Positions 1-64,000 of a stretch of 64,000 bases of DNA are shown here, piece by piece. The notes beneath the pieces are model-generated. The model had not been told where the DNA came from. It searched no databases and worked only from the letters and a program-made list of their open reading frames with translations. Both the position numbers and the translations under genes were made by a program. Numbering within the stretch: position 1 is the stretch's first letter; the number at the start of each line of letters is the position of its first letter. The DNA is from Candidatus Thorarchaeota archaeon (GTDB lineage Archaea; Asgardarchaeota; Thorarchaeia; Thorarchaeales; Thorarchaeaceae): assembly GCA_046758445.1 (NCBI GenBank), contig JBHIAE010000001.1, positions 1 to 64,000 on the forward strand, given 5' to 3'.

Positions 1-125
1 CGTTCAGGTGAGGCAACTCTAATCTTGTTGATAGCCTTTTCTGAACGAGGCCGCAAAACATCCACTCTCTAATCTCTGTAAATGACATCGTTCACTCTCC
101 GAGTTCGTGTCGTATTCTCTGAAAC

Positions 126-1229
126 TTAGGAGACTGGTCTCCAGCAAATCCCGAGCTCTTCAGCCTTCTCAAATGCCCTCTGCATCTCTTCTCTACTGAC
201 ACCTCGCGCTATGTCCGGAAACCGATCCTTCTCCCATAGGACCTTGTGCTCGGGTCGATACTGCCCCATGATGTTCACCATGCAATTGGGCATGTTCTCT
301 GAAATCCATTCTAAGACGGGAAACGTACAGCATTCCAGATGGCTAGGCATGACAAGGTGTCGAATGATGACCTCTCCGAAGTTGTAGGCGGTAAGATGAT
401 TCCTCGACACTATGTCGAAGTAGTCCTTCACGCCCGAGAGCCTTTGTGCACATTTGCTGTTACCATACTTGAAGTCAGGAAGCCAAACGTCAAAGATGTC
501 GGCCAGCAACTTCATGGTGTCCTCCGAACAGTAGAGATTTGAGTTCCAGAGTTGCGTGACATTCGAAAGTTGATGCTTCATTGACCCCAGTATCGTGTGA
601 GTGTTCGGAATCGGATCGCCACCTACGTAGTTGATGTTCAATGCCCCTTCCCGGAAGAGAGCCTCGGCCAGTTTCGCAAGGCCCTTCATGTCTATCACAC
701 GACCTGAGTTCGGATTGGTTGAGATGTCATTGTTCTGACAGAACACACATCCGAAGCAACAGGAGGCAAAGAAAATGGTACCACTCGGGACCAGGGGTGC
801 CTCCTCCCCTGTGTGAAGGAAGGCCGAGGACACTCGAGATTCGCTTCCAAGCTTGCACCATCCCTTCTCGTCCCGGGTTCGGTCTGCACCACACTTCCGT
901 TCACAGAAGTGGCATTCCTGCAAGACTCTGTTTGCGAGCTCCGCCTTAAGGTCCAGAAACGACACCTCGGGGACCTCGCTGGATGATAACCTATCTTGCC
1001 CCGAATCGACTTGTTTGACGTACTCACTGTGATACTTGGACAGGGTAGCATGTTCAGCCCAGAGATTCTCAATAGTCTCGTCGAGCGGAATGCCACAGCT
1101 CACTTCTTTCCCCAAAAGGTACTTTGCAGTACGTTCTTGGTCAATTATGCCTCTGTACCTCTTCAGCCGGCGAATAGTCTCTGGGTCCTTCCACACTCTT
1201 AGAGAGTCGGGTCTGAAGATCTTCCACAT
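126..1229 (-). CDS. Radical SAM protein, PflX-like (pyruvate formate-lyase activating enzyme-related)
   Basis: CCFGCVFCQN CxxxCxxC motif, extra CHFCERKC cluster, HTGEEAPLVPSGTIFF, GGDP, DFKYGN, IIRHLVMPSH are typical of the PflX family. Confidence 0.85.
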   Translation of the reverse strand: MWKIFRPDSLRVWKDPETIRRLKRYRGIIDQERTAKYLLGKEVSCGIPLDETIENLWAEHATLSKYHSEYVKQVDSGQDRLSSSEVPEVSFLDLKAELANRVLQECHFCERKCGADRTRDEKGWCKLGSESRVSSAFLHTGEEAPLVPSGTIFFASCCFGCVFCQNNDISTNPNSGRVIDMKGLAKLAEALFREGALNINYVGGDPIPNTHTILGSMKHQLSNVTQLWNSNLYCSEDTMKLLADIFDVWLPDFKYGNSKCAQRLSGVKDYFDIVSRNHLTAYNFGEVIIRHLVMPSHLECCTFPVLEWISENMPNCMVNIMGQYRPEHKVLWEKDRFPDIARGVSREEMQRAFEKAEELGICWRPVS

Positions 1230-1282
1230 CGTCTAGGTGCTATCACGAACTAAGGATAAAAGGGCTGCTAAGAGGCAACAGT

Positions 1283-2347
1283 CTAGATTAGTGCAGAGGA
1301 TCTTCTTTCCGACGCTTTCTGACGAACGTAGGACATGGAGGCCGCGAGTGCCTGCACTCTCTTCACATACCAGCTAGGAGTCAGGTTGCGAACAGATTCC
1401 TTCACCCTTGTGTCTACGAGAAGATCTGTCTGGAGTGGAGGTTCACTCATGAAGAAACAGTCCTTGGGCAGGAGTTCCTGAGTGAAGTACCAATCATCGA
1501 ACTGCAGCGCTCGTTCCTTGGTCCGCTCAGGATGATTGAAGTCGTCAAGACTACACCAGTTCAAAGCAAACACTGCATGGGCGTTCTGGAGAGATCCTTG
1601 AAGTTCTGCAGATTCCTCCATAGAGGAACCAGAACCATCAGCCCTTTGTTCTGCGCCGCGGATGACACGCTTGAGCGTGGAGAACCCTGGCGGCGAAATC
1701 AGTTTGACATCTGCTCCGAGTGATGTGCACATCATAAGCAGACTATGTGCCGTGCTCGGAAGTGTGAACACTGAGCCAAAACCCCAAGAGATCACAATCC
1801 TCTTGCTTCTCAGTTCACCAAGACGCTCCCAGAACGATGCCACCACCGCCAGGGCAGATTGTGGTGAGTACATCTCGTCTACAAGGTTGACAACTGGGAC
1901 AAGTGAAGCCTTAGGGAACTCTTCAACCATCGACCGTCCCGCTCCAAGGGTTTCACGATCTATGAAACCAGTCACGAGTAAGTCCACAGCGGGACTGAGC
2001 ATCGAAACCTCGGAAAGGATGTCATCGGCTGCCCTGGATGATACTATGTCCCATCCGAGTTCCACGTGATGATGTCCAAGCCGAGCACATGTCAAATCCA
2101 GAATCCTAGATTCCTGAGCGGCGACATTATGAAAGAGCGAGCCAACGACTGTTGCATGGAGCGCTTCTTCGTTCACAGCATGTGAGCTGAAATCACTATG
2201 CCTCAATGTGTCCTGTATTAGACGTTCCAGTTCGTCACTTCCAAGATCAAGCATGTAGCACAACCATCGATATCCGAGTTCATCGTGATAAAGACTTCGC
2301 GTTTTCTCCAAGTAGTATTCCAAGCTACTCGAAGTCACAATAAACAA
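1283..2347 (-). CDS. YgeW-type (ornithine/knotted) carbamoyltransferase homolog with degenerate catalytic motifs
   Basis: ISWGFGSVFTLPSTAHSLLMMCTSLGADVKLISPPGF resembles the YgeW SWAYSPSY...PQG...FGMDVTLAHPEGY region, but STRT, HPxQ and HCLP are replaced; the true start may be ~2311. Confidence 0.65.
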   Translation of the reverse strand: MFIVTSSSLEYYLEKTRSLYHDELGYRWLCYMLDLGSDELERLIQDTLRHSDFSSHAVNEEALHATVVGSLFHNVAAQESRILDLTCARLGHHHVELGWDIVSSRAADDILSEVSMLSPAVDLLVTGFIDRETLGAGRSMVEEFPKASLVPVVNLVDEMYSPQSALAVVASFWERLGELRSKRIVISWGFGSVFTLPSTAHSLLMMCTSLGADVKLISPPGFSTLKRVIRGAEQRADGSGSSMEESAELQGSLQNAHAVFALNWCSLDDFNHPERTKERALQFDDWYFTQELLPKDCFFMSEPPLQTDLLVDTRVKESVRNLTPSWYVKRVQALAASMSYVRQKASERRSSALI

Positions 2348-2383
2348 CCCTTAAGTCGCCACTGTTGACCTCATCATCAAGTC

Positions 2384-3700
2384 ATGGAGGCAGTCAGGTT
2401 GGGAAGCTATGCAGAACTCCTGAAGAAGATTCAGCGAAAAGAGGCCGTTGTTTCTGTGGTCGGACTTGGCTATATTGGTCTACCCACCGCTCTCTTTTAC
2501 AAGAAGGAGGGCTTCTCAATCATGGGGATTGATACGAACGAGGAGTTGGTCTCGGAATTGAGAGAAGGCAAGATTCGAGTCAGAGAGGAGGGGCTTGAGG
2601 AGTGGGCCAAAGAATATCTCTCTGAGATCACGGTGGACTCTTCGTACGACAACTTGAGCCAGATTGACGTCTTCATTCTCTGTCTTCCCAGCCCGATTGA
2701 TGAGTCTGGCAAGCCTGTGACTCAATTCTTGGAAAACTCGCTATCTGATATCGCAACCAGAGTTACAAAGGAGTGTCTTATGCTCGTGGAGAGCACAGTT
2801 CCTGTTGGGACAACTGACCGACTGGCAGAGTACTTCGAAGAGAAGAGCGGCAAGAAGCTGGATGAGGACTTCTGGTTTGCTCATTGCCCGGAGAGAGTTC
2901 TTCTAGGAAGCATTGTGCAGGAGATGAACACCAATCATCGCCTAGTAGGCGGAGTTACAGAGAAATCGACATCGCTGGCTGTTTCATTCCTAAGCACAGT
3001 CTTCTCCTCAGAACTAATCCATCCCACGAGTGCCATGGTTTCAGAAACCGCAAAGTTGGCAGAGAATGCATTTAGAGACGTCGGTATTGCCTATGCCAAT
3101 GAGCTTGCACAAATCTGCACGGAACTCTCCATAGATGTAACGGAGGTCATAGCCTTGGCCAACCTACATCCGCGTGTCAATATTCTGAACCCAGGCCTCG
3201 GAGTCGGTGGCTATTGTCTTCCCAAAGACGGGTGGATTCTCGTGGAGTCCGCACCCGTGCAAGACAATGATGGCGTTCTAATTCAAGCTGCGCGGGAAAT
3301 CAATGATAGTATGCCTGCCCACGTGTCAAGGAGGATCAGGGATGTGGTGTTGGACCTGGCTCTGAAACCAACTGTGGGTCTACTGGGAGTGAGCTTCAAA
3401 CCAAATGTTTCGGACACAAGAAACAGCCCTTCGCTTGAACTGATGAAGCTCCTTGGAGCAACAGGAATGGAGGTCATAGTCTACGACCCACTCGTACATC
3501 AAGAGTTCGGGGATAGAACTGCAGGTAGTCTGAGTGAGATACTGAACTCCTGTGACGTTGTCGTCCTGGGTGCAGCACACGATGTACTCGTCGAGGAACT
3601 AGGTCAAGGAGACCTCCGTAGGACAGTTCTTGTGGACCCAGCTGGTAAGGTGCCCTATCTCAGTGAGAAAGTGAGAAGATACGTGGGTCTCAGTCTATAG
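2384..3700 (+). CDS. Nucleotide-sugar dehydrogenase (UDP-ManNAc/UDP-GlcNAc dehydrogenase, WecC-like)
   Basis: VVGLGYIGLP Rossmann motif, ESTVPVGTT, HCPER, KLAENAFRD, GVGGYCLPKD catalytic Cys, FKPNVSDTRNSP. Confidence 0.9.
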   Translation: MEAVRLGSYAELLKKIQRKEAVVSVVGLGYIGLPTALFYKKEGFSIMGIDTNEELVSELREGKIRVREEGLEEWAKEYLSEITVDSSYDNLSQIDVFILCLPSPIDESGKPVTQFLENSLSDIATRVTKECLMLVESTVPVGTTDRLAEYFEEKSGKKLDEDFWFAHCPERVLLGSIVQEMNTNHRLVGGVTEKSTSLAVSFLSTVFSSELIHPTSAMVSETAKLAENAFRDVGIAYANELAQICTELSIDVTEVIALANLHPRVNILNPGLGVGGYCLPKDGWILVESAPVQDNDGVLIQAAREINDSMPAHVSRRIRDVVLDLALKPTVGLLGVSFKPNVSDTRNSPSLELMKLLGATGMEVIVYDPLVHQEFGDRTAGSLSEILNSCDVVVLGAAHDVLVEELGQGDLRRTVLVDPAGKVPYLSEKVRRYVGLSL

Positions 3701-3834
3701 GTGTGGAACGACTGAGAACTACGACCGTCCTGCAGTATTGGCAGTCTTCGGGCCATCTCTTTGCATTCTTTCTGTTGATTGATATCGTCCTCACACTTAA
3801 TTCGGGATGTAGCACTACCGTTCTTGGTGATCGG

Positions 3835-4275
3835 ATGGGAATTCTGGGGACTCAGGCAGACGTAATCTTCGATGTGAATCTCATCATTCAGACTCTGTTG
3901 ATTGCTGTTCTTTTGGTGGGCTACTATTCAATGAAACCACGACGGCTTCTCAAACGCCATGGTGTAATCATGGCCACGGGCACCATAATCAATCTGGCAG
4001 CTGTTCTGTCAATTATGCTCCCATCCCTGATTCTGAACTGGAATGCGGTGGCCTCAGATCCTACCCATCCCGGAGTCTTGATCACGATTGTCCACGTCGC
4101 TTTTGGTACGATAGCGATACTTGTGGCGTCTAGGTTCAGTCTGCGGTTCTTACGCAGTATGCAAAGAAACACACCTCTCATGTGCGGCACGCGCCGATCC
4201 ATGTACACGACCTTGGCATCTTGGTTGATCAGCATGGGGCTAGGTTACGGTTTCTATATCTTCTACTACCTGTAG
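3835..4275 (+). CDS. Four-TM membrane protein, DUF420-like
   Basis: Four hydrophobic segments with His residues (KRHG, IVHV); start moved to ATG 3835 behind a GGTGA RBS. Confidence 0.6.
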   Translation: MGILGTQADVIFDVNLIIQTLLIAVLLVGYYSMKPRRLLKRHGVIMATGTIINLAAVLSIMLPSLILNWNAVASDPTHPGVLITIVHVAFGTIAILVASRFSLRFLRSMQRNTPLMCGTRRSMYTTLASWLISMGLGYGFYIFYYL

Positions 4276-4413
4276 AATCTCTGCACTGGTGAGAGTACCG
4301 TTCAGCTGAGAGTCAGATATTTCGGCGTACGACATACACTTCTAGTTGTAGTGTACCCGCTCCAAGACCCAAATGCTAAATGTGACCAATTCACCGACTC
4401 GAAGTGAGTCAAG

Positions 4414-5181
4414 ATGAAGAAACTACTCGTCACCCTCACCGTGGCTGAGAGCAAGCGACTGATTGCCAAGGGATTGCTTGCTACGGAGGCGGTAAAGAAA
4501 GCACTCAAGGAAGGGTATCTTTGCATAACAATGGGCACAACCTCGGCGTATCTCGCAGAGGAGTTGCTTGGTGAGTATGACAAGACTCGGCATATTGCAG
4601 GCATTATTGTTCCAAAAGGGCTGGCGGTGACAGACCGCAGCAAACGCTACACCGATGCCATATTTCACAAGGGTGAATATATGGAGGGAAAGAAGGTAGT
4701 GGACATCCTTGACGAACTCGGTCCGGGTGATGTCATTATCAAGAGTGCAAATGCGCTAGGAGCAGACTACGTTCCCATCGTTCTGCTAGCGAGCAGAACT
4801 GGAGGTACCGTGGGCACTTTCATGGGATCGGCCGCTGCGAAGAACATCACTGTGCTTATGCCAGTTGGGTTGGAGAAGTGTATCCCAACAAGCTTTGACG
4901 ATTTCTGCTCGGAGTTTGGAATGGATGATTGGGACTATGCAATAGGGACTCCAGTGGGAGCAGTTTCTGTCCCTGGAGCAATCACATTCACCGAGATAGA
5001 GGCCCTGGATGCACTGTTCTCTGTTTCTGTGATGCCAATCTCAGCAGGAGGAGTAAACGGTGCCGAAGGAGCCATAACACTGTACATTACAGGCGAGGAC
5101 AAGAACATCAGTGAAGCTTACAAATTCCTCAAGGGAATCAAGGGTGAGCCGTCTTTCCCACATGTCGAGCACATTGTATAG
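4414..5181 (+). CDS. Conserved hypothetical protein
   Basis: Long ORF with conserved-looking motifs LTVAESKRLIAKG, GTTSAY, KSANA, PVGLEK, AGGVNGAEG; function not assignable. Confidence 0.7.
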   Translation: MKKLLVTLTVAESKRLIAKGLLATEAVKKALKEGYLCITMGTTSAYLAEELLGEYDKTRHIAGIIVPKGLAVTDRSKRYTDAIFHKGEYMEGKKVVDILDELGPGDVIIKSANALGADYVPIVLLASRTGGTVGTFMGSAAAKNITVLMPVGLEKCIPTSFDDFCSEFGMDDWDYAIGTPVGAVSVPGAITFTEIEALDALFSVSVMPISAGGVNGAEGAITLYITGEDKNISEAYKFLKGIKGEPSFPHVEHIV

Positions 5182-5217
5182 GCAGGAGCTCATGGACAGA
5201 AACAAGGAGCAAACAAC

Positions 5218-5982
5218 ATGCCCGAGAACGTGATTCAGACCAAGGAACTAACTAAGGTTTTCGAGAAGGGAAAGAAACGAGAGGTAGTTGCGCTCAACAG
5301 GGTGAGTCTAGAGATAAAGCGGGGAGAAGTGTTTGGCCTCCTAGGACCCAACGGTGCTGGCAAGACAACGCTCATCCGGGTGCTTGTCGGACTACTGACT
5401 CCGACTGAAGGAGATGCTTGGGTACTTGGACGTGATGTTCAACAGGACATCGACTACATTCGAGAGAGAGTATCCTTGCTGCCGCAGGAGGCAGGAATCT
5501 ATGAGCGACTTACAGCTCGAGAGAATCTGGTCTATTATGGTGGTCTGTATGGCATTCCTGAGGAGGAGCTACAAAGACGTGCTGACAGATTGCTCGACAT
5601 CGTTGACCTCAGAGATAGAGAGGACTATCAGGTAAGAGGGTTCAGTGGAGGCATGAAACGAAAGGTCTTGGTAGCTCGCGCTCTAATCATTGAGCCAGAG
5701 ATTGTCTTCATGGATGAACCCACAACGGGAGTCGACACAATCGGTGCACGAGTAGTCCGGAATCTTCTGAAGAAGTTGAGCTCCGAACAGAACCGAACGA
5801 TTATCCTAACAACACATGACCTCAACGAGGTTCAAGAGCTGTGCGACCGTGTGGGCATTCTCAATGAAGGAGATCTAGTCGCAATAGGGGCACCTGGTGA
5901 TTTAGAGGAACAGTTCAAGGCTGCAGATCTAGAAGAGGTCTTCATGGGGCTCGTCACTGGCGAGGGAGTATACAAGCGTTAG
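5218..5982 (+). CDS. ABC transporter ATP-binding protein (ABC-2 exporter type)
   Basis: Walker A GPNGAGKTT, FSGGM signature, Walker B FMDEPT, H-loop TTHD. Confidence 0.95.
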   Translation: MPENVIQTKELTKVFEKGKKREVVALNRVSLEIKRGEVFGLLGPNGAGKTTLIRVLVGLLTPTEGDAWVLGRDVQQDIDYIRERVSLLPQEAGIYERLTARENLVYYGGLYGIPEEELQRRADRLLDIVDLRDREDYQVRGFSGGMKRKVLVARALIIEPEIVFMDEPTTGVDTIGARVVRNLLKKLSSEQNRTIILTTHDLNEVQELCDRVGILNEGDLVAIGAPGDLEEQFKAADLEEVFMGLVTGEGVYKR

Positions 5983-6099
5983 TCGCTGCGGCCTGCTTTT
6001 GCAGACTTACGCCAGCATGAGCATTGAGTCTTCTGTGTATCTTTTGCGAGGTATCATCACACTTAGATAGGATGACGAGAGTGGATTGGAGCTATATCT

Positions 6100-6957
6100 A
6101 TGAAGTGTAAACAGCCCCACGTTGGATACTTTCTCAGTAGCACACCGAGGCCTCACTTCGGAAAGACCTCCCCTGTTCAGAAAGGGCTCATTCCCAGTTT
6201 GCATGATGGAGAGGCGGACCTATGTGAGGAAGGAGTAGGTATTGGCGTTCCAGTGCTTCAATATAGGCGAGACTTCTTCTTCCCTGGGTCAGCTGACGTG
6301 TCCGTCGACGGGAGAATTGAGAGGGCTGGATGGAAGCGGTTCAACCTAGACCTTGTGGAGCGGTACCAGTCCGAGGGTACGAATAGCATGAAGAACCACA
6401 CCTGGATAGTTCAGAGGATCTACAATAGACTCTACAAATCATCGCTGACAAGGAAGATCATCAAGAATATGCAGGCCTCATTCCCAAGGCTTCACTACTT
6501 GGATAGATTCTATCGATCTTCATTCTTCAAGGTAAGGAGCCAGGGACATGTGAAGACTCGCTACGAGATTTCCGAGTCTGGAAAGATCAATGTTTCATTG
6601 GATCTGTCAGAGTTGAACAGGTCTGGACTCCAGCAAATCTACATCTCCAACGAGCTGGGAGGTCGAGTCTTTGATCGCTACATGGATAGCACAGGAGCGG
6701 CTCTGGCTGGAAGTGAGATAGGTGAGTGGGTTGAGGTGTCTGCGAGCTGGGTTTCTTTCCAGTCGGAAAAGTCCGGATTGGACTTTCGCGTTGAGATTCC
6801 TGAAGAAGTGGTGGCATTTCGTGGTAGGGAGATTATCCATCCAGACATATACTGGAGTGGAGTCGTCTTCATGCTGCCTCGTGAAACCACGGAATTGAGC
6901 TACAGAATAGGACTTGGCCCTATGCATGATATCGGGGAGGGAAATCGTGTCGACTGA
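6100..6957 (+). CDS. Conserved hypothetical protein overlapping the B12-radical SAM gene
   Basis: 285-aa ORF whose stop overlaps the next start; motifs QKGL, EEGVGIGVPV, NELGG. Confidence 0.65.
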   Translation: MKCKQPHVGYFLSSTPRPHFGKTSPVQKGLIPSLHDGEADLCEEGVGIGVPVLQYRRDFFFPGSADVSVDGRIERAGWKRFNLDLVERYQSEGTNSMKNHTWIVQRIYNRLYKSSLTRKIIKNMQASFPRLHYLDRFYRSSFFKVRSQGHVKTRYEISESGKINVSLDLSELNRSGLQQIYISNELGGRVFDRYMDSTGAALAGSEIGEWVEVSASWVSFQSEKSGLDFRVEIPEEVVAFRGREIIHPDIYWSGVVFMLPRETTELSYRIGLGPMHDIGEGNRVD

Positions 6958-8302
6958 TGTGTTACTTGTCTATCCGTACTTCAACGAAGAACTCGACCAG
7001 TCAATCTTTCGATATCCACCACTAGGGCTCGGTTATCTTGCATCGATGTTGAAAAGTGAGGGTGTGAAAGTGAAGCTGCTCGACTGCACGTTCTCCACTG
7101 AGTCAGCGGCTGTGGAAGCTGCCAGAAGAATCAAGCCCAGAATCCTCGGTATCTACTCGATGGTGACAATCAACCATCATGCCATATCAATTGCCAAGAA
7201 ACTACAGGACAGTGTTGAACTCCTTGTTGCCGGTGGACCTCTGCCGACTCTGGTTCCAGATGAGTTCCTAGATATCTTCGATGTTGTGGTCAAGAATGAA
7301 GGAGAGCAAACATTCTTGGAGCTGGTCAATCGGCACTTCGAGGGGCACTCGTGGAAGAACATCGAGGGCATAGCATACAGGAATGAGAACGGCCAATGCC
7401 ATGCTACCAGGAGTCGTTCATTTCAGCCAAACCTCGATAGCATTCCATTCCCGGCTAGAGAGATGTTTCCCAACGAGGCTTACAAGAAGTACTGGCGCAG
7501 ATATCACGGGTACACGGCGACGAGTCAGATAACTACTAGGGGTTGTCCTTACCTATGCGACTTCTGCAGCAACCCAGTATTTGGCATAAGCTACCGAGAG
7601 CGTTCTGCTAGAAATGTTGTTGATGAAATGCAGACCGTTGCTGCATTGGGCTACGACAGGGTATTCTTCACTGACGACTGCTTTACCCAGAACCCAAAGA
7701 GAGTGGATCAGATTTGTGACCTGCTCATTGAAGAGCGACTGGACATGGACTGGATGTGTCTGAGCCGCGCTGATAGATTGGGAAAGACACTCGCACAGAA
7801 GATGGCAAAAGCTGGGTGCGTACAGATCTTCTTTGGAATCGAATCGGGCAACGAACGCATGCTCGGGATCATGAACAAGCGCATCATCCTTGAAGATGTG
7901 AGAGAAGCTGTGACTTCTGCAAACTATGCAGGCATATCCACAGGTGGCTTCCTGATACTCGGATACCCCGGTGAGTCAGACACTTCACTTCTTGACTCAT
8001 TGAGGTTCTCTTCGAGTCTTCCCCTGGACTATCTTTCCTACTCCTTTCCCTACCCGATTGTCGGCACGGGCCTCTACACCAAGGTAAGAGAACGTATCAA
8101 CAAACCAGAGTGGAGGAAACAGAGGGGAAAGGCAAGTCGACACCAACTTCTCTTCGCAGGCGACTTCTCCGAAACAAAGCTACGGTTTGCCAAACACAAG
8201 GGATTGATCCAGCACTTCCTACGGCGCAGAGGCCCGACGGGTGCTGCTGCTGCGAGTGTCTTCGAGAGAATCACAGACAGGATAATCCCATTCTTGAGAT
8301 GA
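6947..8302 (+). CDS. Cobalamin-binding radical SAM protein
   Basis: PPLGLGYLAS and GGPLPT B12 domain, TRGCPYLCDFC motif, FGIESG, ILGYPGE; GTG start after GGAGG. Confidence 0.9.
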   Translation: MSTDVLLVYPYFNEELDQSIFRYPPLGLGYLASMLKSEGVKVKLLDCTFSTESAAVEAARRIKPRILGIYSMVTINHHAISIAKKLQDSVELLVAGGPLPTLVPDEFLDIFDVVVKNEGEQTFLELVNRHFEGHSWKNIEGIAYRNENGQCHATRSRSFQPNLDSIPFPAREMFPNEAYKKYWRRYHGYTATSQITTRGCPYLCDFCSNPVFGISYRERSARNVVDEMQTVAALGYDRVFFTDDCFTQNPKRVDQICDLLIEERLDMDWMCLSRADRLGKTLAQKMAKAGCVQIFFGIESGNERMLGIMNKRIILEDVREAVTSANYAGISTGGFLILGYPGESDTSLLDSLRFSSSLPLDYLSYSFPYPIVGTGLYTKVRERINKPEWRKQRGKASRHQLLFAGDFSETKLRFAKHKGLIQHFLRRRGPTGAAAASVFERITDRIIPFLR

Positions 8303-8348
8303 CTAGCATCAACTGAAAACTACATAACTCCTTATTGCATCGCAGGGA

Positions 8349-9563
8349 GTGGTGAATAGTCTGGCCAACCTGAAACCCAAAACAAAGATGATTTGGCTCA
8401 TCAAGAAAGAGCTGAAATCATTGTTCCGCTCACGCTGGCTCGTCTTCGGACTAGTGGTCAGTCCACTCTTTGCGTGGTTGTTCGAGGGTGCTTTCCTTTC
8501 GTTTGTTGTGGCCCAGACTACTTCTGAACCTGAAACTGTGTTCATTACGCTTGAGGACGAGGGTGTCTGGGGAAGCACGCTGTACAGTGCCATTGAGAGT
8601 AATGTTGACACACTCTTGATTGAGCAACTACTGAACATCACGAGAGAAAATGGCGACAATATGGTAGCGAACAGGACATTGTCTGTATGGGTTCTGATTC
8701 CGGACAACTTCACACAACAACTGGATACAGCCAACAGGAGCACGTTGGTGATTTGGGTAAACACTGGTAACTTTAGGGCCACTGCAGCTGCCCAGAGGAT
8801 TGACGTCTTTGCAAAGGAGATCATCAACAAGATAGTGGTCATCAGGGACCTTCAGGTAGATTGGTTCACGATTACACCCGAGGCCACCTATGGTCATTCT
8901 CTTGCCATCTTTCTTGTAATGATCGTATCTGTCATGGCGCCATCACCCTACATTGGCCAATCATTTGCAGGGGAGAGAGAGAAACACACGCTGGAGGCAC
9001 TTCTTGTTGTCCCAATGAGTAGAGTTAGCATCCTCATTGCCAAGCTAATTGCCGGGCTAGCACTCACAATGTTCTACTCAGTTTTCACCGTGGTTGGTAT
9101 CCTTCTCTACAATTCGTCAATCGTGTTTCGGGCCGCGGCCCTGCCTCCGGAGGCTATGGATTTCTACATCAATCTCTATACCGTGAATCCTACTGCGATT
9201 CCCCTCATCTTCTTCTGTCAGATACTCATTCTTCTATGCGCCATTAGCATTGGAATTGTAGTTTCAAGTCTGGCGAAGGACCAGGCTACCGCGGAATCAA
9301 TCAACAACCTGATTCTTCTGATTCCTACCATGGTCATAGGAATCCTCGGCTTCACAGGAAGTATCCTGCAATATGGAGGGCCGTTCGGCCTATTTGTCCT
9401 TGCAATACCGTTCAGCCATGCAATCCTCTTCCTGAACGGCGTTCTATCAGGGGTTGCTACTCCCTTGAGTCTACTTGGAAATGTGGCCTACATGGTAGGA
9501 TTTGCGGTAGTGTTCCTTATCATCGGTGCAAAGCTGTTTGATAGGGAGGCAATCATAGCATAG
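8349..9563 (+). CDS. ABC-2 family transporter permease
   Basis: KELKSLFRS N-terminus, FAGEREKHTLEALLVVPMSR motif, six or more TM helices. Confidence 0.9.
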   Translation: MVNSLANLKPKTKMIWLIKKELKSLFRSRWLVFGLVVSPLFAWLFEGAFLSFVVAQTTSEPETVFITLEDEGVWGSTLYSAIESNVDTLLIEQLLNITRENGDNMVANRTLSVWVLIPDNFTQQLDTANRSTLVIWVNTGNFRATAAAQRIDVFAKEIINKIVVIRDLQVDWFTITPEATYGHSLAIFLVMIVSVMAPSPYIGQSFAGEREKHTLEALLVVPMSRVSILIAKLIAGLALTMFYSVFTVVGILLYNSSIVFRAAALPPEAMDFYINLYTVNPTAIPLIFFCQILILLCAISIGIVVSSLAKDQATAESINNLILLIPTMVIGILGFTGSILQYGGPFGLFVLAIPFSHAILFLNGVLSGVATPLSLLGNVAYMVGFAVVFLIIGAKLFDREAIIA

Positions 9564-9579
9564 CATGAAACTCAGAATT

Positions 9580-10977
9580 CTATTCAACAGGCCATTTTGG
9601 CCTTATTTCTATGTCAGCACGTTCTAGAAGTGCTTGACTGTGCTCCACTGCCTTCTGCATCACTGTTTCTTCGTCGAGAGTCAACAGATTCTTGTTCATC
9701 ATCAGAACTCTTCCGTTGACTATGACCGTGTCGACTGCATGGCCACTTCCGGAGTACACTAGGTTCGACACAGGGTTGGAGTTGGGTGTCAAGCCAAGAT
9801 GTTTCATATCAACAAGGATGATGTCGGCTAGCTTCCCCGACTCAAGAGAACCAACTTCTTCAGCTATTCCCATGGCTTTGGCACCGCCTAGTGTTGCCAT
9901 CTCAATTGCCTCTTCTGCCGGAACAACAAGTGGGTCGTCCACTCTTGCCTTGTGGATGAGCGCCGCCATTCGCATCTCCCTAATCATGTCATAGGTGTTG
10001 TTGCTGGGCCCCCCATCGCAGCCTAGAGACACCGGAACTCCCATCTCTATCATCTCCGGGACACGAGCAAAGCCTGAGGCGAGCTTCATGTTGCTCGAAG
10101 GGCAGTGTGAGACGTTGGACTGTGTCACAGCCAAACGGTTCAGATCAGCATCATCGAAATGAATCCCATGTGCAAACACGATGTCCGGACCAAGCAAGCC
10201 CATGTCCTGTGTAAACTCAGTCAGGGTCATCCCGAAGTTGTCCTTCACATATCGTAGGTCATCTACAACTTCACCAAGGTGCATTGTCATTCGCGTGTCT
10301 TTCTCTCTACTCAGGCGCACTACTTCTCGGAACAGATCAGGAGTCACTGCTCCAAGCGACCTTAACCCGTACCACACCTGCAGACGCCCTTCTGCCTTGC
10401 TATGCCACTTGGCATGCATTCTGTCAGTTTCATCCAGACATGCGGCACGATTCTCGATCATCCCCGGATACATTATGTCATCGCTATCAGCATAGCCAGT
10501 CGAGTCCATCACTATCTTAGACAGGGCAGCTCGCAGCCCTGCCTTCTCAACTGCTTCCGCAATACCATTGAATCCGTAGCGGGTATGAATCATGCATTCT
10601 ACGAACGATGTGGTTCCGGTCCTTATCATCTCAGCCATGCAGAGCTCTGCGGAAACCTTGCCATCAGCCTCAGTGAAGTTGCCCTGAAGCACCCAGACGT
10701 ATCTCTTCAACCAATCAACCAGAGACACATCGTCCGCACATCCTCGTATGAGTGCCTGAGCAAGATGAACATGCGTATCAATCAGACCGGGCATCACAAT
10801 CATGTTGTTTGCATCCAGTACTATCTCCGCCTTCTCATCCGAGAGCTCACTGGTCCTTCCGATACTTGCTATCCTCCCTTCTTGCACGAAGACCGCACCA
10901 TCAGCTATGATACGACGCTTCTTGTCTAATGTGAGGACGTAGCCATTCTTGATGAGAATTGACTTTGCGGGCTGCAA
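9580..10977 (-). CDS. Metal-dependent amidohydrolase, MTA/SAH-8-oxoguanine-SsnA-type deaminase family
   Basis: PGLIDTHVH, MHLGE, HCPSSNMKL, GCDG; TTG start ~10977 after GGTGG. Confidence 0.85.
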   Translation of the reverse strand: MQPAKSILIKNGYVLTLDKKRRIIADGAVFVQEGRIASIGRTSELSDEKAEIVLDANNMIVMPGLIDTHVHLAQALIRGCADDVSLVDWLKRYVWVLQGNFTEADGKVSAELCMAEMIRTGTTSFVECMIHTRYGFNGIAEAVEKAGLRAALSKIVMDSTGYADSDDIMYPGMIENRAACLDETDRMHAKWHSKAEGRLQVWYGLRSLGAVTPDLFREVVRLSREKDTRMTMHLGEVVDDLRYVKDNFGMTLTEFTQDMGLLGPDIVFAHGIHFDDADLNRLAVTQSNVSHCPSSNMKLASGFARVPEMIEMGVPVSLGCDGGPSNNTYDMIREMRMAALIHKARVDDPLVVPAEEAIEMATLGGAKAMGIAEEVGSLESGKLADIILVDMKHLGLTPNSNPVSNLVYSGSGHAVDTVIVNGRVLMMNKNLLTLDEETVMQKAVEHSQALLERADIEIRPKWPVE

Positions 10978-11041
10978 GACACCACCCCAATGCTCTCCAG
11001 ACCTTACCTTGGTCATAATGGTTGTGGTTCTGAGAACGCGA

Positions 11042-12832
11042 CTACTGGGACTTGGACTTGTCAGCGAGCCTGAGTTCAATGGTCACTTCAAGGCCTTCCC
11101 GAGTACGACCCTTCACTCTATCAGTGAGCCTCAGCTCTGCTCCATACTTGTCAACAAGACGCCTGACAAGATGCAGGCCAACACCACCGTAACGCCTTTC
11201 CACGTCTAGGATGGCCTTCCGCTTTGAGGCACTGAGCCCAGGACCATCATCGGCAATGCTGAGGCTGAACGTTTCCTTCCTCTTCCTACCGGTAATCCAG
11301 AGGTGTCGTTTGTCGCTCTCGTTGTGCTTGACCGCATTCTCTAGCAGGTTCCACAGTAGTTGGGACAACGCACTGTCGGCCAGAACCATGACCCGACTTG
11401 GAATGCCGCTGATCTTGGTAGTCACCTCGTACTGTCTTGAGAGAAGGTCAATCTCCTTCTTTAGGACAGGTGTGAGGTTGACAGGGCCAACGCGCTCCCT
11501 CTTGGATGCTTCTGCCTTTCTCACCTTGGTGATAAGGTCTAGGCATCTATCCGCGCCATCAAGGATATACCGTTTGGCCCTCAACACTTCGTCCGAGCTG
11601 CAGTCGTCTTTGAGAAAACCACCGCCAGCAATTATGAGCTGCATCTGATTTCCGATGTCATGCATCAGAAGGTCCAACAGAAAGCGCACTTCATCCTCTG
11701 CAGACTTCAGGTCTGTCACTTCTGTGAAGATGGCAAAGCTTCCCGTGTATTTCCCATCCGGGTCATGCATGGGCGCCGCGGACACCATGGCGGGAATGAA
11801 TTCGCCGGTTTTGTGAATGAGAGTGGCCTCATAGTGTTCAACCTCACCTCGTTTCCTCGCGGCTTTCCTTTCGCGAAACTTCTCATCTGTGAGTCCATTT
11901 ATCATCTCTGTGTTAGACTTGCCGATCAGCTCACCTTTCTCATAGCCAAGCATCTCATTCAAGGCCGCATTGGTGTAGACGATTATACCGTTCTCGTCGT
12001 CCACGCCCATTCCCGCAGTCATAGTTTCCACGAGTTGACGGTAGTTTCTTTCTGAGTCCTGAAGCATCCGCTCATGCACCTTCTGCTCAGTGATATCCAT
12101 GAGCTGAGCGACAGTCTTGGTCTTGCCATCGCTGCCCGTCATTGTGCTAGCATGAATGCGTACATCCCTCGGCGTGCCGTCGCTCCGACGTATCTTGAAT
12201 TCGTACGTGGGAGGCACTTTCTCGCCTTGCTGTCTCCTCTTGTATCGTTCTGCCACCATGTCTAGGCTATCGGGATGAACGTACTGGCGAAAGTCACTTC
12301 CCAGAAGCTCACCCCTCCTCACTCCGACAATATCACAGAGCTTGTCGTTGACGTATTCAAAACGGTACTTGCCATCAATGATCATTATACCATTGAAGCT
12401 GGAGTACTCGACAATGTACTCGAGGAGATCTATCCGCTCTCGTATCTTCTCCTCCACTGCTACCCTCCGAGAGAGATCCACAATATAAGCAACAAAGCCG
12501 ACCAACTCCTGGCCTGAGAGAATTCGGTCAGCGTATGCCTGTGTTGGAACCTTCACGTTGTCTTTTCTTACGACCCGAAGACTCAGGGAGGTAGGTTTGG
12601 CACCGTTCCGAAGCGCTTGAATGCCCCTGTGCACTGTTTCTCGCTGTTCCTTAGCAACCAGTGTTTCAATATGAACTCCCCTTCTTACGTCAGTTTCATC
12701 CAATCCTAGGAGTTCAAGGGCCTTTGCGTTGGCATATGAAAGAGAGAGTTTGAGGTCAAATTCCAAGACTGGAATGAGCATAGAATCCGCGACCTCTCTG
12801 AAACGCCTCCTTTCCTTTGCCATGTCATTCAC
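11042..12832 (-). CDS. Cytoplasmic sensor histidine kinase with three PAS/PAC domains
   Basis: Three PAS repeats; H-box LMHDIGNQ, N-box NLLENAVKH, DDGPG, GGVGL. Confidence 0.9.
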   Translation of the reverse strand: MNDMAKERRRFREVADSMLIPVLEFDLKLSLSYANAKALELLGLDETDVRRGVHIETLVAKEQRETVHRGIQALRNGAKPTSLSLRVVRKDNVKVPTQAYADRILSGQELVGFVAYIVDLSRRVAVEEKIRERIDLLEYIVEYSSFNGIMIIDGKYRFEYVNDKLCDIVGVRRGELLGSDFRQYVHPDSLDMVAERYKRRQQGEKVPPTYEFKIRRSDGTPRDVRIHASTMTGSDGKTKTVAQLMDITEQKVHERMLQDSERNYRQLVETMTAGMGVDDENGIIVYTNAALNEMLGYEKGELIGKSNTEMINGLTDEKFRERKAARKRGEVEHYEATLIHKTGEFIPAMVSAAPMHDPDGKYTGSFAIFTEVTDLKSAEDEVRFLLDLLMHDIGNQMQLIIAGGGFLKDDCSSDEVLRAKRYILDGADRCLDLITKVRKAEASKRERVGPVNLTPVLKKEIDLLSRQYEVTTKISGIPSRVMVLADSALSQLLWNLLENAVKHNESDKRHLWITGRKRKETFSLSIADDGPGLSASKRKAILDVERRYGGVGLHLVRRLVDKYGAELRLTDRVKGRTREGLEVTIELRLADKSKSQ

Positions 12833-12881
12833 AATTCCCGTGCCAATTGCTTCGACGAATCACGCGATAATTAATAGGTCC

Positions 12882-12929
12882 TAATAAGTGTTCATAACTT
12901 CAACATTTGCTGTCTTTGCTCACTTATTA
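12882..12929. promoter_or_regulatory. Inverted repeat TAATAAGTG-N30-CACTTATTA in the divergent promoter region
   Basis: Perfect 9-bp inverted repeat in the AT-rich spacer between the kinase and AOR operon. Confidence 0.35.
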
Positions 12930-13129
12930 AAGAATGCCTGTCTATATCATTAGACTCCAAAGCTATCAGATTATTATACCTAGTCATTGTTGAAATCAGG
13001 CGTCGATGCATAGGAAACACTCTGCGGGCAACATGATCGTTTCCGATTCTTCGTTGAATGGCACAACTTAAAGGGCCCAACAGGAGCAGAAAAGGAGTCA
13101 CCTGAGAAAGAATCGAGAGTCTGACCCAC

Positions 13130-13621
13130 ATGAAGAGTATTCTCGCAATTGATGTCAATACATGCACGGGCTGCCGAAACTGCGAGCTTGCTTGTTCAGT
13201 CACCCATACTAGAACCTTCAATCCAGCTAGATCGCGAATACGCATATTGAAAGACGAGAACCAGAGTCTGATCATGCCCATGGTCTGCCTTCAATGCGAA
13301 GAGGCACTGTGTGAATCGGCATGTCCACCAGGGGCCATAGTTGAGAATGAGAAAGAAACCCTCTTTGTGAGAGAAGAGGACTGCATTGGATGTAGTAACT
13401 GCGTGACAGCTTGTGTCTATGGCGGTATTGAGATTGACCCAATGACCTTGAAGGCAATCAAATGCGACCTCTGTGGTGGAGATCCTGCGTGTGTGAAGGC
13501 TTGTGATTATGGAGCCATCAAGTTCGTCAAAGATGACCCACAAGGGCTTCGGCAAAGAAACCAAGGCTTGAAGCTGCTAGCTTCGATCTACGGTCAAGAA
13601 GGGCAGGAGGCGGAGCCATGA
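13130..13621 (+). CDS. 4x[4Fe-4S] electron-transfer subunit (DmsB/HycB-like) of AOR-1
   Basis: CTGCRNCELAC, CLQCEEALCESACP, CIGCSNCVTAC, KCDLC...CVKAC; ATGA overlap with AOR. Confidence 0.9.
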   Translation: MKSILAIDVNTCTGCRNCELACSVTHTRTFNPARSRIRILKDENQSLIMPMVCLQCEEALCESACPPGAIVENEKETLFVREEDCIGCSNCVTACVYGGIEIDPMTLKAIKCDLCGGDPACVKACDYGAIKFVKDDPQGLRQRNQGLKLLASIYGQEGQEAEP

Positions 13622-15552
13622 GTTTTCCATACAAGGGATATGCAGGACACTATGCCGAAATCGACCTCACGAAGGGAAAGATCTACAGACGCGAGATGGA
13701 GAAGGACTGGGCACGACTATTCCTAGGAGGGACGGGAGTCGCGGCCAAGATTCTCTGGGAAACCACTGGACCAGAGACCGACCCTCTCTCTCCTGAGAAC
13801 GTTCTCGTGGCTGGGACTGGCCCTCTCACTGGAGTGATGTTCTCACCGTCTGGCAGGTTCATGTTTGCTGCCAAGGGGCCTCTGACCGGTGTATGGGCTG
13901 AGGCACATTCTGGGGGCTTCTTTGGAGCAGAGATGAAGTATGCTGGTTTTGACTTCGTCATCTTCCGGGGGCGCTCCCCCAAACCGGTCTACCTATTCCT
14001 CCGTGACGGAAAGGCCGAGATAGTCGATGCCACTCGGCTCTGGGGTCTTGAAACTGATGTCACATCGAACATGATCAGAGAGGAACACAAGGACCCTTCA
14101 ATTGAGACCGCTGTCATAGGCCCAGCCGGAGAGAATGGTGTTCTCTATTCGAGCATCATAGTTGACTACTACCGTGCGGCTGGCCGTGCAGGGCTAGGCA
14201 CAGTCATGGGCTCCAAGAATGTAAAGGGAATCGCTGCCAGTGGCTCGCTGGGCCTTGAGGCCTATGACATGGACAGGTATCTGGAGGCGAATGAGGTTGA
14301 GATGGAGAAGCTCAACGACCCCCTCTGGACGGACTCCCTTGCTTCTCTGCGCAGGTACGGGACAACCGACCTTGTTGCTGTCATCAACGAGATTGGACGG
14401 CTTCCGACGAAGAACCATTGGACCGGATTCTACGAAGATGCTGATGACATTGGACCCGAGGTGATCGCTGACAGATACAGAATCGCGCAGGAGGCATGCC
14501 ACGGGTGCGCCGTTGGCTGCAAGTACATCTATCGTGTAAGAGAGGGGAGATTCACAGGAGGTCCTTGGGGCGGATCTGAGTACGAGTCAATAATGGCATT
14601 TGGCTCCAACTGTCTCAACAATGACATCGAGTCGGTCTTTCACATGGGGACAAGGTGTGATCTTCTTGGGATGGACACTATTTCCTGCGGGAAGTCGATA
14701 GGTTTCGCCATGGAGTTGTGGGAGAAGGGAATAATAACTTCAAAGGACACTGACGGACTAGACCTCTCTTGGGGAAATGTAGACTCGATGGTCGAGCTTG
14801 TGGAGAAGATATCGAAGAGAGAGGGATTTGGTGATACTCTGTCCAAGGGAGTGCGTAAAGCGGCGGAGATAATCGGCGGAGATGCATGGATGTATGCTGT
14901 TCATGTAAAAGGGCTTGAAGCATCAGGTCAGGACCCACGGGCACATCAGTCAGTCGGCTTGACGTATGCCACAAATGCCCGCGGGGCTGATCACCTCCGG
15001 AGTCTCTCTAGTCTTGAAGAACTAGGATATCCAGATATCGTCACCAAGAGATTCGGAAAGGAGAAGACAAAGGCTATTCTCGAGATAATGTCTCCAGAAC
15101 ACAAGGGCGAGGTCGTGAAGGACATTGAGGATCTGTACGCGCTGGTGGACTCTGCAGTGATCTGCAAGTACGGGACTATGTGGCCTCCTGTGTTCTACTT
15201 TGATACCTTCGAGAATGTAATCGCGCCTCTGACTGGAATGCAGGAATGGTCGGATCCCAGGTTTGTCAGAAGTGCCGCAGAGAGAATAAACCATCTAAGA
15301 CGCGCATACAATCACCGACTAGGTATCACACGGAAAGATGAAACACTTCCGAAACGCCTCAAGGAAGAACCTATGCCGACAGGCCCAGCCAAGGGAGGGC
15401 TTCCAGACATCGAACAAATGCTTGATGAGTACTACGACTTCCGAGGCTGCGACAGGGAAACTGGATTTCCAAAGAAGTCGAAACTTAAAGAACTCGAGCT
15501 TGACTACGTGGTTGCTGACCTAGGCAAACGAAACATGCTGGCCAAGGAGTAG
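13618..15552 (+). CDS. Tungsten aldehyde:ferredoxin oxidoreductase family protein (AOR-1)
   Basis: AAGRAGLGTVMGSKN, CHGCAVGC, EYES, DLLGMDTIS, RGADHL, ICKY. Confidence 0.92.
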   Translation: MSFPYKGYAGHYAEIDLTKGKIYRREMEKDWARLFLGGTGVAAKILWETTGPETDPLSPENVLVAGTGPLTGVMFSPSGRFMFAAKGPLTGVWAEAHSGGFFGAEMKYAGFDFVIFRGRSPKPVYLFLRDGKAEIVDATRLWGLETDVTSNMIREEHKDPSIETAVIGPAGENGVLYSSIIVDYYRAAGRAGLGTVMGSKNVKGIAASGSLGLEAYDMDRYLEANEVEMEKLNDPLWTDSLASLRRYGTTDLVAVINEIGRLPTKNHWTGFYEDADDIGPEVIADRYRIAQEACHGCAVGCKYIYRVREGRFTGGPWGGSEYESIMAFGSNCLNNDIESVFHMGTRCDLLGMDTISCGKSIGFAMELWEKGIITSKDTDGLDLSWGNVDSMVELVEKISKREGFGDTLSKGVRKAAEIIGGDAWMYAVHVKGLEASGQDPRAHQSVGLTYATNARGADHLRSLSSLEELGYPDIVTKRFGKEKTKAILEIMSPEHKGEVVKDIEDLYALVDSAVICKYGTMWPPVFYFDTFENVIAPLTGMQEWSDPRFVRSAAERINHLRRAYNHRLGITRKDETLPKRLKEEPMPTGPAKGGLPDIEQMLDEYYDFRGCDRETGFPKKSKLKELELDYVVADLGKRNMLAKE

Positions 15553-16652
15553 TGTCAATGGCTAACCTACGTGTTGACATAGCTGGGCTGAAGTTCCGGA
15601 ATCCAGTGCTTACTGCGGCAGGACCCACATCAAGGGACGGAATGACTCTGCTGAATGCAGCGGCAGGAGGGGCTGGAGGACTAGTGGCGAAAACGGTCAG
15701 CGTTAGACCCGCGGAGGTCCCAAAGCCTAACATGACAGCACTGGGCAGTGGGAGGATTGTGTCAAGGCGAGGGATTCTGAATGCCGAGCTGTGGAGTGAG
15801 CTGCCATTTGAGAGATGGTTGGAGAGTGAATACTCGATAGCACTCGGAACAGGTCTACCAGTCATTGCCAGCGTAGGCTATGCTCCGGAGGAGGTGGCGA
15901 CTCTCGCTCCTAGGATTCAGGAAAAGGGTGTTCATGCTATCGAGTTCAGTACTCATTACGTCGGTGGTCATGTAGAGATTGCCAAGACCTTGAAGGAGTC
16001 GGTTGACATCCCGGTCTTTGCAAAGATCAGCCCAAAGGTCGATGTTGTGGAAGTTACAAAATCGCTTGAGAAGGTAGTAGACGGAATCGTTGCAATCAAT
16101 ACATACGGACCCTGCTTAAGAATAGACATTGAATCAGGGAAGCCAATGCTTGGAAGCGAGGGGGGTCAAGGATGGATGAGCGGGTCAGCTTTGAAACCCA
16201 TAGCACTACGGTGCGTTGCAGACATTGCTAGGTCAACCAAGAAGCCAGTATTTGGAGTCGGCGGAGTCATGACAGGAGAGGACGCTATTGAGTTCTTCAT
16301 GGCGGGTGCCTCTGCGGTCGAGGTCTGTACTGCTGCAATCCTGGAGGGCGATACTGTATATGGCCGCATTGCCTCTCAGATAGATGAGTGGCTTGAAGCC
16401 AATGGTTACGACTCGGTTGAGGATATCAGGGGCATGGCCCTGCCTCATCTTGAGAGAGGCATCGTCTTGGAGCCGCCACCCAAGTTGGACCGTGATCGAT
16501 GTACACTCTGCGGTCTTTGTAAGAAGTCATGTGTCTACCACGCCATCACGATTGACAAGGCCGTAGGCCTCATTGCATTCGATGAGAGTGCCTGTGAGGC
16601 ATGTGGCATGTGCATCTCCGTATGTCCACACAATGCACTTAGCGTAGAGTAG
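15552..16652 (+). CDS. Dihydroorotate/dihydropyrimidine dehydrogenase (PreA-like) FMN protein with C-terminal 2x[4Fe-4S] domain
   Basis: NPVLTAAGP, VAKT, KISP, AINT, SGSALKP, GVGG, C-terminal CTLCGLC...C and CEACGMC...CP. Confidence 0.85.
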   Translation: MSMANLRVDIAGLKFRNPVLTAAGPTSRDGMTLLNAAAGGAGGLVAKTVSVRPAEVPKPNMTALGSGRIVSRRGILNAELWSELPFERWLESEYSIALGTGLPVIASVGYAPEEVATLAPRIQEKGVHAIEFSTHYVGGHVEIAKTLKESVDIPVFAKISPKVDVVEVTKSLEKVVDGIVAINTYGPCLRIDIESGKPMLGSEGGQGWMSGSALKPIALRCVADIARSTKKPVFGVGGVMTGEDAIEFFMAGASAVEVCTAAILEGDTVYGRIASQIDEWLEANGYDSVEDIRGMALPHLERGIVLEPPPKLDRDRCTLCGLCKKSCVYHAITIDKAVGLIAFDESACEACGMCISVCPHNALSVE

Positions 16653-17027
16653 TATCAGGGCATCAAGCAGCTAGTGAGAGCCTGTACAATCTTAAGACTC
16701 GTAAGACATTCACCTGCTGTCAATGCCTGGCATCATGCCATGGTCAGAAGACAGAAACTGAATTAGACGTGCCGCCACAGTCTTCCACTATGGCGTACAG
16801 GAAACACTTCAATACAAACCCTCTTGTCATCAAGTCAAGTGGCTAGGTGGTGGATATTCGAAAGCTGAGCATTTCTAAGGTTTATGGTGTTTGAATGAAC
16901 CATTTTGAATGATTATGAAGCCTTTTTTCTGATTAGAAGGTTTATCCACTTCGTTGGCCGGACCAGTTCAGAAATCTGTTAAATGGTCATTATATATACG
17001 AACACGAAGCGACTCTTGGTGATATGA

Positions 17028-17309
17028 CTGCCATCACATCAAGTACGCGAAATAGAAACAAACAGAATCATCCAGCTACCCCCAAACACCGTTCCACCTC
17101 AGATTGAGGATCTGATTCTCCTTGCCTTCGGAAAAGGTGTCATAGAGTTTGAAGCTACTCTCTATGAGAAGTTCCACCGTCTCTCTCAGGACATCATTGT
17201 TACGACGAAGGATTTCCGGTGGCACTTGGAGAACATGGAAGAGAGAGGACTCCTCGTTTCATGTGAGTTTAATGGAGAATCCTGCTGGAGTCGGCTCACA
17301 GAATCTTAA
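17028..17309 (+). CDS. Small winged-helix-like protein, probable CTG start (not in ORF track)
   Basis: Open frame MPSHQVREIETNRIIQLPPNTVPPQIEDLILLAFGKGVIEFEATLYEKFHRLSQDIIVTTKDFRWHLENMEERGLLVSCEFNGESCWSRLTES; GGTGAT RBS and TTATATATA box (16990-16998) upstream. Confidence 0.5.
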   Translation: MPSHQVREIETNRIIQLPPNTVPPQIEDLILLAFGKGVIEFEATLYEKFHRLSQDIIVTTKDFRWHLENMEERGLLVSCEFNGESCWSRLTES

Positions 17310-17762
17310 GGGATGCTTACTGAATAGGGTTTATTGCGAAATGTAATGTCACCATGGCAGGATATGGTTTCGTGTGACTCCACGGTCCCTGCCATCAGTT
17401 TCACTTGGATTGTTACACTCCCATTCCCCTGAGCCCTGACACTTTTCAACCGTCGGTTCTCCTCATCGAGCTCACATAGGGCATAACTCGCACCACCCTC
17501 AAAAGGTGCGTTCATCAGCGGGAGATTCGGTACAGGCTTGCATGAGCAATCATCATTGGTTTCTTTGAGTACCTGATCTCATTTGCCCCAGAGTGGAACC
17601 GTGTCACTTGCCAGTGTATGGGTCTGAAGAGCATCATCAAGCTCAGCGAACAGAACCGGACCGCGATGTCCACCGAACCCGTTTGCTTGCACATTCATGA
17701 CTGAGTTTCCAACTTCCAGACAGGCTTGGTGTTTGCGTCCAACTCACGATGATAGGTTTGCC

Positions 17763-18956
17763 TTAGAGATAGAGTATCTCATCGAGACCTGCGGTAAGAA
17801 GTGTAGCCTTTCGTTTGGTCACGACATAGTCGTTCTCGATCCTCACTCCGCCAAGCGCCTTGAGATACACACCCGGTTCAATCGCCATGACATTTCCTGC
17901 CTTGAAATGGTCCTCTCGTTTATACATGCTCGGGAACTCATGGACCGAGAGACCGATGCCATGACCAAGTCCATGAGTCATTCCTTCTGTAGCTGCAGGG
18001 TTCAGGCGTCGGGAGTCATAGCCGTTCTTCTTCAGCGTTTCTGCACATACCAGATTGACTTCGTCTATGTTCACTCCATCGGTGAGTGCGTCAATGGAAA
18101 CGTCTGCTGCAGCCTGAACAGACTCTAAGACATGCCGAACCTCTTCGGTCGGAGAGCCTCTGACGAATGTACGCGTCACATCTGCCACATAACGGTCCAT
18201 GGTCAGTCTTGGGAAGACGTCGAGGATGATAGGAACATATGCTTTAAGCTCGTCCCCAGGAACTCCCAGATAGTGCCAGTCGAAGGCCTTCTTGCCCACG
18301 GCGAGAATAGTATCTTCTGCAGACTGGGCGTCATTATCCAGAAGGTAGTGCTCCAGTGCAAGCTTGACATCCCTAACAGTCATCGGTTTGCCTTTATACA
18401 TGAGTGTCTTGTTTGGCCCAATCTCAGAGTCCTTCACCATCTCCATGACTCTAGACATTGCCCCTATGGTGGCATCTCCGGCCTTCTTGATCGCCTTCAC
18501 CTCTCTCTCCGACTTGGTTGCCCTTGCCTCCATCATGAGGTCATCTACAACTTTGACCTCGTAGCCGAGCTTCTGGACGATTGCTAACACCTTGGCAGTC
18601 GTATTCTCAGGGATACCTATGGTCTTGCCCGAGAAGATACTACTCAGAATTTCTTGAAACACAACATCAAGATGCTCGGGGATTCGCTTATTCTCCTTCA
18701 TGAGCTTGACAAAGACACTCGTTAGGTCATGGGTGGTCTTGATGCGGCTCTCCTTCTCAACGCGTTCAAGTGTGTTGAAGGCAGCCGCAACGATCGGCTT
18801 GTCGTCCTTGTTTTGGATGAATATTATCTCATCAGGGGATCTGAATTCAGTAAGCCAGAACACATCGGGTGTTTCAAAGGCACTCCCCACTGTAAAGAGT
18901 GCATCAATTCCATACTTGTCCATGAGCGTGTCCAGGTCGCCAAGCATTTGCAACAC
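17763..18956 (-). CDS. Xaa-Pro aminopeptidase/prolidase (M24B)
   Basis: DVFP...ADVTRT, THGLGHGIGLSVHE, IEPGVY, GGVRIEND. Confidence 0.92.
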   Translation of the reverse strand: MLQMLGDLDTLMDKYGIDALFTVGSAFETPDVFWLTEFRSPDEIIFIQNKDDKPIVAAAFNTLERVEKESRIKTTHDLTSVFVKLMKENKRIPEHLDVVFQEILSSIFSGKTIGIPENTTAKVLAIVQKLGYEVKVVDDLMMEARATKSEREVKAIKKAGDATIGAMSRVMEMVKDSEIGPNKTLMYKGKPMTVRDVKLALEHYLLDNDAQSAEDTILAVGKKAFDWHYLGVPGDELKAYVPIILDVFPRLTMDRYVADVTRTFVRGSPTEEVRHVLESVQAAADVSIDALTDGVNIDEVNLVCAETLKKNGYDSRRLNPAATEGMTHGLGHGIGLSVHEFPSMYKREDHFKAGNVMAIEPGVYLKALGGVRIENDYVVTKRKATLLTAGLDEILYL

Positions 18957-18996
18957 CGTCTTGACGCAAAGACCAGCCGATGAAAAAGGCTTCCTT

Positions 18997-19890
18997 TCAA
19001 GCCTGTGCGTATGGTTTCATTCTACGCTCAATTTGCTCTCGAGTGGGCATTTCATATGGCCCAGCCGTTTCCACATTGAACGACGAACAGGTTGCACCAA
19101 ACAGACCGGCGCGCTTCACATCGCCAGTCCGCATGTATTCAAGCAGGAATCCAATGGCATAGGTGTCTCCACACCCTGTAGAGTCGACCTGAGCATTGGC
19201 CAGAACCAGTGGAATATCCACCTGTATGTTGCGCGTATATATCGTGGAACCTTTCTGGTGACGCGTCACGAGAATCATCCTCGGACCCAAGCTCAGCAAC
19301 TCTGTAGCTGCAGAAAGCTCAGACTTGGCATCTACGGCCGTGGCCAGCTCACTCTCATTCAATTTCACCACGTCAACAAGCCTCACAACATCATCGCGTC
19401 CTTCCCATTCTTTCTGAACAATCATCTTCCCTTTGGTTGCTCTTAGATATCCTTGAGCATCCAATGAGATCAGACCTCCACTCGACCTTGCGGCTTCAAT
19501 CATGGAAGCTGGTATTTCGTCAGATGTCAGGGGGCAGAAGTGGTAGATGCTAGCTCCAAGATGCTTTGGCCGCATATCATCCAATTGCAGAGGTGGTGCT
19601 ATGGCTTCCACTCTCTGGGTCCGGACACCACTCTCATCGTATTCGTTGATGAAACGTGTGGATTTGGAACCCCTCTCCACAAGACCATCGAGATCCAGGC
19701 CTGAGTCCCGTAGAACCTGCGTGTACTCCTCCTCAAAGTCGGCACCAACACAACTCACGATGCCGGCGCCAAACGCCTCAAGGGCCATTGCAAGCATTGC
19801 ATAAGCGGTTCCCCCACCAATGGTTTCCCTTGTTGATTCCGGCGTAATGACCAAATCTCTGCTTAGATGACCAACTACGACGAGCTCCAT
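18997..19890 (-). CDS. PfkB/ribokinase-family sugar or nucleoside kinase
   Basis: GGGTAY, KLNESE, DSTGCGD. Confidence 0.9.
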   Translation of the reverse strand: MELVVVGHLSRDLVITPESTRETIGGGTAYAMLAMALEAFGAGIVSCVGADFEEEYTQVLRDSGLDLDGLVERGSKSTRFINEYDESGVRTQRVEAIAPPLQLDDMRPKHLGASIYHFCPLTSDEIPASMIEAARSSGGLISLDAQGYLRATKGKMIVQKEWEGRDDVVRLVDVVKLNESELATAVDAKSELSAATELLSLGPRMILVTRHQKGSTIYTRNIQVDIPLVLANAQVDSTGCGDTYAIGFLLEYMRTGDVKRAGLFGATCSSFNVETAGPYEMPTREQIERRMKPYAQA

Positions 19891-19997
19891 TGGGTTTTAC
19901 CTCCTCATTCGCACCAGGCGAAGTAAATGAACATCCACTCCTCTGCAATGCAGCCTATATTTCCTCTGCATCTGGGAACTTACCCCAAGACGCAGAA

Positions 19998-20645
19998 TCA
20001 AGGACACCTGTAAGCCACATACCAATAGTAGTTTCCAAAGAAGGTGTCGATTGGCGCGGCTCCTTTGGAAGAGGCTCCAATCAACGCAGTTAGCTCATTC
20101 AGGCTGTAGTAGTTCTTGAGGACTTTGTGTTCAGTACCATCACTGAACCGTCTTCGCTTGTATGTGTTATCACCACCTTCTTGTTTCAGAAGGCATCCAC
20201 CAAGTCCGGATACGTATACATTGTCAGCAAGGAACACAGTCGAATTGCGACCCAAGACACGATGAAGACCCTCTAGGAATTCTGCTACTCTTTCTCTCGG
20301 AACATGAGAGAACCAGAAGGTTGCAACAGCCGCATCAAAGACACCTGGCCGAAAGGAGAGAGAATGCGCATCCAGCAGTGAGAATTGCACGGGACAGTTG
20401 TAGTCTTTCCATCTGGCAAGGTCAATCATCTCCCATGAGATGTCAACACCAACGACTGAGTCCGTTACTGCTGAGTAGGCTTCGATTCAGTACCCTGTAC
20501 CGCAGGCAACATCCAGTACTCGCTTCCCACGCATGATATTCATCAGCGCCTCCATAAGCACTTCCTGCTCAGTTCGGAGTCCTGGAAGGTCACGTTCATA
20601 GATGGCTTCGTATTCATCAGCCACACTGCTGTAGTACTCTTTCAT
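19998..20645 (-). pseudogene. Class I SAM-dependent methyltransferase interrupted by an in-frame TGA
   Basis: Manual translation from ATG 20645: MKEYYSSVADEYEAIY...VLDVACGTGY*IEAY...GVDISWEMIDLAR; TGA at 20489-20487 (codon 53) where this motif usually has Trp. Confidence 0.75.
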
Positions 20646-20707
20646 ATCGTCGTTGGACGACTGTTCACAACGGTTAATATGCCTTGGTTACACGTTCCTA
20701 GACTGAG

Positions 20708-20998
20708 TTGACGTTTTTGGCAACGGTCACAGTGAAGTTCTTTGCAACAGTTCGGGAGGCAGTTGGCCTAAGAAGCACCGAGATGGAGGCTGAGTCAATA
20801 AGAGGCCTCCTAGAGAAACTAAAGCAGAACTATGGCAGACGCTTTATCGAAACAGTGATTGATGAGGAAACGGGAGATCTGAAGCGCTTCTACCAGTGCA
20901 TGGTGAATGGCAAGCGAATAGAGCTACTTGAAGGATATGAAACGAAACTGAAAGATGGCGACTCCGTAGCACTGTTCCCGCCGGTAGGGGGAGGCTAG
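20708..20998 (+). CDS. MoaD/ThiS/SAMP-like ubiquitin-fold sulfur carrier
   Basis: VKFFATVRE, MVNG, C-terminal LFPPVGGG. Confidence 0.92.
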   Translation: MTFLATVTVKFFATVREAVGLRSTEMEAESIRGLLEKLKQNYGRRFIETVIDEETGDLKRFYQCMVNGKRIELLEGYETKLKDGDSVALFPPVGGG

Positions 20999-21033
20999 GC
21001 TACATTTCCCATGGTCTGAGGAGTGTTTCGACC

Positions 21034-22392
21034 GTGGTCGACCTAGTAGTGAAGAATGCTCGGCTCCTTTTGGAGTCTGGACTAGTAAGAGGGGGAGTCG
21101 GAGTCGAGAACGGACGCTTCTGTGTGATTGCCACCGACGAACATCTCCCTGAGGCGGAGAGTCAGATAGACGCCGAAGGTCGGATTCTGATGCCAGGTCT
21201 CATCGATGGACATGCCCACATTCACGACCCCACTATGTTGGACCACGAAGACTTCACAACAGGATCACGTGCTGCTGCCGCAGGAGGTGTCACAACAGTG
21301 GTAGACATGCCCCTGAGCAGTCAGGTGGACACTCCGAAGGCAGTTGAAGAGAAGATTAGAGATGGGGAGGACATGTCGGTTATTGACTTCTCCTTCTACG
21401 CTGGAATGCTGAGCTCCGACAACATCACCATGATCCCATCGATGGTTGAAAAGGGCGTTGCAGGCTTCAAGGCATTCACATGTGAGCCCTATGCTGTAAG
21501 TGATGGTGTGATAGTGCAAGCACTGAGCTCTGTTTCGGAGTACGGTGGGCATGTGACAGTACACTCAGAGAATCAAGGAGTTCTCGATGAGTCCAAGGGA
21601 GAGTTCGAGGGAGAATGGGAAGCGCCTGTTAGCCACGCTCTCTCAAGGCCGAACATTGCTGAGCAACTTGCGGTGCGACAGATGGTTGGGATTGCAGAGC
21701 AGACCGGAGGTCACCTGCATGTAGCGCATGTCACGACGAGAGAGGGCGTTGTGCAGCTGGAACGAGGAAAGCAGAGGGGGATAACAGTGACTACGGAAGT
21801 TTGCCCGCACCATCTTGTCTTCGATGGAGATGATATGAACAGGCTCGGACCGAAGAGCAAGACGAACCCTCCACTGAGATTCAAGGCGGACAGATCTGCA
21901 CTCTGGTCCGCGCTACTTCGAGGCACGATAGATTTGACCGTCAGTGATCATGCTCCATGCCCAATTGAGAAAAAGGATGCAGGTTCCTCCGACATTAGAG
22001 ATGCATGGTCAGGAGTTGACGGAGTACAGATGATCATCAGAGTACTACTGTCAGAAGGGATTAACAAGGGGCGGATCTCTTATCAGCGACTCCTGAAGGT
22101 GACTTCGCAAAACCCTGCAAAGGTATTCGGCCTATATCCAAAGAAAGGCGTGATACAGGTTGGAGCCGATGCAGACTTTGTGATTGTAGACCCTACAAAG
22201 GAGGAGAATATCACCGCGGATATGATGTTCTCCAAATGTGGTTGGACGCTCTACGAAGGAATGAAGATGAAAGGCTCACCCCTGATGACCTTCGTACGTG
22301 GTGTTCAAGTGTTCGGGGACGAGAGAATGATGATCAAACCAGGACATGGCAGATTCCAAGCAATGGGCGGCATGAAACCATTTGAGGACTGA
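21034..22392 (+). CDS. Cyclic amidohydrolase (allantoinase/dihydropyrimidinase/dihydroorotase family)
   Basis: DGHAH, AAAGGVTT, GFKAF (carbamylated Lys), VHSEN, HVAHVT, KTNPPLR, SDHAP, GADAD. Confidence 0.9.
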   Translation: MVDLVVKNARLLLESGLVRGGVGVENGRFCVIATDEHLPEAESQIDAEGRILMPGLIDGHAHIHDPTMLDHEDFTTGSRAAAAGGVTTVVDMPLSSQVDTPKAVEEKIRDGEDMSVIDFSFYAGMLSSDNITMIPSMVEKGVAGFKAFTCEPYAVSDGVIVQALSSVSEYGGHVTVHSENQGVLDESKGEFEGEWEAPVSHALSRPNIAEQLAVRQMVGIAEQTGGHLHVAHVTTREGVVQLERGKQRGITVTTEVCPHHLVFDGDDMNRLGPKSKTNPPLRFKADRSALWSALLRGTIDLTVSDHAPCPIEKKDAGSSDIRDAWSGVDGVQMIIRVLLSEGINKGRISYQRLLKVTSQNPAKVFGLYPKKGVIQVGADADFVIVDPTKEENITADMMFSKCGWTLYEGMKMKGSPLMTFVRGVQVFGDERMMIKPGHGRFQAMGGMKPFED

Positions 22393-22395
22393 AAG

Positions 22396-22887
22396 TTGAC
22401 TGAATTGAACTATGTGTTCGGAGATCCGCAGGTCTGCACTGGTTGCATGATCTGTGTGAACGTGTGCAGCATGCACTACTTCAAAGTGATAGGCCCTCAA
22501 TGGTCCCGCGCTAGAGTGCTAAGGATAGAACCAGGCTTAGACTTTCCACTGTTCTGTAGGAACTGCGAGGATGCACCGTGCATGGACGCATGCCCGGAAG
22601 AGGCACTGAGCAGAACATCGAAGGGAGTTGTGATTGTCAATAATAGAAAGTGTCAGGGGCACGGTGCTTGCATCGAGGCGTGTCCCTATTACGCAATCAG
22701 GCTGAATCCGGATACTCAGAAGGCCATCAAGTGCATTCAATGCGAAAGATGTGTTGAGCGTTGTCCAGTCAATGCAATCTGGATGACAACGGATGCTGAA
22801 CTCGACGAGAAGGATTCAGATGGAAGAATTGCAGCACTGTATCAAGAACACGAAACTGAACTCTATGAAAAGGGGGACTTTCTTTGA
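22396..22887 (+). CDS. 4x[4Fe-4S] electron-transfer subunit of AOR-2
   Basis: CTGCMICVNVC, CRNCEDAPCMDACP, CQGHGACIEACP, KCIQCERCVERCP. Confidence 0.9.
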   Translation: MTELNYVFGDPQVCTGCMICVNVCSMHYFKVIGPQWSRARVLRIEPGLDFPLFCRNCEDAPCMDACPEEALSRTSKGVVIVNNRKCQGHGACIEACPYYAIRLNPDTQKAIKCIQCERCVERCPVNAIWMTTDAELDEKDSDGRIAALYQEHETELYEKGDFL

Positions 22888-24764
22888 TTAAGGGAATCGG
22901 TGGAGAAATCATCTGGGTAGACCTGAGCAAAGGCAAGATAGAGAAACGCCCCGTTGAGGAGGAGATGGTCAGGCAATACCTCCTCGGTGCCGGATATCTC
23001 TCAAGAGTCATCTACGAAAAGGTTCCTGTGGGCACCGATCCTCTATCCCCTCAGAATTTGTTAGGCATCGCTACTGGACTGCTCACAGGATCGATGTTCC
23101 CTCAGGCATCGCGACATGTTGTGGCCGCCCTTTCTCCATTAACGGACGTCTGGGGAGAGTCGCACGCGGCTGGATTCTGGGGACCAGAGCTCAAACTAGC
23201 CGGATACGACGCAATCATGTTCATAGGCGCTTCATCCCAACCAGTCTACCTCAACATCGTGAACGACAAGGTCGAGCTTCTCGATGCATCGGAGATTTGG
23301 GGGACCTCGGTCTTTCACACTGACGACTGGATTCGTGAGAAACATGGCAAGCTATGTCGAGTGCTCTCTATCGGACAGGCAGGAGAGAATCTTGTTCGTT
23401 TCGCAGCAGTGATGAATGACCGGGACAGAGCATCGGCAAGGTCGGGTCTGGGTGCAGTCATGGGCTCAAAGAAGCTGAAGGCAATCTCTGTTCGGGGGAC
23501 TGGAAAGCTTGAGGTGGCTGACCCAAAGAACTACCTGAAGCAGATGGACATATTCTATGAACGCATGTTGGCTAACCCGTTCACCAAAGAGAGAGCCAAG
23601 TACGGTACCACGAATCTTGTCGAGCTCATGGACCACATAGGTAGACTTCCCAGCTACAACATGCGACAGGGCGTCTTTGAGGGTTACGAGAAGATTAGCG
23701 GAGAAACGATTACACGAGAGTATCTAGTGAAACCAAGATCGGACTGGAGTTGCCTCCAGAGATGTGGCAGGTACACGCGAGTTAGAGATGGGCCATACAA
23801 GTACATAGGCGGGTCTCCAGAGTTCGAGTCCCAGTCATCCTTGGGCTCCCGATGCGGGAACGATAACATAGAGTCGGTCCTCTACTCCCATCATCTCTCG
23901 AACATGTATGGCATGGACACAATATCATTAGGAGGGACCATATCTTGGGCGATGGAGGCTTGGGATGAGGGCCTCCTCACAACCGAGGACACCGGGGGAA
24001 TCGACCTTACATGGGGAAATCATGAGACTGTTGTCAAGCTAACAGAGATGATAGCCTTTCGAGAAGGATTTGGTGACATCCTTGCGGAGGGCAGTGCCAG
24101 AGCTGCCGAGAAGATAGGACGGGGCACAGACAGGTTCGTGATGACCGTCAAGAAGCAGGAGATGGCCGGACAGGAACCAAGGGCACAGAAGTCAATGGGA
24201 CTGGCCGCCGTCACTGCCGCGAGAGGGGCAGACCATCTCTACTCATTCCCTGTCTTAGACGAGGCAGGTTTCGACGATGAGATCAAGCATAGGTTTGGCG
24301 AGCAATATCTCCCCGAGATGGCCGACCGCTTGAACCCGAAGTACAAAGGCATAATGGTGAAGGAATGCGAGGACTTCATGGTGGTCGTGGAGAGCGTCGG
24401 CCTGTGTAAGTATGGAACACAGATACCGCCAGAGTTCTACTACGATGACGTGGCCATGGCTCTAAAGATTCACAACGGCCTAGAATTCACACGGGACGAG
24501 CTTCAGACGATAGGTGAGCGAATTGTGAATGTCAATCGCCTCTTCAACATTGCTCGTGGAGTGACTCGACAGGATGACCAGCTGCCAGATCGCCTCACCA
24601 AGGAGAAAGCTCCAAAGGGACCTCCCAAAGGACAGGTCGTTGAGCTCGATCAGATGCTTGATGAATACTACCAGGAGAGAGGATGGGACCTGAAGACCGG
24701 GCTGCCTCTGAAGCAAACACTTGAGAGACTTGGCCTAGGAAAGGATGCTGAGGGAATTACCTAG
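22884..24764 (+). CDS. Tungsten aldehyde:ferredoxin oxidoreductase family protein (AOR-2)
   Basis: ARSGLGAVMGSKK, DWSCLQRC, PEFES, GMDTIS, RGADHL, LCKY. Confidence 0.9.
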   Translation: MIKGIGGEIIWVDLSKGKIEKRPVEEEMVRQYLLGAGYLSRVIYEKVPVGTDPLSPQNLLGIATGLLTGSMFPQASRHVVAALSPLTDVWGESHAAGFWGPELKLAGYDAIMFIGASSQPVYLNIVNDKVELLDASEIWGTSVFHTDDWIREKHGKLCRVLSIGQAGENLVRFAAVMNDRDRASARSGLGAVMGSKKLKAISVRGTGKLEVADPKNYLKQMDIFYERMLANPFTKERAKYGTTNLVELMDHIGRLPSYNMRQGVFEGYEKISGETITREYLVKPRSDWSCLQRCGRYTRVRDGPYKYIGGSPEFESQSSLGSRCGNDNIESVLYSHHLSNMYGMDTISLGGTISWAMEAWDEGLLTTEDTGGIDLTWGNHETVVKLTEMIAFREGFGDILAEGSARAAEKIGRGTDRFVMTVKKQEMAGQEPRAQKSMGLAAVTAARGADHLYSFPVLDEAGFDDEIKHRFGEQYLPEMADRLNPKYKGIMVKECEDFMVVVESVGLCKYGTQIPPEFYYDDVAMALKIHNGLEFTRDELQTIGERIVNVNRLFNIARGVTRQDDQLPDRLTKEKAPKGPPKGQVVELDQMLDEYYQERGWDLKTGLPLKQTLERLGLGKDAEGIT

Positions 24765-25311
24765 AGAGAACAAGGATGTGATTTGTACGACTGAAGATAG
24801 GACGAACAGGTTCCAAGTCAAGATGGACATCACTGTGGAGGACCACATTCGAGCCAAGAGCGCAAAACTTGTTTCCCTAGTAAGGGAGCTGGAGGTGGAA
24901 TCTGGCAAAGACGAGGCACATGAGATTGTATCGAACTGGGCGGAGAAGAACGCCATCCAAGATGTCAAATCAGTAGTTGACTCGCTGGAGAAACCCTTAG
25001 AGTCCTTCGAAGACGTCAAGGTCCTACTCCGTCATTGGGTTGAAGCTCTCAACAAAGACAATATTGAAACTGTGGAGATCACTGAAGAGACCTCAACCAA
25101 GTCGGTCTGTATCGTCACTGAGTGTGTCTACGGAAAAGTGTACAACGACCTTGACGCTCCAGACATCGGGTATCTCTTGCATTGTAAACACGACTTTGCG
25201 GCAGCGCCTGCAATTCACCCTAACGTGCGCGTAAGAAGAACGAAGACCGTGATGGAGAACCACGATTGCTGTGACTTTGAGTACTACTGGGTTGCCGAGG
25301 CGAATGAGTAG
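24745..25311 (+). CDS. L-2-amino-thiazoline-4-carboxylate (ATC) hydrolase family / V4R-like protein
   Basis: VTECVY, GYLLHCKHDF, RTKTVME...CCDF; true start probably ~24822. Confidence 0.7.
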   Translation: MLRELPRENKDVICTTEDRTNRFQVKMDITVEDHIRAKSAKLVSLVRELEVESGKDEAHEIVSNWAEKNAIQDVKSVVDSLEKPLESFEDVKVLLRHWVEALNKDNIETVEITEETSTKSVCIVTECVYGKVYNDLDAPDIGYLLHCKHDFAAAPAIHPNVRVRRTKTVMENHDCCDFEYYWVAEANE

Positions 25312-25330
25312 AAGAGCAGAAGAAGGGCCA

Positions 25331-25570
25331 TCATGATTCAGTTGCTGCACATACATTTGTCACAGTGTCTTTGACACCGTCAACCTTTCTCAGAGTGTCC
25401 ACAACGAATGAGCTCAAGGACTCAGGAGTCTTGAAGACACCCTTGATGAGCAGATCGTAGGCCCCATAGATCAGGTGTGCCTCCTCAACCTCATCCAGCT
25501 CTCTGACTCCCTTGAGTACATCACGGGCCTTTGCCGATTCCAATTTGGCCATTATGAATGCGGTAATCAC
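25331..25570 (-). CDS. Stand-alone Lrp/AsnC ligand-binding (RAM) domain
   Basis: AFIM, EAHLIYGAYDL, LRKVDGVKDTVT; no HTH. Confidence 0.85.
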   Translation of the reverse strand: MITAFIMAKLESAKARDVLKGVRELDEVEEAHLIYGAYDLLIKGVFKTPESLSSFVVDTLRKVDGVKDTVTNVCAATES

Positions 25571-25740
25571 GGTTTTTGTCCACCCAAACTATCGGATTGC
25601 AGTATCCTCTTTCTTGACAAACATAAAACTGTTCCCTCCTATACCTACCACTCGACAAGACAGAAGGCTCCGGTATGCTCAACGACTTCCGAAGTGGTGA
25701 CACAGTTGAATTCAATCGGTTCAGACACATGAACGAAGAA

Positions 25741-26031
25741 TCATTCCACGATTTCCAGATTTGGACTCTTCTCAATGATTCTTAGCATCTTCCGAATGAA
25801 GCTTGCCTGAAGATGCTTCTCTGCATAGTTCTGGTGGATGAGCCTCAACCGTATTGTTTCACCTTGTTCGAAGGCCCCAGACCCACCCCTCAGTATGTCT
25901 ACGAGAGCGTCGAGGTTTTTTCCAAAGTACTTGAAGTCTGGACAAAGGACTCTCTGTACCTCGTCCCAGAACTTGTCCACTGATCTCATATTGTGGCCGT
26001 CAATTGTGAAATCCTTGATGGGTAATGGCAA
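25741..26031 (-). CDS. Barstar family protein
   Basis: IDG...FW...YFGKNLDALVDILRGG barstar signature. Confidence 0.8.
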   Translation of the reverse strand: MPLPIKDFTIDGHNMRSVDKFWDEVQRVLCPDFKYFGKNLDALVDILRGGSGAFEQGETIRLRLIHQNYAEKHLQASFIRKMLRIIEKSPNLEIVE

Positions 26032-26042
26032 AGCCTCCCAAG

Positions 26043-28946
26043 TTACTCCAAGAAGAGTGAAGCTCGACCAGGGAGTGCAAAGCGAGCCTTGTTCTGAGGA
26101 TCGTATTCAACTCTTGTAGAGTCATGGACCTCTACCTTTAGCCCAACTTCCGATGCTAAGTATTGAGCAGAGTCCTCTAGAGCAGTCAGCTCATCCTTGG
26201 CGCTTTTCGAATGGTCCCACAGCCCGTTCTCCTTGGCAATTCTGTCTACGATATTCTTGACCTCCTTGCCGTGCTTTCGGAAATCAGGACTGGAAATCAG
26301 GTGCTTCATGATGTTTCCGACAATAAGAGGCAAGTCTGCCTCTCTGATGCTGTTCATTGCGTCAAACATCCATTGAGGTGCCACATAGATGTGAACCTTT
26401 TCGACCTTCTTGCCTTTCAGAAGCTTCTTGATCTCTCTTACGTCGCGAACTGTAGAACTCACGACTTCAAATGCTTGTTCTGCTGAAGTGTCAATCAGCT
26501 TGTTGTCAACTTTGGGCCAGTCCGCAAATGAAACGAATCCTTCACGTTTCATCCTAGACCAATGCTCCTCACAGAGATGAGGAATCATTGGTGCCGCGAT
26601 ACGCACCCAGATGTCACAGACATAGGCCATTGTGCCTTCTCTTTCATCCTTCGGTACCTCGGGTCGTTTCAGGTAGTGGTTGACCGAACGAATGATCTCA
26701 GAGGTCACTGCTATTGCGTAGTCTCGTGGTCTGAAGTTATCCATATATTCCGTACATGCCTTCAAGATTGTGTTAACCTTGGAGAGCAGCCACCTAGTGG
26801 CAAACTTCGGCTTTTGCCTCTTGGTGTAGACTTTCGGTGTCTTCGATCCATACTTGGTCATGACATCGGAGAATTGCTTCAATCTGTTACTGACCGAAGG
26901 CACATCACTCTCACGGAAGTCCAACAGACTCCCAGGCTCTGCGGCGGATATGGCGTATGTTCGATAGACGTCAGCCCCATACTTCTTAGGTATCTCACCA
27001 AGCGGAATTACGTTGCCTTTGCTCTTTGACATCTTACCTCCTTCTAGAATAATGTGCTCATTCAGGCTGATGTTTTGTATCCAGTGCTTCTTTGGGAATA
27101 TGGCAGCATGGTGGAAAATCGCGAAACTCAAGTGGTTCGAAATATGTGACGGTGCAGTGTGCCTCTGGTCATTCGGATACCAGTATAGGAACTCCTCACG
27201 CATAGAATTCAGTAGTTCGCCTGGAACTCCGCTCTCCTCGGCAACCTTGTCGATTTTGCCCTTCCCTAGAAACACGTATTCGAAGAAGTTGAGAGTCAGC
27301 TGCTCAGCCTTAAGCTTGTTCTGAGTGATCTTGTGGGCAATCGTGTAGAAGGCCATGTAGATTGTTGAGTCCGAGAGGGCTTCGATGATCCACTCATGGT
27401 CAAAGGGCAATGGAGTTCCGATTCCTCTCTTCCGAGCACATGGCCTCTGTGCTAACCAGTCAAACGCGGATTCAAACATGATGCGGAAGTTCTCGGGGAC
27501 AATGCCCATTGAGTTCAATGCGTCCCAGGCTTTGTCCTTCCATCCAGGGCTCTCGTAGTCTAAGAACCACTGTCCGGCCAATACTGCGACTTGTACATCC
27601 GTGCCACACTTGCACACAACGGGCCGCTCATCAGGTTCATAGAACATGTCACCAAGATTCTGCGATTTTAGCCAAGAAACGACATCATCCTTCACACCAC
27701 TAACTGGGCGGCCCGAGAATTGGCCGCAGTTGTCCATCATGACTCCTTCATAGAACTCGGCCTTGTAGACCTCTTGTGTGGCCACTTCTAGTTCTGGCAC
27801 GTCCCTCTGTGAAGCTACTCCTAGCTTCTCAACGATGTCCTTGGTAAGGAACTCGCTTCCTCCCTGAATCTCAATCATCATGACTATCTCAATCGCCCTA
27901 ACTTCCTTAGCAGAGATGCCGTAGGTCTTGAGATCCGTAGGATTTTCCCAAAGGTTTCTAAGAGCGATGTAGTCGTAGGGTGCATGACCAGGGACCGAGT
28001 ATACTACTCCTGTGGCGTTCTCTACGTCCACGAATTCGGCGGGAAGGATTGGGATTTCACGGCCGTCGTGAACGGTCTTGCACTTCTTGCCAATAATCTT
28101 CGACCCAGGGAATGTCTCTACTACCTCAATCTCCTTAGCCTGCAGTTTCAGTTTCTCTGCAGCTACGGAGGAAACAATCCACTTCTCTCCATTCACTTTC
28201 GCCTGAACGTACTCAGCCGCGGGATGAATCCACACATTGGTTATACCGAATGTGGTTTCCGGCCTTAACGTTGCCGCTACTAGGTATCCATCTTCAAAAG
28301 GATATTTGATCGCGACGAACTCCTTGACCTTCGCTGATATGCCCTCCAACAAGTCATCCTCCCCTACAGGATTCCCACAATTAGGACAGTAGAGGAGCGG
28401 ATGCGAACCCTTTCTGATGTAGCCCAATTCCATGAGCTTCTGATACTGCCAAGTGATGAACTGGTTGTAAATGTCATCCCCTGTTGTGAATTTGCGTCGC
28501 CAATCAATGCTATAACCCAGTGCCTTGAAGTCCATAGAGATGACATCCGCGAAGAACCTGACTGTCGCCCATGGATCAGTGAACTTCTTGACCTGAGCCT
28601 CAACCTCCTCCTCAGTGTCTAGGTAGACTCGTAAGTCTCGCTTGTACTGTTCAATTGCAACAGGGTCTCCATTCTTGACTCGATCTACCATTCCGAGAAT
28701 CGGTGTTCCAGTTATGTGGGATGCCATCGGAAATAACACATTGTATCCATGCATTCTCTTGTATCTGGCTATCAAATCTCCAAGTGAGTAGGTTCGACCG
28801 TGTCCGATATGCAATGCACCATTTGGATACGGGTAGGGCACTGTTAGAAAGAACTTCTTGCGTATTGGATCAGGGTCTACCTCGAAGACACGTTCCTTCT
28901 CCCAGCGTTTCTGCCATTTCTTCTCGATCTCCACAAATTCACTCAT
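26043..28946 (-). CDS. leuS: Leucine--tRNA ligase (archaeal type)
   Basis: PYPNGALHIGH (HIGH), ATLRPET editing domain, KMSKSKGN. Confidence 0.97.
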   Translation of the reverse strand: MSEFVEIEKKWQKRWEKERVFEVDPDPIRKKFFLTVPYPYPNGALHIGHGRTYSLGDLIARYKRMHGYNVLFPMASHITGTPILGMVDRVKNGDPVAIEQYKRDLRVYLDTEEEVEAQVKKFTDPWATVRFFADVISMDFKALGYSIDWRRKFTTGDDIYNQFITWQYQKLMELGYIRKGSHPLLYCPNCGNPVGEDDLLEGISAKVKEFVAIKYPFEDGYLVAATLRPETTFGITNVWIHPAAEYVQAKVNGEKWIVSSVAAEKLKLQAKEIEVVETFPGSKIIGKKCKTVHDGREIPILPAEFVDVENATGVVYSVPGHAPYDYIALRNLWENPTDLKTYGISAKEVRAIEIVMMIEIQGGSEFLTKDIVEKLGVASQRDVPELEVATQEVYKAEFYEGVMMDNCGQFSGRPVSGVKDDVVSWLKSQNLGDMFYEPDERPVVCKCGTDVQVAVLAGQWFLDYESPGWKDKAWDALNSMGIVPENFRIMFESAFDWLAQRPCARKRGIGTPLPFDHEWIIEALSDSTIYMAFYTIAHKITQNKLKAEQLTLNFFEYVFLGKGKIDKVAEESGVPGELLNSMREEFLYWYPNDQRHTAPSHISNHLSFAIFHHAAIFPKKHWIQNISLNEHIILEGGKMSKSKGNVIPLGEIPKKYGADVYRTYAISAAEPGSLLDFRESDVPSVSNRLKQFSDVMTKYGSKTPKVYTKRQKPKFATRWLLSKVNTILKACTEYMDNFRPRDYAIAVTSEIIRSVNHYLKRPEVPKDEREGTMAYVCDIWVRIAAPMIPHLCEEHWSRMKREGFVSFADWPKVDNKLIDTSAEQAFEVVSSTVRDVREIKKLLKGKKVEKVHIYVAPQWMFDAMNSIREADLPLIVGNIMKHLISSPDFRKHGKEVKNIVDRIAKENGLWDHSKSAKDELTALEDSAQYLASEVGLKVEVHDSTRVEYDPQNKARFALPGRASLFLE

Positions 28947-29219
28947 CTATGATTGCCTCAATTGATTCTAGATGGTCCGAGGAGCCGAAGCCAGTGTCCT
29001 CTATAAAGGACACGCAAAAACAGCTCGTGCTAATTGACGAGAACGCAATCCATCCTGGCTCACTCAGAAAATGGAAATTGCTGACCCCTTTTTAGAGCTT
29101 TGGATAAACGGACTTGACCAATCTCAAACTGGTTGATGCTCCTCTAGCAGTTTGTTACATTTGAGTCGTGATAAGTTGCTAGAGGTACAGACAAAAGGTG
29201 CCACTGATTTCGAATTGTC

Positions 29220-29855
29220 ATGGGAGCATACTGGGCACGTGCGCGTAGCGGCGAGTACATCGACATACACGCCGATCTCCATCCTTACGAGAGAGTTCTA
29301 TCTTTCTTCGAGAGACTCGAGCAAGAGTTTGATGTTTTGAAGTACTGTAGCGGCGCAAACGCTGGTGGTAGGTGGATCTTCCAAATCTTCAGTATCGAGT
29401 TCGTCCAACAAGTGGTCGTTCACATCAATCGAGCACCAGTCAACTCCAGTGATATGCGACCTGTTCTTGAAGTTATGAGTGGTGACGGAAAACTAACGGA
29501 GTTCTTGAGACCTCACCTAGACCGAAGAATAGTTGCCACTGATGCCAGGTTGGGTGAGTATGAGATTGAGTATCCCAAGTGGGTCGAGAAGGCGGATGCC
29601 ATGGAATCTGTTCGGCGATTCGATCCATCGGTGGTGCTTATCTGCTGGGAACCGTTCTTCTCGAGTGTCGGGGCAGAGATTGTTGATACTGGGACTCCTA
29701 CAGTCTGGATAGGTGACCGGAGAAACTGCGCCGTCCATTCGGACATGTTTGAGAGAGATTTCATCAAGACCGAGAACCTTTATGCACTTGGTCGCAAGGA
29801 CTTCTTTGCACCACGGCAGTTCCAAACAGATGTGTATCTCTTCAACTGGGAGTGA
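29220..29855 (+). CDS. SAM-dependent methyltransferase-like protein
   Basis: VLEVMSGDGKL motif I-like, IVATD, LICWEP. Confidence 0.55.
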   Translation: MGAYWARARSGEYIDIHADLHPYERVLSFFERLEQEFDVLKYCSGANAGGRWIFQIFSIEFVQQVVVHINRAPVNSSDMRPVLEVMSGDGKLTEFLRPHLDRRIVATDARLGEYEIEYPKWVEKADAMESVRRFDPSVVLICWEPFFSSVGAEIVDTGTPTVWIGDRRNCAVHSDMFERDFIKTENLYALGRKDFFAPRQFQTDVYLFNWE

Positions 29856-30495
29856 CAGTGGTCAATTTGAGGACTTGTTCACTATCCACGACGGGTTGGC
29901 TCAGCTTCCTGCCACTCCATAAGAAACTCACGACGAGACCTCCCAGTGCTAGTGGGAAGAGAAAGGGAACAATCGCCACGAAAGCCACAGATATCGTGGC
30001 TGACGCGAGGCCCAAGGAGATTAGCAGAGTGGGACCGCAACAGGCAAATCCCGTCAATAGAGCAGGAGCTGCGGCCAGGATGCTCGCCGAAGGATTGATT
30101 CTGCATACCTTGCGGGCGGAGTAGGTGTAGGCCGACACAGCAATGTTGATTCCAACGAGGACCGCGATTACCAGCCCAAAGAGTATGTTCGGGATTGATA
30201 GGAACACCTGCAAGAAGCCAATGGAAAGGGAACCAATGGGTTCCCAATTGAAGGGAGCTCTCTCTCTGAAAATCAGTGCGGGCCATTGATTGGAGATCTG
30301 AATCTCGAGTGGAAGGGGAGTGGATGAAATAACGAATACTCCCGTGGCAAGGAGATAGAACAGGAGATAGGCCAACCCAACTCCTAGAGCAATGAGCTTG
30401 CTCCTCCTGATTACAAACACACGTCCTACTTCTCTGAGGTATTGGAGAATACGATGCTTCTTCCTCTTAGGCCGCTCTTCTGCCAATATTTTCAA
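29842..30495 (-). CDS. Membrane protein with an intramembrane CC motif
   Basis: About four TM helices, KVCR and GFACCGP. Confidence 0.7.
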   Translation of the reverse strand: MKILAEERPKRKKHRILQYLREVGRVFVIRRSKLIALGVGLAYLLFYLLATGVFVISSTPLPLEIQISNQWPALIFRERAPFNWEPIGSLSIGFLQVFLSIPNILFGLVIAVLVGINIAVSAYTYSARKVCRINPSASILAAAPALLTGFACCGPTLLISLGLASATISVAFVAIVPFLFPLALGGLVVSFLWSGRKLSQPVVDSEQVLKLTTVTPS

Positions 30496-30644
30496 CCTGT
30501 AATCTATTCACGTTGATGAATATAACATCTGATTAATCGGCAACGCTCTAAACAGCGACTTAGAAAGGATAGAGAGTGTTTCGCTCACTGTTGCAACCAA
30601 GCGCTTTTAACAGCATTCTCGATATTGGTTACGGTCTGTAACTA

Positions 30645-31790
30645 ATGATAGGGCGTAGAAGTGGTGCAGTACTTGTCGTTCTGCTAGTTTCGGCCGGACT
30701 GACAATAGGCATAGTGATGCAGCTTAATCTCTCTCCAGCCACCGACCCACCTAATGAAGAACCAGTTGTTACTGTGCCTATCAAAACGGAAGGTGTCTTT
30801 TTAGTCTACGATGTGAACATAACTAGACTCAACGAGTTCATGAGCAATAGGATTTCTGGTGGACCTCCACGTGATGGGATACCTCCCATTGAGAATCCTA
30901 TCTATATCACTGGTGAAGAAGGAGATGAGTTTCTATCCGGCTCAGACATTGTCTTTGGCCTTCATTTCAAGAACGTTACCATTGCATACCCACAGAGAGT
31001 CCTTGTCTGGCACGAGATTGTGAACGATAAGATAGACGGTCTTCCAGTATCTATCACATATTGTCCTCTGACTGGGTCCACTATTGCCTTCCAGGGAGTG
31101 ATTGAAGGTAATGGTACAACGTTCGGTACGTCAGGGAAACTAATCAACTCGAATCTTGTGATGTACGACCGTCGAACCGAGTCCTATTGGCCTCAGATTC
31201 TGTCCCAGGCAGTCAGCCTCCCTTCGAAAGGCATTGGGTTGCAGAAGATCCAGATGTTCTTCACAAACTGGAGCAACTGGAAGAGCCTTCATCCAGATAC
31301 ACTCGTACTTTCTAGGGACACTGGATATTTCAGAAACTATAGTAGCGACCCATATGGGATCTACAATGACCCCAATTCATACTACCACAGCGGTCCACCG
31401 ATGTTCCCTGTCATGCATGTTGATGACAGACTTGATCACAAGGAGGTTGTAGTGTCCCTCGACATAAACGGGACGCAGATTGCAATCCAGAAGTCGACTA
31501 TGAGGAACAGGACAGTTTACAACTTCGAGATAGGCGATCAGAAGTATGTCGTTCTCTATGATGCCCAGTTGGATGTGGCTAGATCCTACATATCAGAGGT
31601 CGATGGGCAGCAGCTCACCTTCCACGTCCAAGATGGTAGAATCCTCGACAACGAAACTCTGACAGAGTGGAACGTGAACGGAACATCCAGTCTTGGTACT
31701 ATGAAACCTGTACCCAATATGGATGTCATGTGGTTCGCATGGGTTGCGTACTTCCCCAACACCGTTCTCGTGTGCGATAGTTGCAGCTAG
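30645..31790 (+). CDS. DUF3179 family protein, N-terminally anchored or secreted
   Basis: GGPPRDGIPPI, AYP...WHEIVND, TYCPLTGS, FGTSGKL.NSNLVMYDR.T.S.W.Q, WFAW. Confidence 0.88.
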   Translation: MIGRRSGAVLVVLLVSAGLTIGIVMQLNLSPATDPPNEEPVVTVPIKTEGVFLVYDVNITRLNEFMSNRISGGPPRDGIPPIENPIYITGEEGDEFLSGSDIVFGLHFKNVTIAYPQRVLVWHEIVNDKIDGLPVSITYCPLTGSTIAFQGVIEGNGTTFGTSGKLINSNLVMYDRRTESYWPQILSQAVSLPSKGIGLQKIQMFFTNWSNWKSLHPDTLVLSRDTGYFRNYSSDPYGIYNDPNSYYHSGPPMFPVMHVDDRLDHKEVVVSLDINGTQIAIQKSTMRNRTVYNFEIGDQKYVVLYDAQLDVARSYISEVDGQQLTFHVQDGRILDNETLTEWNVNGTSSLGTMKPVPNMDVMWFAWVAYFPNTVLVCDSCS

Positions 31791-31894
31791 AAACAGGAAG
31801 GCTATCTTAGGTAAGACGTCCGAGCCGGGTCGTCTTACACCACTTCTTATTCAGTCAGACATGGTGTTGCCATCACACATGAGAAGGTCTCCAA

Positions 31895-32836
31895 ATGGTG
31901 AAGCCTACTGTAGATGTTCTGGACTTGGACCCGAAGACTGGGACTACTCTTGGCTTCTATGCCTTCGGGCAGCAACGTCCAAATGTTCTGATAGTATCTG
32001 GCATGACTGGCCTATCAGCCACTGACGTCTATGCAAACTACTTGATTATGAAACATTTTCAGGAGCTTGGAAGAGTAGATGGCTCGGTAACACTCTTACC
32101 CGTTGCCAGCCCTTTGGCGTTCAGACTTGGTACAAGGGTTTCTCCCCTTGACTCGAAGGACTTGGACAGTGTCTTTCCCGGCGATGAGCACGGCACTGTC
32201 ACTCAGAGAATCGCCTGGGAAATATGGCGTCGAGTGTCTCAAGCAGACTGTGTTGTTCATTTGAAGACCGGAGTGCAAGCGTGTGTCAGTCATGTGGTGG
32301 CACTACATCGCGATTACATCCATGTCAGGAATCTAGCGTCTCAGATATCTTTGCCTATTGTCGCCCAGAGCTTGGGTCAGAGAGGTGCACTCTCAACGGA
32401 AGCTGCGCACGAAGGAATCCCTGTGGCGACCATTGAGATGCGCGGAGAGAGAAGTTACACTGACACTCAGGCTGCTGTGGAAGTCAGAGAGGCAATTCTG
32501 AACTATCTTAGAATCAGGAATATGATCCCGGGAGATAGTATTGAGGCGTCTAGCATCTTTACCGGAAGGATGCGACAGGTTAACGCCGAAACTGAGGGTT
32601 TCTTCATACCGACTGCTCATCTTGGAGAAGAAATCAGAAGTGGGGACGTGGTTGGACACATTCAGGACAAGTCCGAAGTCACCTGCTCATATGATGGGAC
32701 TGTTGTATCATGCAGCCGGATGACCTACGTGTTCGAAGGAGACTTGATTGCGCGAGTGGCAGCTCCATTGGCTGACCAGCCTCTCGAACGGGAAACCGAT
32801 GTTAGTCCTTCAGAGCCCCCGAGGAGAAAGTGGTGA
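31895..32836 (+). CDS. AstE/AspA (M14) deacylase-fold protein with degenerate Zn site
   Basis: LLPVASP, DLDSVFPG...GT, TIEM and a C-terminal barrel-sandwich; HxxE and DLH ligands missing. Confidence 0.75.
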   Translation: MVKPTVDVLDLDPKTGTTLGFYAFGQQRPNVLIVSGMTGLSATDVYANYLIMKHFQELGRVDGSVTLLPVASPLAFRLGTRVSPLDSKDLDSVFPGDEHGTVTQRIAWEIWRRVSQADCVVHLKTGVQACVSHVVALHRDYIHVRNLASQISLPIVAQSLGQRGALSTEAAHEGIPVATIEMRGERSYTDTQAAVEVREAILNYLRIRNMIPGDSIEASSIFTGRMRQVNAETEGFFIPTAHLGEEIRSGDVVGHIQDKSEVTCSYDGTVVSCSRMTYVFEGDLIARVAAPLADQPLERETDVSPSEPPRRKW

Positions 32837-33267
32837 TGAGTTGCGGTTGTGAGATGTCCGACCACTTGATGTGTACAAATGTGGGAGACCTGCGTCTGAG
32901 AGAGAAAGGATTCTTGGTCATCATAGGAAGCTGCATGAAGACTCGTCATCCAGAGATTGTAGATGACTTCAAGCAGAGAAACGGTGGCCAGATTGCCCTG
33001 TATGTCTGTTTGGAGGAAACACACGCCAACAAGGCAGGGTTCAAGATTGGATCTATGGTGAAACACTCTGGGATTAAGAAACTCACGGCCTTGACAGTTG
33101 ACGGAAGTCCGCATTGCGTACAGTTGCACTTCCTTGTTGACGACGTGAAACGTCATTTCGTGCCAGACGTGGAAACACTACACTACGTTGTGGAGAAGGA
33201 CCGCATTGTGGAGGTGTCTTCCGAAGAAGTGAAACTCGCAAGGCATCTTTCCAAGATCGGTGCTTGA
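32830..33267 (+). CDS. Cys/His-containing putative Fe-S or metal-binding protein
   Basis: GSC, VCLE, TVDGSPHCVQLH; overlaps the upstream gene. Confidence 0.6.
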   Translation: MVMSCGCEMSDHLMCTNVGDLRLREKGFLVIIGSCMKTRHPEIVDDFKQRNGGQIALYVCLEETHANKAGFKIGSMVKHSGIKKLTALTVDGSPHCVQLHFLVDDVKRHFVPDVETLHYVVEKDRIVEVSSEEVKLARHLSKIGA

Positions 33268-33272
33268 AGGTG

Positions 33273-33866
33273 TCATGCTTCAGATTTCCTCAGACGTGGA
33301 AGAATGAATCCAGTCTTTTCACGATAGTCCTGATACGCCTGACCATACTGGATAACCAGTTTCCTCTCCTCTAGCAACGTACCAACCAAGACGTATGCGC
33401 TGAGAAGCAGAGCGTAGACAACAACATTCGAAAATGGGTAGACTGAAGCCATTCCAAAAAGCAGTATGATTGTCGCAAGATAGAGCGGATGTCGAATTCT
33501 TGAGTAGATGCCAGCAGTAACGAGTTCTGGCTTCCTATCTGTACGCATGTCAGCAACTGTGCTCACAGATATCACCTGAGATGCCCTTGCGGCCAAGACC
33601 AATCCGAGAGCGATCAACCCCCAGCCAAGTAGGAATAAGGCAGGTTGAACAAGCTCGGGGCTTCTAATAAAGTAGAACCAGTCCCAGAAACCCATTGATA
33701 GGAATGAACCAAGAAGAGCCAGCACGCTTGTGAACTTGTAGATTTGCGCGTATCCAGTCTTTCCCCACCGGTCAATTATCCAATCCTTCACTCTAGGAGT
33801 CGAGAGTCCACTATGCTGAAGCCCAAAGACCGCCACTCCAACTAGGATTACAAAGTACTGAATCAA
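33273..33866 (-). CDS. ICMT/MddA/NnrU-family membrane methyltransferase
   Basis: FGLQHS, GIYSRIRHPLY, EERKL...YQDYR. Confidence 0.85.
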   Translation of the reverse strand: MIQYFVILVGVAVFGLQHSGLSTPRVKDWIIDRWGKTGYAQIYKFTSVLALLGSFLSMGFWDWFYFIRSPELVQPALFLLGWGLIALGLVLAARASQVISVSTVADMRTDRKPELVTAGIYSRIRHPLYLATIILLFGMASVYPFSNVVVYALLLSAYVLVGTLLEERKLVIQYGQAYQDYREKTGFILPRLRKSEA

Positions 33867-33943
33867 GACAGGACCTCCTTATTCCTTACAGAAATCTTAT
33901 AAGAGTATTAACAATAGTTAATTCAACTCTTAAAAGCTTTGAG

Positions 33944-34519
33944 TTGAGTAAGATGAGTAAGAACCCATTTACACCAGTAGTGTTATCAGAAGACACGATG
34001 GTCACTGTCAAAGAGGGTGACGATGAGAAGAAGGTCGATGCCAAGAGGTACTGGATTCGATACAAGGTGGGCGAATCGAGTGACATCCGGTATGTCGATG
34101 GTGGGGCTGACGACATAGCTACCGTGGAGGACAAGGCGCTCTTTCTTGTTCCATCAATCCATAGAGTGAACGGGGAGGCCTTCCACTACAACGCTGCCTC
34201 AACTGAGAGGATTGTCGGGAAGGATCGGATTGAATCAGAAACACATAACCTGAGCAGACATCCTGCTTGTGAGTCACACGAGATAATCGAAGTGACCTAT
34301 GAGAGTCCCGGGGTGGAGTGCTGTGAGATGACAAAGGAGGAGGCTGACGAGCAAGAAGTTCCTCTTCAATACTTGTCAGGGTATCTCCTAGGAAAGAGCA
34401 AAGGACTCGTAAAGGTGGCACTATCAAAGACTGTCTTAGATGAGTCTGGAGTCACTACCTACGACAACATCAGAATCATCCCCGAGGCAGTAGTCAAGGA
34501 ATGGAACTGTCTCGAGTGA
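33944..34519 (+). CDS. Hypothetical protein
   Basis: Acidic 191-aa ORF with an AT-rich promoter upstream; probable start 33953. Confidence 0.65.
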   Translation: MSKMSKNPFTPVVLSEDTMVTVKEGDDEKKVDAKRYWIRYKVGESSDIRYVDGGADDIATVEDKALFLVPSIHRVNGEAFHYNAASTERIVGKDRIESETHNLSRHPACESHEIIEVTYESPGVECCEMTKEEADEQEVPLQYLSGYLLGKSKGLVKVALSKTVLDESGVTTYDNIRIIPEAVVKEWNCLE

Positions 34520-34550
34520 TACACACAGGAAGTGTTTCATAGTTTCTACT

Positions 34551-34710
34551 AAGAAAGAAAAGCGGCGGACGTCCTAGGCATCTCCCGAGTCTGGCTAACC
34601 CCACGCTGCCAGACACCTTTTCGTTGTGGGCGTCCGCCCACCTTCTGTAACGGTTCAACCAAGAACCCACCAGCTATCATATGCGTGGTAGTCAGTTGGC
34701 CTGATAGGGA
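34551..34710 (-). ncRNA. Candidate structured non-coding RNA (two hairpins plus U-tract)
   Basis: Stems 34628-38/34564-74 and 34608-14/34589-95; second hairpin 34656-34698 with G-U pairs on the minus strand; TTTAAG box ~34730-35; TTTTCTTTCTT right after the last stem. Confidence 0.5.
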
Positions 34711-34853
34711 GTACATCATTTCACCGATGCTTAAACTTATATGGAGATATAACAGCGCTTCGGGACACACTTCTCTTGGAGTGTAGTTTTACACCACCGT
34801 CTGGCGCCCACTATGTGTGCGGCCATATCCGAGAGAGCTGTTACAAGGTGAAC

Positions 34854-35801
34854 ATGATGGCGAAGCCAGCCCGCTCTATGAACGACCGCCAACGAGGCAT
34901 AAGGGTATGCACGATATGTGGCGACAATGACTTCTTTGAGGACCTAGCCAGAGGAGAGAGCATCTGCACATCATGTGGATGTGTAATCAATGAGAAACAC
35001 ATTGACTCGGGGCCAGAATGGAGAGCCTTTACTTCGGAAGAGAGAAACGCGAGAGCGCGAACTGGTTCCCCGATGACCCTGACCATGGCAGACAAAGGTC
35101 TCGCCACAACAATTGGGTGGAGCGACAGGGATGCCAATGGTCGCGCCATTGCTGCAAGCTCCCGGGCCGCTATATACCGAATGCGAAAGTGGCAGATCAG
35201 GACCATTGTTCATAGCTCCCAACACAGAAACCTAAGCATTGCAATGAGTGAGATGGACAGGCTTACGTCCCAGCTTGGTGTGCCAAGCGAAACTAAGGAA
35301 ACTGCAGCTCTCATCTATAGGAAGGCACTTTCTCGACGACTGGTCAGAGGACGCAGCATCGAGGGCATGGTTGCAGCAACCATTTACCTGTCTTGTAGAA
35401 TTCATAAGATACCCAGACAGCTCGATGAGATTGTCACTGAAGCTCGAGTCAACAGAAAGGAACTAGGGCAGTGTGTGAGGCTCATCCTAAGGAATGTTGA
35501 CGTGAAAGTTCCTATTCCGTCAGCAAACGATCTCATGCCTCGGATTTCTGCAGACCTGGGACTTGACGGTCAGACTGTTCAGACTGCCATGAAGATCATC
35601 AACGAAGCAAGGAGGGAAGGTATAACAGCCGGAAAGGACCCTGGTGGACTTGCGGCCGCTGCGCTGTATATTGCTGGTATCATCACGAATGACAGACGGA
35701 CGCAGAGGGAGATTGCTGAGGCCTCAAATGTGACCGAGGTCACGGTGAGGAACAGATACAAAGACCTCGCCAACAGCCTACAGATAACAATCAAACCGTA
35801 G
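34854..35801 (+). CDS. tfb: Transcription initiation factor IIB (paralog 1)
   Basis: CTIC...CTSCG Zn ribbon, GPEWRAF B-reader, RGRS, GKDP, TEVTVRNRYK. Confidence 0.96.
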   Translation: MMAKPARSMNDRQRGIRVCTICGDNDFFEDLARGESICTSCGCVINEKHIDSGPEWRAFTSEERNARARTGSPMTLTMADKGLATTIGWSDRDANGRAIAASSRAAIYRMRKWQIRTIVHSSQHRNLSIAMSEMDRLTSQLGVPSETKETAALIYRKALSRRLVRGRSIEGMVAATIYLSCRIHKIPRQLDEIVTEARVNRKELGQCVRLILRNVDVKVPIPSANDLMPRISADLGLDGQTVQTAMKIINEARREGITAGKDPGGLAAAALYIAGIITNDRRTQREIAEASNVTEVTVRNRYKDLANSLQITIKP

Positions 35802-35884
35802 TAGTGGGACCTGACCCACTGGCATTCTCATAGCAGCCCTCAGATCTTCGACAGCCAACTACGCTCTAGTTTAGAGGTTGCTGT

Positions 35885-36535
35885 TTAGAGATAGCGTGCT
35901 ATGACCTCGTGCGTTTCCTTCTTCCATTCTATACTCTTCTTGGCCAGTTCAGTAGCCACATTGCCGGGCATGGCCTCGTCACGAGGCATGGACTCAATCT
36001 TGCTCAGCCATCCGGAGGTTCCGAGCGGAAGTGACATCAGCTCTTCTCCTTCGGTTGCCTTGATCATCATTTCTCGTCCGTGTGCCAATTGGAAGTAGAC
36101 CGACTCGAGCGGGGCTTTCTTCAGGATATAGAATACAAGCCGATCCCAGCAGGTCTTTGCAACAAGGGCCCGCTTCAGTTTCCCTCTGTCATCTTCAGAA
36201 AGGGATTGATACTTCTTGACAGAGTTCTCAATGGTCGATGCGATCCCAGCTAAATACTCCTCAAGGGTTGAGGAATCCTCTCCCGATGCTGTCAGCTCGA
36301 CGAGCTTCTGTGCTCCCTCCACCCAGACGTTAATCGTTGCCGGTGAGTCATCAATTCTAACCGAGAAGGCGGCTTTCCCATTGAATATCTGGCTCTCAGC
36401 CTCACTGTAGTCATTCAGCAGAACGCCCGGCTTTGATGCAACTGCGTACCAGGCTAGTCTAAACACAACAGCAGACTCAGGTATCTTGAAGTTTAGAGCC
36501 TTAGTGGCCTCAGTCCTGTCACCACTTTCTTCCAT
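35885..36535 (-). CDS. Hypothetical protein
   Basis: 216-aa ORF with normal composition and an upstream GAGG. Confidence 0.65.
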   Translation of the reverse strand: MEESGDRTEATKALNFKIPESAVVFRLAWYAVASKPGVLLNDYSEAESQIFNGKAAFSVRIDDSPATINVWVEGAQKLVELTASGEDSSTLEEYLAGIASTIENSVKKYQSLSEDDRGKLKRALVAKTCWDRLVFYILKKAPLESVYFQLAHGREMMIKATEGEELMSLPLGTSGWLSKIESMPRDEAMPGNVATELAKKSIEWKKETHEVIARYL

Positions 36536-36699
36536 CGCGTGTGGCCCTCCCTATAGCCAATCAGGACCTAGCGCGTGACCTCCTTATAGAGTTTGGTGGT
36601 GGCTCTCTCCAGACCGCCTCTTGACATTGAAGGGGCTGCACTCTCTAATAGTAGGCGAACAGCGGGCGGTTTATTGGGCGGATTGCAGAACTGACGAGC

Positions 36700-37110
36700 A
36701 TGGTTTCAAGGTCTCTTGAGAAAATGATGCTCATCGCCATTGGGCTCACAACTGCGGTAATCGTTGGAGTCCCCATTCTCATGTATGCTATTGATACGCT
36801 AGGGACAACTTCTCAACTAGAGAGAGCAAGGCAGGTCGCTGAGAGCATCCACAATGGTACTGCCAAAGTAGATGATGGCTTTGTGAACAGTACGGTGATA
36901 GAGATCACGGTGCCCGAGGGCGTCACAGTAGTTGCCGACAATTCAACTCTGACTATCTTCTTTGAGAAAGAGAGCATGGAACCTAGATCATGGAGCGAAA
37001 TCTATGATCATGAAATAATGCTCCATGGTCCAGTTGGGTCCGGGCCCTATGTTGTGAACATAGTGCTGGTTTCAAGCACCATCGAGATGTCCTTCAGCTC
37101 TGTTGTCTAG
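36700..37110 (+). CDS. Putative archaeal type IV pilin-like protein
   Basis: Short N-terminus (SRSLE) followed by a long hydrophobic helix and a beta-rich domain. Confidence 0.5.
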   Translation: MVSRSLEKMMLIAIGLTTAVIVGVPILMYAIDTLGTTSQLERARQVAESIHNGTAKVDDGFVNSTVIEITVPEGVTVVADNSTLTIFFEKESMEPRSWSEIYDHEIMLHGPVGSGPYVVNIVLVSSTIEMSFSSVV

Positions 37111-37200
37111 GTTGACTCACCAGTTTCATTTCAACACAAGCTTTTTAATGACGGCTCAGGTCTTCGCCGTCGATACCTCCAAGGCTGAGGTCTGAATGTA

Positions 37201-38259
37201 ATGGACGAGGACTCTGAATGGTCTGAAGACGAGGATGCTGAGGAAGCTGATCCAGAACAGATTCCTGAGGAAGACGAATCTATCCCGGAGGAGGAGGTCG
37301 TCAAGACTCCGAGAAGGCTCAGTCTGAAGAATCCAGTCGGTTTCATCTTCAATGTTCGAATGTTGAGAAGAGTCGTCCAGATACTGTTCTTCGTGGGCAT
37401 CAATGCTTACATTCTTGTCGCTTGGATGGGCGGGGAGCAGATTCTTGCATTCTGGGAGGGCTTCCGAGACCTTCTTCCGACGTTACCCATCATTGCACCG
37501 TTGGAGGCTCCATATGCTGTACTTGCTGGAACGTTCGACACGCTTCAACGCGAGTTCTCCGGAGGCATCTTCCCCTTCTTCACGCTGGGTGCAATGGTCA
37601 TCATCCTGACAATACTAGGCCGATCAGCCTGTGGCTGGGTATGCCCGATCGGTACCATACAGGACTTTGCAACATTGCCCAAAAGAGCCAAGGTACGTCC
37701 TGCACATACTACCGAAAAAGAACTGAGACGAATCAAGACGTACATCTTCGTCATTGTTATGGGCTTGGCACTCTGGGTAGGTATCAGTAGGGTCTTTGGA
37801 ACCGCAGAGAACCTAGTGGCAATACTCGGACCGTTTGCTTCAGCAGCATTCGACCCATTCAGTCCAGCCTACATATTGTTCTTCGAAGCCACAACACATG
37901 CCTGGCCTTATTCACTAGAAACTCTTTGGTTAGCAACCCAGTGGGGGTACTTCTTGGCGCAATTCGCGTTCGTAGTCCTGATTGTTATTGTTGGAATATG
38001 GGTACCAAGATGGTTCTGCAGGTGGCTGTGTCCAGCAGGGTGGTTATATGGAGTATTCTCGAGAGACGCTCTGATTAGTATCGGCAGGAATCCTGCCAGA
38101 TGCACGCCTGACACGTGTAGTGTGTGCGAACATGTGTGCCCAATGAATATACGGATTCGTCGCTTCCCCTACCAGCACATGCATTCACCGGAGTGCATAT
38201 TGTGTCTAGAATGCAAGAGCCATTGTCCCAATGGAGCGGTTGTCTTACGATTCTCATGA
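37201..38259 (+). CDS. NapH/MauN-family membrane polyferredoxin
   Basis: GRSACGWVCPIG, WFCRWLCPAG, CSVCEHVCP, CILCLECKSHCP. Confidence 0.88.
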   Translation: MDEDSEWSEDEDAEEADPEQIPEEDESIPEEEVVKTPRRLSLKNPVGFIFNVRMLRRVVQILFFVGINAYILVAWMGGEQILAFWEGFRDLLPTLPIIAPLEAPYAVLAGTFDTLQREFSGGIFPFFTLGAMVIILTILGRSACGWVCPIGTIQDFATLPKRAKVRPAHTTEKELRRIKTYIFVIVMGLALWVGISRVFGTAENLVAILGPFASAAFDPFSPAYILFFEATTHAWPYSLETLWLATQWGYFLAQFAFVVLIVIVGIWVPRWFCRWLCPAGWLYGVFSRDALISIGRNPARCTPDTCSVCEHVCPMNIRIRRFPYQHMHSPECILCLECKSHCPNGAVVLRFS

Positions 38260-38613
38260 TGACGTGACCGTGATTCTGTGACTGGCCTTCTCAAACCCCT
38301 CCTGAACACTAGCATAGAGATTCATAAGGCGGAGGCCGAACCTTGTGATCCTTGCACCACCACCCCCCTCAGTACCACCCTTGAATGTTTCTAGGAGCTT
38401 GACTCCAGTTTCTTGTTCAATCTTACGGACTACTCCCCAGGCGTATCGGTATGACATGCCAAGTGCTCTTGCTCCCTCTGTTATCGTGCCCTTCTCCCTG
38501 ATACTATTCAGTATTGCGAATGCCCCAGGACCAAATACATACTTGCCGTTGTGTTCGAGCCAAAGCTTCCAGTTTGGTTTCAACTTAGAGAATGCATCAT
38601 CTTCGATAGACAT
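38254..38613 (-). CDS. ModE N-terminal-type winged-helix regulator
   Basis: KLWLE...FGPG, GTITEGARALGMSYRYAW, GGTEGGGARIT; no Mop domains. Confidence 0.85.
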   Translation of the reverse strand: MSIEDDAFSKLKPNWKLWLEHNGKYVFGPGAFAILNSIREKGTITEGARALGMSYRYAWGVVRKIEQETGVKLLETFKGGTEGGGGARITRFGLRLMNLYASVQEGFEKASHRITVTSS

Positions 38614-38674
38614 CAATGGACACTTCCGGAGCACACGTTGATTGAAAGGTAGGGAGCTCCTCATATGACACTTG

Positions 38675-38902
38675 CTAATGTCCCCAGCGAAGCCTCTCGG
38701 GCTTCGTTTCCTTCTTGTATGCCTTTTTTACCCTCTTCCAATGGTCTGAACAGAGGTAGACCTTTCTAGAACGGGAGTCCTTCACCTTCAGACCAGTCTT
38801 CGCAACACTCTCTGTGATGCGCACTGTCGCAAAAGATCTTTTCGACTCATTCTTACATCCAACGATGCTGCAGGTCTTCTTAGTGGATGACAAGTTCCTC
38901 AC
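38675..38902 (-). CDS. Small basic zinc-finger protein
   Basis: CSIVGC...YLCSDH. Confidence 0.7.
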   Translation of the reverse strand: MRNLSSTKKTCSIVGCKNESKRSFATVRITESVAKTGLKVKDSRSRKVYLCSDHWKRVKKAYKKETKPERLRWGH

Positions 38903-38954
38903 TTCACCTGAGAGCGTTCATGTCCTCATTTAACTATGACGGCCTGGGTCGACA

Positions 38955-39944
38955 TTAAACATCGCCTTTTGGGGTCAAAAGGGGTCCTCTTGAGTAGTCG
39001 AACATGACCTGTTCTTCATTGGCCATCCTGAGCCGCAGAGAGAGCGTGTCATCCACTTCGCCTACCTGAACTATCGTCATGCCACACTCTTGTGCAACAT
39101 TTGAAACAAATGGGAGGTTCTTGGGGTTGACAGTTACCAAGAATCCTAGTGAGATATACATCCGCAGCCAGTCTTCAAGTCCAATTCCTTCTGGAAGTGA
39201 TTCATCCACTGCATCAAGATCGAGAGTACCGCCCTTTCCTGAATACTCTAGAAGCATCCCAGCTGTGCCGACGAGACCCGCAACAGAAACATCCTTCGAG
39301 GCGGTAATCAGATGTTGTTGAGCCAAGGTGTTCATTACCGAGAGTCTTCGAACCACCTTGCTGGCCGACCTTCCTGTGACAGAGTCCCAGCCTAACTTGT
39401 AACTCGACCCTCTTTCACCAACTGGGTCAAAGACTAGAATCATCAGATCACCCTTCTCTGCACCTCCGGCGGTCAGGAGATCGCTCTTCCTCACAGTCCC
39501 TGTCGCCGAACCGACAACGTAGGTGGCATGTGACTTCGGGTTCGTGTGTCCTCTCACTATTGGAACTCGGAAAGTGTGGGAGCCATCAATTAGACCCTCT
39601 AGAATCTGCTCACCAATCTTGGCGTCTGAGTACGAAAGTGCGACGGCGAAGGAAGTCGGAGTGCCGCCTGCAGCGTAGATATCCATTACATTTGCTAGGA
39701 CTGCGTTGAATCCAGCCGCTCGGGGATGGTTGAGGCACAACTCCTGCACAATGGCGTCCGTAGTAAGCAATACAATCTCATCGCCGTCTGTCTGAATGGC
39801 TGCAGAGTCTTCACCAAGTCTATGTTCTTGATTGCCATTGTATGAGGTGGTTCTTAGCCTTCCGATTATGGAGGGAAGCACATACTTTCTTGATATTCCC
39901 TCAAACTCATGCAGGAGACCAACAATCCCCTCAAGACGCGTCAA
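38955..39944 (-). CDS. AIR synthase (PurM)-related protein, SelD/ThiL-like superfamily
   Basis: GEDSAAI, TTD, ANVMDIYAAGG, RGHT, SKDVSVAGL. Confidence 0.85.
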   Translation of the reverse strand: MTRLEGIVGLLHEFEGISRKYVLPSIIGRLRTTSYNGNQEHRLGEDSAAIQTDGDEIVLLTTDAIVQELCLNHPRAAGFNAVLANVMDIYAAGGTPTSFAVALSYSDAKIGEQILEGLIDGSHTFRVPIVRGHTNPKSHATYVVGSATGTVRKSDLLTAGGAEKGDLMILVFDPVGERGSSYKLGWDSVTGRSASKVVRRLSVMNTLAQQHLITASKDVSVAGLVGTAGMLLEYSGKGGTLDLDAVDESLPEGIGLEDWLRMYISLGFLVTVNPKNLPFVSNVAQECGMTIVQVGEVDDTLSLRLRMANEEQVMFDYSRGPLLTPKGDV

Positions 39945-39973
39945 ATAGAATCACTCTTGGCAGACCTAGTGGG

Positions 39974-40099
39974 TCATGGCGCACCGAGAAAGCCAAGTGC
40001 AAATGCAGTCTGTCCCAGTATGATACCAATCCCTAGCAAAGACAGGCCAACCATGAGGTAGATTAGGGCCCTCATCACTGGACGAACTTCATCTAACAC
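39974..40099 (-). CDS. 41-aa single-TM microprotein (not in ORF track)
   Basis: MLDEVRPVMRALIYLMVGLSLLGIGIILGQTAFALGFLGAP; GTG start preceded by GGTGA. Confidence 0.55.
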   Translation of the reverse strand: MLDEVRPVMRALIYLMVGLSLLGIGIILGQTAFALGFLGAP

Positions 40100-40177
40100 T
40101 TCTGGTCACCTAGCCGTACTGCGAGGACTTGTGTGTTGCTTATAGACGTTACGGGGCGGCTTCCACAGAGTCTTATC

Positions 40178-40513
40178 TCAGTCGAGTGCTCTCCTACCCC
40201 CTTGGTGCTTTGAGTATTCCTCAGGATCACCATCCCCAAGATCCTCACTAATGACATCGGCGAAGTCGGCATCGTCTAAAGAAACAACAGTGATCCTCTC
40301 AAGACCTCTACACTTGCCGGCTTCTGTCATTTTCCGTTTGGTGCAGATGCCAAACTTGCACCACGGACCGTCACACTCATCGTCAACCTCAGCGCACCAA
40401 ACCATCTTCTTTGAGCCCCTACGCCGAATCTTGAATGCGCTCGGCTGTCTATTACACTTGAACATCGTACATTGAGGTGTGCAATCAGTGAGAGATTCTG
40501 ACATCCGACTCAC
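40178..40513 (-). CDS. Cys-rich small protein
   Basis: Eight Cys in about 60 aa (CTPQCTMFKC, WC...CDGPWCKFGIC...KC), acidic tail. Confidence 0.65.
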   Translation of the reverse strand: MSRMSESLTDCTPQCTMFKCNRQPSAFKIRRRGSKKMVWCAEVDDECDGPWCKFGICTKRKMTEAGKCRGLERITVVSLDDADFADVISEDLGDGDPEEYSKHQGGRRALD

Positions 40514-40528
40514 TCACAACACATTGCT

Positions 40529-41323
40529 TCATTTCTTCTTCTTGGCTTCAATAAGAACCTCATCAAGAATGGACCGACTGACTTCGAGAATCATGATAGA
40601 CCTCTCAATCTTGGCCTTTGACCCTTCATAGTTGCGTGCTGATATGTCACCGATCTTGTGTTGAGCATCTAGGCGACTCCCTTCACGGTTCAAGGTGCGG
40701 CCTGTCTTCTTCATGCTCTTGAGCCAGTTCTCAGCCTGCTTCACGGAGTTCTTCAGTTCCTTCCGTAGAGTCTTGACCGTATCGATTATCTTTGTCTTCT
40801 GTTCCTTATAGACAGCCTGATCTAGAGACTCCTTCATCTCCTCAAGCTTCGTTCGCTTTTTTTCATACTCTTCAAGTGACTGGAGAATGCTCTCAAGACT
40901 GAGGCTTCCTCTGAATGAAGAGAGTTCCTCACGTCTGCTCTTGGTCTTGTCAAACGCGGTTCTCAGGCCCTCGGCCCTAGCCGTGAGTATGGCCTTGTCA
41001 GCGTGTCTGAGTTGCAGGGCTTGCCTTGTGGATTGGATTTGTTCGACGAGACCGTCCAGTTCCTTCCGTATAACCTGTAGTTCAGCCCTCGACATGAGAG
41101 TTGCGAACTCTCTCCGGTCCATGCCTTCAACCGTCATTCCAAACTCAGGCAGGTCAACTGACTCATCTTTGGATGGTACTACTGGATTATCAAGTATCTC
41201 CAGAGTTGTGTGCTCTGGTATCTTGTCTCCAGTCATGGACAGGGGCGTGCCACACGAATTGCAGTAGCGCCCCACAGGAACTTCCGAACCACATGATGGA
41301 CACGTGATGGATGCGTCAGACAT
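40529..41323 (-). CDS. Zinc-ribbon plus long coiled-coil protein
   Basis: CPSCG...YCNSCG followed by heptad-rich helices. Confidence 0.7.
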   Translation of the reverse strand: MSDASITCPSCGSEVPVGRYCNSCGTPLSMTGDKIPEHTTLEILDNPVVPSKDESVDLPEFGMTVEGMDRREFATLMSRAELQVIRKELDGLVEQIQSTRQALQLRHADKAILTARAEGLRTAFDKTKSRREELSSFRGSLSLESILQSLEEYEKKRTKLEEMKESLDQAVYKEQKTKIIDTVKTLRKELKNSVKQAENWLKSMKKTGRTLNREGSRLDAQHKIGDISARNYEGSKAKIERSIMILEVSRSILDEVLIEAKKKK

Positions 41324-41391
41324 CAGGTTACTCCGTCCTATGCAGAGTTGGAGATGAAACGTAGGTGTTGTGTCATGGGTAGTCCTTGCTT

Positions 41392-41709
41392 CTATTTCAG
41401 AGTTCCAAGGCGAGCAGTCACTTCGTCTAGCTTCGCCTTTGTGGAAACAATGCTTTGAGCACCATACTCAGGAAGAACCTTCAGCTCCTCCACGAGAAGT
41501 GCTATCGCTCTTGCAGGGTCTATCTCCTTTGTTTCGAGAGAGCCATCAGGAAAAGTCAGTGATGCCTCAACCCACTTCTCTTTCGTTTCGTCAGCTGGAA
41601 ATAGAGTATAAATGTAGTCATCATTGCTGCATATGAAGGAGGGTGTGTGCTCCCAGGCCTTCGCCAACAATGCACCGAAGGTCTTAGCATTCTCAGCTTT
41701 GTCTGCCAT
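41392..41709 (-). CDS. Hypothetical protein
   Basis: 105-aa ORF with GGTGA RBS. Confidence 0.6.
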   Translation of the reverse strand: MADKAENAKTFGALLAKAWEHTPSFICSNDDYIYTLFPADETKEKWVEASLTFPDGSLETKEIDPARAIALLVEELKVLPEYGAQSIVSTKAKLDEVTARLGTLK

Positions 41710-41789
41710 TCAGAAATCACCCTCGTGGGCTGGATGAGATTGGGAAACGCTTGGTCTGGGTCCTTATTTGTTTTGCTCCGGTATGACCT

Positions 41790-42377
41790 CTAGGGTCGGT
41801 GCCAGACAAAGCTATAGTATGCAATCTGACCGTTCTCTTTGATTGTCGCTACTATGAACTTCTTCCGTACACTGGTTGCCAGCCTTCCAGCCCTCACAAT
41901 ATCGAGTGGGACCACACCTTTCCTTTGGGGAATCACGTGCACAAGAAATGGAGCATGATCCTTACCAGGACCATGTTCGTAGACTGCGAAATCGGTACCG
42001 AACTTCAGCCCAGGTCTTACAACGTATCCTCGCTCTCTTAACTGACTATACACCAAGAACCTATCTCTGAAGTCCTCTGACCTGCTTTCACCGAGTGTCA
42101 GAAGGTCATCCTGCGTGAGTGTACGTTTCTCTTGCCCACTGTGTACCTTGAGTCTTCCTGCCTCGCTCAGATAAACGCACTCAATCAGCGAGAGTTCTAA
42201 TGGCTTATCGAAGATAGCAGACTTCGGCTTCCGAATTCCAATTGGCTGACCAAAGTAACCCTCCCCGTATAGACGCATACCATGTTCTGGATTCCAGACT
42301 ATGCCTCGGTCACCAACCAGCTCTGCCTTAGCTATGTCGTCACGGGGACTTGACAATGCCTCCACCGGCCGTTTCAT
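41790..42377 (-). CDS. endA: tRNA-intron endonuclease, catalytic subunit
   Basis: GYFG, LSLIE, RGYVVRPGLKFGTDFAVY...PG.DHAP, RLATSVRKK (Y/H/K triad). Confidence 0.93.
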   Translation of the reverse strand: MKRPVEALSSPRDDIAKAELVGDRGIVWNPEHGMRLYGEGYFGQPIGIRKPKSAIFDKPLELSLIECVYLSEAGRLKVHSGQEKRTLTQDDLLTLGESRSEDFRDRFLVYSQLRERGYVVRPGLKFGTDFAVYEHGPGKDHAPFLVHVIPQRKGVVPLDIVRAGRLATSVRKKFIVATIKENGQIAYYSFVWHRP

Positions 42378-43036
42378 GTATTGAGGGTCAGAGATAGGCC
42401 TCTGATTGTGTTAGCAGCATCCTCACTGAAGTTCGCGATCTCTTCTATCATGTTGATGAAGTCACGGAAACGTAGAAGCACCGGCAGATCCAATTCCAAA
42501 GAGTAGAGAATCGAAACAATATCTCTTTGGAGGATGTCAATCTCTTTCTCGAGTCTGCAAATCTCGTCGGCCTTCTTAATCGACTCCTCGATGTTTATGT
42601 GGAGAAACCTCACAGCCTCCCTCTGATGTGTTATCTGGTCGATGAATAGCTCGATGAATTTGGCGATCTTGCTCTTCAGGCCTCCATCGGGATTCCAAGA
42701 TTCAGCTACCGCTGCGAGATGATAACAGGCAATCTCTGCACCATCGATTAGTTTGTCATTATAGTTGACTAGACGCAATAGGTCTTCGCGCTGCATGAGT
42801 GTGTTTGCCTTGGAGAGTTCATTCAGAATAGCAAGTTTGAGGTCGTCAGCCTTCTCTTCGAGCTCAGTAATCTTCTTCAGCTGCTCTGGATTCACCGGCT
42901 TGCCTTCTTCAAGCCAGTCAATGATTGACCCCTTCACAATCTTGTTTGCCGAAAGTGCGAATCTGAAGTGTTCCTCAAGCATCTGAGTGATATGCGCCAG
43001 TTCAGAACTCATGTATCTATTGTTATCGAGGACCAT
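42374..43036 (-). CDS. DUF47/PhoU-like phosphate transport regulator
   Basis: LEEKADD, REDL, DKLID, LEKEID, EDAA repeats. Confidence 0.8.
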   Translation of the reverse strand: MVLDNNRYMSSELAHITQMLEEHFRFALSANKIVKGSIIDWLEEGKPVNPEQLKKITELEEKADDLKLAILNELSKANTLMQREDLLRLVNYNDKLIDGAEIACYHLAAVAESWNPDGGLKSKIAKFIELFIDQITHQREAVRFLHINIEESIKKADEICRLEKEIDILQRDIVSILYSLELDLPVLLRFRDFINMIEEIANFSEDAANTIRGLSLTLNT

Positions 43037-43124
43037 GCTGCAACATCCTTCTTCGGATGAATGTCGACCTCTGAGCTACCCTTTTAATTCTTTAGTACAA
43101 GCCTGGCCTGAGTGGATTAAACCT

Positions 43125-43922
43125 ATGGAACTCTGGCAGGTCATCGTGGCCGTGATTCAAGGCTTGGTTGAATGGTTGCCAATCAGCAGCGAGGGGCAAG
43201 TTGTCTTGTTCTTGTATAATTTCGGCTCAGTCCCTCCTGAGGATTTGGTGACGCTAGCAGTATGGCTGCACCTTGGAACTGCGATTGCGGTTCTCGCTCG
43301 TTATCCCCGGGTTATTCTTGACGTATTGACTTTGAAGGACAGACGCCTCTTTAGACTCCTATTGATTGCGACCGTCTGCACTGCTGCAACTGCAATCCCA
43401 TTCTATATCTTCCTGAGGAACAGTATTGCCGTCTTCCATGGAGAGATAATGAACATAGTCGTAGGGATTCTACTGCTAGCTACAGCGGTCATCCTCTATC
43501 TGCCGACGCGAAGCTCACTGACTGAGGAGTCCAATAATACTGTCAGAGAAGTTGGCGATCAAGAGGCAGTTACAACCGGACTTGTACAGGGACTCGCTGT
43601 TCTCCCTGGACTAAGCAGATCGGGTGTCACCATTTCAGCCCTGTTGATGCAGAAAGTCGACAAGGAAACTGCTCTGAGATTCAGTTTCTTGATGAGTGTT
43701 CCAGCTGTTATTGGAATCCTCGCACTCGAGGCACTAATCGGAGGTGCTATACCAGCATCTATGAGCATCATAGACCTAGCTGTGGCTGAGGTTATTGTCT
43801 TCATAGTTGGTCTAGGATCAATGGAGTTCCTACTTAGACTGGCAAGGACTACCTCTTTCTGGAAACTGTGCTTGGTCCTGGCTTGTGTAGCGATTGCATT
43901 CGGTATTCCAGCCTTACTCTGA
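43125..43922 (+). CDS. uppP: Undecaprenyl/polyprenyl-diphosphate phosphatase (BacA family)
   Basis: QGLVEWLPISSEG, LHLGT, PGLSRSG, FSFLMSVPA. Confidence 0.93.
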   Translation: MELWQVIVAVIQGLVEWLPISSEGQVVLFLYNFGSVPPEDLVTLAVWLHLGTAIAVLARYPRVILDVLTLKDRRLFRLLLIATVCTAATAIPFYIFLRNSIAVFHGEIMNIVVGILLLATAVILYLPTRSSLTEESNNTVREVGDQEAVTTGLVQGLAVLPGLSRSGVTISALLMQKVDKETALRFSFLMSVPAVIGILALEALIGGAIPASMSIIDLAVAEVIVFIVGLGSMEFLLRLARTTSFWKLCLVLACVAIAFGIPALL

Positions 43923-44633
43923 ACGTTTCTGAAACATCATGGCAATTGGAGCGTTTGCTTTGCGCCACTCGGCTAGTTTTCCTTTGTAGTCTAGGGGAAC
44001 TGGATGTCTTCCATGGTTACCTATCACTATGAAGAGAGTGCCAACTCTAGCTTGCTTAAGCAGCACCTTGACCCAGTTGTCAGTTCTCCTCACAATCTTA
44101 TCCAAGAGAGTTTCTGGCGGAGTTCTGTGTCCGTACTGAGCATATAGGCTTTCGAAATCCAAGAAGTGAAGAAACATGAGTTCGTTCTTGAAGATGTGTT
44201 TCGTTGACTCTATGTAAGTCTGCATGTCATCACGTTTGTACACGGTGTAACCAGGATCAAATCCGAGAGCGTCCATATCGTCTTCTCTGCAGATTACCTT
44301 CACTGACTTCCCAAAGTCCCGAATGTGACGAATGAGATGGAAGTCAGAGCTTCGACCTTGGAGGAGCGTCTTCAGAAGTGGGATGGCGTATGGGTCGTTA
44401 GTTTCAATGAGAGCTAGCGCCTCCATGTTCTTGATTAGCGCCTCTGGCTTGTACACTACAGCCTCGAACAAACCAAAGTTATCTATGATAATGATGACGA
44501 CACCTGTTGGGCTGAACTTCTCAAGAAGTTCTTGATTGGGTGGAGGCATTCCCTCAGGGACCTCTATACCTAGTAGTCTGATGATTGTTGAGGGGAATTC
44601 AAGTGCGGTTGTTCTCACCTGCGGAAAGGACAT
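43914..44633 (-). CDS. Alkaline-phosphatase-superfamily-like protein (degenerate)
   Basis: VIIIIDNFG, FLHFLDFE, VIGNHG resemble the AP/NPP core strands. Confidence 0.5.
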   Translation of the reverse strand: MSFPQVRTTALEFPSTIIRLLGIEVPEGMPPPNQELLEKFSPTGVVIIIIDNFGLFEAVVYKPEALIKNMEALALIETNDPYAIPLLKTLLQGRSSDFHLIRHIRDFGKSVKVICREDDMDALGFDPGYTVYKRDDMQTYIESTKHIFKNELMFLHFLDFESLYAQYGHRTPPETLLDKIVRRTDNWVKVLLKQARVGTLFIVIGNHGRHPVPLDYKGKLAEWRKANAPIAMMFQKRSE

Positions 44634-44794
44634 TCAGTTGGCCTCGTAAACGTCATCCTCAGAAAGGAATTCGTGTCAATAAGAGTTCTCGTCCTACGTG
44701 TGTATTTCCGCTCCACCGTTTGTCCTGCTATCAGGAGCTAGTCTTATGGAAGCATTAATAGAGTCACAAGAGCCAGTGCCGCAGAGGTCCCATA

Positions 44795-45748
44795 ATGACT
44801 GTCAAGGACATCGTGTACAACGACAACATCAAATTCATCCTTTCAGGCGGCAAAGGAGGCGTCGGCAAGACCAGCTGCGCAGGAGCCATGGCAGTACTGT
44901 CAGCTCGACTGGGACTCAGGACTCTTGTGCTGTCAACGGACCCGGCCCACAGTCTCAGCGACAGCTTCGACCAGAATCTCTCAGGGGGAGAGATCGTGCC
45001 CATCAAAGGGTTTGACAACCTGTGGGGCATGGAGATTGACACAGCGAAAGGTATGAAGGAGTTTGAAGACTCCATAGGGTCGGGTGCTGCGGGACCGGAG
45101 ATGGAGATGGCCTCTCAACTTATGGGAGATATCAGTTCGATGTCCCCGCCTGGATCAGACGAAGCTATGGCATTTGGCAAGATGTTGGAGTTTCTGGAGG
45201 ATAGCTCCTATGATCGCGTGATCTTTGATACAGCGCCTACAGGGCACACTCTCAAACTGATGGAACTCCCTGGTCTTCTTGACAGCTGGCTGGGAAGGAT
45301 TCTCACACTCAGACAGAGATTGAGTTCGATGATGGCAGGAATGAGAGCCATGCTCGGAGGAGGAGAACGTGAGGAAAGTTCTTGGGACATGCTGCAGAAC
45401 ACAAAGGAGAAGATTAAGGCCGCACGGCTGGAGCTGTCCGATGCTGAGAAGACACAGTTCGTTATAGTCATGATTCCGGAAGCCATGGCAGTCTTTGAAA
45501 CTCAACGGTTGCTAGGAAGTCTTAATGCGTGGAATATCCCCGTGGATACTGTAGTTGTCAACCAGCTTGTTCCGGAGAGCCCTGATTGTGTGTTCTGCTC
45601 CACACGTCGCGAGATGCAACAAACCAATCTCATAGACATAAGGGAGCTCTATTCTGATTTGGATCTAGTCGAGGTGCCTCTTTTCGATAATGAAATAAGA
45701 GGAATAGAAGGCCTTGAGAAGCTGGGGAAAGTCCTGATAGGAGAGTAG
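44795..45748 (+). CDS. Get3/TRC40-ArsA family ATPase (single domain, Get3-like)
   Basis: GGKGGVGKT, STDPAHSLSD, DTAPTGHT, Met-rich helical insert, CVFC. Confidence 0.92.
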   Translation: MTVKDIVYNDNIKFILSGGKGGVGKTSCAGAMAVLSARLGLRTLVLSTDPAHSLSDSFDQNLSGGEIVPIKGFDNLWGMEIDTAKGMKEFEDSIGSGAAGPEMEMASQLMGDISSMSPPGSDEAMAFGKMLEFLEDSSYDRVIFDTAPTGHTLKLMELPGLLDSWLGRILTLRQRLSSMMAGMRAMLGGGEREESSWDMLQNTKEKIKAARLELSDAEKTQFVIVMIPEAMAVFETQRLLGSLNAWNIPVDTVVVNQLVPESPDCVFCSTRREMQQTNLIDIRELYSDLDLVEVPLFDNEIRGIEGLEKLGKVLIGE

Positions 45749-45753
45749 CCATT

Positions 45754-45852
45754 GTGAGATTGGATACCAAGAAGAAACTTGTCACACTATTCTTGATCTT
45801 CCTGTTTTTGGGATCAATGTTTACTGCGATCTACTTGATGTACAGACCCTGA
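45754..45852 (+). CDS. 32-aa single-TM microprotein directly after the Get3-like gene (not in ORF track)
   Basis: MRLDTKKKLVTLFLIFLFLGSMFTAIYLMYRP; GTG 5 nt after the get3 stop. Confidence 0.5.
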   Translation: MRLDTKKKLVTLFLIFLFLGSMFTAIYLMYRP

Positions 45853-45875
45853 CCTGACATCAGGGCTGCAGAGAA

Positions 45876-46019
45876 CTAGGTGCCTTTGACTCGCTTCACG
45901 ACCGGCGGGCGAATCTTGTAGAGTATTCGGCCTCCACAATACGGGCATTTCACTCCGGGCAGAGTTCTAAGGCCCTCTGGAGTGACTTCTTTGTGACAAC
46001 TGTGACAAATGTAGACCAT
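45876..46019 (-). CDS. rpo12: DNA-directed RNA polymerase subunit Rpo12 (P) (not in ORF track)
   Basis: MVYICHSCHKEVTPEGLRTLPGVKCPYCGGRILYKIRPPVVKRVKGT. Confidence 0.92.
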   Translation of the reverse strand: MVYICHSCHKEVTPEGLRTLPGVKCPYCGGRILYKIRPPVVKRVKGT

Positions 46020-46118
46020 TAGATATCGCCTCACAAAGCCCAACCACACAAGCTGGACTGTGTTGCATCAGTCCGGAGAACTGAGCTTATGAAGCTTTTC
46101 TTGTGGTGTGTCTAGAGG

Positions 46119-47717
46119 CTAATCCTGCATGGTATCAGAAACGACATCACCTTCAACGAGACCACTGCTCAGGACTCTTCTGATTACGATGTCACGAACT
46201 GTACCTGCTGAGAAACCGCCTTTGACTGTAATCAGGGGTCCTTCTTCTAGGGGATAGAACATCGTGTAGCCATGTTGCTCCCAGGAGGGCTCTGCAGCGA
46301 TTCCACGGACTCTCTTTGCGACATAGTCCCGCTTTCGGGCCCTATTGATGCTGGCAGCCTCTCTTCGAAGGCGAACGCCAGCTGGATCTCCATATTCTGG
46401 TTCGGGTAAGTCCGAGAAAGCGGAACCGGGTAGTGCTCTGAATCCATAGAGAATGATTCTCTGAGCACCAGCCTTCGCGGCCGAATGCATGAAGTGAATA
46501 GAATCTTGAATCGTTTCGGGCGTTTCTCCAGGCAGACCATAGATCAGGTATACGAATGGGGACATGCCATATGCCACTGCAGTTCTCACAGCAGTGAGGA
46601 CATCTTCAGTGCTTCCGCATTTACCGATTCTCCTCATGTGTTCATCTGAACCGGTTTCAACGCCAATGTTGGGTGATATTCCTCTCATGGACGTTGAGAG
46701 TACCGAGGCAACCTCCTCTGTGAAGAGACAAGCCTTGACGTTCTCCACTGAGATGTGAACGTCACCCTCTTCAACAGTTTCCAGAGCCGCTAGTCTTCTG
46801 ATCAAATCTGAGATGGCGTCGATATTAGCTGGGGGCTCGCATGGATTCGTCAAAGTATTGGTGCCCCGATAGTAGTCCAAGAAATCTGGGGCTTCTAGCA
46901 CTATTCTATGCACTCCCAGGTCCAAGAGCTCCCGCACTTCTCTTTCAATTGATTCCGGGGAACGACTCCTTGGCGGACCCCAAGTGCTAGGTACGCTACA
47001 GAAGCCGCATCCTGCTGGTATGTTCTCTGGACACTCCTGCCGTTCTTCAGGATCATCGGATTCGCAGTTATCGCACTCCGTACACTCCCGACCGTCAGGC
47101 AGAGGTATAGTCGTTCTCTTGAAGTTCGAACAGCCGCGTAGTACCTCGACATAGACTTTGGATGCTTGATAGGTCGCGTAGTCTACGATCCTCGTTGTGG
47201 ATGGAACGAATATCTCAGAAATCTCGCTTGGCGAAAGAGGAGGTCTGAGCGGGTTGATTATAGGTTTCTTACCTTGGAAATAGCCTATGCCCTGGACATT
47301 GGAACAGTCTGTTTCATCTTCGAAGAAACCAAGCTCAAGCAGGTCATTGAGAGTGCCTTCTCCCTCACCTACCACAAGAACGTCAGGTTTCAGTCCACGC
47401 AGGACTTTGGTGGAATCGGAGGCTAATGGTCCGCCAATGACCACTCTCCCAACCGGATTTGTTCTACGCCACTTCTGTACTATAGACTGCGTTACTGGTA
47501 AGTCCATGGTCATGGCGGTGATGGCAAGGTGCTCATAGCTTCGCATCTTCTTGGGTGTTGCAGCAATCTCCTCTGCCCTGGCTATTCGACAAGGCACTTC
47601 ATGTCTTTCTAGGACTCCTCCTACCGTCCGGGGGCCACAACCGATTGAGTCGCGGGAGCTAGTCCGTCGGCCGCTTCCTGCACTCAATGCATCTACAATT
47701 AGAACCCTGCCGACCAT
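46119..47717 (-). CDS. B12-binding-like radical SAM protein with a Cys-rich insertion and TRAM-like C-terminus
   Basis: IGGP, GEGE, EVLRGC[insert]GCGFCSVP, GVETGS, IYGLPGE. Confidence 0.85.
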   Translation of the reverse strand: MVGRVLIVDALSAGSGRRTSSRDSIGCGPRTVGGVLERHEVPCRIARAEEIAATPKKMRSYEHLAITAMTMDLPVTQSIVQKWRRTNPVGRVVIGGPLASDSTKVLRGLKPDVLVVGEGEGTLNDLLELGFFEDETDCSNVQGIGYFQGKKPIINPLRPPLSPSEISEIFVPSTTRIVDYATYQASKVYVEVLRGCSNFKRTTIPLPDGRECTECDNCESDDPEERQECPENIPAGCGFCSVPSTWGPPRSRSPESIEREVRELLDLGVHRIVLEAPDFLDYYRGTNTLTNPCEPPANIDAISDLIRRLAALETVEEGDVHISVENVKACLFTEEVASVLSTSMRGISPNIGVETGSDEHMRRIGKCGSTEDVLTAVRTAVAYGMSPFVYLIYGLPGETPETIQDSIHFMHSAAKAGAQRIILYGFRALPGSAFSDLPEPEYGDPAGVRLRREAASINRARKRDYVAKRVRGIAAEPSWEQHGYTMFYPLEEGPLITVKGGFSAGTVRDIVIRRVLSSGLVEGDVVSDTMQD

Positions 47718-47816
47718 CTTGGACTACCTTGTGTCGTCAGGAGTTCTTTACTCTTGCTTAATGGCTCACATTAGTCAAAGGGCTGTGACTCCTCTTCAGA
47801 GAACTTATATGCACGG

Positions 47817-48200
47817 TTGAGCCAACACTCAAAAACGAAGACCGAAGGAGCTGAACCTAACATTCAGGAAGATGTAGTTTGTTCTCGATGCGGCCTCCCA
47901 ACTGACTTGTGCGTCTGTGAAACTATCGCACAGGAAGAGGCAAGGATTACCGTGACTGTTGAACGTAGAAAATGGGGCCGTCTTACGACTGTTGTAGAAG
48001 GCTTCGACAAGACCATCGACCTTGGTGATTTGGCCACTAAGCTCAAAGGTAAGCTTGCCTGTGGGGGAGCTGCAAAGCACGGCCATATTGAACTCCAAGG
48101 CGACCATCGCGGCGTTATCAGCGACGTATTGGCCAAGCTGGGTTTCCCAGAAGAAATGGTACAGATAGATTGGACCTTTCAGGGCGGCAGACGTAGGTAG
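47817..48200 (+). CDS. Translation initiation factor aIF1 (SUI1)
   Basis: CSRCGLP..LCVC, KLACGG, IELQGDHR. Confidence 0.93.
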   Translation: MSQHSKTKTEGAEPNIQEDVVCSRCGLPTDLCVCETIAQEEARITVTVERRKWGRLTTVVEGFDKTIDLGDLATKLKGKLACGGAAKHGHIELQGDHRGVISDVLAKLGFPEEMVQIDWTFQGGRRR

Positions 48201-48269
48201 TGGTTCACCTCATCCTTGGTTGCTAGATGCTAGCTGGCGATTTCCTAGAGTGAGGACTATGATTTCTTT

Positions 48270-49241
48270 CTATGCAAGAGTCATTGTGTCTATGCCAAGT
48301 TTGCGAACAATCTCCTTGTACCTATTCCGGACTGTCACCTCAGTGACGCGCGCCACTTCTGCGATTTCACGCTGCGTTCTTCTCTCATCAAGCATGATTG
48401 ATGCAACATAAATAGCTGCGGCAGCCAGACCTAGGGGATCTCGTCCAATCGTTAGTCCTATGTCCCGGCTTCTCTGAAGTATCTCGACAGTTCTCAGTTG
48501 AACGGGACTGGATAGTGATAGCTGAGAGGCGAATCGTGAGATGTAGTCAATTGGATTGCTCAAAGGAATCTTGATGGCCAGGGACCGGAGAAGAAGTCTA
48601 TAGCACTGTCCAAGTTTCTTCTTGTCAACTCGAGAGGCGTCAGCCACTTCGTCAAGGGGCCTGGGTTTCTTCCTTATTCTGCAGGCGGCATACAACGTCG
48701 CAGCAACCATCGCCTCGATTGACCTTCCTCGAACCAGCTTCTTTAGGATGGACTTCCTGTACAGGAGTGCGGAAAGCTCTCTAATTGGCTTGGGAATCCC
48801 TAGTTGAGAGGCTAGCCTCTCAAGCTCAGACATAGCTTGGGCCAAGTTTCGATCCATTGAACTATGAACCCGAGACCTGATTTGCCACTTTCGCAGTCTG
48901 TATATCTCTGATCTTCGCGTAGGACTCAGCTTCCTCCCAGCAGTGTCTCTGTCACGCCAGTCTATGACTGTGGAGAGACCCTTGTCGTGGACCGTGTATC
49001 TGAGGGGTGCACCAACGCGGCTTCGGGCGTCAGCTTCTTCAGAACTGAACGCTCTCCACTCTGCTCCAGAATCGATTCGGTGATCAGAAAGGACCAGACC
49101 ACAACCACCACAAACACGTTCACCACGTGTTAGATCCTCGACCACAGCGTTAGAGCCACACTCAGGACACATCTGAGTCTCGCGCCCTACGCCGCTGGTG
49201 TGGCTACCCCTCTCTGAAGCATCACCACGCATACGATCCAA
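48270..49241 (-). CDS. tfb: Transcription initiation factor IIB (paralog 2)
   Basis: CPECG...CGGCG, GAEWRAF, RGRS, GRDP, TEVTVRNRYKE. Confidence 0.96.
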   Translation of the reverse strand: MDRMRGDASERGSHTSGVGRETQMCPECGSNAVVEDLTRGERVCGGCGLVLSDHRIDSGAEWRAFSSEEADARSRVGAPLRYTVHDKGLSTVIDWRDRDTAGRKLSPTRRSEIYRLRKWQIRSRVHSSMDRNLAQAMSELERLASQLGIPKPIRELSALLYRKSILKKLVRGRSIEAMVAATLYAACRIRKKPRPLDEVADASRVDKKKLGQCYRLLLRSLAIKIPLSNPIDYISRFASQLSLSSPVQLRTVEILQRSRDIGLTIGRDPLGLAAAAIYVASIMLDERRTQREIAEVARVTEVTVRNRYKEIVRKLGIDTMTLA

Positions 49242-49451
49242 AGCTGCTCCTCCGTGACGGTTCGAACCGGTAAGAGTATGCCAGAAGTCAACGGTCTAGT
49301 CAGTGCTTTAGAAGACAGTTTCCCGGTACTACATACACCAAAAGCAAAATCACGCTTTTAATTGTTCTGAAAAGATTCAATCTTTGCGGTTGACGATAGC
49401 GGACCTCTCGATAGACAGCGCGGTGCTTGTTTCTGCGTCGTGCAGCGAGTC

Positions 49452-50420
49452 TTACGTCGTCTGCTCGGTTCCATCGGCCGTGATGATGACTGTGTGCTCA
49501 GCCTGAGATACAAACTCACCCTCTTCCTCAGCAAGAATGTAGTGGGCAATGAGTGCTCCGTTCTTCTGAAGCTCTCTTATAGCTAGCTCCAGGTCCGCCT
49601 TTCTTAGCTGCTCTGCCATCCACCTCTTGGCAAATGGGAACTCCTTGAAGTCCCTTCGAGCAATGCTCAAGAATCGCTTTGTGCCCTTGAACCTTACTGG
49701 AACTCTCACAGGGAGCATCTGGAAGATGAGAGGATCAGGAAGGTCAGACACATTCCCTGATCCCGTGCTCGCGAAGGTTTCTACGGCATACACCTCACCT
49801 TCCTCAACCAGAACCTCGGACTTCCCTGAAACACAGGGCACCTGCTTCTCCCCATGCAGCTCGTACTCATTCAACTGATGGCCAGACAGCTGCTTGATGG
49901 GTTCGAATCCAGCACTCTTGATGGTGTCCTCAATCAGAGCTCCAATGGTGTTTAGCTTGGCGCCGGGTCTCAGCATCCTAATAGCAACCTTCGTGGCATC
50001 TTCAGATGCCTTTACGAGGCTCTCATACTCCGGGTCTAGTGCAACTGTGAATGCACCGTCTGATATACAACCGTCGACATGAGCTCCACAATCAACGGTG
50101 ACCAGATCGCCCTCCTGAATGACCGTTTCGTCAGCCAGAGGAGACGTGTAGTGTGCAGCAACGTGGTTGATAGCAACGTTACAGGGGAACGAGATTCCCG
50201 TGGCGTTCTCTCTGATGTGGTTCTCAACAGCGTCGACAATGTCTATCACTTTGGCGTCCGGTTTGACCATCGGTCGGGCAATTTCGAGTGCCTCTCTCGC
50301 CACGACTCCTGCCCGCCTCCATTTCTCCCACTCGTCTTCTGACTCTTCGGATTCCCTAGTCTTGGCTTCCTTGTCTTCGGACACTGTCTTCACCCTTCTG
50401 GTCTTCTCTGGTGTTCGCAT
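49452..50420 (-). CDS. map: Methionine aminopeptidase type II
   Basis: FPCN, AAHY, DCGAHVDG.ISD, LSGH, AVETF, QAEHT; start may be GTG 50384. Confidence 0.94.
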   Translation of the reverse strand: MRTPEKTRRVKTVSEDKEAKTRESEESEDEWEKWRRAGVVAREALEIARPMVKPDAKVIDIVDAVENHIRENATGISFPCNVAINHVAAHYTSPLADETVIQEGDLVTVDCGAHVDGCISDGAFTVALDPEYESLVKASEDATKVAIRMLRPGAKLNTIGALIEDTIKSAGFEPIKQLSGHQLNEYELHGEKQVPCVSGKSEVLVEEGEVYAVETFASTGSGNVSDLPDPLIFQMLPVRVPVRFKGTKRFLSIARRDFKEFPFAKRWMAEQLRKADLELAIRELQKNGALIAHYILAEEEGEFVSQAEHTVIITADGTEQTT

Positions 50421-50456
50421 TTATGACAGATAAAAGAGTGACGGAATGAAGACCGT

Positions 50457-50849
50457 CTACAGGATGCTCGCTATCCGCTTTGCGACCCTTGTCATCATGA
50501 AGAACATGTAACCGATATTGGCACCCTTGGTTGTCAGCACAGATAGAATCGATTCCTCACCTGCATCGCAGATGATAACATAGCCAGAATCGCCTTCAAT
50601 GAGCATTCTCACAAATGGTCCCCGCTTCAGCTGCTTGAAGACTTTCCGGGTTTCTGACTCTATCTGAGTACACCTGCCTGCTATGACATCTTCCTCCGGC
50701 ACAACTGTAGAGTCAAAGCCTTCAGGAAAATGGGTGCAGATAGGAAGTCCTTGTGACCTCGAGATAATCACACTTGCTTGGACATTGCCCTGGGAGGCTC
50801 GACTCAGGTCTTCGAGGAGTTCAGTGAGCATTTCTGTCTTCGAGGACAC
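50457..50849 (-). CDS. Roadblock/LC7 domain protein
   Basis: ASVIISRSQGLPI, MLIEGDSGYVII, ANIGYMF roadblock pattern; GTG start after GGAGG. Confidence 0.8.
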   Translation of the reverse strand: MSSKTEMLTELLEDLSRASQGNVQASVIISRSQGLPICTHFPEGFDSTVVPEEDVIAGRCTQIESETRKVFKQLKRGPFVRMLIEGDSGYVIICDAGEESILSVLTTKGANIGYMFFMMTRVAKRIASIL

Positions 50850-50922
50850 GGTTCGTATTCCTCCGCTTCGAGGCCTTTCGGTGAAAGAACCTTTCCAAGT
50901 ATTTAAGGATTCACTGAGTTGA

Positions 50923-51696
50923 CTAGAGTTTCTTGGCCCCTGCATCCTTCAGGGCCTTCACTATTCTCTCGAGACCCTCGCCCTTGTCCTTCTGAACATG
51001 CTTCTCAAGGTATGTACCCTGTACCACGATTGAGGCACCTGCTTCCACTCCACGAACCACCGACTCCGCATCATTGAAACCTCCTCCAACAATGATCGGT
51101 GTGTCGCAGTATTGAGTGACGGCAGAGATCATTTCAGGAGGAACTCCTCCGCCCTCTGCGCCACTTCCAGCCTCAAGATATACTAGCTTGTAACCGAGTA
51201 GCTCTGCAGCCAGTGCATACATCATGACAAGTTTGGGCTTGTCACGAGGAAAGCATTTGGCCTCTCCGACCCATGCTGCTGTCTTGCCTGGTTCAATCAG
51301 GAGGTAGGCCATAGGAATTGTTTCGATACCGGAGAGTTTCACTCTAACTGCAGCAAGGGCTTGAGCGCCGACTATGTAGTATGGATTGGAGCTGTTGAGA
51401 AGGCTCATGAAGAACATAGCATCAGCATGCTCAGTCACTCCGGTGATGTTGCCTGGGAAGAGAATTGTAGGAATGTCTACAGCCTCACCTATGGTCTTCG
51501 CCGCATCATCGATACCCCCGAATATCGTACTCCCGCCGATCATGATAGCGTCTGTTCCCGCGTTCTCTGCTAGTCGCGCAATCTCAGCGACTTTTTCGTT
51601 CTTCACCGTGAGTGGATCAGGGTCGAGCAGCGAGAAGTGGCAAGCGCCCTCCTCTTCTAGCTTCTCAGTGATGTAGTTCCACACTTTACCAGGCAT
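50923..51696 (-). CDS. Geranylgeranylglyceryl phosphate synthase
   Basis: LLDPD, MIGGS, FPG, SLLNS, YLEAGSGA, VGGG. Confidence 0.93.
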   Translation of the reverse strand: MPGKVWNYITEKLEEEGACHFSLLDPDPLTVKNEKVAEIARLAENAGTDAIMIGGSTIFGGIDDAAKTIGEAVDIPTILFPGNITGVTEHADAMFFMSLLNSSNPYYIVGAQALAAVRVKLSGIETIPMAYLLIEPGKTAAWVGEAKCFPRDKPKLVMMYALAAELLGYKLVYLEAGSGAEGGGVPPEMISAVTQYCDTPIIVGGGFNDAESVVRGVEAGASIVVQGTYLEKHVQKDKGEGLERIVKALKDAGAKKL

Positions 51697-51893
51697 GATG
51701 GATTGCCTCCGTGAGTAGGACCTCGGCGTTGGGACATGCTTTTTACGGTTTTGGTGGCTAAACGATATTGAATGTCCCACTAGCATTCATAGTTGGCGTT
51801 CCTTAATGCTTATTACCCATTCTGTTCGAACTCCTCGAAATCCTCGACTGATGTCGTGAGGGTTGAAGACCTCTGTATCGGGAATGAAGCCGG

Positions 51894-54428
51894 ATGACCG
51901 CGAGTGATCACGTAGATGGCGACAATGCGGAAGTCACAGAGCCTGATGTCGTATCAGGAACTGAAGAGGTCCGAATCGGAGTCTTCCCTTGTATGTGTGG
52001 GAAGAACATTGGCGCGGTGGTTGACATCGATGCGGTAGCCGAATATGCAAGTTCTCTGTCAGGAGTTGTCTTCGTTCAGACAAATAGGTACACTTGCGCT
52101 GACCCGGGACAGAAAGAGATTCAGGATGCAATCAAAGAACATAGTCTGAACAGGGTTGTGGTGGCCTCATGTTCACCCACGATGCATGAAGACACTTTCA
52201 GAAAGACTGTCAAAGCAGCAGGTTTGAATCCGTACCTCTGCGTCATGGCTAACATCCGAGAACATGTCTCATGGGTTCACGCGCACGAGCCCGAGAAAGC
52301 CACGCAGAAGGCGATGGAGCTTGTGGCAATGTCTGTGGCGAAAGCCGCTACCCTAGAGGCACAACCAGAACTCGATGTCCCAGTGACACAGGCGGCCATG
52401 GTAGTCGGTGCAGGAGTGGCAGGAATGCAGGCGGCTCTTGATTTGGCAGAGGCGGGATTCAAGGTCCATCTCATTGAGCGCATGCCCACCATTGGGGGAA
52501 TCATGGCAATTCTTGACAAGGTCTTTCCGCAGAATGATTGTTCAATCTGTATTCTGGGGCCCAAGATGGTTGACGTCGCGAAACACCCCAATATCAATCT
52601 GATAACAATGGCTGAGGTCGATGAGATTTCAGGTTATGTGGGTAATTTCAGTGTCCGGGTAAAACAGAGAGCACGCTACGTCGATCCTGACACGTGTACC
52701 GCTTGTGGAGATTGCGTAGAGGTCTGCCCTGTCGACGTTCCAAGCAGAACAGACCAGAACCTGACTTGGAACAAGGCCATCAGCATTCCATTCCCACAGG
52801 CAGTTCCGTCCTCGTACTACATCGATCCAGACGCCTGTCTTGGCATGGACTTGATACGGTGCGGGAAGTGTATTGACAGGTGCGAACAAGAGGCAATCAT
52901 ACCCTCTGATAAGGACAGAATAATCGAGTTCGATGTTGGAGTTATCATTCTGGCAACCGGTTTCTCTCCCGCGGACCCAAACAAGATACCAAGGCTAGGC
53001 TGGGGCCGATATCCTAATGTCATAACTTCGCTAGAGTTTGAGAGATTGATCAATGCGGCTGGGCCTACGGAGGGACACCTCGTGAAGCCCTCTGATCTGA
53101 CAAAACCTGAATCAGTCGCCATTGCTCAATGCGTTGGATCAAGAAGTATCAGCACACGAACCGGTTGTTCAAATTTCTGTTGTGCAGAATCTGTGAAGTG
53201 CGCTCTACTGATAAAGGAGCATCATCCCGACACTGAAGTCACTATCTATTACCAGGACCTTCGAATGCACGGAAAGTACTTCGAAGACCAGTATCTAAAA
53301 GCGAGGGAAGAGGGCATCAATTTCATCAGAGGGCGAGTAGGTGAGATTCAGCAATATCCCAACACCAAGAATCTACGGATAAGTGTAGAAGACACCACGC
53401 ACAACAAGCTGCTGATGGTTGATTATGACTTGGTCATTCTTTCGATGGGCGCGGAGGGCACAGCAGGAAACTTCCCATTGCCGATATCCTGCACCTCTGA
53501 CTCTTTCTATATAGAATCACATCCAAAACTTAGACCGGTAGACACCAGCTCAGCAGGTGTATTCATCTGCGGCGGAGCCGAGTCACCGAAGGACATTCGA
53601 GACTCGGTGATTCAGGCGAGTGCCGCTGCAGGTCGGGCAGCAATCATTCTCCAGAAAGGACGATATCCAATCGAAGCCCTGAGCGCCAAGATTCTCCAGG
53701 ACAGATGCAATCGATGTGGAACCTGTGTGAAGAGGTGTCCTTATGGTGCTATACTAGTGGATGGGACCGACAAACATACCGTGATGGGCGCCCTCTGCCA
53801 GGCCTGCGGCACATGTGCTGGAGACTGTCCCAAGGGTGCCATCTACATGCCCAATTTCACTGATGAGCAGATTGAGGCCCAGATTGAGATGGCCCTGAAG
53901 GATGATGCTTCAGGAAAGATTATGGCCTTTGCTTGTGCGTTCTGCTCATATCGCGGCTCAGATCTAGCAGGAGTTTCGCGAATGCAGTATCCAACTAATG
54001 TTAGAATCATCCGCTCCATGTGTTCAGGACGGTTCCACACCAAGTTTGCACAGAAAGCGTTTGACCTGGGTGCAGGCGCAGTGCTCTATTCTGGCTGTCA
54101 TCTGCCCTCTGATTGTCACTTTCAGACAGGGAACCACTGGATGGCCAAACGTGAACCTCGAATCCGTGGGTGGATGAAAAGGAACAAGATAGCAGACGAG
54201 AGATTTCGTGTAGAATGGGTATCTGCAGGTGAAGGCAAGAAATGGCAGACAATAATGACGGAGATGTCAGACGTTGCCGAGAACAACATGAAGACACTCA
54301 TAGCGAAACCCAAACCAAAATCAAGCGCGAAGCCTCGCCCCAAGGCGAAAAAGAGGACTAAGACTGCATCTGCCGGAGCCAAGAAGAGGAGCCCGAAGAA
54401 GCGTCAACCCAAGAAGCAGGTGAGATGA
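51894..54428 (+). CDS. hdrA: Heterodisulfide reductase subunit A fused to an MvhD domain
   Basis: CMCGKNI, ASCSP, GAGVAG, DCSICIL, inserted ferredoxins, QCVGSR...CSNFCC, C-terminal FACAFCSY...MCSGR...GCH..DCH...WVSAGEG (MvhD). Confidence 0.93.
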   Translation: MTASDHVDGDNAEVTEPDVVSGTEEVRIGVFPCMCGKNIGAVVDIDAVAEYASSLSGVVFVQTNRYTCADPGQKEIQDAIKEHSLNRVVVASCSPTMHEDTFRKTVKAAGLNPYLCVMANIREHVSWVHAHEPEKATQKAMELVAMSVAKAATLEAQPELDVPVTQAAMVVGAGVAGMQAALDLAEAGFKVHLIERMPTIGGIMAILDKVFPQNDCSICILGPKMVDVAKHPNINLITMAEVDEISGYVGNFSVRVKQRARYVDPDTCTACGDCVEVCPVDVPSRTDQNLTWNKAISIPFPQAVPSSYYIDPDACLGMDLIRCGKCIDRCEQEAIIPSDKDRIIEFDVGVIILATGFSPADPNKIPRLGWGRYPNVITSLEFERLINAAGPTEGHLVKPSDLTKPESVAIAQCVGSRSISTRTGCSNFCCAESVKCALLIKEHHPDTEVTIYYQDLRMHGKYFEDQYLKAREEGINFIRGRVGEIQQYPNTKNLRISVEDTTHNKLLMVDYDLVILSMGAEGTAGNFPLPISCTSDSFYIESHPKLRPVDTSSAGVFICGGAESPKDIRDSVIQASAAAGRAAIILQKGRYPIEALSAKILQDRCNRCGTCVKRCPYGAILVDGTDKHTVMGALCQACGTCAGDCPKGAIYMPNFTDEQIEAQIEMALKDDASGKIMAFACAFCSYRGSDLAGVSRMQYPTNVRIIRSMCSGRFHTKFAQKAFDLGAGAVLYSGCHLPSDCHFQTGNHWMAKREPRIRGWMKRNKIADERFRVEWVSAGEGKKWQTIMTEMSDVAENNMKTLIAKPKPKSSAKPRPKAKKRTKTASAGAKKRSPKKRQPKKQVR

Positions 54429-54914
54429 GTGACAGAGAAGACGCACATCGACAAAATCAAGGAGTCCGCCAGACCATGCTTTCAGTGTGGTATCTGTTCC
54501 TCATCCTGTCCTGTCTTCCGCGTTGCACCGGGAGTGAATCCTAGAGTAGCAATAGACTCCCTCGTTTCCAAAGGCGAAATCCCGGAGGAGGGAAACGAAT
54601 GGATGTGCGCATACTGTCTAATGTGCGACCAGCGTTGCCCGATGGGAGTTTCACTCACAGAGATACTGATAGCCGTCAAGAACATCTCTGCAGCGGAGGG
54701 AAAGGCTCCTCCTAGTATTGTGCAAGCAGTCGAATCATTCTTCGCAACGGGTGCAATCGCGCCTGGTTCTACTGGAGTGGAAAGAAAACGAAATGCGCTC
54801 GACCTCCCAGAACTACCCAAACCGAATGCCCAGCACATTCAGAAGTTGTTTGAGAATACTGGTGCCATGAAGATCCTAGAAGAGAACTTGGCAAAGGAGA
54901 GCTCTGTTAAATGA
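54429..54914 (+). CDS. hdrC: Heterodisulfide reductase subunit C
   Basis: CFQCGICSSSCP, WMCAYCLMCDQRCP. Confidence 0.9.
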   Translation: MTEKTHIDKIKESARPCFQCGICSSSCPVFRVAPGVNPRVAIDSLVSKGEIPEEGNEWMCAYCLMCDQRCPMGVSLTEILIAVKNISAAEGKAPPSIVQAVESFFATGAIAPGSTGVERKRNALDLPELPKPNAQHIQKLFENTGAMKILEENLAKESSVK

Positions 54915-55813
54915 AGTACGCGTTCTTCCCTGGCTGCACGATGGCATATCGACTGCCCTTTGCAGAGAAGTCTATCCGTATGGTTGCACCCAGTCTAGGC
55001 ATTGAACTTGTGGATCTCCCCTTCACTTGTTGTCCTGAGCCGAATGGAATAAGGTCCTTCTCTGATGACACTTGGCTTGTCTTTGCTGCTCGTAACATCG
55101 CTCTTGCTGAGGAGAAGAACCTGGACATCCTTGCGGCCTGTGCGGGCTGTCACGAGTCACTGTCCATGGCGAAGCATGAACTCGACACGAAATCGTTTAG
55201 GAAGGACCTTGCAAATGAGAAGCTCTCTGACATTGGTATGGAATACAAAGGCACTGCATCGATCAGCCATCTCCACCAGCTGTTGTTCGATAGCATTGGG
55301 ACTGAGGAGATAGCAAAGAAGGTAGTGAAACCAGTCTCCATACGAGTCGTCACGCACTCTGGCTGCCATTTGTTGAGACCTGAGAGCATCCTGCATGTTG
55401 ATAGTGCAGAAGCGCCCATCAAGCTGGACAAGCTTGTAGAAACCCTTGGTATGGAGTCTCTTGAGCACATGGACAAGACAATGTGTTGCGGAGCAGGAAT
55501 TCGAGGACAGGCCTCTGAAACCTCCTTTGCGGTTCTGAAAGAGAAACTCTCTAGTATGATGATGGTTGGTCCTGAGGCGGCGGTCGTCTTCTGTCCAACG
55601 TGCTTCATCTCTTTTGAGTCAGGACAGAGAATTGTGAATAGGATCTACAAGACTGACTTCAGACTGCCAGTATACTACTACACTGAGCTACTAGCAGTCG
55701 CACTGGACCTCTCTAATGTCGAGAGTGTGCTCGCCGAACATAGAATCAAGCCGGACATTCCGCTGATGAAGAGGGTACCTCAGGAATCAGGGAGTCCATC
55801 GACATCACCATGA
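54911..55813 (+). CDS. hdrB: Heterodisulfide reductase subunit B
   Basis: Two CCG domains: FPGC/TCCP/CAGC and SGCH/CCG/CPTC. Confidence 0.92.
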   Translation: MKYAFFPGCTMAYRLPFAEKSIRMVAPSLGIELVDLPFTCCPEPNGIRSFSDDTWLVFAARNIALAEEKNLDILAACAGCHESLSMAKHELDTKSFRKDLANEKLSDIGMEYKGTASISHLHQLLFDSIGTEEIAKKVVKPVSIRVVTHSGCHLLRPESILHVDSAEAPIKLDKLVETLGMESLEHMDKTMCCGAGIRGQASETSFAVLKEKLSSMMMVGPEAAVVFCPTCFISFESGQRIVNRIYKTDFRLPVYYYTELLAVALDLSNVESVLAEHRIKPDIPLMKRVPQESGSPSTSP

Positions 55814-55838
55814 ATTCATGACCAGAACCTAGCCATGA

Positions 55839-56489
55839 GTGTGCAAGAAAACGATGATGAGCGGAGACCTAACCGTAGGCATTCTGGCTGGTGGCGAGTC
55901 CTCTCGTTTCAGGTCCGAGAAGAGTCTTGCTGATTTCAGAGGGAAGCCACTGGTTTCACGAATGATTGAGATTGCGAAGCAGTTGTCAGACAATGTGCTA
56001 GTCGTTGTGTCAAGTGAGGAAGGAAACAAAGCTGTCAAGGACATCATCGGCGAAACAATGGTTGTGGTAGACCCCGATGAGTCTATAAGATGTGCACTGA
56101 CCGGAGCGCTCACTGCTTTCGAACACACAGACACTTCCTATACGCTTCTTTTGCCTGTTGATACTCCTCTCGCAAACGTGCAACTTCTGAGAACCCTATA
56201 CGACCTGCGTGCAGGGCACGGTGCGGTAGTCCCTTCTTGGCCCTCGGGATACATTGAGCCTCTCCATGCAGTCTATCTGGCAGAACACGCCTACTCAAAG
56301 GGGATGAGAGTTTCCAGTGAAGGCAAGTACAGAATGAGAAACCTTCTGGATAGTCTGTCAAATGTAATGTATGTTTCAACAATGGTTCTGAAGGAGATAG
56401 ATCCGGATTTGCAGACTTTCACCAACATCAATACAGAGTCTGATTTGAGAGAGCTGGAAAGCAGAGCAAAAAGAAAGACTGGAAACTAG
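55839..56489 (+). CDS. mobA: Molybdenum cofactor guanylyltransferase
   Basis: ILAGGESSRF..EK, PVDTP, EPLHAVY, FTNINT. Confidence 0.88.
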   Translation: MCKKTMMSGDLTVGILAGGESSRFRSEKSLADFRGKPLVSRMIEIAKQLSDNVLVVVSSEEGNKAVKDIIGETMVVVDPDESIRCALTGALTAFEHTDTSYTLLLPVDTPLANVQLLRTLYDLRAGHGAVVPSWPSGYIEPLHAVYLAEHAYSKGMRVSSEGKYRMRNLLDSLSNVMYVSTMVLKEIDPDLQTFTNINTESDLRELESRAKRKTGN

Positions 56490-56528
56490 GTTCCTCGTGA
56501 GTTCTCACTCACATGAGCTTCTCAGATA

Positions 56529-56849
56529 CTAGATGTCCTCAGACTTGATGTCGTCAAGTATCACCATCGACACTCCGAGAGTGACGGACAGTCGACCAGC
56601 CAGTTCCTTCGGACTGATGTCTGGATTCTTTGACAGGATGACGTCCCTGGTATATCCTGCCAAGCTCGCATAGCGCGGGTTCTTTCTGGCGGTTTCGACC
56701 AGAATATCCCAGAGAGGATGTGTCTTGAAGTCTGTTAGATTGATCTCGATATGACGAGTCGATTTGGTCTTCCTACGATGACCAGGAGGGTTGTCTTCAG
56801 AATCAGACGTGCTATCATTGGTGTGTCTTGTGAGTCGCTCCTGCTTCAA
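56529..56849 (-). CDS. Hypothetical protein with C-terminal HTH-like segment
   Basis: NPDISPKELAGRLSVTLG. Confidence 0.55.
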   Translation of the reverse strand: MKQERLTRHTNDSTSDSEDNPPGHRRKTKSTRHIEINLTDFKTHPLWDILVETARKNPRYASLAGYTRDVILSKNPDISPKELAGRLSVTLGVSMVILDDIKSEDI

Positions 56850-57099
56850 GTCTGCATCACTTACCTATTCCCGGCGAGAGTCTTGGGTAGAGGCTCTCTG
56901 ACCCAATGTGCTGACCTGTGATATAAGGGTTCGGACGTCAATCACGATTGAGTAGCGTTCGGCATCTGATGAACCCGAGGGCTACTTCGAAACCTGTGTT
57001 CTCCGTCATGATACACTTGACTTGCCCTGACGTAAGGTTTAACAGGAGTCTCCCAGACCAGAAGGCCAAGAAACAAGACCCAAAGGTCAATTTCGGAGT

Positions 57100-57405
57100 A
57101 TGACTTTATTGCCTCAAGGCATTAGAAGAATTGTTCTTGACGTGCTTAAGCCTCACACACCTAGGCTCACTGACCTTGCTCTTATGCTCTCAAGATGCGA
57201 GGATGTAAACGGGTTGAACATCTCCTTGAAGGAGGTTGACCAGAACACGGAAAGCATCACCATCACTCTTGAAGGTGATGACCTGCAGTATGAAACCATT
57301 AAGGAGATTCTCGAGCAGGCAGGCGCTGTGATACACTCAATCGATCAAGTGGTTGCTGGAAAGCGATTTGTAGAGGAGGTTACTCTCCAGCCAGAGAACT
57401 CGTAA
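57100..57405 (+). CDS. DUF211 family protein
   Basis: IRRIVLDVLKPH, GAVIHSIDQV. Confidence 0.9.
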   Translation: MTLLPQGIRRIVLDVLKPHTPRLTDLALMLSRCEDVNGLNISLKEVDQNTESITITLEGDDLQYETIKEILEQAGAVIHSIDQVVAGKRFVEEVTLQPENS

Positions 57406-58002
57406 TCAGGTCTTTTGTCGTCCATCAAGTTGGTCTAGGAGCCGCTTGCTTTCCTCCTCGATCTTTCGCTGCACAAGACGGTGCAGCTCGTGCTCAAAGG
57501 TAGGTGGAACTACCTTGACCACACTGCAAAGTCTGTCCACAATCTTGTCGGCCAACGCATTCGGTGACACAACGCTGCCTTTTACTATCCCCTGTACGAC
57601 TTCCTCTCCCACACTGCCCATCACAATGGAATCGACGACACTCAATATGGTGCCCCTAGGGTCGACATAGAACGGGTTGCGACTGCTGTCGTATAGGACT
57701 ATGAACCCAAGCTTCTCGATGATGCTGTCAGTATACCATTCAAGACTTGACTCCTTCATTCGAAGCCTGTTGGCGAACTCGGTCTTGGTGAGAGGATTGG
57801 GATGGCTCCAGGGGTGTCTTGTTACAACATAGAGGGCAGCCCCAAACAGTGGATCCACCTCACGAGGTGTGCCCTCTTGGGAAACGTATCTTCTGACAAG
57901 ATCAAGCGCCATGCTTTCGTATCGCTCATCTATCTTGTTCTCAGTGTAGAACTCGTGAGCGTCCCTGATCACTTCCACTATCACCTGTGGACTAACCACC
58001 AT
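57406..58002 (-). CDS. Protein with a single TFB/cyclin-fold repeat
   Basis: ALDLVRRY...DPLFGAALYVV...LTKTEFANRLRMKESSLEWYTDSIIEKLG aligns by eye with the TFB C-terminal repeat. Confidence 0.55.
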   Translation of the reverse strand: MVVSPQVIVEVIRDAHEFYTENKIDERYESMALDLVRRYVSQEGTPREVDPLFGAALYVVTRHPWSHPNPLTKTEFANRLRMKESSLEWYTDSIIEKLGFIVLYDSSRNPFYVDPRGTILSVVDSIVMGSVGEEVVQGIVKGSVVSPNALADKIVDRLCSVVKVVPPTFEHELHRLVQRKIEEESKRLLDQLDGRQKT

Positions 58003-58128
58003 GCTCTTCTCAAAGTGGGTCAAGGTCCTTGGCGCTCCTAACGTGCAAACCCGAAAACAAGACTGAGGGAACTGGACTGACATTAATACTTTTGCACATG
58101 AAGAACAGGTGAGTTGTTGTTGGCGCGC

Positions 58129-58695
58129 TCAACGTGCCCGATATGTCTTCTCAAGTGCCCACCTTAATGCCCTTTGGATTTCACCAAACCTATCCTCATT
58201 ACCGAAGTTGCGGATTGTCACTTCTTGGAGAATGCCATCCTCAGCCCGCACTTCGAAGTCGAAAGCTTGCTCCCATTCTATCTCTCCGTTCTCCACTCTA
58301 TGGCGATCCTCTTCCTGGAACTTCCCAAGGATTCTCTCCACAAAGAATCGAGCAAATGCGCCACGCTTAATGTCGTAAATAGCGTGAGATGCTGGATGCA
58401 CGGTCAGACTCTGGCCGTCAGTTTCTATTGTGGCAAGCTCCAATTCACGTGCCTTGTTCATTACGCTAACTGAACGGGCTTCACCAGCTTCAATCACAGG
58501 AGAGGTGGTAGCCGAAGGTGCTGCCTGGGTAGGAGCAATTGCAGAATCCGCTGTGGCAAAGCTGCTAGATCCTATCATCGAGTCGAGGACCTGGATGTAT
58601 TCCTGCAGCCTCTCCACCTTATCTCTAAGCTCAGCCAGTTGCTCATCAAGCTCTCTTCTCAGCTCGAGAAGAATGCGTATCTCTGGGTTCTCCAC
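58129..58695 (-). CDS. Conserved hypothetical coiled-coil protein
   Basis: N-terminal heptads, SFATAD, C-terminal LRWALEK. Confidence 0.7.
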   Translation of the reverse strand: MENPEIRILLELRRELDEQLAELRDKVERLQEYIQVLDSMIGSSSFATADSAIAPTQAAPSATTSPVIEAGEARSVSVMNKARELELATIETDGQSLTVHPASHAIYDIKRGAFARFFVERILGKFQEEDRHRVENGEIEWEQAFDFEVRAEDGILQEVTIRNFGNEDRFGEIQRALRWALEKTYRAR

Positions 58696-58801
58696 TTGCC
58701 GACCTCAATCTAGTTCTGAATGGGCTACTTCGTATGTAGTCAAAGGCATTTTAGTTCATGTGTTATTGAGTTCTGAGCCAGTTTCACGAGAATGCCGAAG
58801 A

Positions 58802-59035
58802 CTAATCAGACACAACCGATATTGCAAAATCGGGACACTCAAGCTCACAAAGTCCACAGACCTTGCATGCATCAATATCAACCACAACCGGGAGAAAGAA
58901 ACCGCGATTGTCCACCTCACCGGACTTCTCTAGAACATCATGCGGACAGACGGAGATGCATATGTCACAGCCCTTGCATAGTTTCGTGTCTACAACGATT
59001 TCGCTGGCGGTCTTGGGCATTTGCCGGGTCTCCAA
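58802..59035 (-). CDS. 2x[4Fe-4S] ferredoxin (KorD-like)
   Basis: CKGCDICISVCP, CKVCGLCELECPDFAI. Confidence 0.9.
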   Translation of the reverse strand: METRQMPKTASEIVVDTKLCKGCDICISVCPHDVLEKSGEVDNRGFFLPVVVDIDACKVCGLCELECPDFAISVVSD

Positions 59036-59137
59036 GCCCTCAGCTCATTTCGCAGAATATAACGATATTCATGTGCTCATAGAGAGGCGGTGTTAAATAG
59101 ACAGAGTGCGGACACATTGTAGGAGGCTCGTACACAT

Positions 59138-59854
59138 TTGCTGAAGTCGTTCCTCGTCTTCATGTGTCAGAAATGCAGGAACTTCACAAATGCTCCTGCA
59201 GGACAGAAACGCAGAAGATGCAGCTACTGCGGACATATCATCAACGTCACAAAGGCATCGTGTGCAGTATTTGACTCTCCAGAGATGGCCACGGCTGCTG
59301 TAAAGGAGTTTAACGCGTCCAGGGGAGGCGACGAGTTTGAAAAAGCGGTTGAGATGAGTAGAGACAAGGTTCGCGCACTTCTTCCTTCTGAAACAATACT
59401 GGCTGAGGATGTTGTGGAGAAGAGCAGGACTACACCACCTGCGGGGAAGAATAAGCGGCTCATTCGACTCCTCGAGGAGAATGCAACAGACGGCGAGTGT
59501 TCGCTAGATAGATTGGCTGGATTATCCCCCAAGTATCATTTGGAGTGGTCGTGGGTGGAGAAGCAGCTCACTAAGCTATCCAATCAAGGGACGTTGATAT
59601 TCCCCAGACCCTGGTCCGTTCGGTTCATCCGAAGTGCCGGAGACAGACCGAAGAGAGCAAGTGAAAGTGTTGATGTTTCCGAAGATATCCTAGAGCTTCT
59701 CGCGCAGTTGGGAGGAAAGGCCAGGCTTGAAAGACTGGCTGAACACTTTGAGAAACAAGGAATCTCGCAGGATTCTGTGGAGAAGTCACTAGATCGATTG
59801 ATGAGGAGCGGACACCTCTACGAGCCCAGTCCAGGATTGCTTAGTCTAGCGTGA
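59138..59854 (+). CDS. Zinc-ribbon (DUF1922-like) plus winged-helix protein
   Basis: CQKC...CSYCG; two C-terminal wHTH-like segments (GTLIFPRP, GHLYEPSPG). Confidence 0.65.
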   Translation: MLKSFLVFMCQKCRNFTNAPAGQKRRRCSYCGHIINVTKASCAVFDSPEMATAAVKEFNASRGGDEFEKAVEMSRDKVRALLPSETILAEDVVEKSRTTPPAGKNKRLIRLLEENATDGECSLDRLAGLSPKYHLEWSWVEKQLTKLSNQGTLIFPRPWSVRFIRSAGDRPKRASESVDVSEDILELLAQLGGKARLERLAEHFEKQGISQDSVEKSLDRLMRSGHLYEPSPGLLSLA

Positions 59855-59866
59855 CCATTCGATTGA

Positions 59867-60292
59867 TTGAATAGCAGAAGCTTCAAAGGAGCTGTGGAAG
59901 CAATGCCAATTGTAGAGCTTGTAGCAAAGAGAACTCTTCAGAGTAACCCAGAGTTGGGGCTTGAAGTCATTGACCTGATCGTTCTCCTTTGGCTCTATTC
60001 GAACCCCTATGAAAGCAAGAGAAGACAGCTAAGCAGTATGAGAACCGTGTTGAAGATGACTGAGACCCTTCAGACACCCGGCAAGGGGATAGAGCTTACA
60101 GATGATGACTTGACTCAGATTGTATTGGCAAGTCTGCAGAAGCTTAAGCAAAGGGGCCTTGTATACGTAAGGTCGGCGGGAGTACACTTCATAAAAGCAA
60201 CAATGACCGATTCTGGCATAGACTTGGTCAAGGAGTCTGTCACAACTCCAGTGTTGAGACGAATCACAGCCGAGTTCGGTGACAATCCCTGA
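59867..60292 (+). CDS. Winged-helix-like hypothetical protein
   Basis: LQKLKQRGLV...MTDSG wing pattern. Confidence 0.6.
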   Translation: MNSRSFKGAVEAMPIVELVAKRTLQSNPELGLEVIDLIVLLWLYSNPYESKRRQLSSMRTVLKMTETLQTPGKGIELTDDDLTQIVLASLQKLKQRGLVYVRSAGVHFIKATMTDSGIDLVKESVTTPVLRRITAEFGDNP

Positions 60293-60323
60293 TGCTCAGT
60301 TAGAAATGATTTCTTTCGCAATG

Positions 60324-60477
60324 TTTAAATTGACAGTTCTCACGGCGGACACCTGTCGCTCTAGCATGACGACTGTTTCAGAACCGATGGATTCAGTGCA
60401 GGCCTCTAGTTCTGCGCGCGGAGTTTGCCTGCAGACGTGTGCCGGAAGGTTCTGGAGTGGTTGTATAGCGTGTGACA
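60324..60477 (+). promoter_or_regulatory. TATA box plus long structured 5' leader of the r-protein operon
   Basis: TTTAAA 60324-29; nested stems 60354-59/60472-77, 60376-85/60448-57, 60397-403/60427-33. Confidence 0.5.
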
Positions 60478-60539
60478 CCACTTTGGCAACTTGAGAGTCA
60501 AGTAGCTAGGTGAAACTTGAGCACCGGATGTGAGTCGAT

Positions 60540-61004
60540 ATGCCGACATATGGATACTCAATCATAGGCATTGACCCGGATAAGACGGCCGTTTCTAGTG
60601 GTCGAAACATGAGATGTTCTCCCAAGCAGTGCAGGGAGGTCTGCAATGCCATACACGGCATGATGCTAGACAAGGCCATCGAACTCCTTGAGAATGTCAT
60701 TGAAGAGAAAGCATGGATCCCATTCAGACGTCACAAGAAGAAGAGAGGACACCATTCTGGGATGAAGAAATGGGCTGCTGGAGGCCATCCAGTAAAGGCC
60801 TCTCAGAATATCCTCAAAGTCCTAAGAAATGCGGAGGCCAATGCTGACAACAAGGGTCTGGACATAGACCGACTGAGAATCATCCACGCTGCTGCAAATA
60901 GAGGAACCACATACAAGAAGTACATCGAGAGAGCATTTGGAAGAAGCACACCATACTTCGAGAATACAACACACGTGGAGATTGTGCTGGAGGAAGTGAT
61001 GTAG
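60540..61004 (+). CDS. rpl22: 50S ribosomal protein L22 (uL22)
   Basis: SPKQCREVC, NAEANA, RAFGR, THVEI. Confidence 0.96.
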   Translation: MPTYGYSIIGIDPDKTAVSSGRNMRCSPKQCREVCNAIHGMMLDKAIELLENVIEEKAWIPFRRHKKKRGHHSGMKKWAAGGHPVKASQNILKVLRNAEANADNKGLDIDRLRIIHAAANRGTTYKKYIERAFGRSTPYFENTTHVEIVLEEVM

Positions 61005-61005
61005 A

Positions 61006-61911
61006 ATGTCGGCGGTCAAGTACTTCATTGATTTGAACTCGCGCAGGCTGAGAGTCGACGAGTTCCTTGCACGGGAGTTGAACTCCGCAGGGTATGGTGG
61101 AGTCGAGATTCGCAAAATGCCAATGAAGACAGAGGTTGTCATCCACGCCTCCCGGCCCGGTGTAGTGATTGGAAGAAGAGGATCGAAGATTCGAGAACTG
61201 ACCGAGATTCTGGAGTCGGAATTTGGTATCGAGAACGTCCAGGTCGAGGTGAGTGAGATTGAGAATCCGTGGCTCAACGCACAGGTCATGGCCTCAAGAC
61301 TTGCAAGACAACTAGAGCGTGGGGTTCGATTCAGAAGGATGGCATATTGGATCCTCAGACGTGTTATGCGTGCAGGTGCTTTAGGGTGCGAGATCATAGT
61401 GAAAGGCAAGTTGTCCAGCAGAAGAGCAAGATATCAGAAGTTCAAGCAAGCAACTGTGGCCAAGACGGGGGAGCCAGCAGACTTGTTTGTAGATGAGGCA
61501 GATGACACAGCGGTTCTGAAACCCGGAGTAATCGGAGTTAAGGTCAGAATCATGCGGCCGGACGCAAAGCTTCCCGGAGTAATAAAGGTGAAGCAGCCGA
61601 AACCACGAAAGGCCGAAGAGCCTGACGTCCTCAAGCGAGTTGAAGAAGAGGTAGAGATTGAGGAAGAAGTCAAAGAGGGGCTTGAAGGGATTACTGACAT
61701 TGAGGAACTTCGAGAACTTGAAGAGCTAGACGGACTGGAGCTTGTCACTGAGCCCGTGGAGTCGGAAGAAACCCCACCGACCGAATCTGAAGAGCCTGAA
61801 CCTGTTGAGGAGCCCGTAGAGAAAGAGGAGGCTCCGGCTCCTCCTGATGCAGAGGCCACTCTAAAAGAGCTAGAAGAGATAGAGGGTCTTGAGGAAGTAG
61901 AGGAGGAGTAG
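61006..61911 (+). CDS. rps3: 30S ribosomal protein S3 (uS3)
   Basis: KH domain RPGVVIGRRG, GALGCEI, KPGVIGVKV. Confidence 0.96.
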   Translation: MSAVKYFIDLNSRRLRVDEFLARELNSAGYGGVEIRKMPMKTEVVIHASRPGVVIGRRGSKIRELTEILESEFGIENVQVEVSEIENPWLNAQVMASRLARQLERGVRFRRMAYWILRRVMRAGALGCEIIVKGKLSSRRARYQKFKQATVAKTGEPADLFVDEADDTAVLKPGVIGVKVRIMRPDAKLPGVIKVKQPKPRKAEEPDVLKRVEEEVEIEEEVKEGLEGITDIEELRELEELDGLELVTEPVESEETPPTESEEPEPVEEPVEKEEAPAPPDAEATLKELEEIEGLEEVEEE

Positions 61912-61913
61912 AC

Positions 61914-62120
61914 ATGGCAAGACTCACAGCAAAGGACATCCGCAAACTTACGCCAGCCGAGCGCCAGAAGAAACTGGAAGATCTGTACAACGAGCTCTCA
62001 GAGATTAGAATTCAGTTGGCGACAGGCGGAGGCACAGAGAACCCATTCAGGATCAGGAATGTCAGGAGAGCCATTGCAAGACTCCTGACGATTGAGAGCG
62101 AAATGGAGCGTGAGAGGTAA
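61914..62120 (+). CDS. rpl29: 50S ribosomal protein L29 (uL29)
   Basis: ENPFRIRNVRRAIARLLT. Confidence 0.93.
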   Translation: MARLTAKDIRKLTPAERQKKLEDLYNELSEIRIQLATGGGTENPFRIRNVRRAIARLLTIESEMERER

Positions 62121-62122
62121 TC

Positions 62123-62407
62123 ATGAAGACCACGCCAAGCATTCTAACAAGACATGAGCTCCTTGGACTCCAGACTCACGTTGTGAGCTCGTCCGACCCA
62201 GGACTAGTCTGCAAGAATGGTACAATCGAGCATGAGTCGAGAGAGATGATACATCTGTCTACAGAAAGAGGCCTCGTTAGGCTGCCAAAGAAAGTGTGCG
62301 TGTTTAACATTAGCCTCACAAATGGAACTGTCGTCAGAGTTGACGGTAGCTTGTTGAGAGGAACTCCTGAGGATAGGCTGAAGAAGCGCAAGAGTCGGAG
62401 ATGGTGA
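62123..62407 (+). CDS. rnp1: Ribonuclease P protein component 1 (Rpp29/Pop4)
   Basis: HELLGL, G.I.HES, LPK, PEDRLKK; position in operon. Confidence 0.9.
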   Translation: MKTTPSILTRHELLGLQTHVVSSSDPGLVCKNGTIEHESREMIHLSTERGLVRLPKKVCVFNISLTNGTVVRVDGSLLRGTPEDRLKKRKSRRW

Positions 62408-62410
62408 TCA

Positions 62411-62773
62411 ATGTCGGAAACCAAGGTACGCAATATAGGAATTCCAAATGTAGAGCCGCCTGAAAGAGTCTGTGACGACCCGCATTGTCCATTTCATGGC
62501 AATCTTCCTGTGAGGGGTCGTGTCATGGAGGGTACAGTCACTAGTGTGAAAATGCGCAAGGCAATCACATTCCAGCAAGACTATCTTAGTCTAATCAAGA
62601 AGTACTCAAGATACGAACGACGTAGATCGAAGAAACACGCCCATCTTCCACCATGTATTGATGTGAGCATTGGCGACTTTGTCAAGACTGTCGAGTGTCG
62701 ACCCATAAGCAAGACCGTATCCTGTGTAGTGGTGGGAGTTACAAGGAAGAAAGACGAGAAGGAGGAGGCATAG
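62411..62773 (+). CDS. rps17: 30S ribosomal protein S17 (uS17)
   Basis: CDDPHCPFHG, KYSRYERR, ECRPISKT. Confidence 0.96.
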   Translation: MSETKVRNIGIPNVEPPERVCDDPHCPFHGNLPVRGRVMEGTVTSVKMRKAITFQQDYLSLIKKYSRYERRRSKKHAHLPPCIDVSIGDFVKTVECRPISKTVSCVVVGVTRKKDEKEEA

Positions 62774-63196
62774 TTGTCAAGGAAGGTTGGCAGAGGCATC
62801 AAGAAGTTCATGCCAAGGATTGCACGGGGCTTGCCAATTGGAGCCAAAATTCTTTGTACTGACAACTCCGGTGCCCGAGAGCTCCAGATTATTACTGTAT
62901 TTGGATACAAGGGAAAGCTCAGGAAGCTCGGAAAGGCTGGCATCGGAGATAGAGTCAACGTTTCAGTGACCAAGGGCAAGCAGGACCTGCGAAAGCAGGT
63001 ATTGCAGGCGGTCATAGTTAGACAGAGAAAATCGTACCGCCGGCCTGATGGTACGTGGATGCAGTTCGAAGACAATGCAGCAGTCCTGATTAAACCAGGC
63101 GGAGAACCTCAGGGCTCAGAACTGCGGGGCCCGATGGCGAGGGAAGTTACTCTGAAATGGCCACGAGTGGCGGCCATAGCGTCGAAGATAGTGTGA
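62774..63196 (+). CDS. rpl14: 50S ribosomal protein L14 (uL14)
   Basis: DNSGA, IVRQRK, FEDNAAV, GPMARE. Confidence 0.96.
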   Translation: MSRKVGRGIKKFMPRIARGLPIGAKILCTDNSGARELQIITVFGYKGKLRKLGKAGIGDRVNVSVTKGKQDLRKQVLQAVIVRQRKSYRRPDGTWMQFEDNAAVLIKPGGEPQGSELRGPMAREVTLKWPRVAAIASKIV

Positions 63197-63200
63197 GGTT

Positions 63201-63593
63201 GTGACGATGACAAAGAAACCGAGTTCAAAGGCCCCAAAGAAGCAGAGACGACGCATCTACAAATCGCCCCTACACTCGCGACGAAACATGCTGAAGTGTA
63301 GACTTGACGAGTTCCTTCAAGAAGAGTATGGCATGCGCTCCATGAGGATCAAGAGGGGCGACCTGGTGCGCATCATGAGAGGGCAGTTCCGGGACACGGA
63401 GGGAAAGGTCATCGCAGTGGACTACCGTAACATCCGGGTCCATCTTGAGAACGCAACCGTTACGAGAGCTGATGGTAAGGAGGCCCAGATTCCGATGCAT
63501 CCTTCCAATCTAATGTTGGTCAAGCTTGAGCTTGACGACGACAGGAAGAGGATACTTGAGAAGAAGGTTGTTCAGCTTGAGGAGAGTGAATAG
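63201..63593 (+). CDS. rpl24: 50S ribosomal protein L24 (uL24)
   Basis: PKKQR, KRGDLVRIMRG KOW motif, HPSN. Confidence 0.95.
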   Translation: MTMTKKPSSKAPKKQRRRIYKSPLHSRRNMLKCRLDEFLQEEYGMRSMRIKRGDLVRIMRGQFRDTEGKVIAVDYRNIRVHLENATVTRADGKEAQIPMHPSNLMLVKLELDDDRKRILEKKVVQLEESE

Positions 63594-64000
63594 ATGACGA
63601 GAAGAGGGCAGAAGAAGCACCTGAAGCGGTTGCCGGCTCCAAGACACTGGCCGATCAAGAGGAAACATGGAAAGTTCGCCACAAAACCAGTTGCAGGACC
63701 TCATCCAAAAGAGCACTGTCTGACACTTACTATTCTCCTCAGAGAGATCCTAGGCTATGCGGAGAACATGCGAGAAGTGAAAGCGATTCTGTCAACAGGC
63801 CAGATACTTGTCGATGGAAGAACTCGCAAGGACCCCCGATATCCTATAGGGATGATGGATGTCATCGAGGTCAAGGGTTCTGGCGAGCGTTTCAGACTAC
63901 TGCCTAGAACTCGAGGAGGACTCCGACTTGTTTCGATTGATGAGAAGGAAGCCGGTTTCAAGCTGTGCAGAATTGAGAAGAAGATGATGGTCCCAGGAGG
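63594..64000 (+). CDS. rps4e: 30S ribosomal protein S4e (partial, runs off the window)
   Basis: MTRRGQKKHLKRLPAPRHWPIKRK...GPH...YPIGMMDVI. Confidence 0.95.
   Translation, partial: MTRRGQKKHLKRLPAPRHWPIKRKHGKFATKPVAGPHPKEHCLTLTILLREILGYAENMREVKAILSTGQILVDGRTRKDPRYPIGMMDVIEVKGSGERFRLLPRTRGGLRLVSIDEKEAGFKLCRIEKKMMVPG

Follow-up and report, generated by a model that had tools for sequence, protein, structure and literature searches.

The closest described counterpart of the locus analysed here is the reductive uric acid/2,8-dioxopurine pathway, a gut-bacterial route for anaerobic breakdown of the purine and uric acid ring that was discovered in 2025. In E. coli, the pathway genes are xdhD-ygfM, ygfK, ssnA, hyuA, ygeW, yqeA, ygeY and ygeX, and the C. 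difficile and C. sporogenes variants contain UacX and UacY (bioRxiv 10.1101/2025.05.19.654654, 10.1101/2025.04.24.650524). According to the same two reports, SsnA is the marker of the pathway and PF01180 'UacX' reductases are the ferredoxin-type alternative to YgfK. The reductase step is reported to be unfavourable alone, with UacX probably requiring a low-potential donor. Archaea and tungsten are mentioned in neither report, and no paper describing a Thorarchaeota arrangement with aldehyde oxidoreductase (AOR) in place of xanthine dehydrogenase (XDH) was found in the literature.

The window, a 64,000-nucleotide stretch of Thorarchaeota DNA, contains at 9.6–25.3 kb the genes named in the original prediction of a linked module resembling the bacterial pathway (Table 1). 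The arrangement is real and far beyond chance. Among known systems it most closely matches, as predicted, the anaerobic purine cluster of enterobacteria and clostridia, with enzymes of the AOR family standing in the position of XDH. The locus shares with the bacterial cluster a PF01180-type FMN/Fe-S reductase that lacks an NAD(P)H module and is matched to UacX by description. SsnA-like and hydantoinase-type hydrolases, OTC-type carbamoyltransferases, carbamate kinase and a guanine-deaminase-like gene are also shared, as are, within the cluster or close to it, a polyferredoxin resembling YgfS and genes for pterin-cofactor maturation, and the side-by-side arrangement of the reductase and pterin enzyme genes. 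In the source genome, the SsnA-like gene, intact OTC paralogues and carbamate kinase are located on other contigs (C23, C36 and C21, respectively). The locus differs from the bacterial cluster in its archaeal host and in its two AORs with polyferredoxins (three in some relatives) instead of an XDH-family enzyme. Moreover, YgeX and YgeY orthologues were not found here, where an M24 peptidase is present instead; a 2,3-diaminopropionate ammonia-lyase was likewise not found, the top match reaching 56 bits (cut-off 274). None of the pathway proteins here reaches its NCBIfam equivalog cut-off.

Table 1. Features of the locus and its flanks, in window positions
Feature	Position	Strand	Remarks
Degenerate OTC/ATC-fold protein	1283..2347	-	Peripheral; adjoins the cluster's ABC genes in L005
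255-aa protein without known function + ABC ATPase	4414..5982	+	
ABC-2 type permease	8349..9563	+	Position next to deaminase conserved
Deaminase-type amidohydrolase, MtaD/DadD/guanine-deaminase group	9580..11079	-	Divergent from Fd1 operon
PAS-domain histidine kinase	11042..12832	-	Divergent from Fd1 operon; position conserved in Thorarchaeota loci
Polyferredoxin Fd1	13130..13621	+	16 invariant Cys
AOR1, AOR-family pterin enzyme	13618..15552	+	AFOR_N + AFOR_C, E 1e-118
PreA-like (PreA/UacX-type FMN barrel)	15552..16652	+	DHO_dh + C-terminal 2x[4Fe-4S] domain
ORF-free spacer, 1.1 kb	16653..17762	.	Unique in genome
M24 metallopeptidase, prolidase-like	17763..18956	-	All five metal ligands present
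PfkB-family kinase	18997..19890	-	Thorarchaeota form only
MoaD/SAMP-type sulfur carrier	20708..20998	+	
Cyclic amidohydrolase, L-hydantoinase/allantoinase type	21034..22392	+	Complete binuclear metal site
Polyferredoxin Fd2	22396..22887	+	15 Cys
AOR2, AOR-family pterin enzyme, second cluster-linked clade	22884..24764	+	
ATC_hydrolase (PF14196)-like protein	24745..25311	+	Start overlaps AOR2 stop; only in some relatives

Three of these features, the M24 gene, the spacer and the ATC-hydrolase-like gene, are absent from the original prediction. The spacer is missing in close relatives, in which the PreA-like and M24 genes are separated by ~25 bp.

All Thorarchaeota loci with sufficient flank retain the gene order, and AOR1 lies upstream of the PreA-like gene in 19/19 genome loci with enough upstream flank. 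The start of the PreA-like gene overlaps the AOR1 stop, as it also does in L033 and L035, and the Fd1–AOR1–PreA-like unit contains no NAD(P)H subunit. The 255-aa protein, the ABC ATPase and the ABC-2 type permease make up a transporter set, which in relatives directly adjoins the deaminase gene. In four other Asgard families, f12, f15, f18 and f6, the Fd–AOR–PreA-like core is found in shuffled order with SsnA-like, deaminase-like, hydantoinase-like, OTC and MoaD genes and a second Fd–AOR pair. The core recurs in further metagenome loci, some of which (L115–L117 and L119) have three AORs, a hydantoinase-like gene and carbamate kinase, and L115 and L116 also exhibit the order DHP-like–Fd2–AOR2. 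Among the 49 metagenome loci with enough upstream flank, 37 contain an AOR, which is located within 2.5 kb of the PreA-like gene in 35, and 10 contain an adjacent SsnA-like gene and no AOR. In other Asgards, the adjacent amidohydrolase has SsnA as its best NCBIfam match (373 bits), and one PreA-like relative adjoins a purine/cytosine permease. The locus is supported as a conserved, functionally linked module.

The reductase was predicted to be PreA/DHOD-like, and its FMN and Fe-S domains agree with this assignment, but the catalytic cysteine of PreA and DHOD is lacking. The protein shares the TIM-barrel FMN fold of PreA/dihydropyrimidine dehydrogenase and class 1 DHOD, including conserved equivalents of Lys47, Asn77, Lys158 and Asn183, and has the C-terminal iron–sulfur domain of PreA. 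In contrast to these enzymes, the catalytic-Cys loop (N-x-S-C-P-H) is deleted and an invariant S-T-H-Y is found in its place ('EFSTHY' or 'IEFSTHY'), an invariant family-specific Cys188 ('GPC') is located elsewhere, and no PreT or PyrK partner is present. The PreA-like protein is proposed to be a dearomatising purine-ring reductase. Identification of the PreA-like and amidohydrolase genes as the biosynthetic pyrD/pyrC or as canonical PreA/dihydropyrimidinase is ruled out because those genes are encoded elsewhere in the genome: pyrD and pyrK on C2, a probable pyrC on C3, and a canonical PreA, dihydropyrimidinase, carbamoyl-amidase and aminotransferase set on C4. Pyrimidine is an unlikely substrate class.

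AOR and XDH genes occur together in 0/80 metagenome loci, a complementarity that represents only a handful of independent events because the compared lineages are related. The XDH family (PF02738) was found in none of the 62 genomes sampled from the two main AOR-cluster families (0/43 f1 and 0/19 f12), which contain the PreA-like gene in 41/43 and 14/19 cases; the source genome (92.7% complete) likewise yielded no member of this family. These counts follow a displacement pattern. Evidence that the AORs occupy the XDH place comes from loci in which orthologous PreA-like, SsnA-like and hydantoinase-like genes accompany Mo-XDH. In the archaeal locus L050, the STHY PreA-like gene is found with the hydantoinase-like orthologue (44%), an SsnA-like gene, XdhC, MocA and a three-subunit XDH, and in the bacterial locus L064 with XDH small subunits, an SsnA-like gene, OTC and the XDH Mo subunit. 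Clusters of these types, which are uncharacterised, are related to the Thorarchaeota locus through their SsnA-like (51–54%) and STHY PreA-like (38–54%) orthologues but contain Mo-XDH subunits with XdhC/MocA and no AOR. The archaeal loci L135, L141 and L142, related to the L050 type and also without AOR, add a full-length YgfK homologue, with XDH observed in L141 and L142. Since YgfK homologues coexist with the STHY PreA-like protein in XDH-type archaeal loci, the PreA-like substrate may not be 2,8-dioxopurine.

Both predicted polyferredoxin–AOR operons are present. Fd1 (35% identity to E. coli YgfS) has enough cysteines for four [4Fe-4S] clusters, but Fd2 is not the full four-cluster protein that was predicted, as one of its motifs is incomplete and the other three are complete. 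AOR1 retains the Glu313/His448 equivalents and four Fe-S cysteine ligands; AOR2 retains the Glu/His pair and has Asp replacing the first cysteine ligand (DxxCxxxC). This pair is the standard aldehyde-oxidising one, and the active-site motifs thus give no sign of a new substrate. The Glu/His pair and [4Fe-4S] cluster are shared with AorABC of Aromatoleum aromaticum (8C0Z), P. furiosus AOR (1AOR) and WOR5 with its polyferredoxin (6X1O), a set that also resembles the locus in the four-cluster polyferredoxin gene just upstream, the flavin-containing third subunit downstream and the MoaD-like gene nearby. However, the third subunit here has an FMN DHOD fold with two [4Fe-4S] clusters, unlike the FAD/NAD-binding AorC, and the neighbours encode ring hydrolases rather than enzymes of aromatic-acid/aldehyde metabolism.

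In phylogenetic analysis, AOR1 and AOR2 belong to separate clades, each spanning families with strong support, and both group with an AOR3 clade (support 85/88); the AOR1 clade is found exclusively next to PreA-like genes. Membership in a characterised aldehyde-oxidising clade is not borne out, since both fall outside the clade of the genome's canonical AOR. Against 1AOR and 8C0Z, AOR1 and AOR2 score only 366–405 bits (405 and 384 to P. furiosus AOR), whereas the C3 paralogue scores 614 and 529; with the C2 paralogue (534 to P. furiosus AOR), it represents the canonical AORs of the genome, which contains 12 AOR-family genes. Family membership suggests tungsten in AOR1 and AOR2, whose sequences fit W and Mo alike; a WtpA transporter was looked for and not found. 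In formal terms, turning a heterocycle C-H into a lactam is the same reaction as oxidising an aldehyde to an acid; both are carried out by XDH-family enzymes. To our knowledge, no AOR-family enzyme acts on a purine. Direct action of the AORs on the heterocycle, in replacement of XDH, is conceivable, and we place it below an even chance. The AOR3 context in the genome (glutamate dehydrogenase, class IV aminotransferase and an arginase-family gene) fits ordinary aldehyde oxidation and counts against such action.

The same purine-type pathway could alternatively use the AORs as ordinary aldehyde oxidisers that, each with its polyferredoxin, would be dedicated electron sources of very low potential (acid/aldehyde, ~-580 mV), feeding the PreA-like protein and driving the thermodynamically uphill dearomatisation; an entry substrate such as deaminase-made xanthine would skip any XDH-type step. 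The canonical catalytic residues, the amino-acid/aldehyde context of the AOR3 sister clade, the translational coupling of Fd1, AOR1 and the PreA-like protein without an NAD(P)H subunit, and the low-potential donor probably needed by UacX all favour this arrangement. However, the known pathway yields no aldehyde, a stoichiometric aldehyde co-substrate has no precedent in purine reduction, and the ten other AOR-family genes and the ferredoxin pool could already supply electrons. Two or three AOR clades per operon are also hard to square with donors of one reductase, and the absence of XDH here and of AOR in XDH-bearing lineages is left unexplained. We consider this alternative unlikely.

The deaminase-type amidohydrolase is under all NCBIfam cut-offs and exhibits 26% identity to E. 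coli GuaD, with homology beginning at ~residue 40 of the longest ORF; its orthologues are in-cluster in families f1, f12 and f18. It is not the SsnA counterpart that the original prediction implied; that role falls instead to the gene on C23 (32% identity to E. coli SsnA). The cyclic amidohydrolase scores 354 bits to the allantoinase model (cut-off 357.85) with a complete HxH/K/H/H/D metal site, and its L050 orthologue adjoins the SsnA-like, PreA-like and XDH genes; its sequence and context suggest a counterpart of HyuA. The M24 and PfkB genes are limited to the cluster as it occurs in Thorarchaeota. The M24 protein might act on a ureido or peptide bond as a hydrolase, and the top PfkB model is ribose-1-phosphate kinase (60 bits, cut-off 330). 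MoaD is present upstream of AOR2 as predicted and most likely acts in making the pterin cofactor of the AORs; MoaD beside AOR is a generic cofactor-synthesis association among archaea (PMC2948915). An OTC-fold gene does occupy the predicted YgeW-like position at 1.3–2.3 kb. However, its product is rejected as YgeW because it scores 38 bits (cut-off 453) and has lost the carbamoyl-phosphate motifs (STRTR to AAQES, HPxQ to SPQS and HCLP to SEPP).

A different cyclic ureide or N-heterocycle, such as 5-substituted hydantoins, thiazolines, N-carbamoyl amino acids or some other compound resembling a nucleobase, would yield amino acids and then aldehydes for the AORs. This route accommodates the proximity of the cyclic amidohydrolase to L-hydantoinase and allantoinase, the ATC-hydrolase-like gene after AOR2, the M24 hydrolase, and a PreA-like protein whose substrate is not fixed, given its missing DPD/DHOD loop and the coexisting YgfK homologue in some XDH-type loci. 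It is nonetheless improbable: the most constant neighbours are SsnA-like and guanine-deaminase-like amidohydrolases, the neighbours elsewhere are XDH with XdhC/MocA (all purine-pathway markers), one relative adjoins the purine/cytosine permease, and the M24, PfkB and ATC hydrolase genes are outside the core beyond Thorarchaeota. That the AOR operons serve peptide/aldehyde fermentation in general and were inherited by chance beside hydrolases in one archaeal lineage is very improbable: Asgard genomes are AOR-rich, their AORs are treated as generic in published reconstructions (PMC11291895) and the Thorarchaeota loci are all kin, but the linkage persists through heavy reshuffling in at least five Asgard families, start and stop codons overlap, the AOR clades are cluster-specific, and AOR and XDH are mutually exclusive at the locus level.

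The original prediction is thus partly supported as a whole, and the module probably serves purine-type ring catabolism. Our leading reading, held tentatively, is an archaeal variant of the reductive uric acid/2,8-dioxopurine pathway in which AOR modules take the position of XDH. With similar reserve, the locus may represent, in its Thorarchaeota form, a module that is spread across the Asgards and breaks down purine-type rings anaerobically, with its logic and part of its genes homologous to the bacterial pathway. In the proposed pathway, the MtaD/GuaD-like amidohydrolase would deaminate purines, and the polyferredoxin–AOR modules would hydroxylate or dehydroxylate ring carbons as the bacterial Mo XDHs (XdhA and XdhD/DOPDH) do, with electrons passing to or from ferredoxin. 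AOR1 would partner the reductase in the manner of XdhD, and AOR2 would be a further enzyme of the XDH type. The ring would then be dearomatised by the co-translated PreA/UacX-type protein with electrons delivered via Fd1. The SsnA-like hydrolase would open the six-membered ring and the in-cluster hydantoinase/allantoinase-type hydrolase the five-membered ring, and the carbamoyltransferases with carbamate kinase would remove ureido groups and yield ATP, perhaps aided in the removal by the M24 hydrolase. MoaD would help to make the pterin cofactor, with the PAS kinase as a candidate sensor and regulator. If this reading of a Thorarchaeota locus that resembles the gut-bacterial pathway is true, the AOR (tungsten-type) family would have a new job in a pathway for which all described versions use Mo xanthine dehydrogenase.

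The gene content of the locus agrees with the original prediction, all of whose named genes were confirmed by ORF listing and Pfam/NCBIfam scans. The ORF-free spacer following the PreA-like gene is a single-copy sequence that contains no long ORF (largest, ≤93 amino acids), gives no Rfam match and has no repeat elsewhere in the genome. In two relatives with 94–95% identity (L001 and L002), the PreA-like and M24 genes are only ∼25 bp apart, so the spacer probably arose through a recent insertion or through decay of a gene. At 6100–8302 of the window, an unknown 285-residue ORF and a gene for a B12-binding radical SAM protein are located between an ABC ATPase gene and an ABC-2 permease gene. These two transporter genes are directly adjacent in four other loci (L005, L013, L020 and L066), and a fifth (L093) has the same insert.

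Features of the locus
Feature	Position	Strand or arrangement	Basis or remark
Deaminase-type amidohydrolase	9580-11079	-	ORF listing and Pfam/NCBIfam scans
PAS histidine kinase	11042-12832	-	ORF listing and Pfam/NCBIfam scans
Polyferredoxin Fd1	13130-13621	opposite to deaminase/kinase pair, divergent	16 Cys
AOR1	13618-15552	same operon as Fd1	start overlaps Fd1 stop
PreA-like protein, DHO_dh fold with 2x[4Fe-4S] tail	15552-16652		start overlaps AOR1 stop
ORF-free spacer	16653-17762		1.1 kb
M24 metallopeptidase, then PfkB kinase	after spacer	-	
MoaD	20708-20998	first gene of second operon	
Cyclic amidohydrolase	21034-22392	second operon	
Polyferredoxin Fd2	22396-22887	second operon	15 Cys
AOR2	22884-24764	second operon	
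ATC-hydrolase-like gene	24745-25311	second operon	

The Thorarchaeota assembly (3.25 Mb, 113 contigs, 92.7% complete) contains three genes of the DHO_dh fold and three cyclic amidohydrolase genes of the DHOase/DHPase type. Contig C2 encodes PyrD (328 bits; cut-off, 269) with PyrK beside it, and a dihydroorotase-type gene is found on contig C3. The canonical reductive pyrimidine set is located on contig C4, where genes for a true PreA (428 versus 335) and a true dihydropyrimidinase (494 versus 393) are accompanied by those for an aminotransferase and a nitrilase-type carbamoyl-amidase. The C2 and C3 genes rule out the possibility, raised in the original prediction, that the in-window pair is the biosynthetic pyrD/pyrC of the genome, and the C4 set rules out a canonical reductive pyrimidine pathway at this locus. 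Because those functions are encoded elsewhere, the in-window PreA-like protein and cyclic amidohydrolase are third paralogues with another substrate. In the C4 region (L030, C4:86000-105000), the pyrimidine set, whose aminotransferase is of class III, lacks PreT and is split by a TnpB-family gene; beside it lies a gene for a 655-residue fusion of a CpaM-type methyltransferase and an HgcAB-like corrinoid/ferredoxin protein.

The PreA-like protein retains the FMN-barrel residues when aligned with the true PreA and PyrD of the same genome, but its catalytic-Cys loop is deleted, leaving IEFSTHY in place of IELNVSCPH. PreA, DPD and class 1 DHOD carry the catalytic cysteine on an N-x-S-C-P-(H/N) loop, which is absent from the PreA-like family; an invariant E-F-S-T-H-Y occupies the position of the E-L-N-x-S-C-P-H of PreA and PyrD. 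An invariant family-specific cysteine, Cys188, resides away from the deleted loop. A whole-library search identified the E(F/L)STHY motif in about 25 related representative clusters, and the SCP(H/N) loop is seen only in homologues of less than about 38% identity. The PreA-like operon encodes neither PreT nor PyrK as a partner for NAD(P)H input. A complex prediction for Fd1 and the PreA-like protein scored 0.00 and, as it was run without controls, has no weight for or against an interaction.

Knowledge of the anaerobic purine/uric-acid pathway dates from as recently as 2025 and is confined to bacteria, in which a molybdenum, often selenium-dependent, xanthine-dehydrogenase-type enzyme provides the entry. 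Urate is dehydroxylated to 2,8-dioxopurine by XdhD/DOPDH (10.1101/2025.05.19.654654, 10.1101/2025.04.24.650524). The ring is dearomatised by YgfK, or in C. difficile by UacX, a PF01180-type protein that probably depends on ferredoxin, and is opened by SsnA, which serves as the marker gene (10.1101/2025.05.19.654654, 10.1101/2025.04.24.650524). HyuA opens the hydantoin, the ureido groups are removed by YgeW and YqeA (or UacY) together with YgeY, and pyruvate is released by YgeX (10.1101/2025.05.19.654654, 10.1101/2025.04.24.650524). Neither preprint mentions archaea or tungsten (10.1101/2025.05.19.654654, 10.1101/2025.04.24.650524), and the literature library that was searched contained no paper connecting AOR to SsnA, UacX or dioxopurine in an archaeal setting.

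The PreA-like protein is a candidate dearomatising reductase whose architecture fits the published description of UacX, an FMN/Fe-S protein with no FAD domain. Its relatives adjoin SsnA-like genes and XDH. In the archaeal locus L050, the gene of a PreA-like orthologue (51–54% identity) is preceded by genes for an SsnA-like protein and for an orthologue (44%) of the in-window cyclic amidohydrolase, and is followed by genes for XdhC, a MocA-like protein, a MoCF_biosynth protein, a molybdate transporter, ThiS and the three subunits of a xanthine dehydrogenase. In L064, from a flagellated bacterium, the gene of a 38–40% identical relative precedes the XDH 2Fe-2S and FAD subunit genes and an SsnA-like gene, with OTC and XDH Mo subunit genes nearby. 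Other STHY relatives are encoded between two amidohydrolases or beside a purine/cytosine permease.

The pathway proteins all score below equivalog cut-offs. The in-window deaminase has its best models among 5'-deoxyadenosine, MTA/SAH, 8-oxoguanine and guanine deaminases, each below cut-off, and reached 226 bits in the SsnA test. An SsnA-like gene, 32% identical to E. coli SsnA, is located outside the window at C23:5195-6529. Its 51% orthologue in L035, which represents the second amidohydrolase found in Asgard clusters outside Thorarchaeota, has SsnA as best NCBIfam match (373 bits, below the cut-off of 444). In its own region (L045, C23:1-20000), the C23 gene follows two proteins without a family match and precedes an Amidohydro_2 gene, and an adenine deaminase gene (18238-19983) lies 12 kb away. 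The in-window cyclic amidohydrolase is 31.5% identical to E. coli HyuA, has a complete binuclear metal site and scores below cut-off with both the D-hydantoinase (328 versus 393) and allantoinase (354 versus 357.85) models. All five metal ligands are present in the M24 protein.

The carbamoyltransferase component departs from the original prediction. The OTC-like gene at 1283-2347, which had been likened to YgeW, scores 38 bits against the YgeW cut-off of 453, and all three of its carbamoyl-phosphate motifs are replaced. This degenerate gene drops out of the original interpretation, of which the conserved AOR-bearing module, likely of purine type, is retained. The encoded OTC-fold protein is full length, adjoins the ABC transporter genes of the cluster in L005 and is a candidate pseudo-enzyme or ligand-binding protein. 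Two intact OTC paralogues, 28–30% identical to YgeW, are encoded on contig C36, and a carbamate kinase 45% identical to YqeA is encoded on C21; in the Asgard family f12, OTC genes are found within the cluster. The bacterial pathway has YgeX, whereas no YgeX-type lyase was found in the Thorarchaeota genome: the best TIGR01747 match reached 56 bits (cut-off, 274), and a tblastn search with E. coli YgeX gave no match at E 1e-8 with a query coverage of 40% or more.

The genome encodes 12 AOR-family proteins. AOR1 contains both AOR domains (PF02730 and PF01314), the equivalents of Glu313 and His448 and the four cysteine ligands of the [4Fe-4S] cluster. AOR2 likewise contains both domains and the Glu/His equivalents, but its first FeS ligand is an aspartate (DxxCxxxC) and the other ligands are cysteines. 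The aspartate is conserved in the orthologues of Thorarchaeota (f1) and f12 and is a cysteine in the orthologue of family f15. Together with the 15 rather than 16 cysteines of Fd2, it points to a putative cluster with unusual ligands in the Fd2-AOR2 module. Fd1 shares 35% identity with E. coli YgfS. In archaea, the placing of MoaD beside AOR is a general one that relates to cofactor synthesis (PMC2948915). The metal of AOR1 and AOR2, which cannot be read from the sequence, would be tungsten by family membership; a search for the WtpA tungstate transporter found none. E. coli YdhV, a member of the AOR family, has been reported to bind molybdenum.

Against P. furiosus AOR (1AOR), the paralogues on C3 and C2 score 614 and 534 bits, and AOR1 and AOR2 score 405 and 384 bits; by this measure, the C3 and C2 paralogues are the predicted canonical AORs of the genome. 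In a maximum-likelihood tree, the AOR1 and AOR2 clades (support 100/99 and 100/100) each span f1, f12 and f15, and form a group with a third clade, AOR3 (85/88), that leaves the C3 and C2 paralogues outside; the tree is free of characterised AOR sequences, relative to which placement is by bit scores to PDB chains. Bit scores and tree thus set AOR1 and AOR2 apart from these predicted canonical paralogues, and do not bear out the outcome that the original prediction named as refuting, a place in well-characterised aldehyde-oxidising clades without conserved linkage to the hydrolases. The ordinary Glu313/His448 pair that both proteins retain is a caution for a role in ring chemistry. An alternative, less likely than that role, is that the AORs serve as aldehyde-driven electron donors. 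The AOR3-clade paralogue of the genome lies with a polyferredoxin between a class IV aminotransferase gene and an arginase-family gene, near glutamate dehydrogenase (L060, C11:36000-55900), surroundings that make it compatible with ordinary aldehyde oxidation. In f15 and f18 genomes, the AOR3 clade is located within the purine-type cluster.

The linkage of AOR with the PreA-like and ring-hydrolase genes recurs, reshuffled, in several Asgard families. A scan of species-representative genomes yielded 26 Thorarchaeota-type loci, and Fd1-AOR1 lies upstream of the PreA-like gene in all 19 that have enough upstream sequence. The order deaminase-kinase-Fd1-AOR1-PreA-like-M24-PfkB-MoaD-hydrolase-Fd2-AOR2 is held down to about 56–80% amino-acid identity. 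Some relatives have a gap of ∼2 kb between AOR1 and PreA-like that is filled by a variable insert, either a CLC channel or zf-PARP plus DUF234; the varying inserts rule out a conserved PreT-like gene in this gap. Among more distant homologues (52–57% identity), retrieved by a protein search and a search of 201 genomes of the phylum, the same genes occur in different orders in families f12, f15, f18 and f6. The f12 order is OTC, OTC, deaminase, MoaD, second amidohydrolase, Fd1, AOR1, PreA-like and MoaD, followed by AOR2-Fd2; the f18 order is PreA-like, second amidohydrolase, deaminase, MoaD, Fd and AOR; the f6 order is AOR, PreA-like and amidohydrolase; and the f15 cluster contains three AORs. 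Linkage that outlasts so much reshuffling argues for a functional unit. In a further scan of metagenome contigs (80 loci), an AOR gene lies within 2.5 kb of the PreA-like gene in 35 of the 49 loci with at least 2.5 kb of upstream sequence, and two more have an AOR behind an insert.

The sampled loci and genomes fit the anti-correlation with xdh that the original prediction proposed to test. The bacterial pathway has XdhD/XdhAC (DOPDH), whereas neither a PF02738 search nor tblastn with E. coli XdhA and XdhD gave a match in the 92.7% complete Thorarchaeota genome. PF02738 was not found in any of the 62 sampled f1 and f12 genomes, in which the STHY PreA-like gene is common (41 of 43 and 14 of 19, respectively), and was present in three Asgard families without the PreA-like gene (20/21, 6/7 and 9/10 genomes). 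None of the 80 metagenome loci contains both AOR and XDH. In ten L050-type loci, an SsnA-like gene adjoins the PreA-like gene and there is no AOR. XDH was seen in L141 and L142, and a full-length YgfK homologue in L135, L141 and L142. These three archaeal loci each hold two reductase-hydrolase sets: the YgfK homologue (39–40% identical to the E. coli protein across some 1060 residues), accompanied by an SsnA-like gene of its own, and an STHY PreA-like/SsnA-like/hydantoinase-like trio. Since YgfK is also present in some XDH-type loci, the exact substrate of the STHY protein calls for caution. One f6 genome (G004) encodes both XDH and PreA-like homologues; its XDH regions (C17 and C18) contain no PreA-like, SsnA-like or AOR gene and are uninformative. 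Because the lineages are kin, the AOR/XDH pattern represents a few independent events and not a statistic; it is as expected of non-orthologous displacement.

The locus thus likely encodes an archaeal version of the reductive pathway for purines (uric-acid/2,8-dioxopurine type), in which the polyferredoxin-AOR modules are best read as standing in the XDH position. The bacterial system has two molybdenum hydroxylases, XDH and DOPDH/XdhD, and the Asgard cluster has several AOR clades, a multiplicity that we infer would parallel the bacterial pair. That the AORs themselves act on the purine ring is a tentative proposal, held at somewhat less than even confidence. The full mechanism is a shade more tentative still: AOR-family pterin (probably tungsten) enzymes and their polyferredoxins would hydroxylate or dehydroxylate purine carbons in place of Mo XDH in Asgard archaea, for example in xanthine/urate/2,8-dioxopurine interconversion, and an AOR1-Fd1-PreA-like complex would perform two successive reductive steps. 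A purine reaction is plausible for an AOR-family enzyme because turning a heterocycle C–H into a lactam is formally equivalent to oxidising an aldehyde to an acid, and XDH-family enzymes do both; to our knowledge, it is without precedent in the AOR family.

A conserved archaeal version would carry the pathway into Asgard archaea and sediment nucleic-acid recycling, and would set the multi-copy AORs of these organisms, which are poorly understood, in a defined physiological context. Action of the AORs on the ring, if true, would bring a new class of reaction to a family known so far for aldehyde/acid chemistry and benzoyl-CoA reduction, and a tungsten-family enzyme would have displaced a molybdenum enzyme within one pathway.
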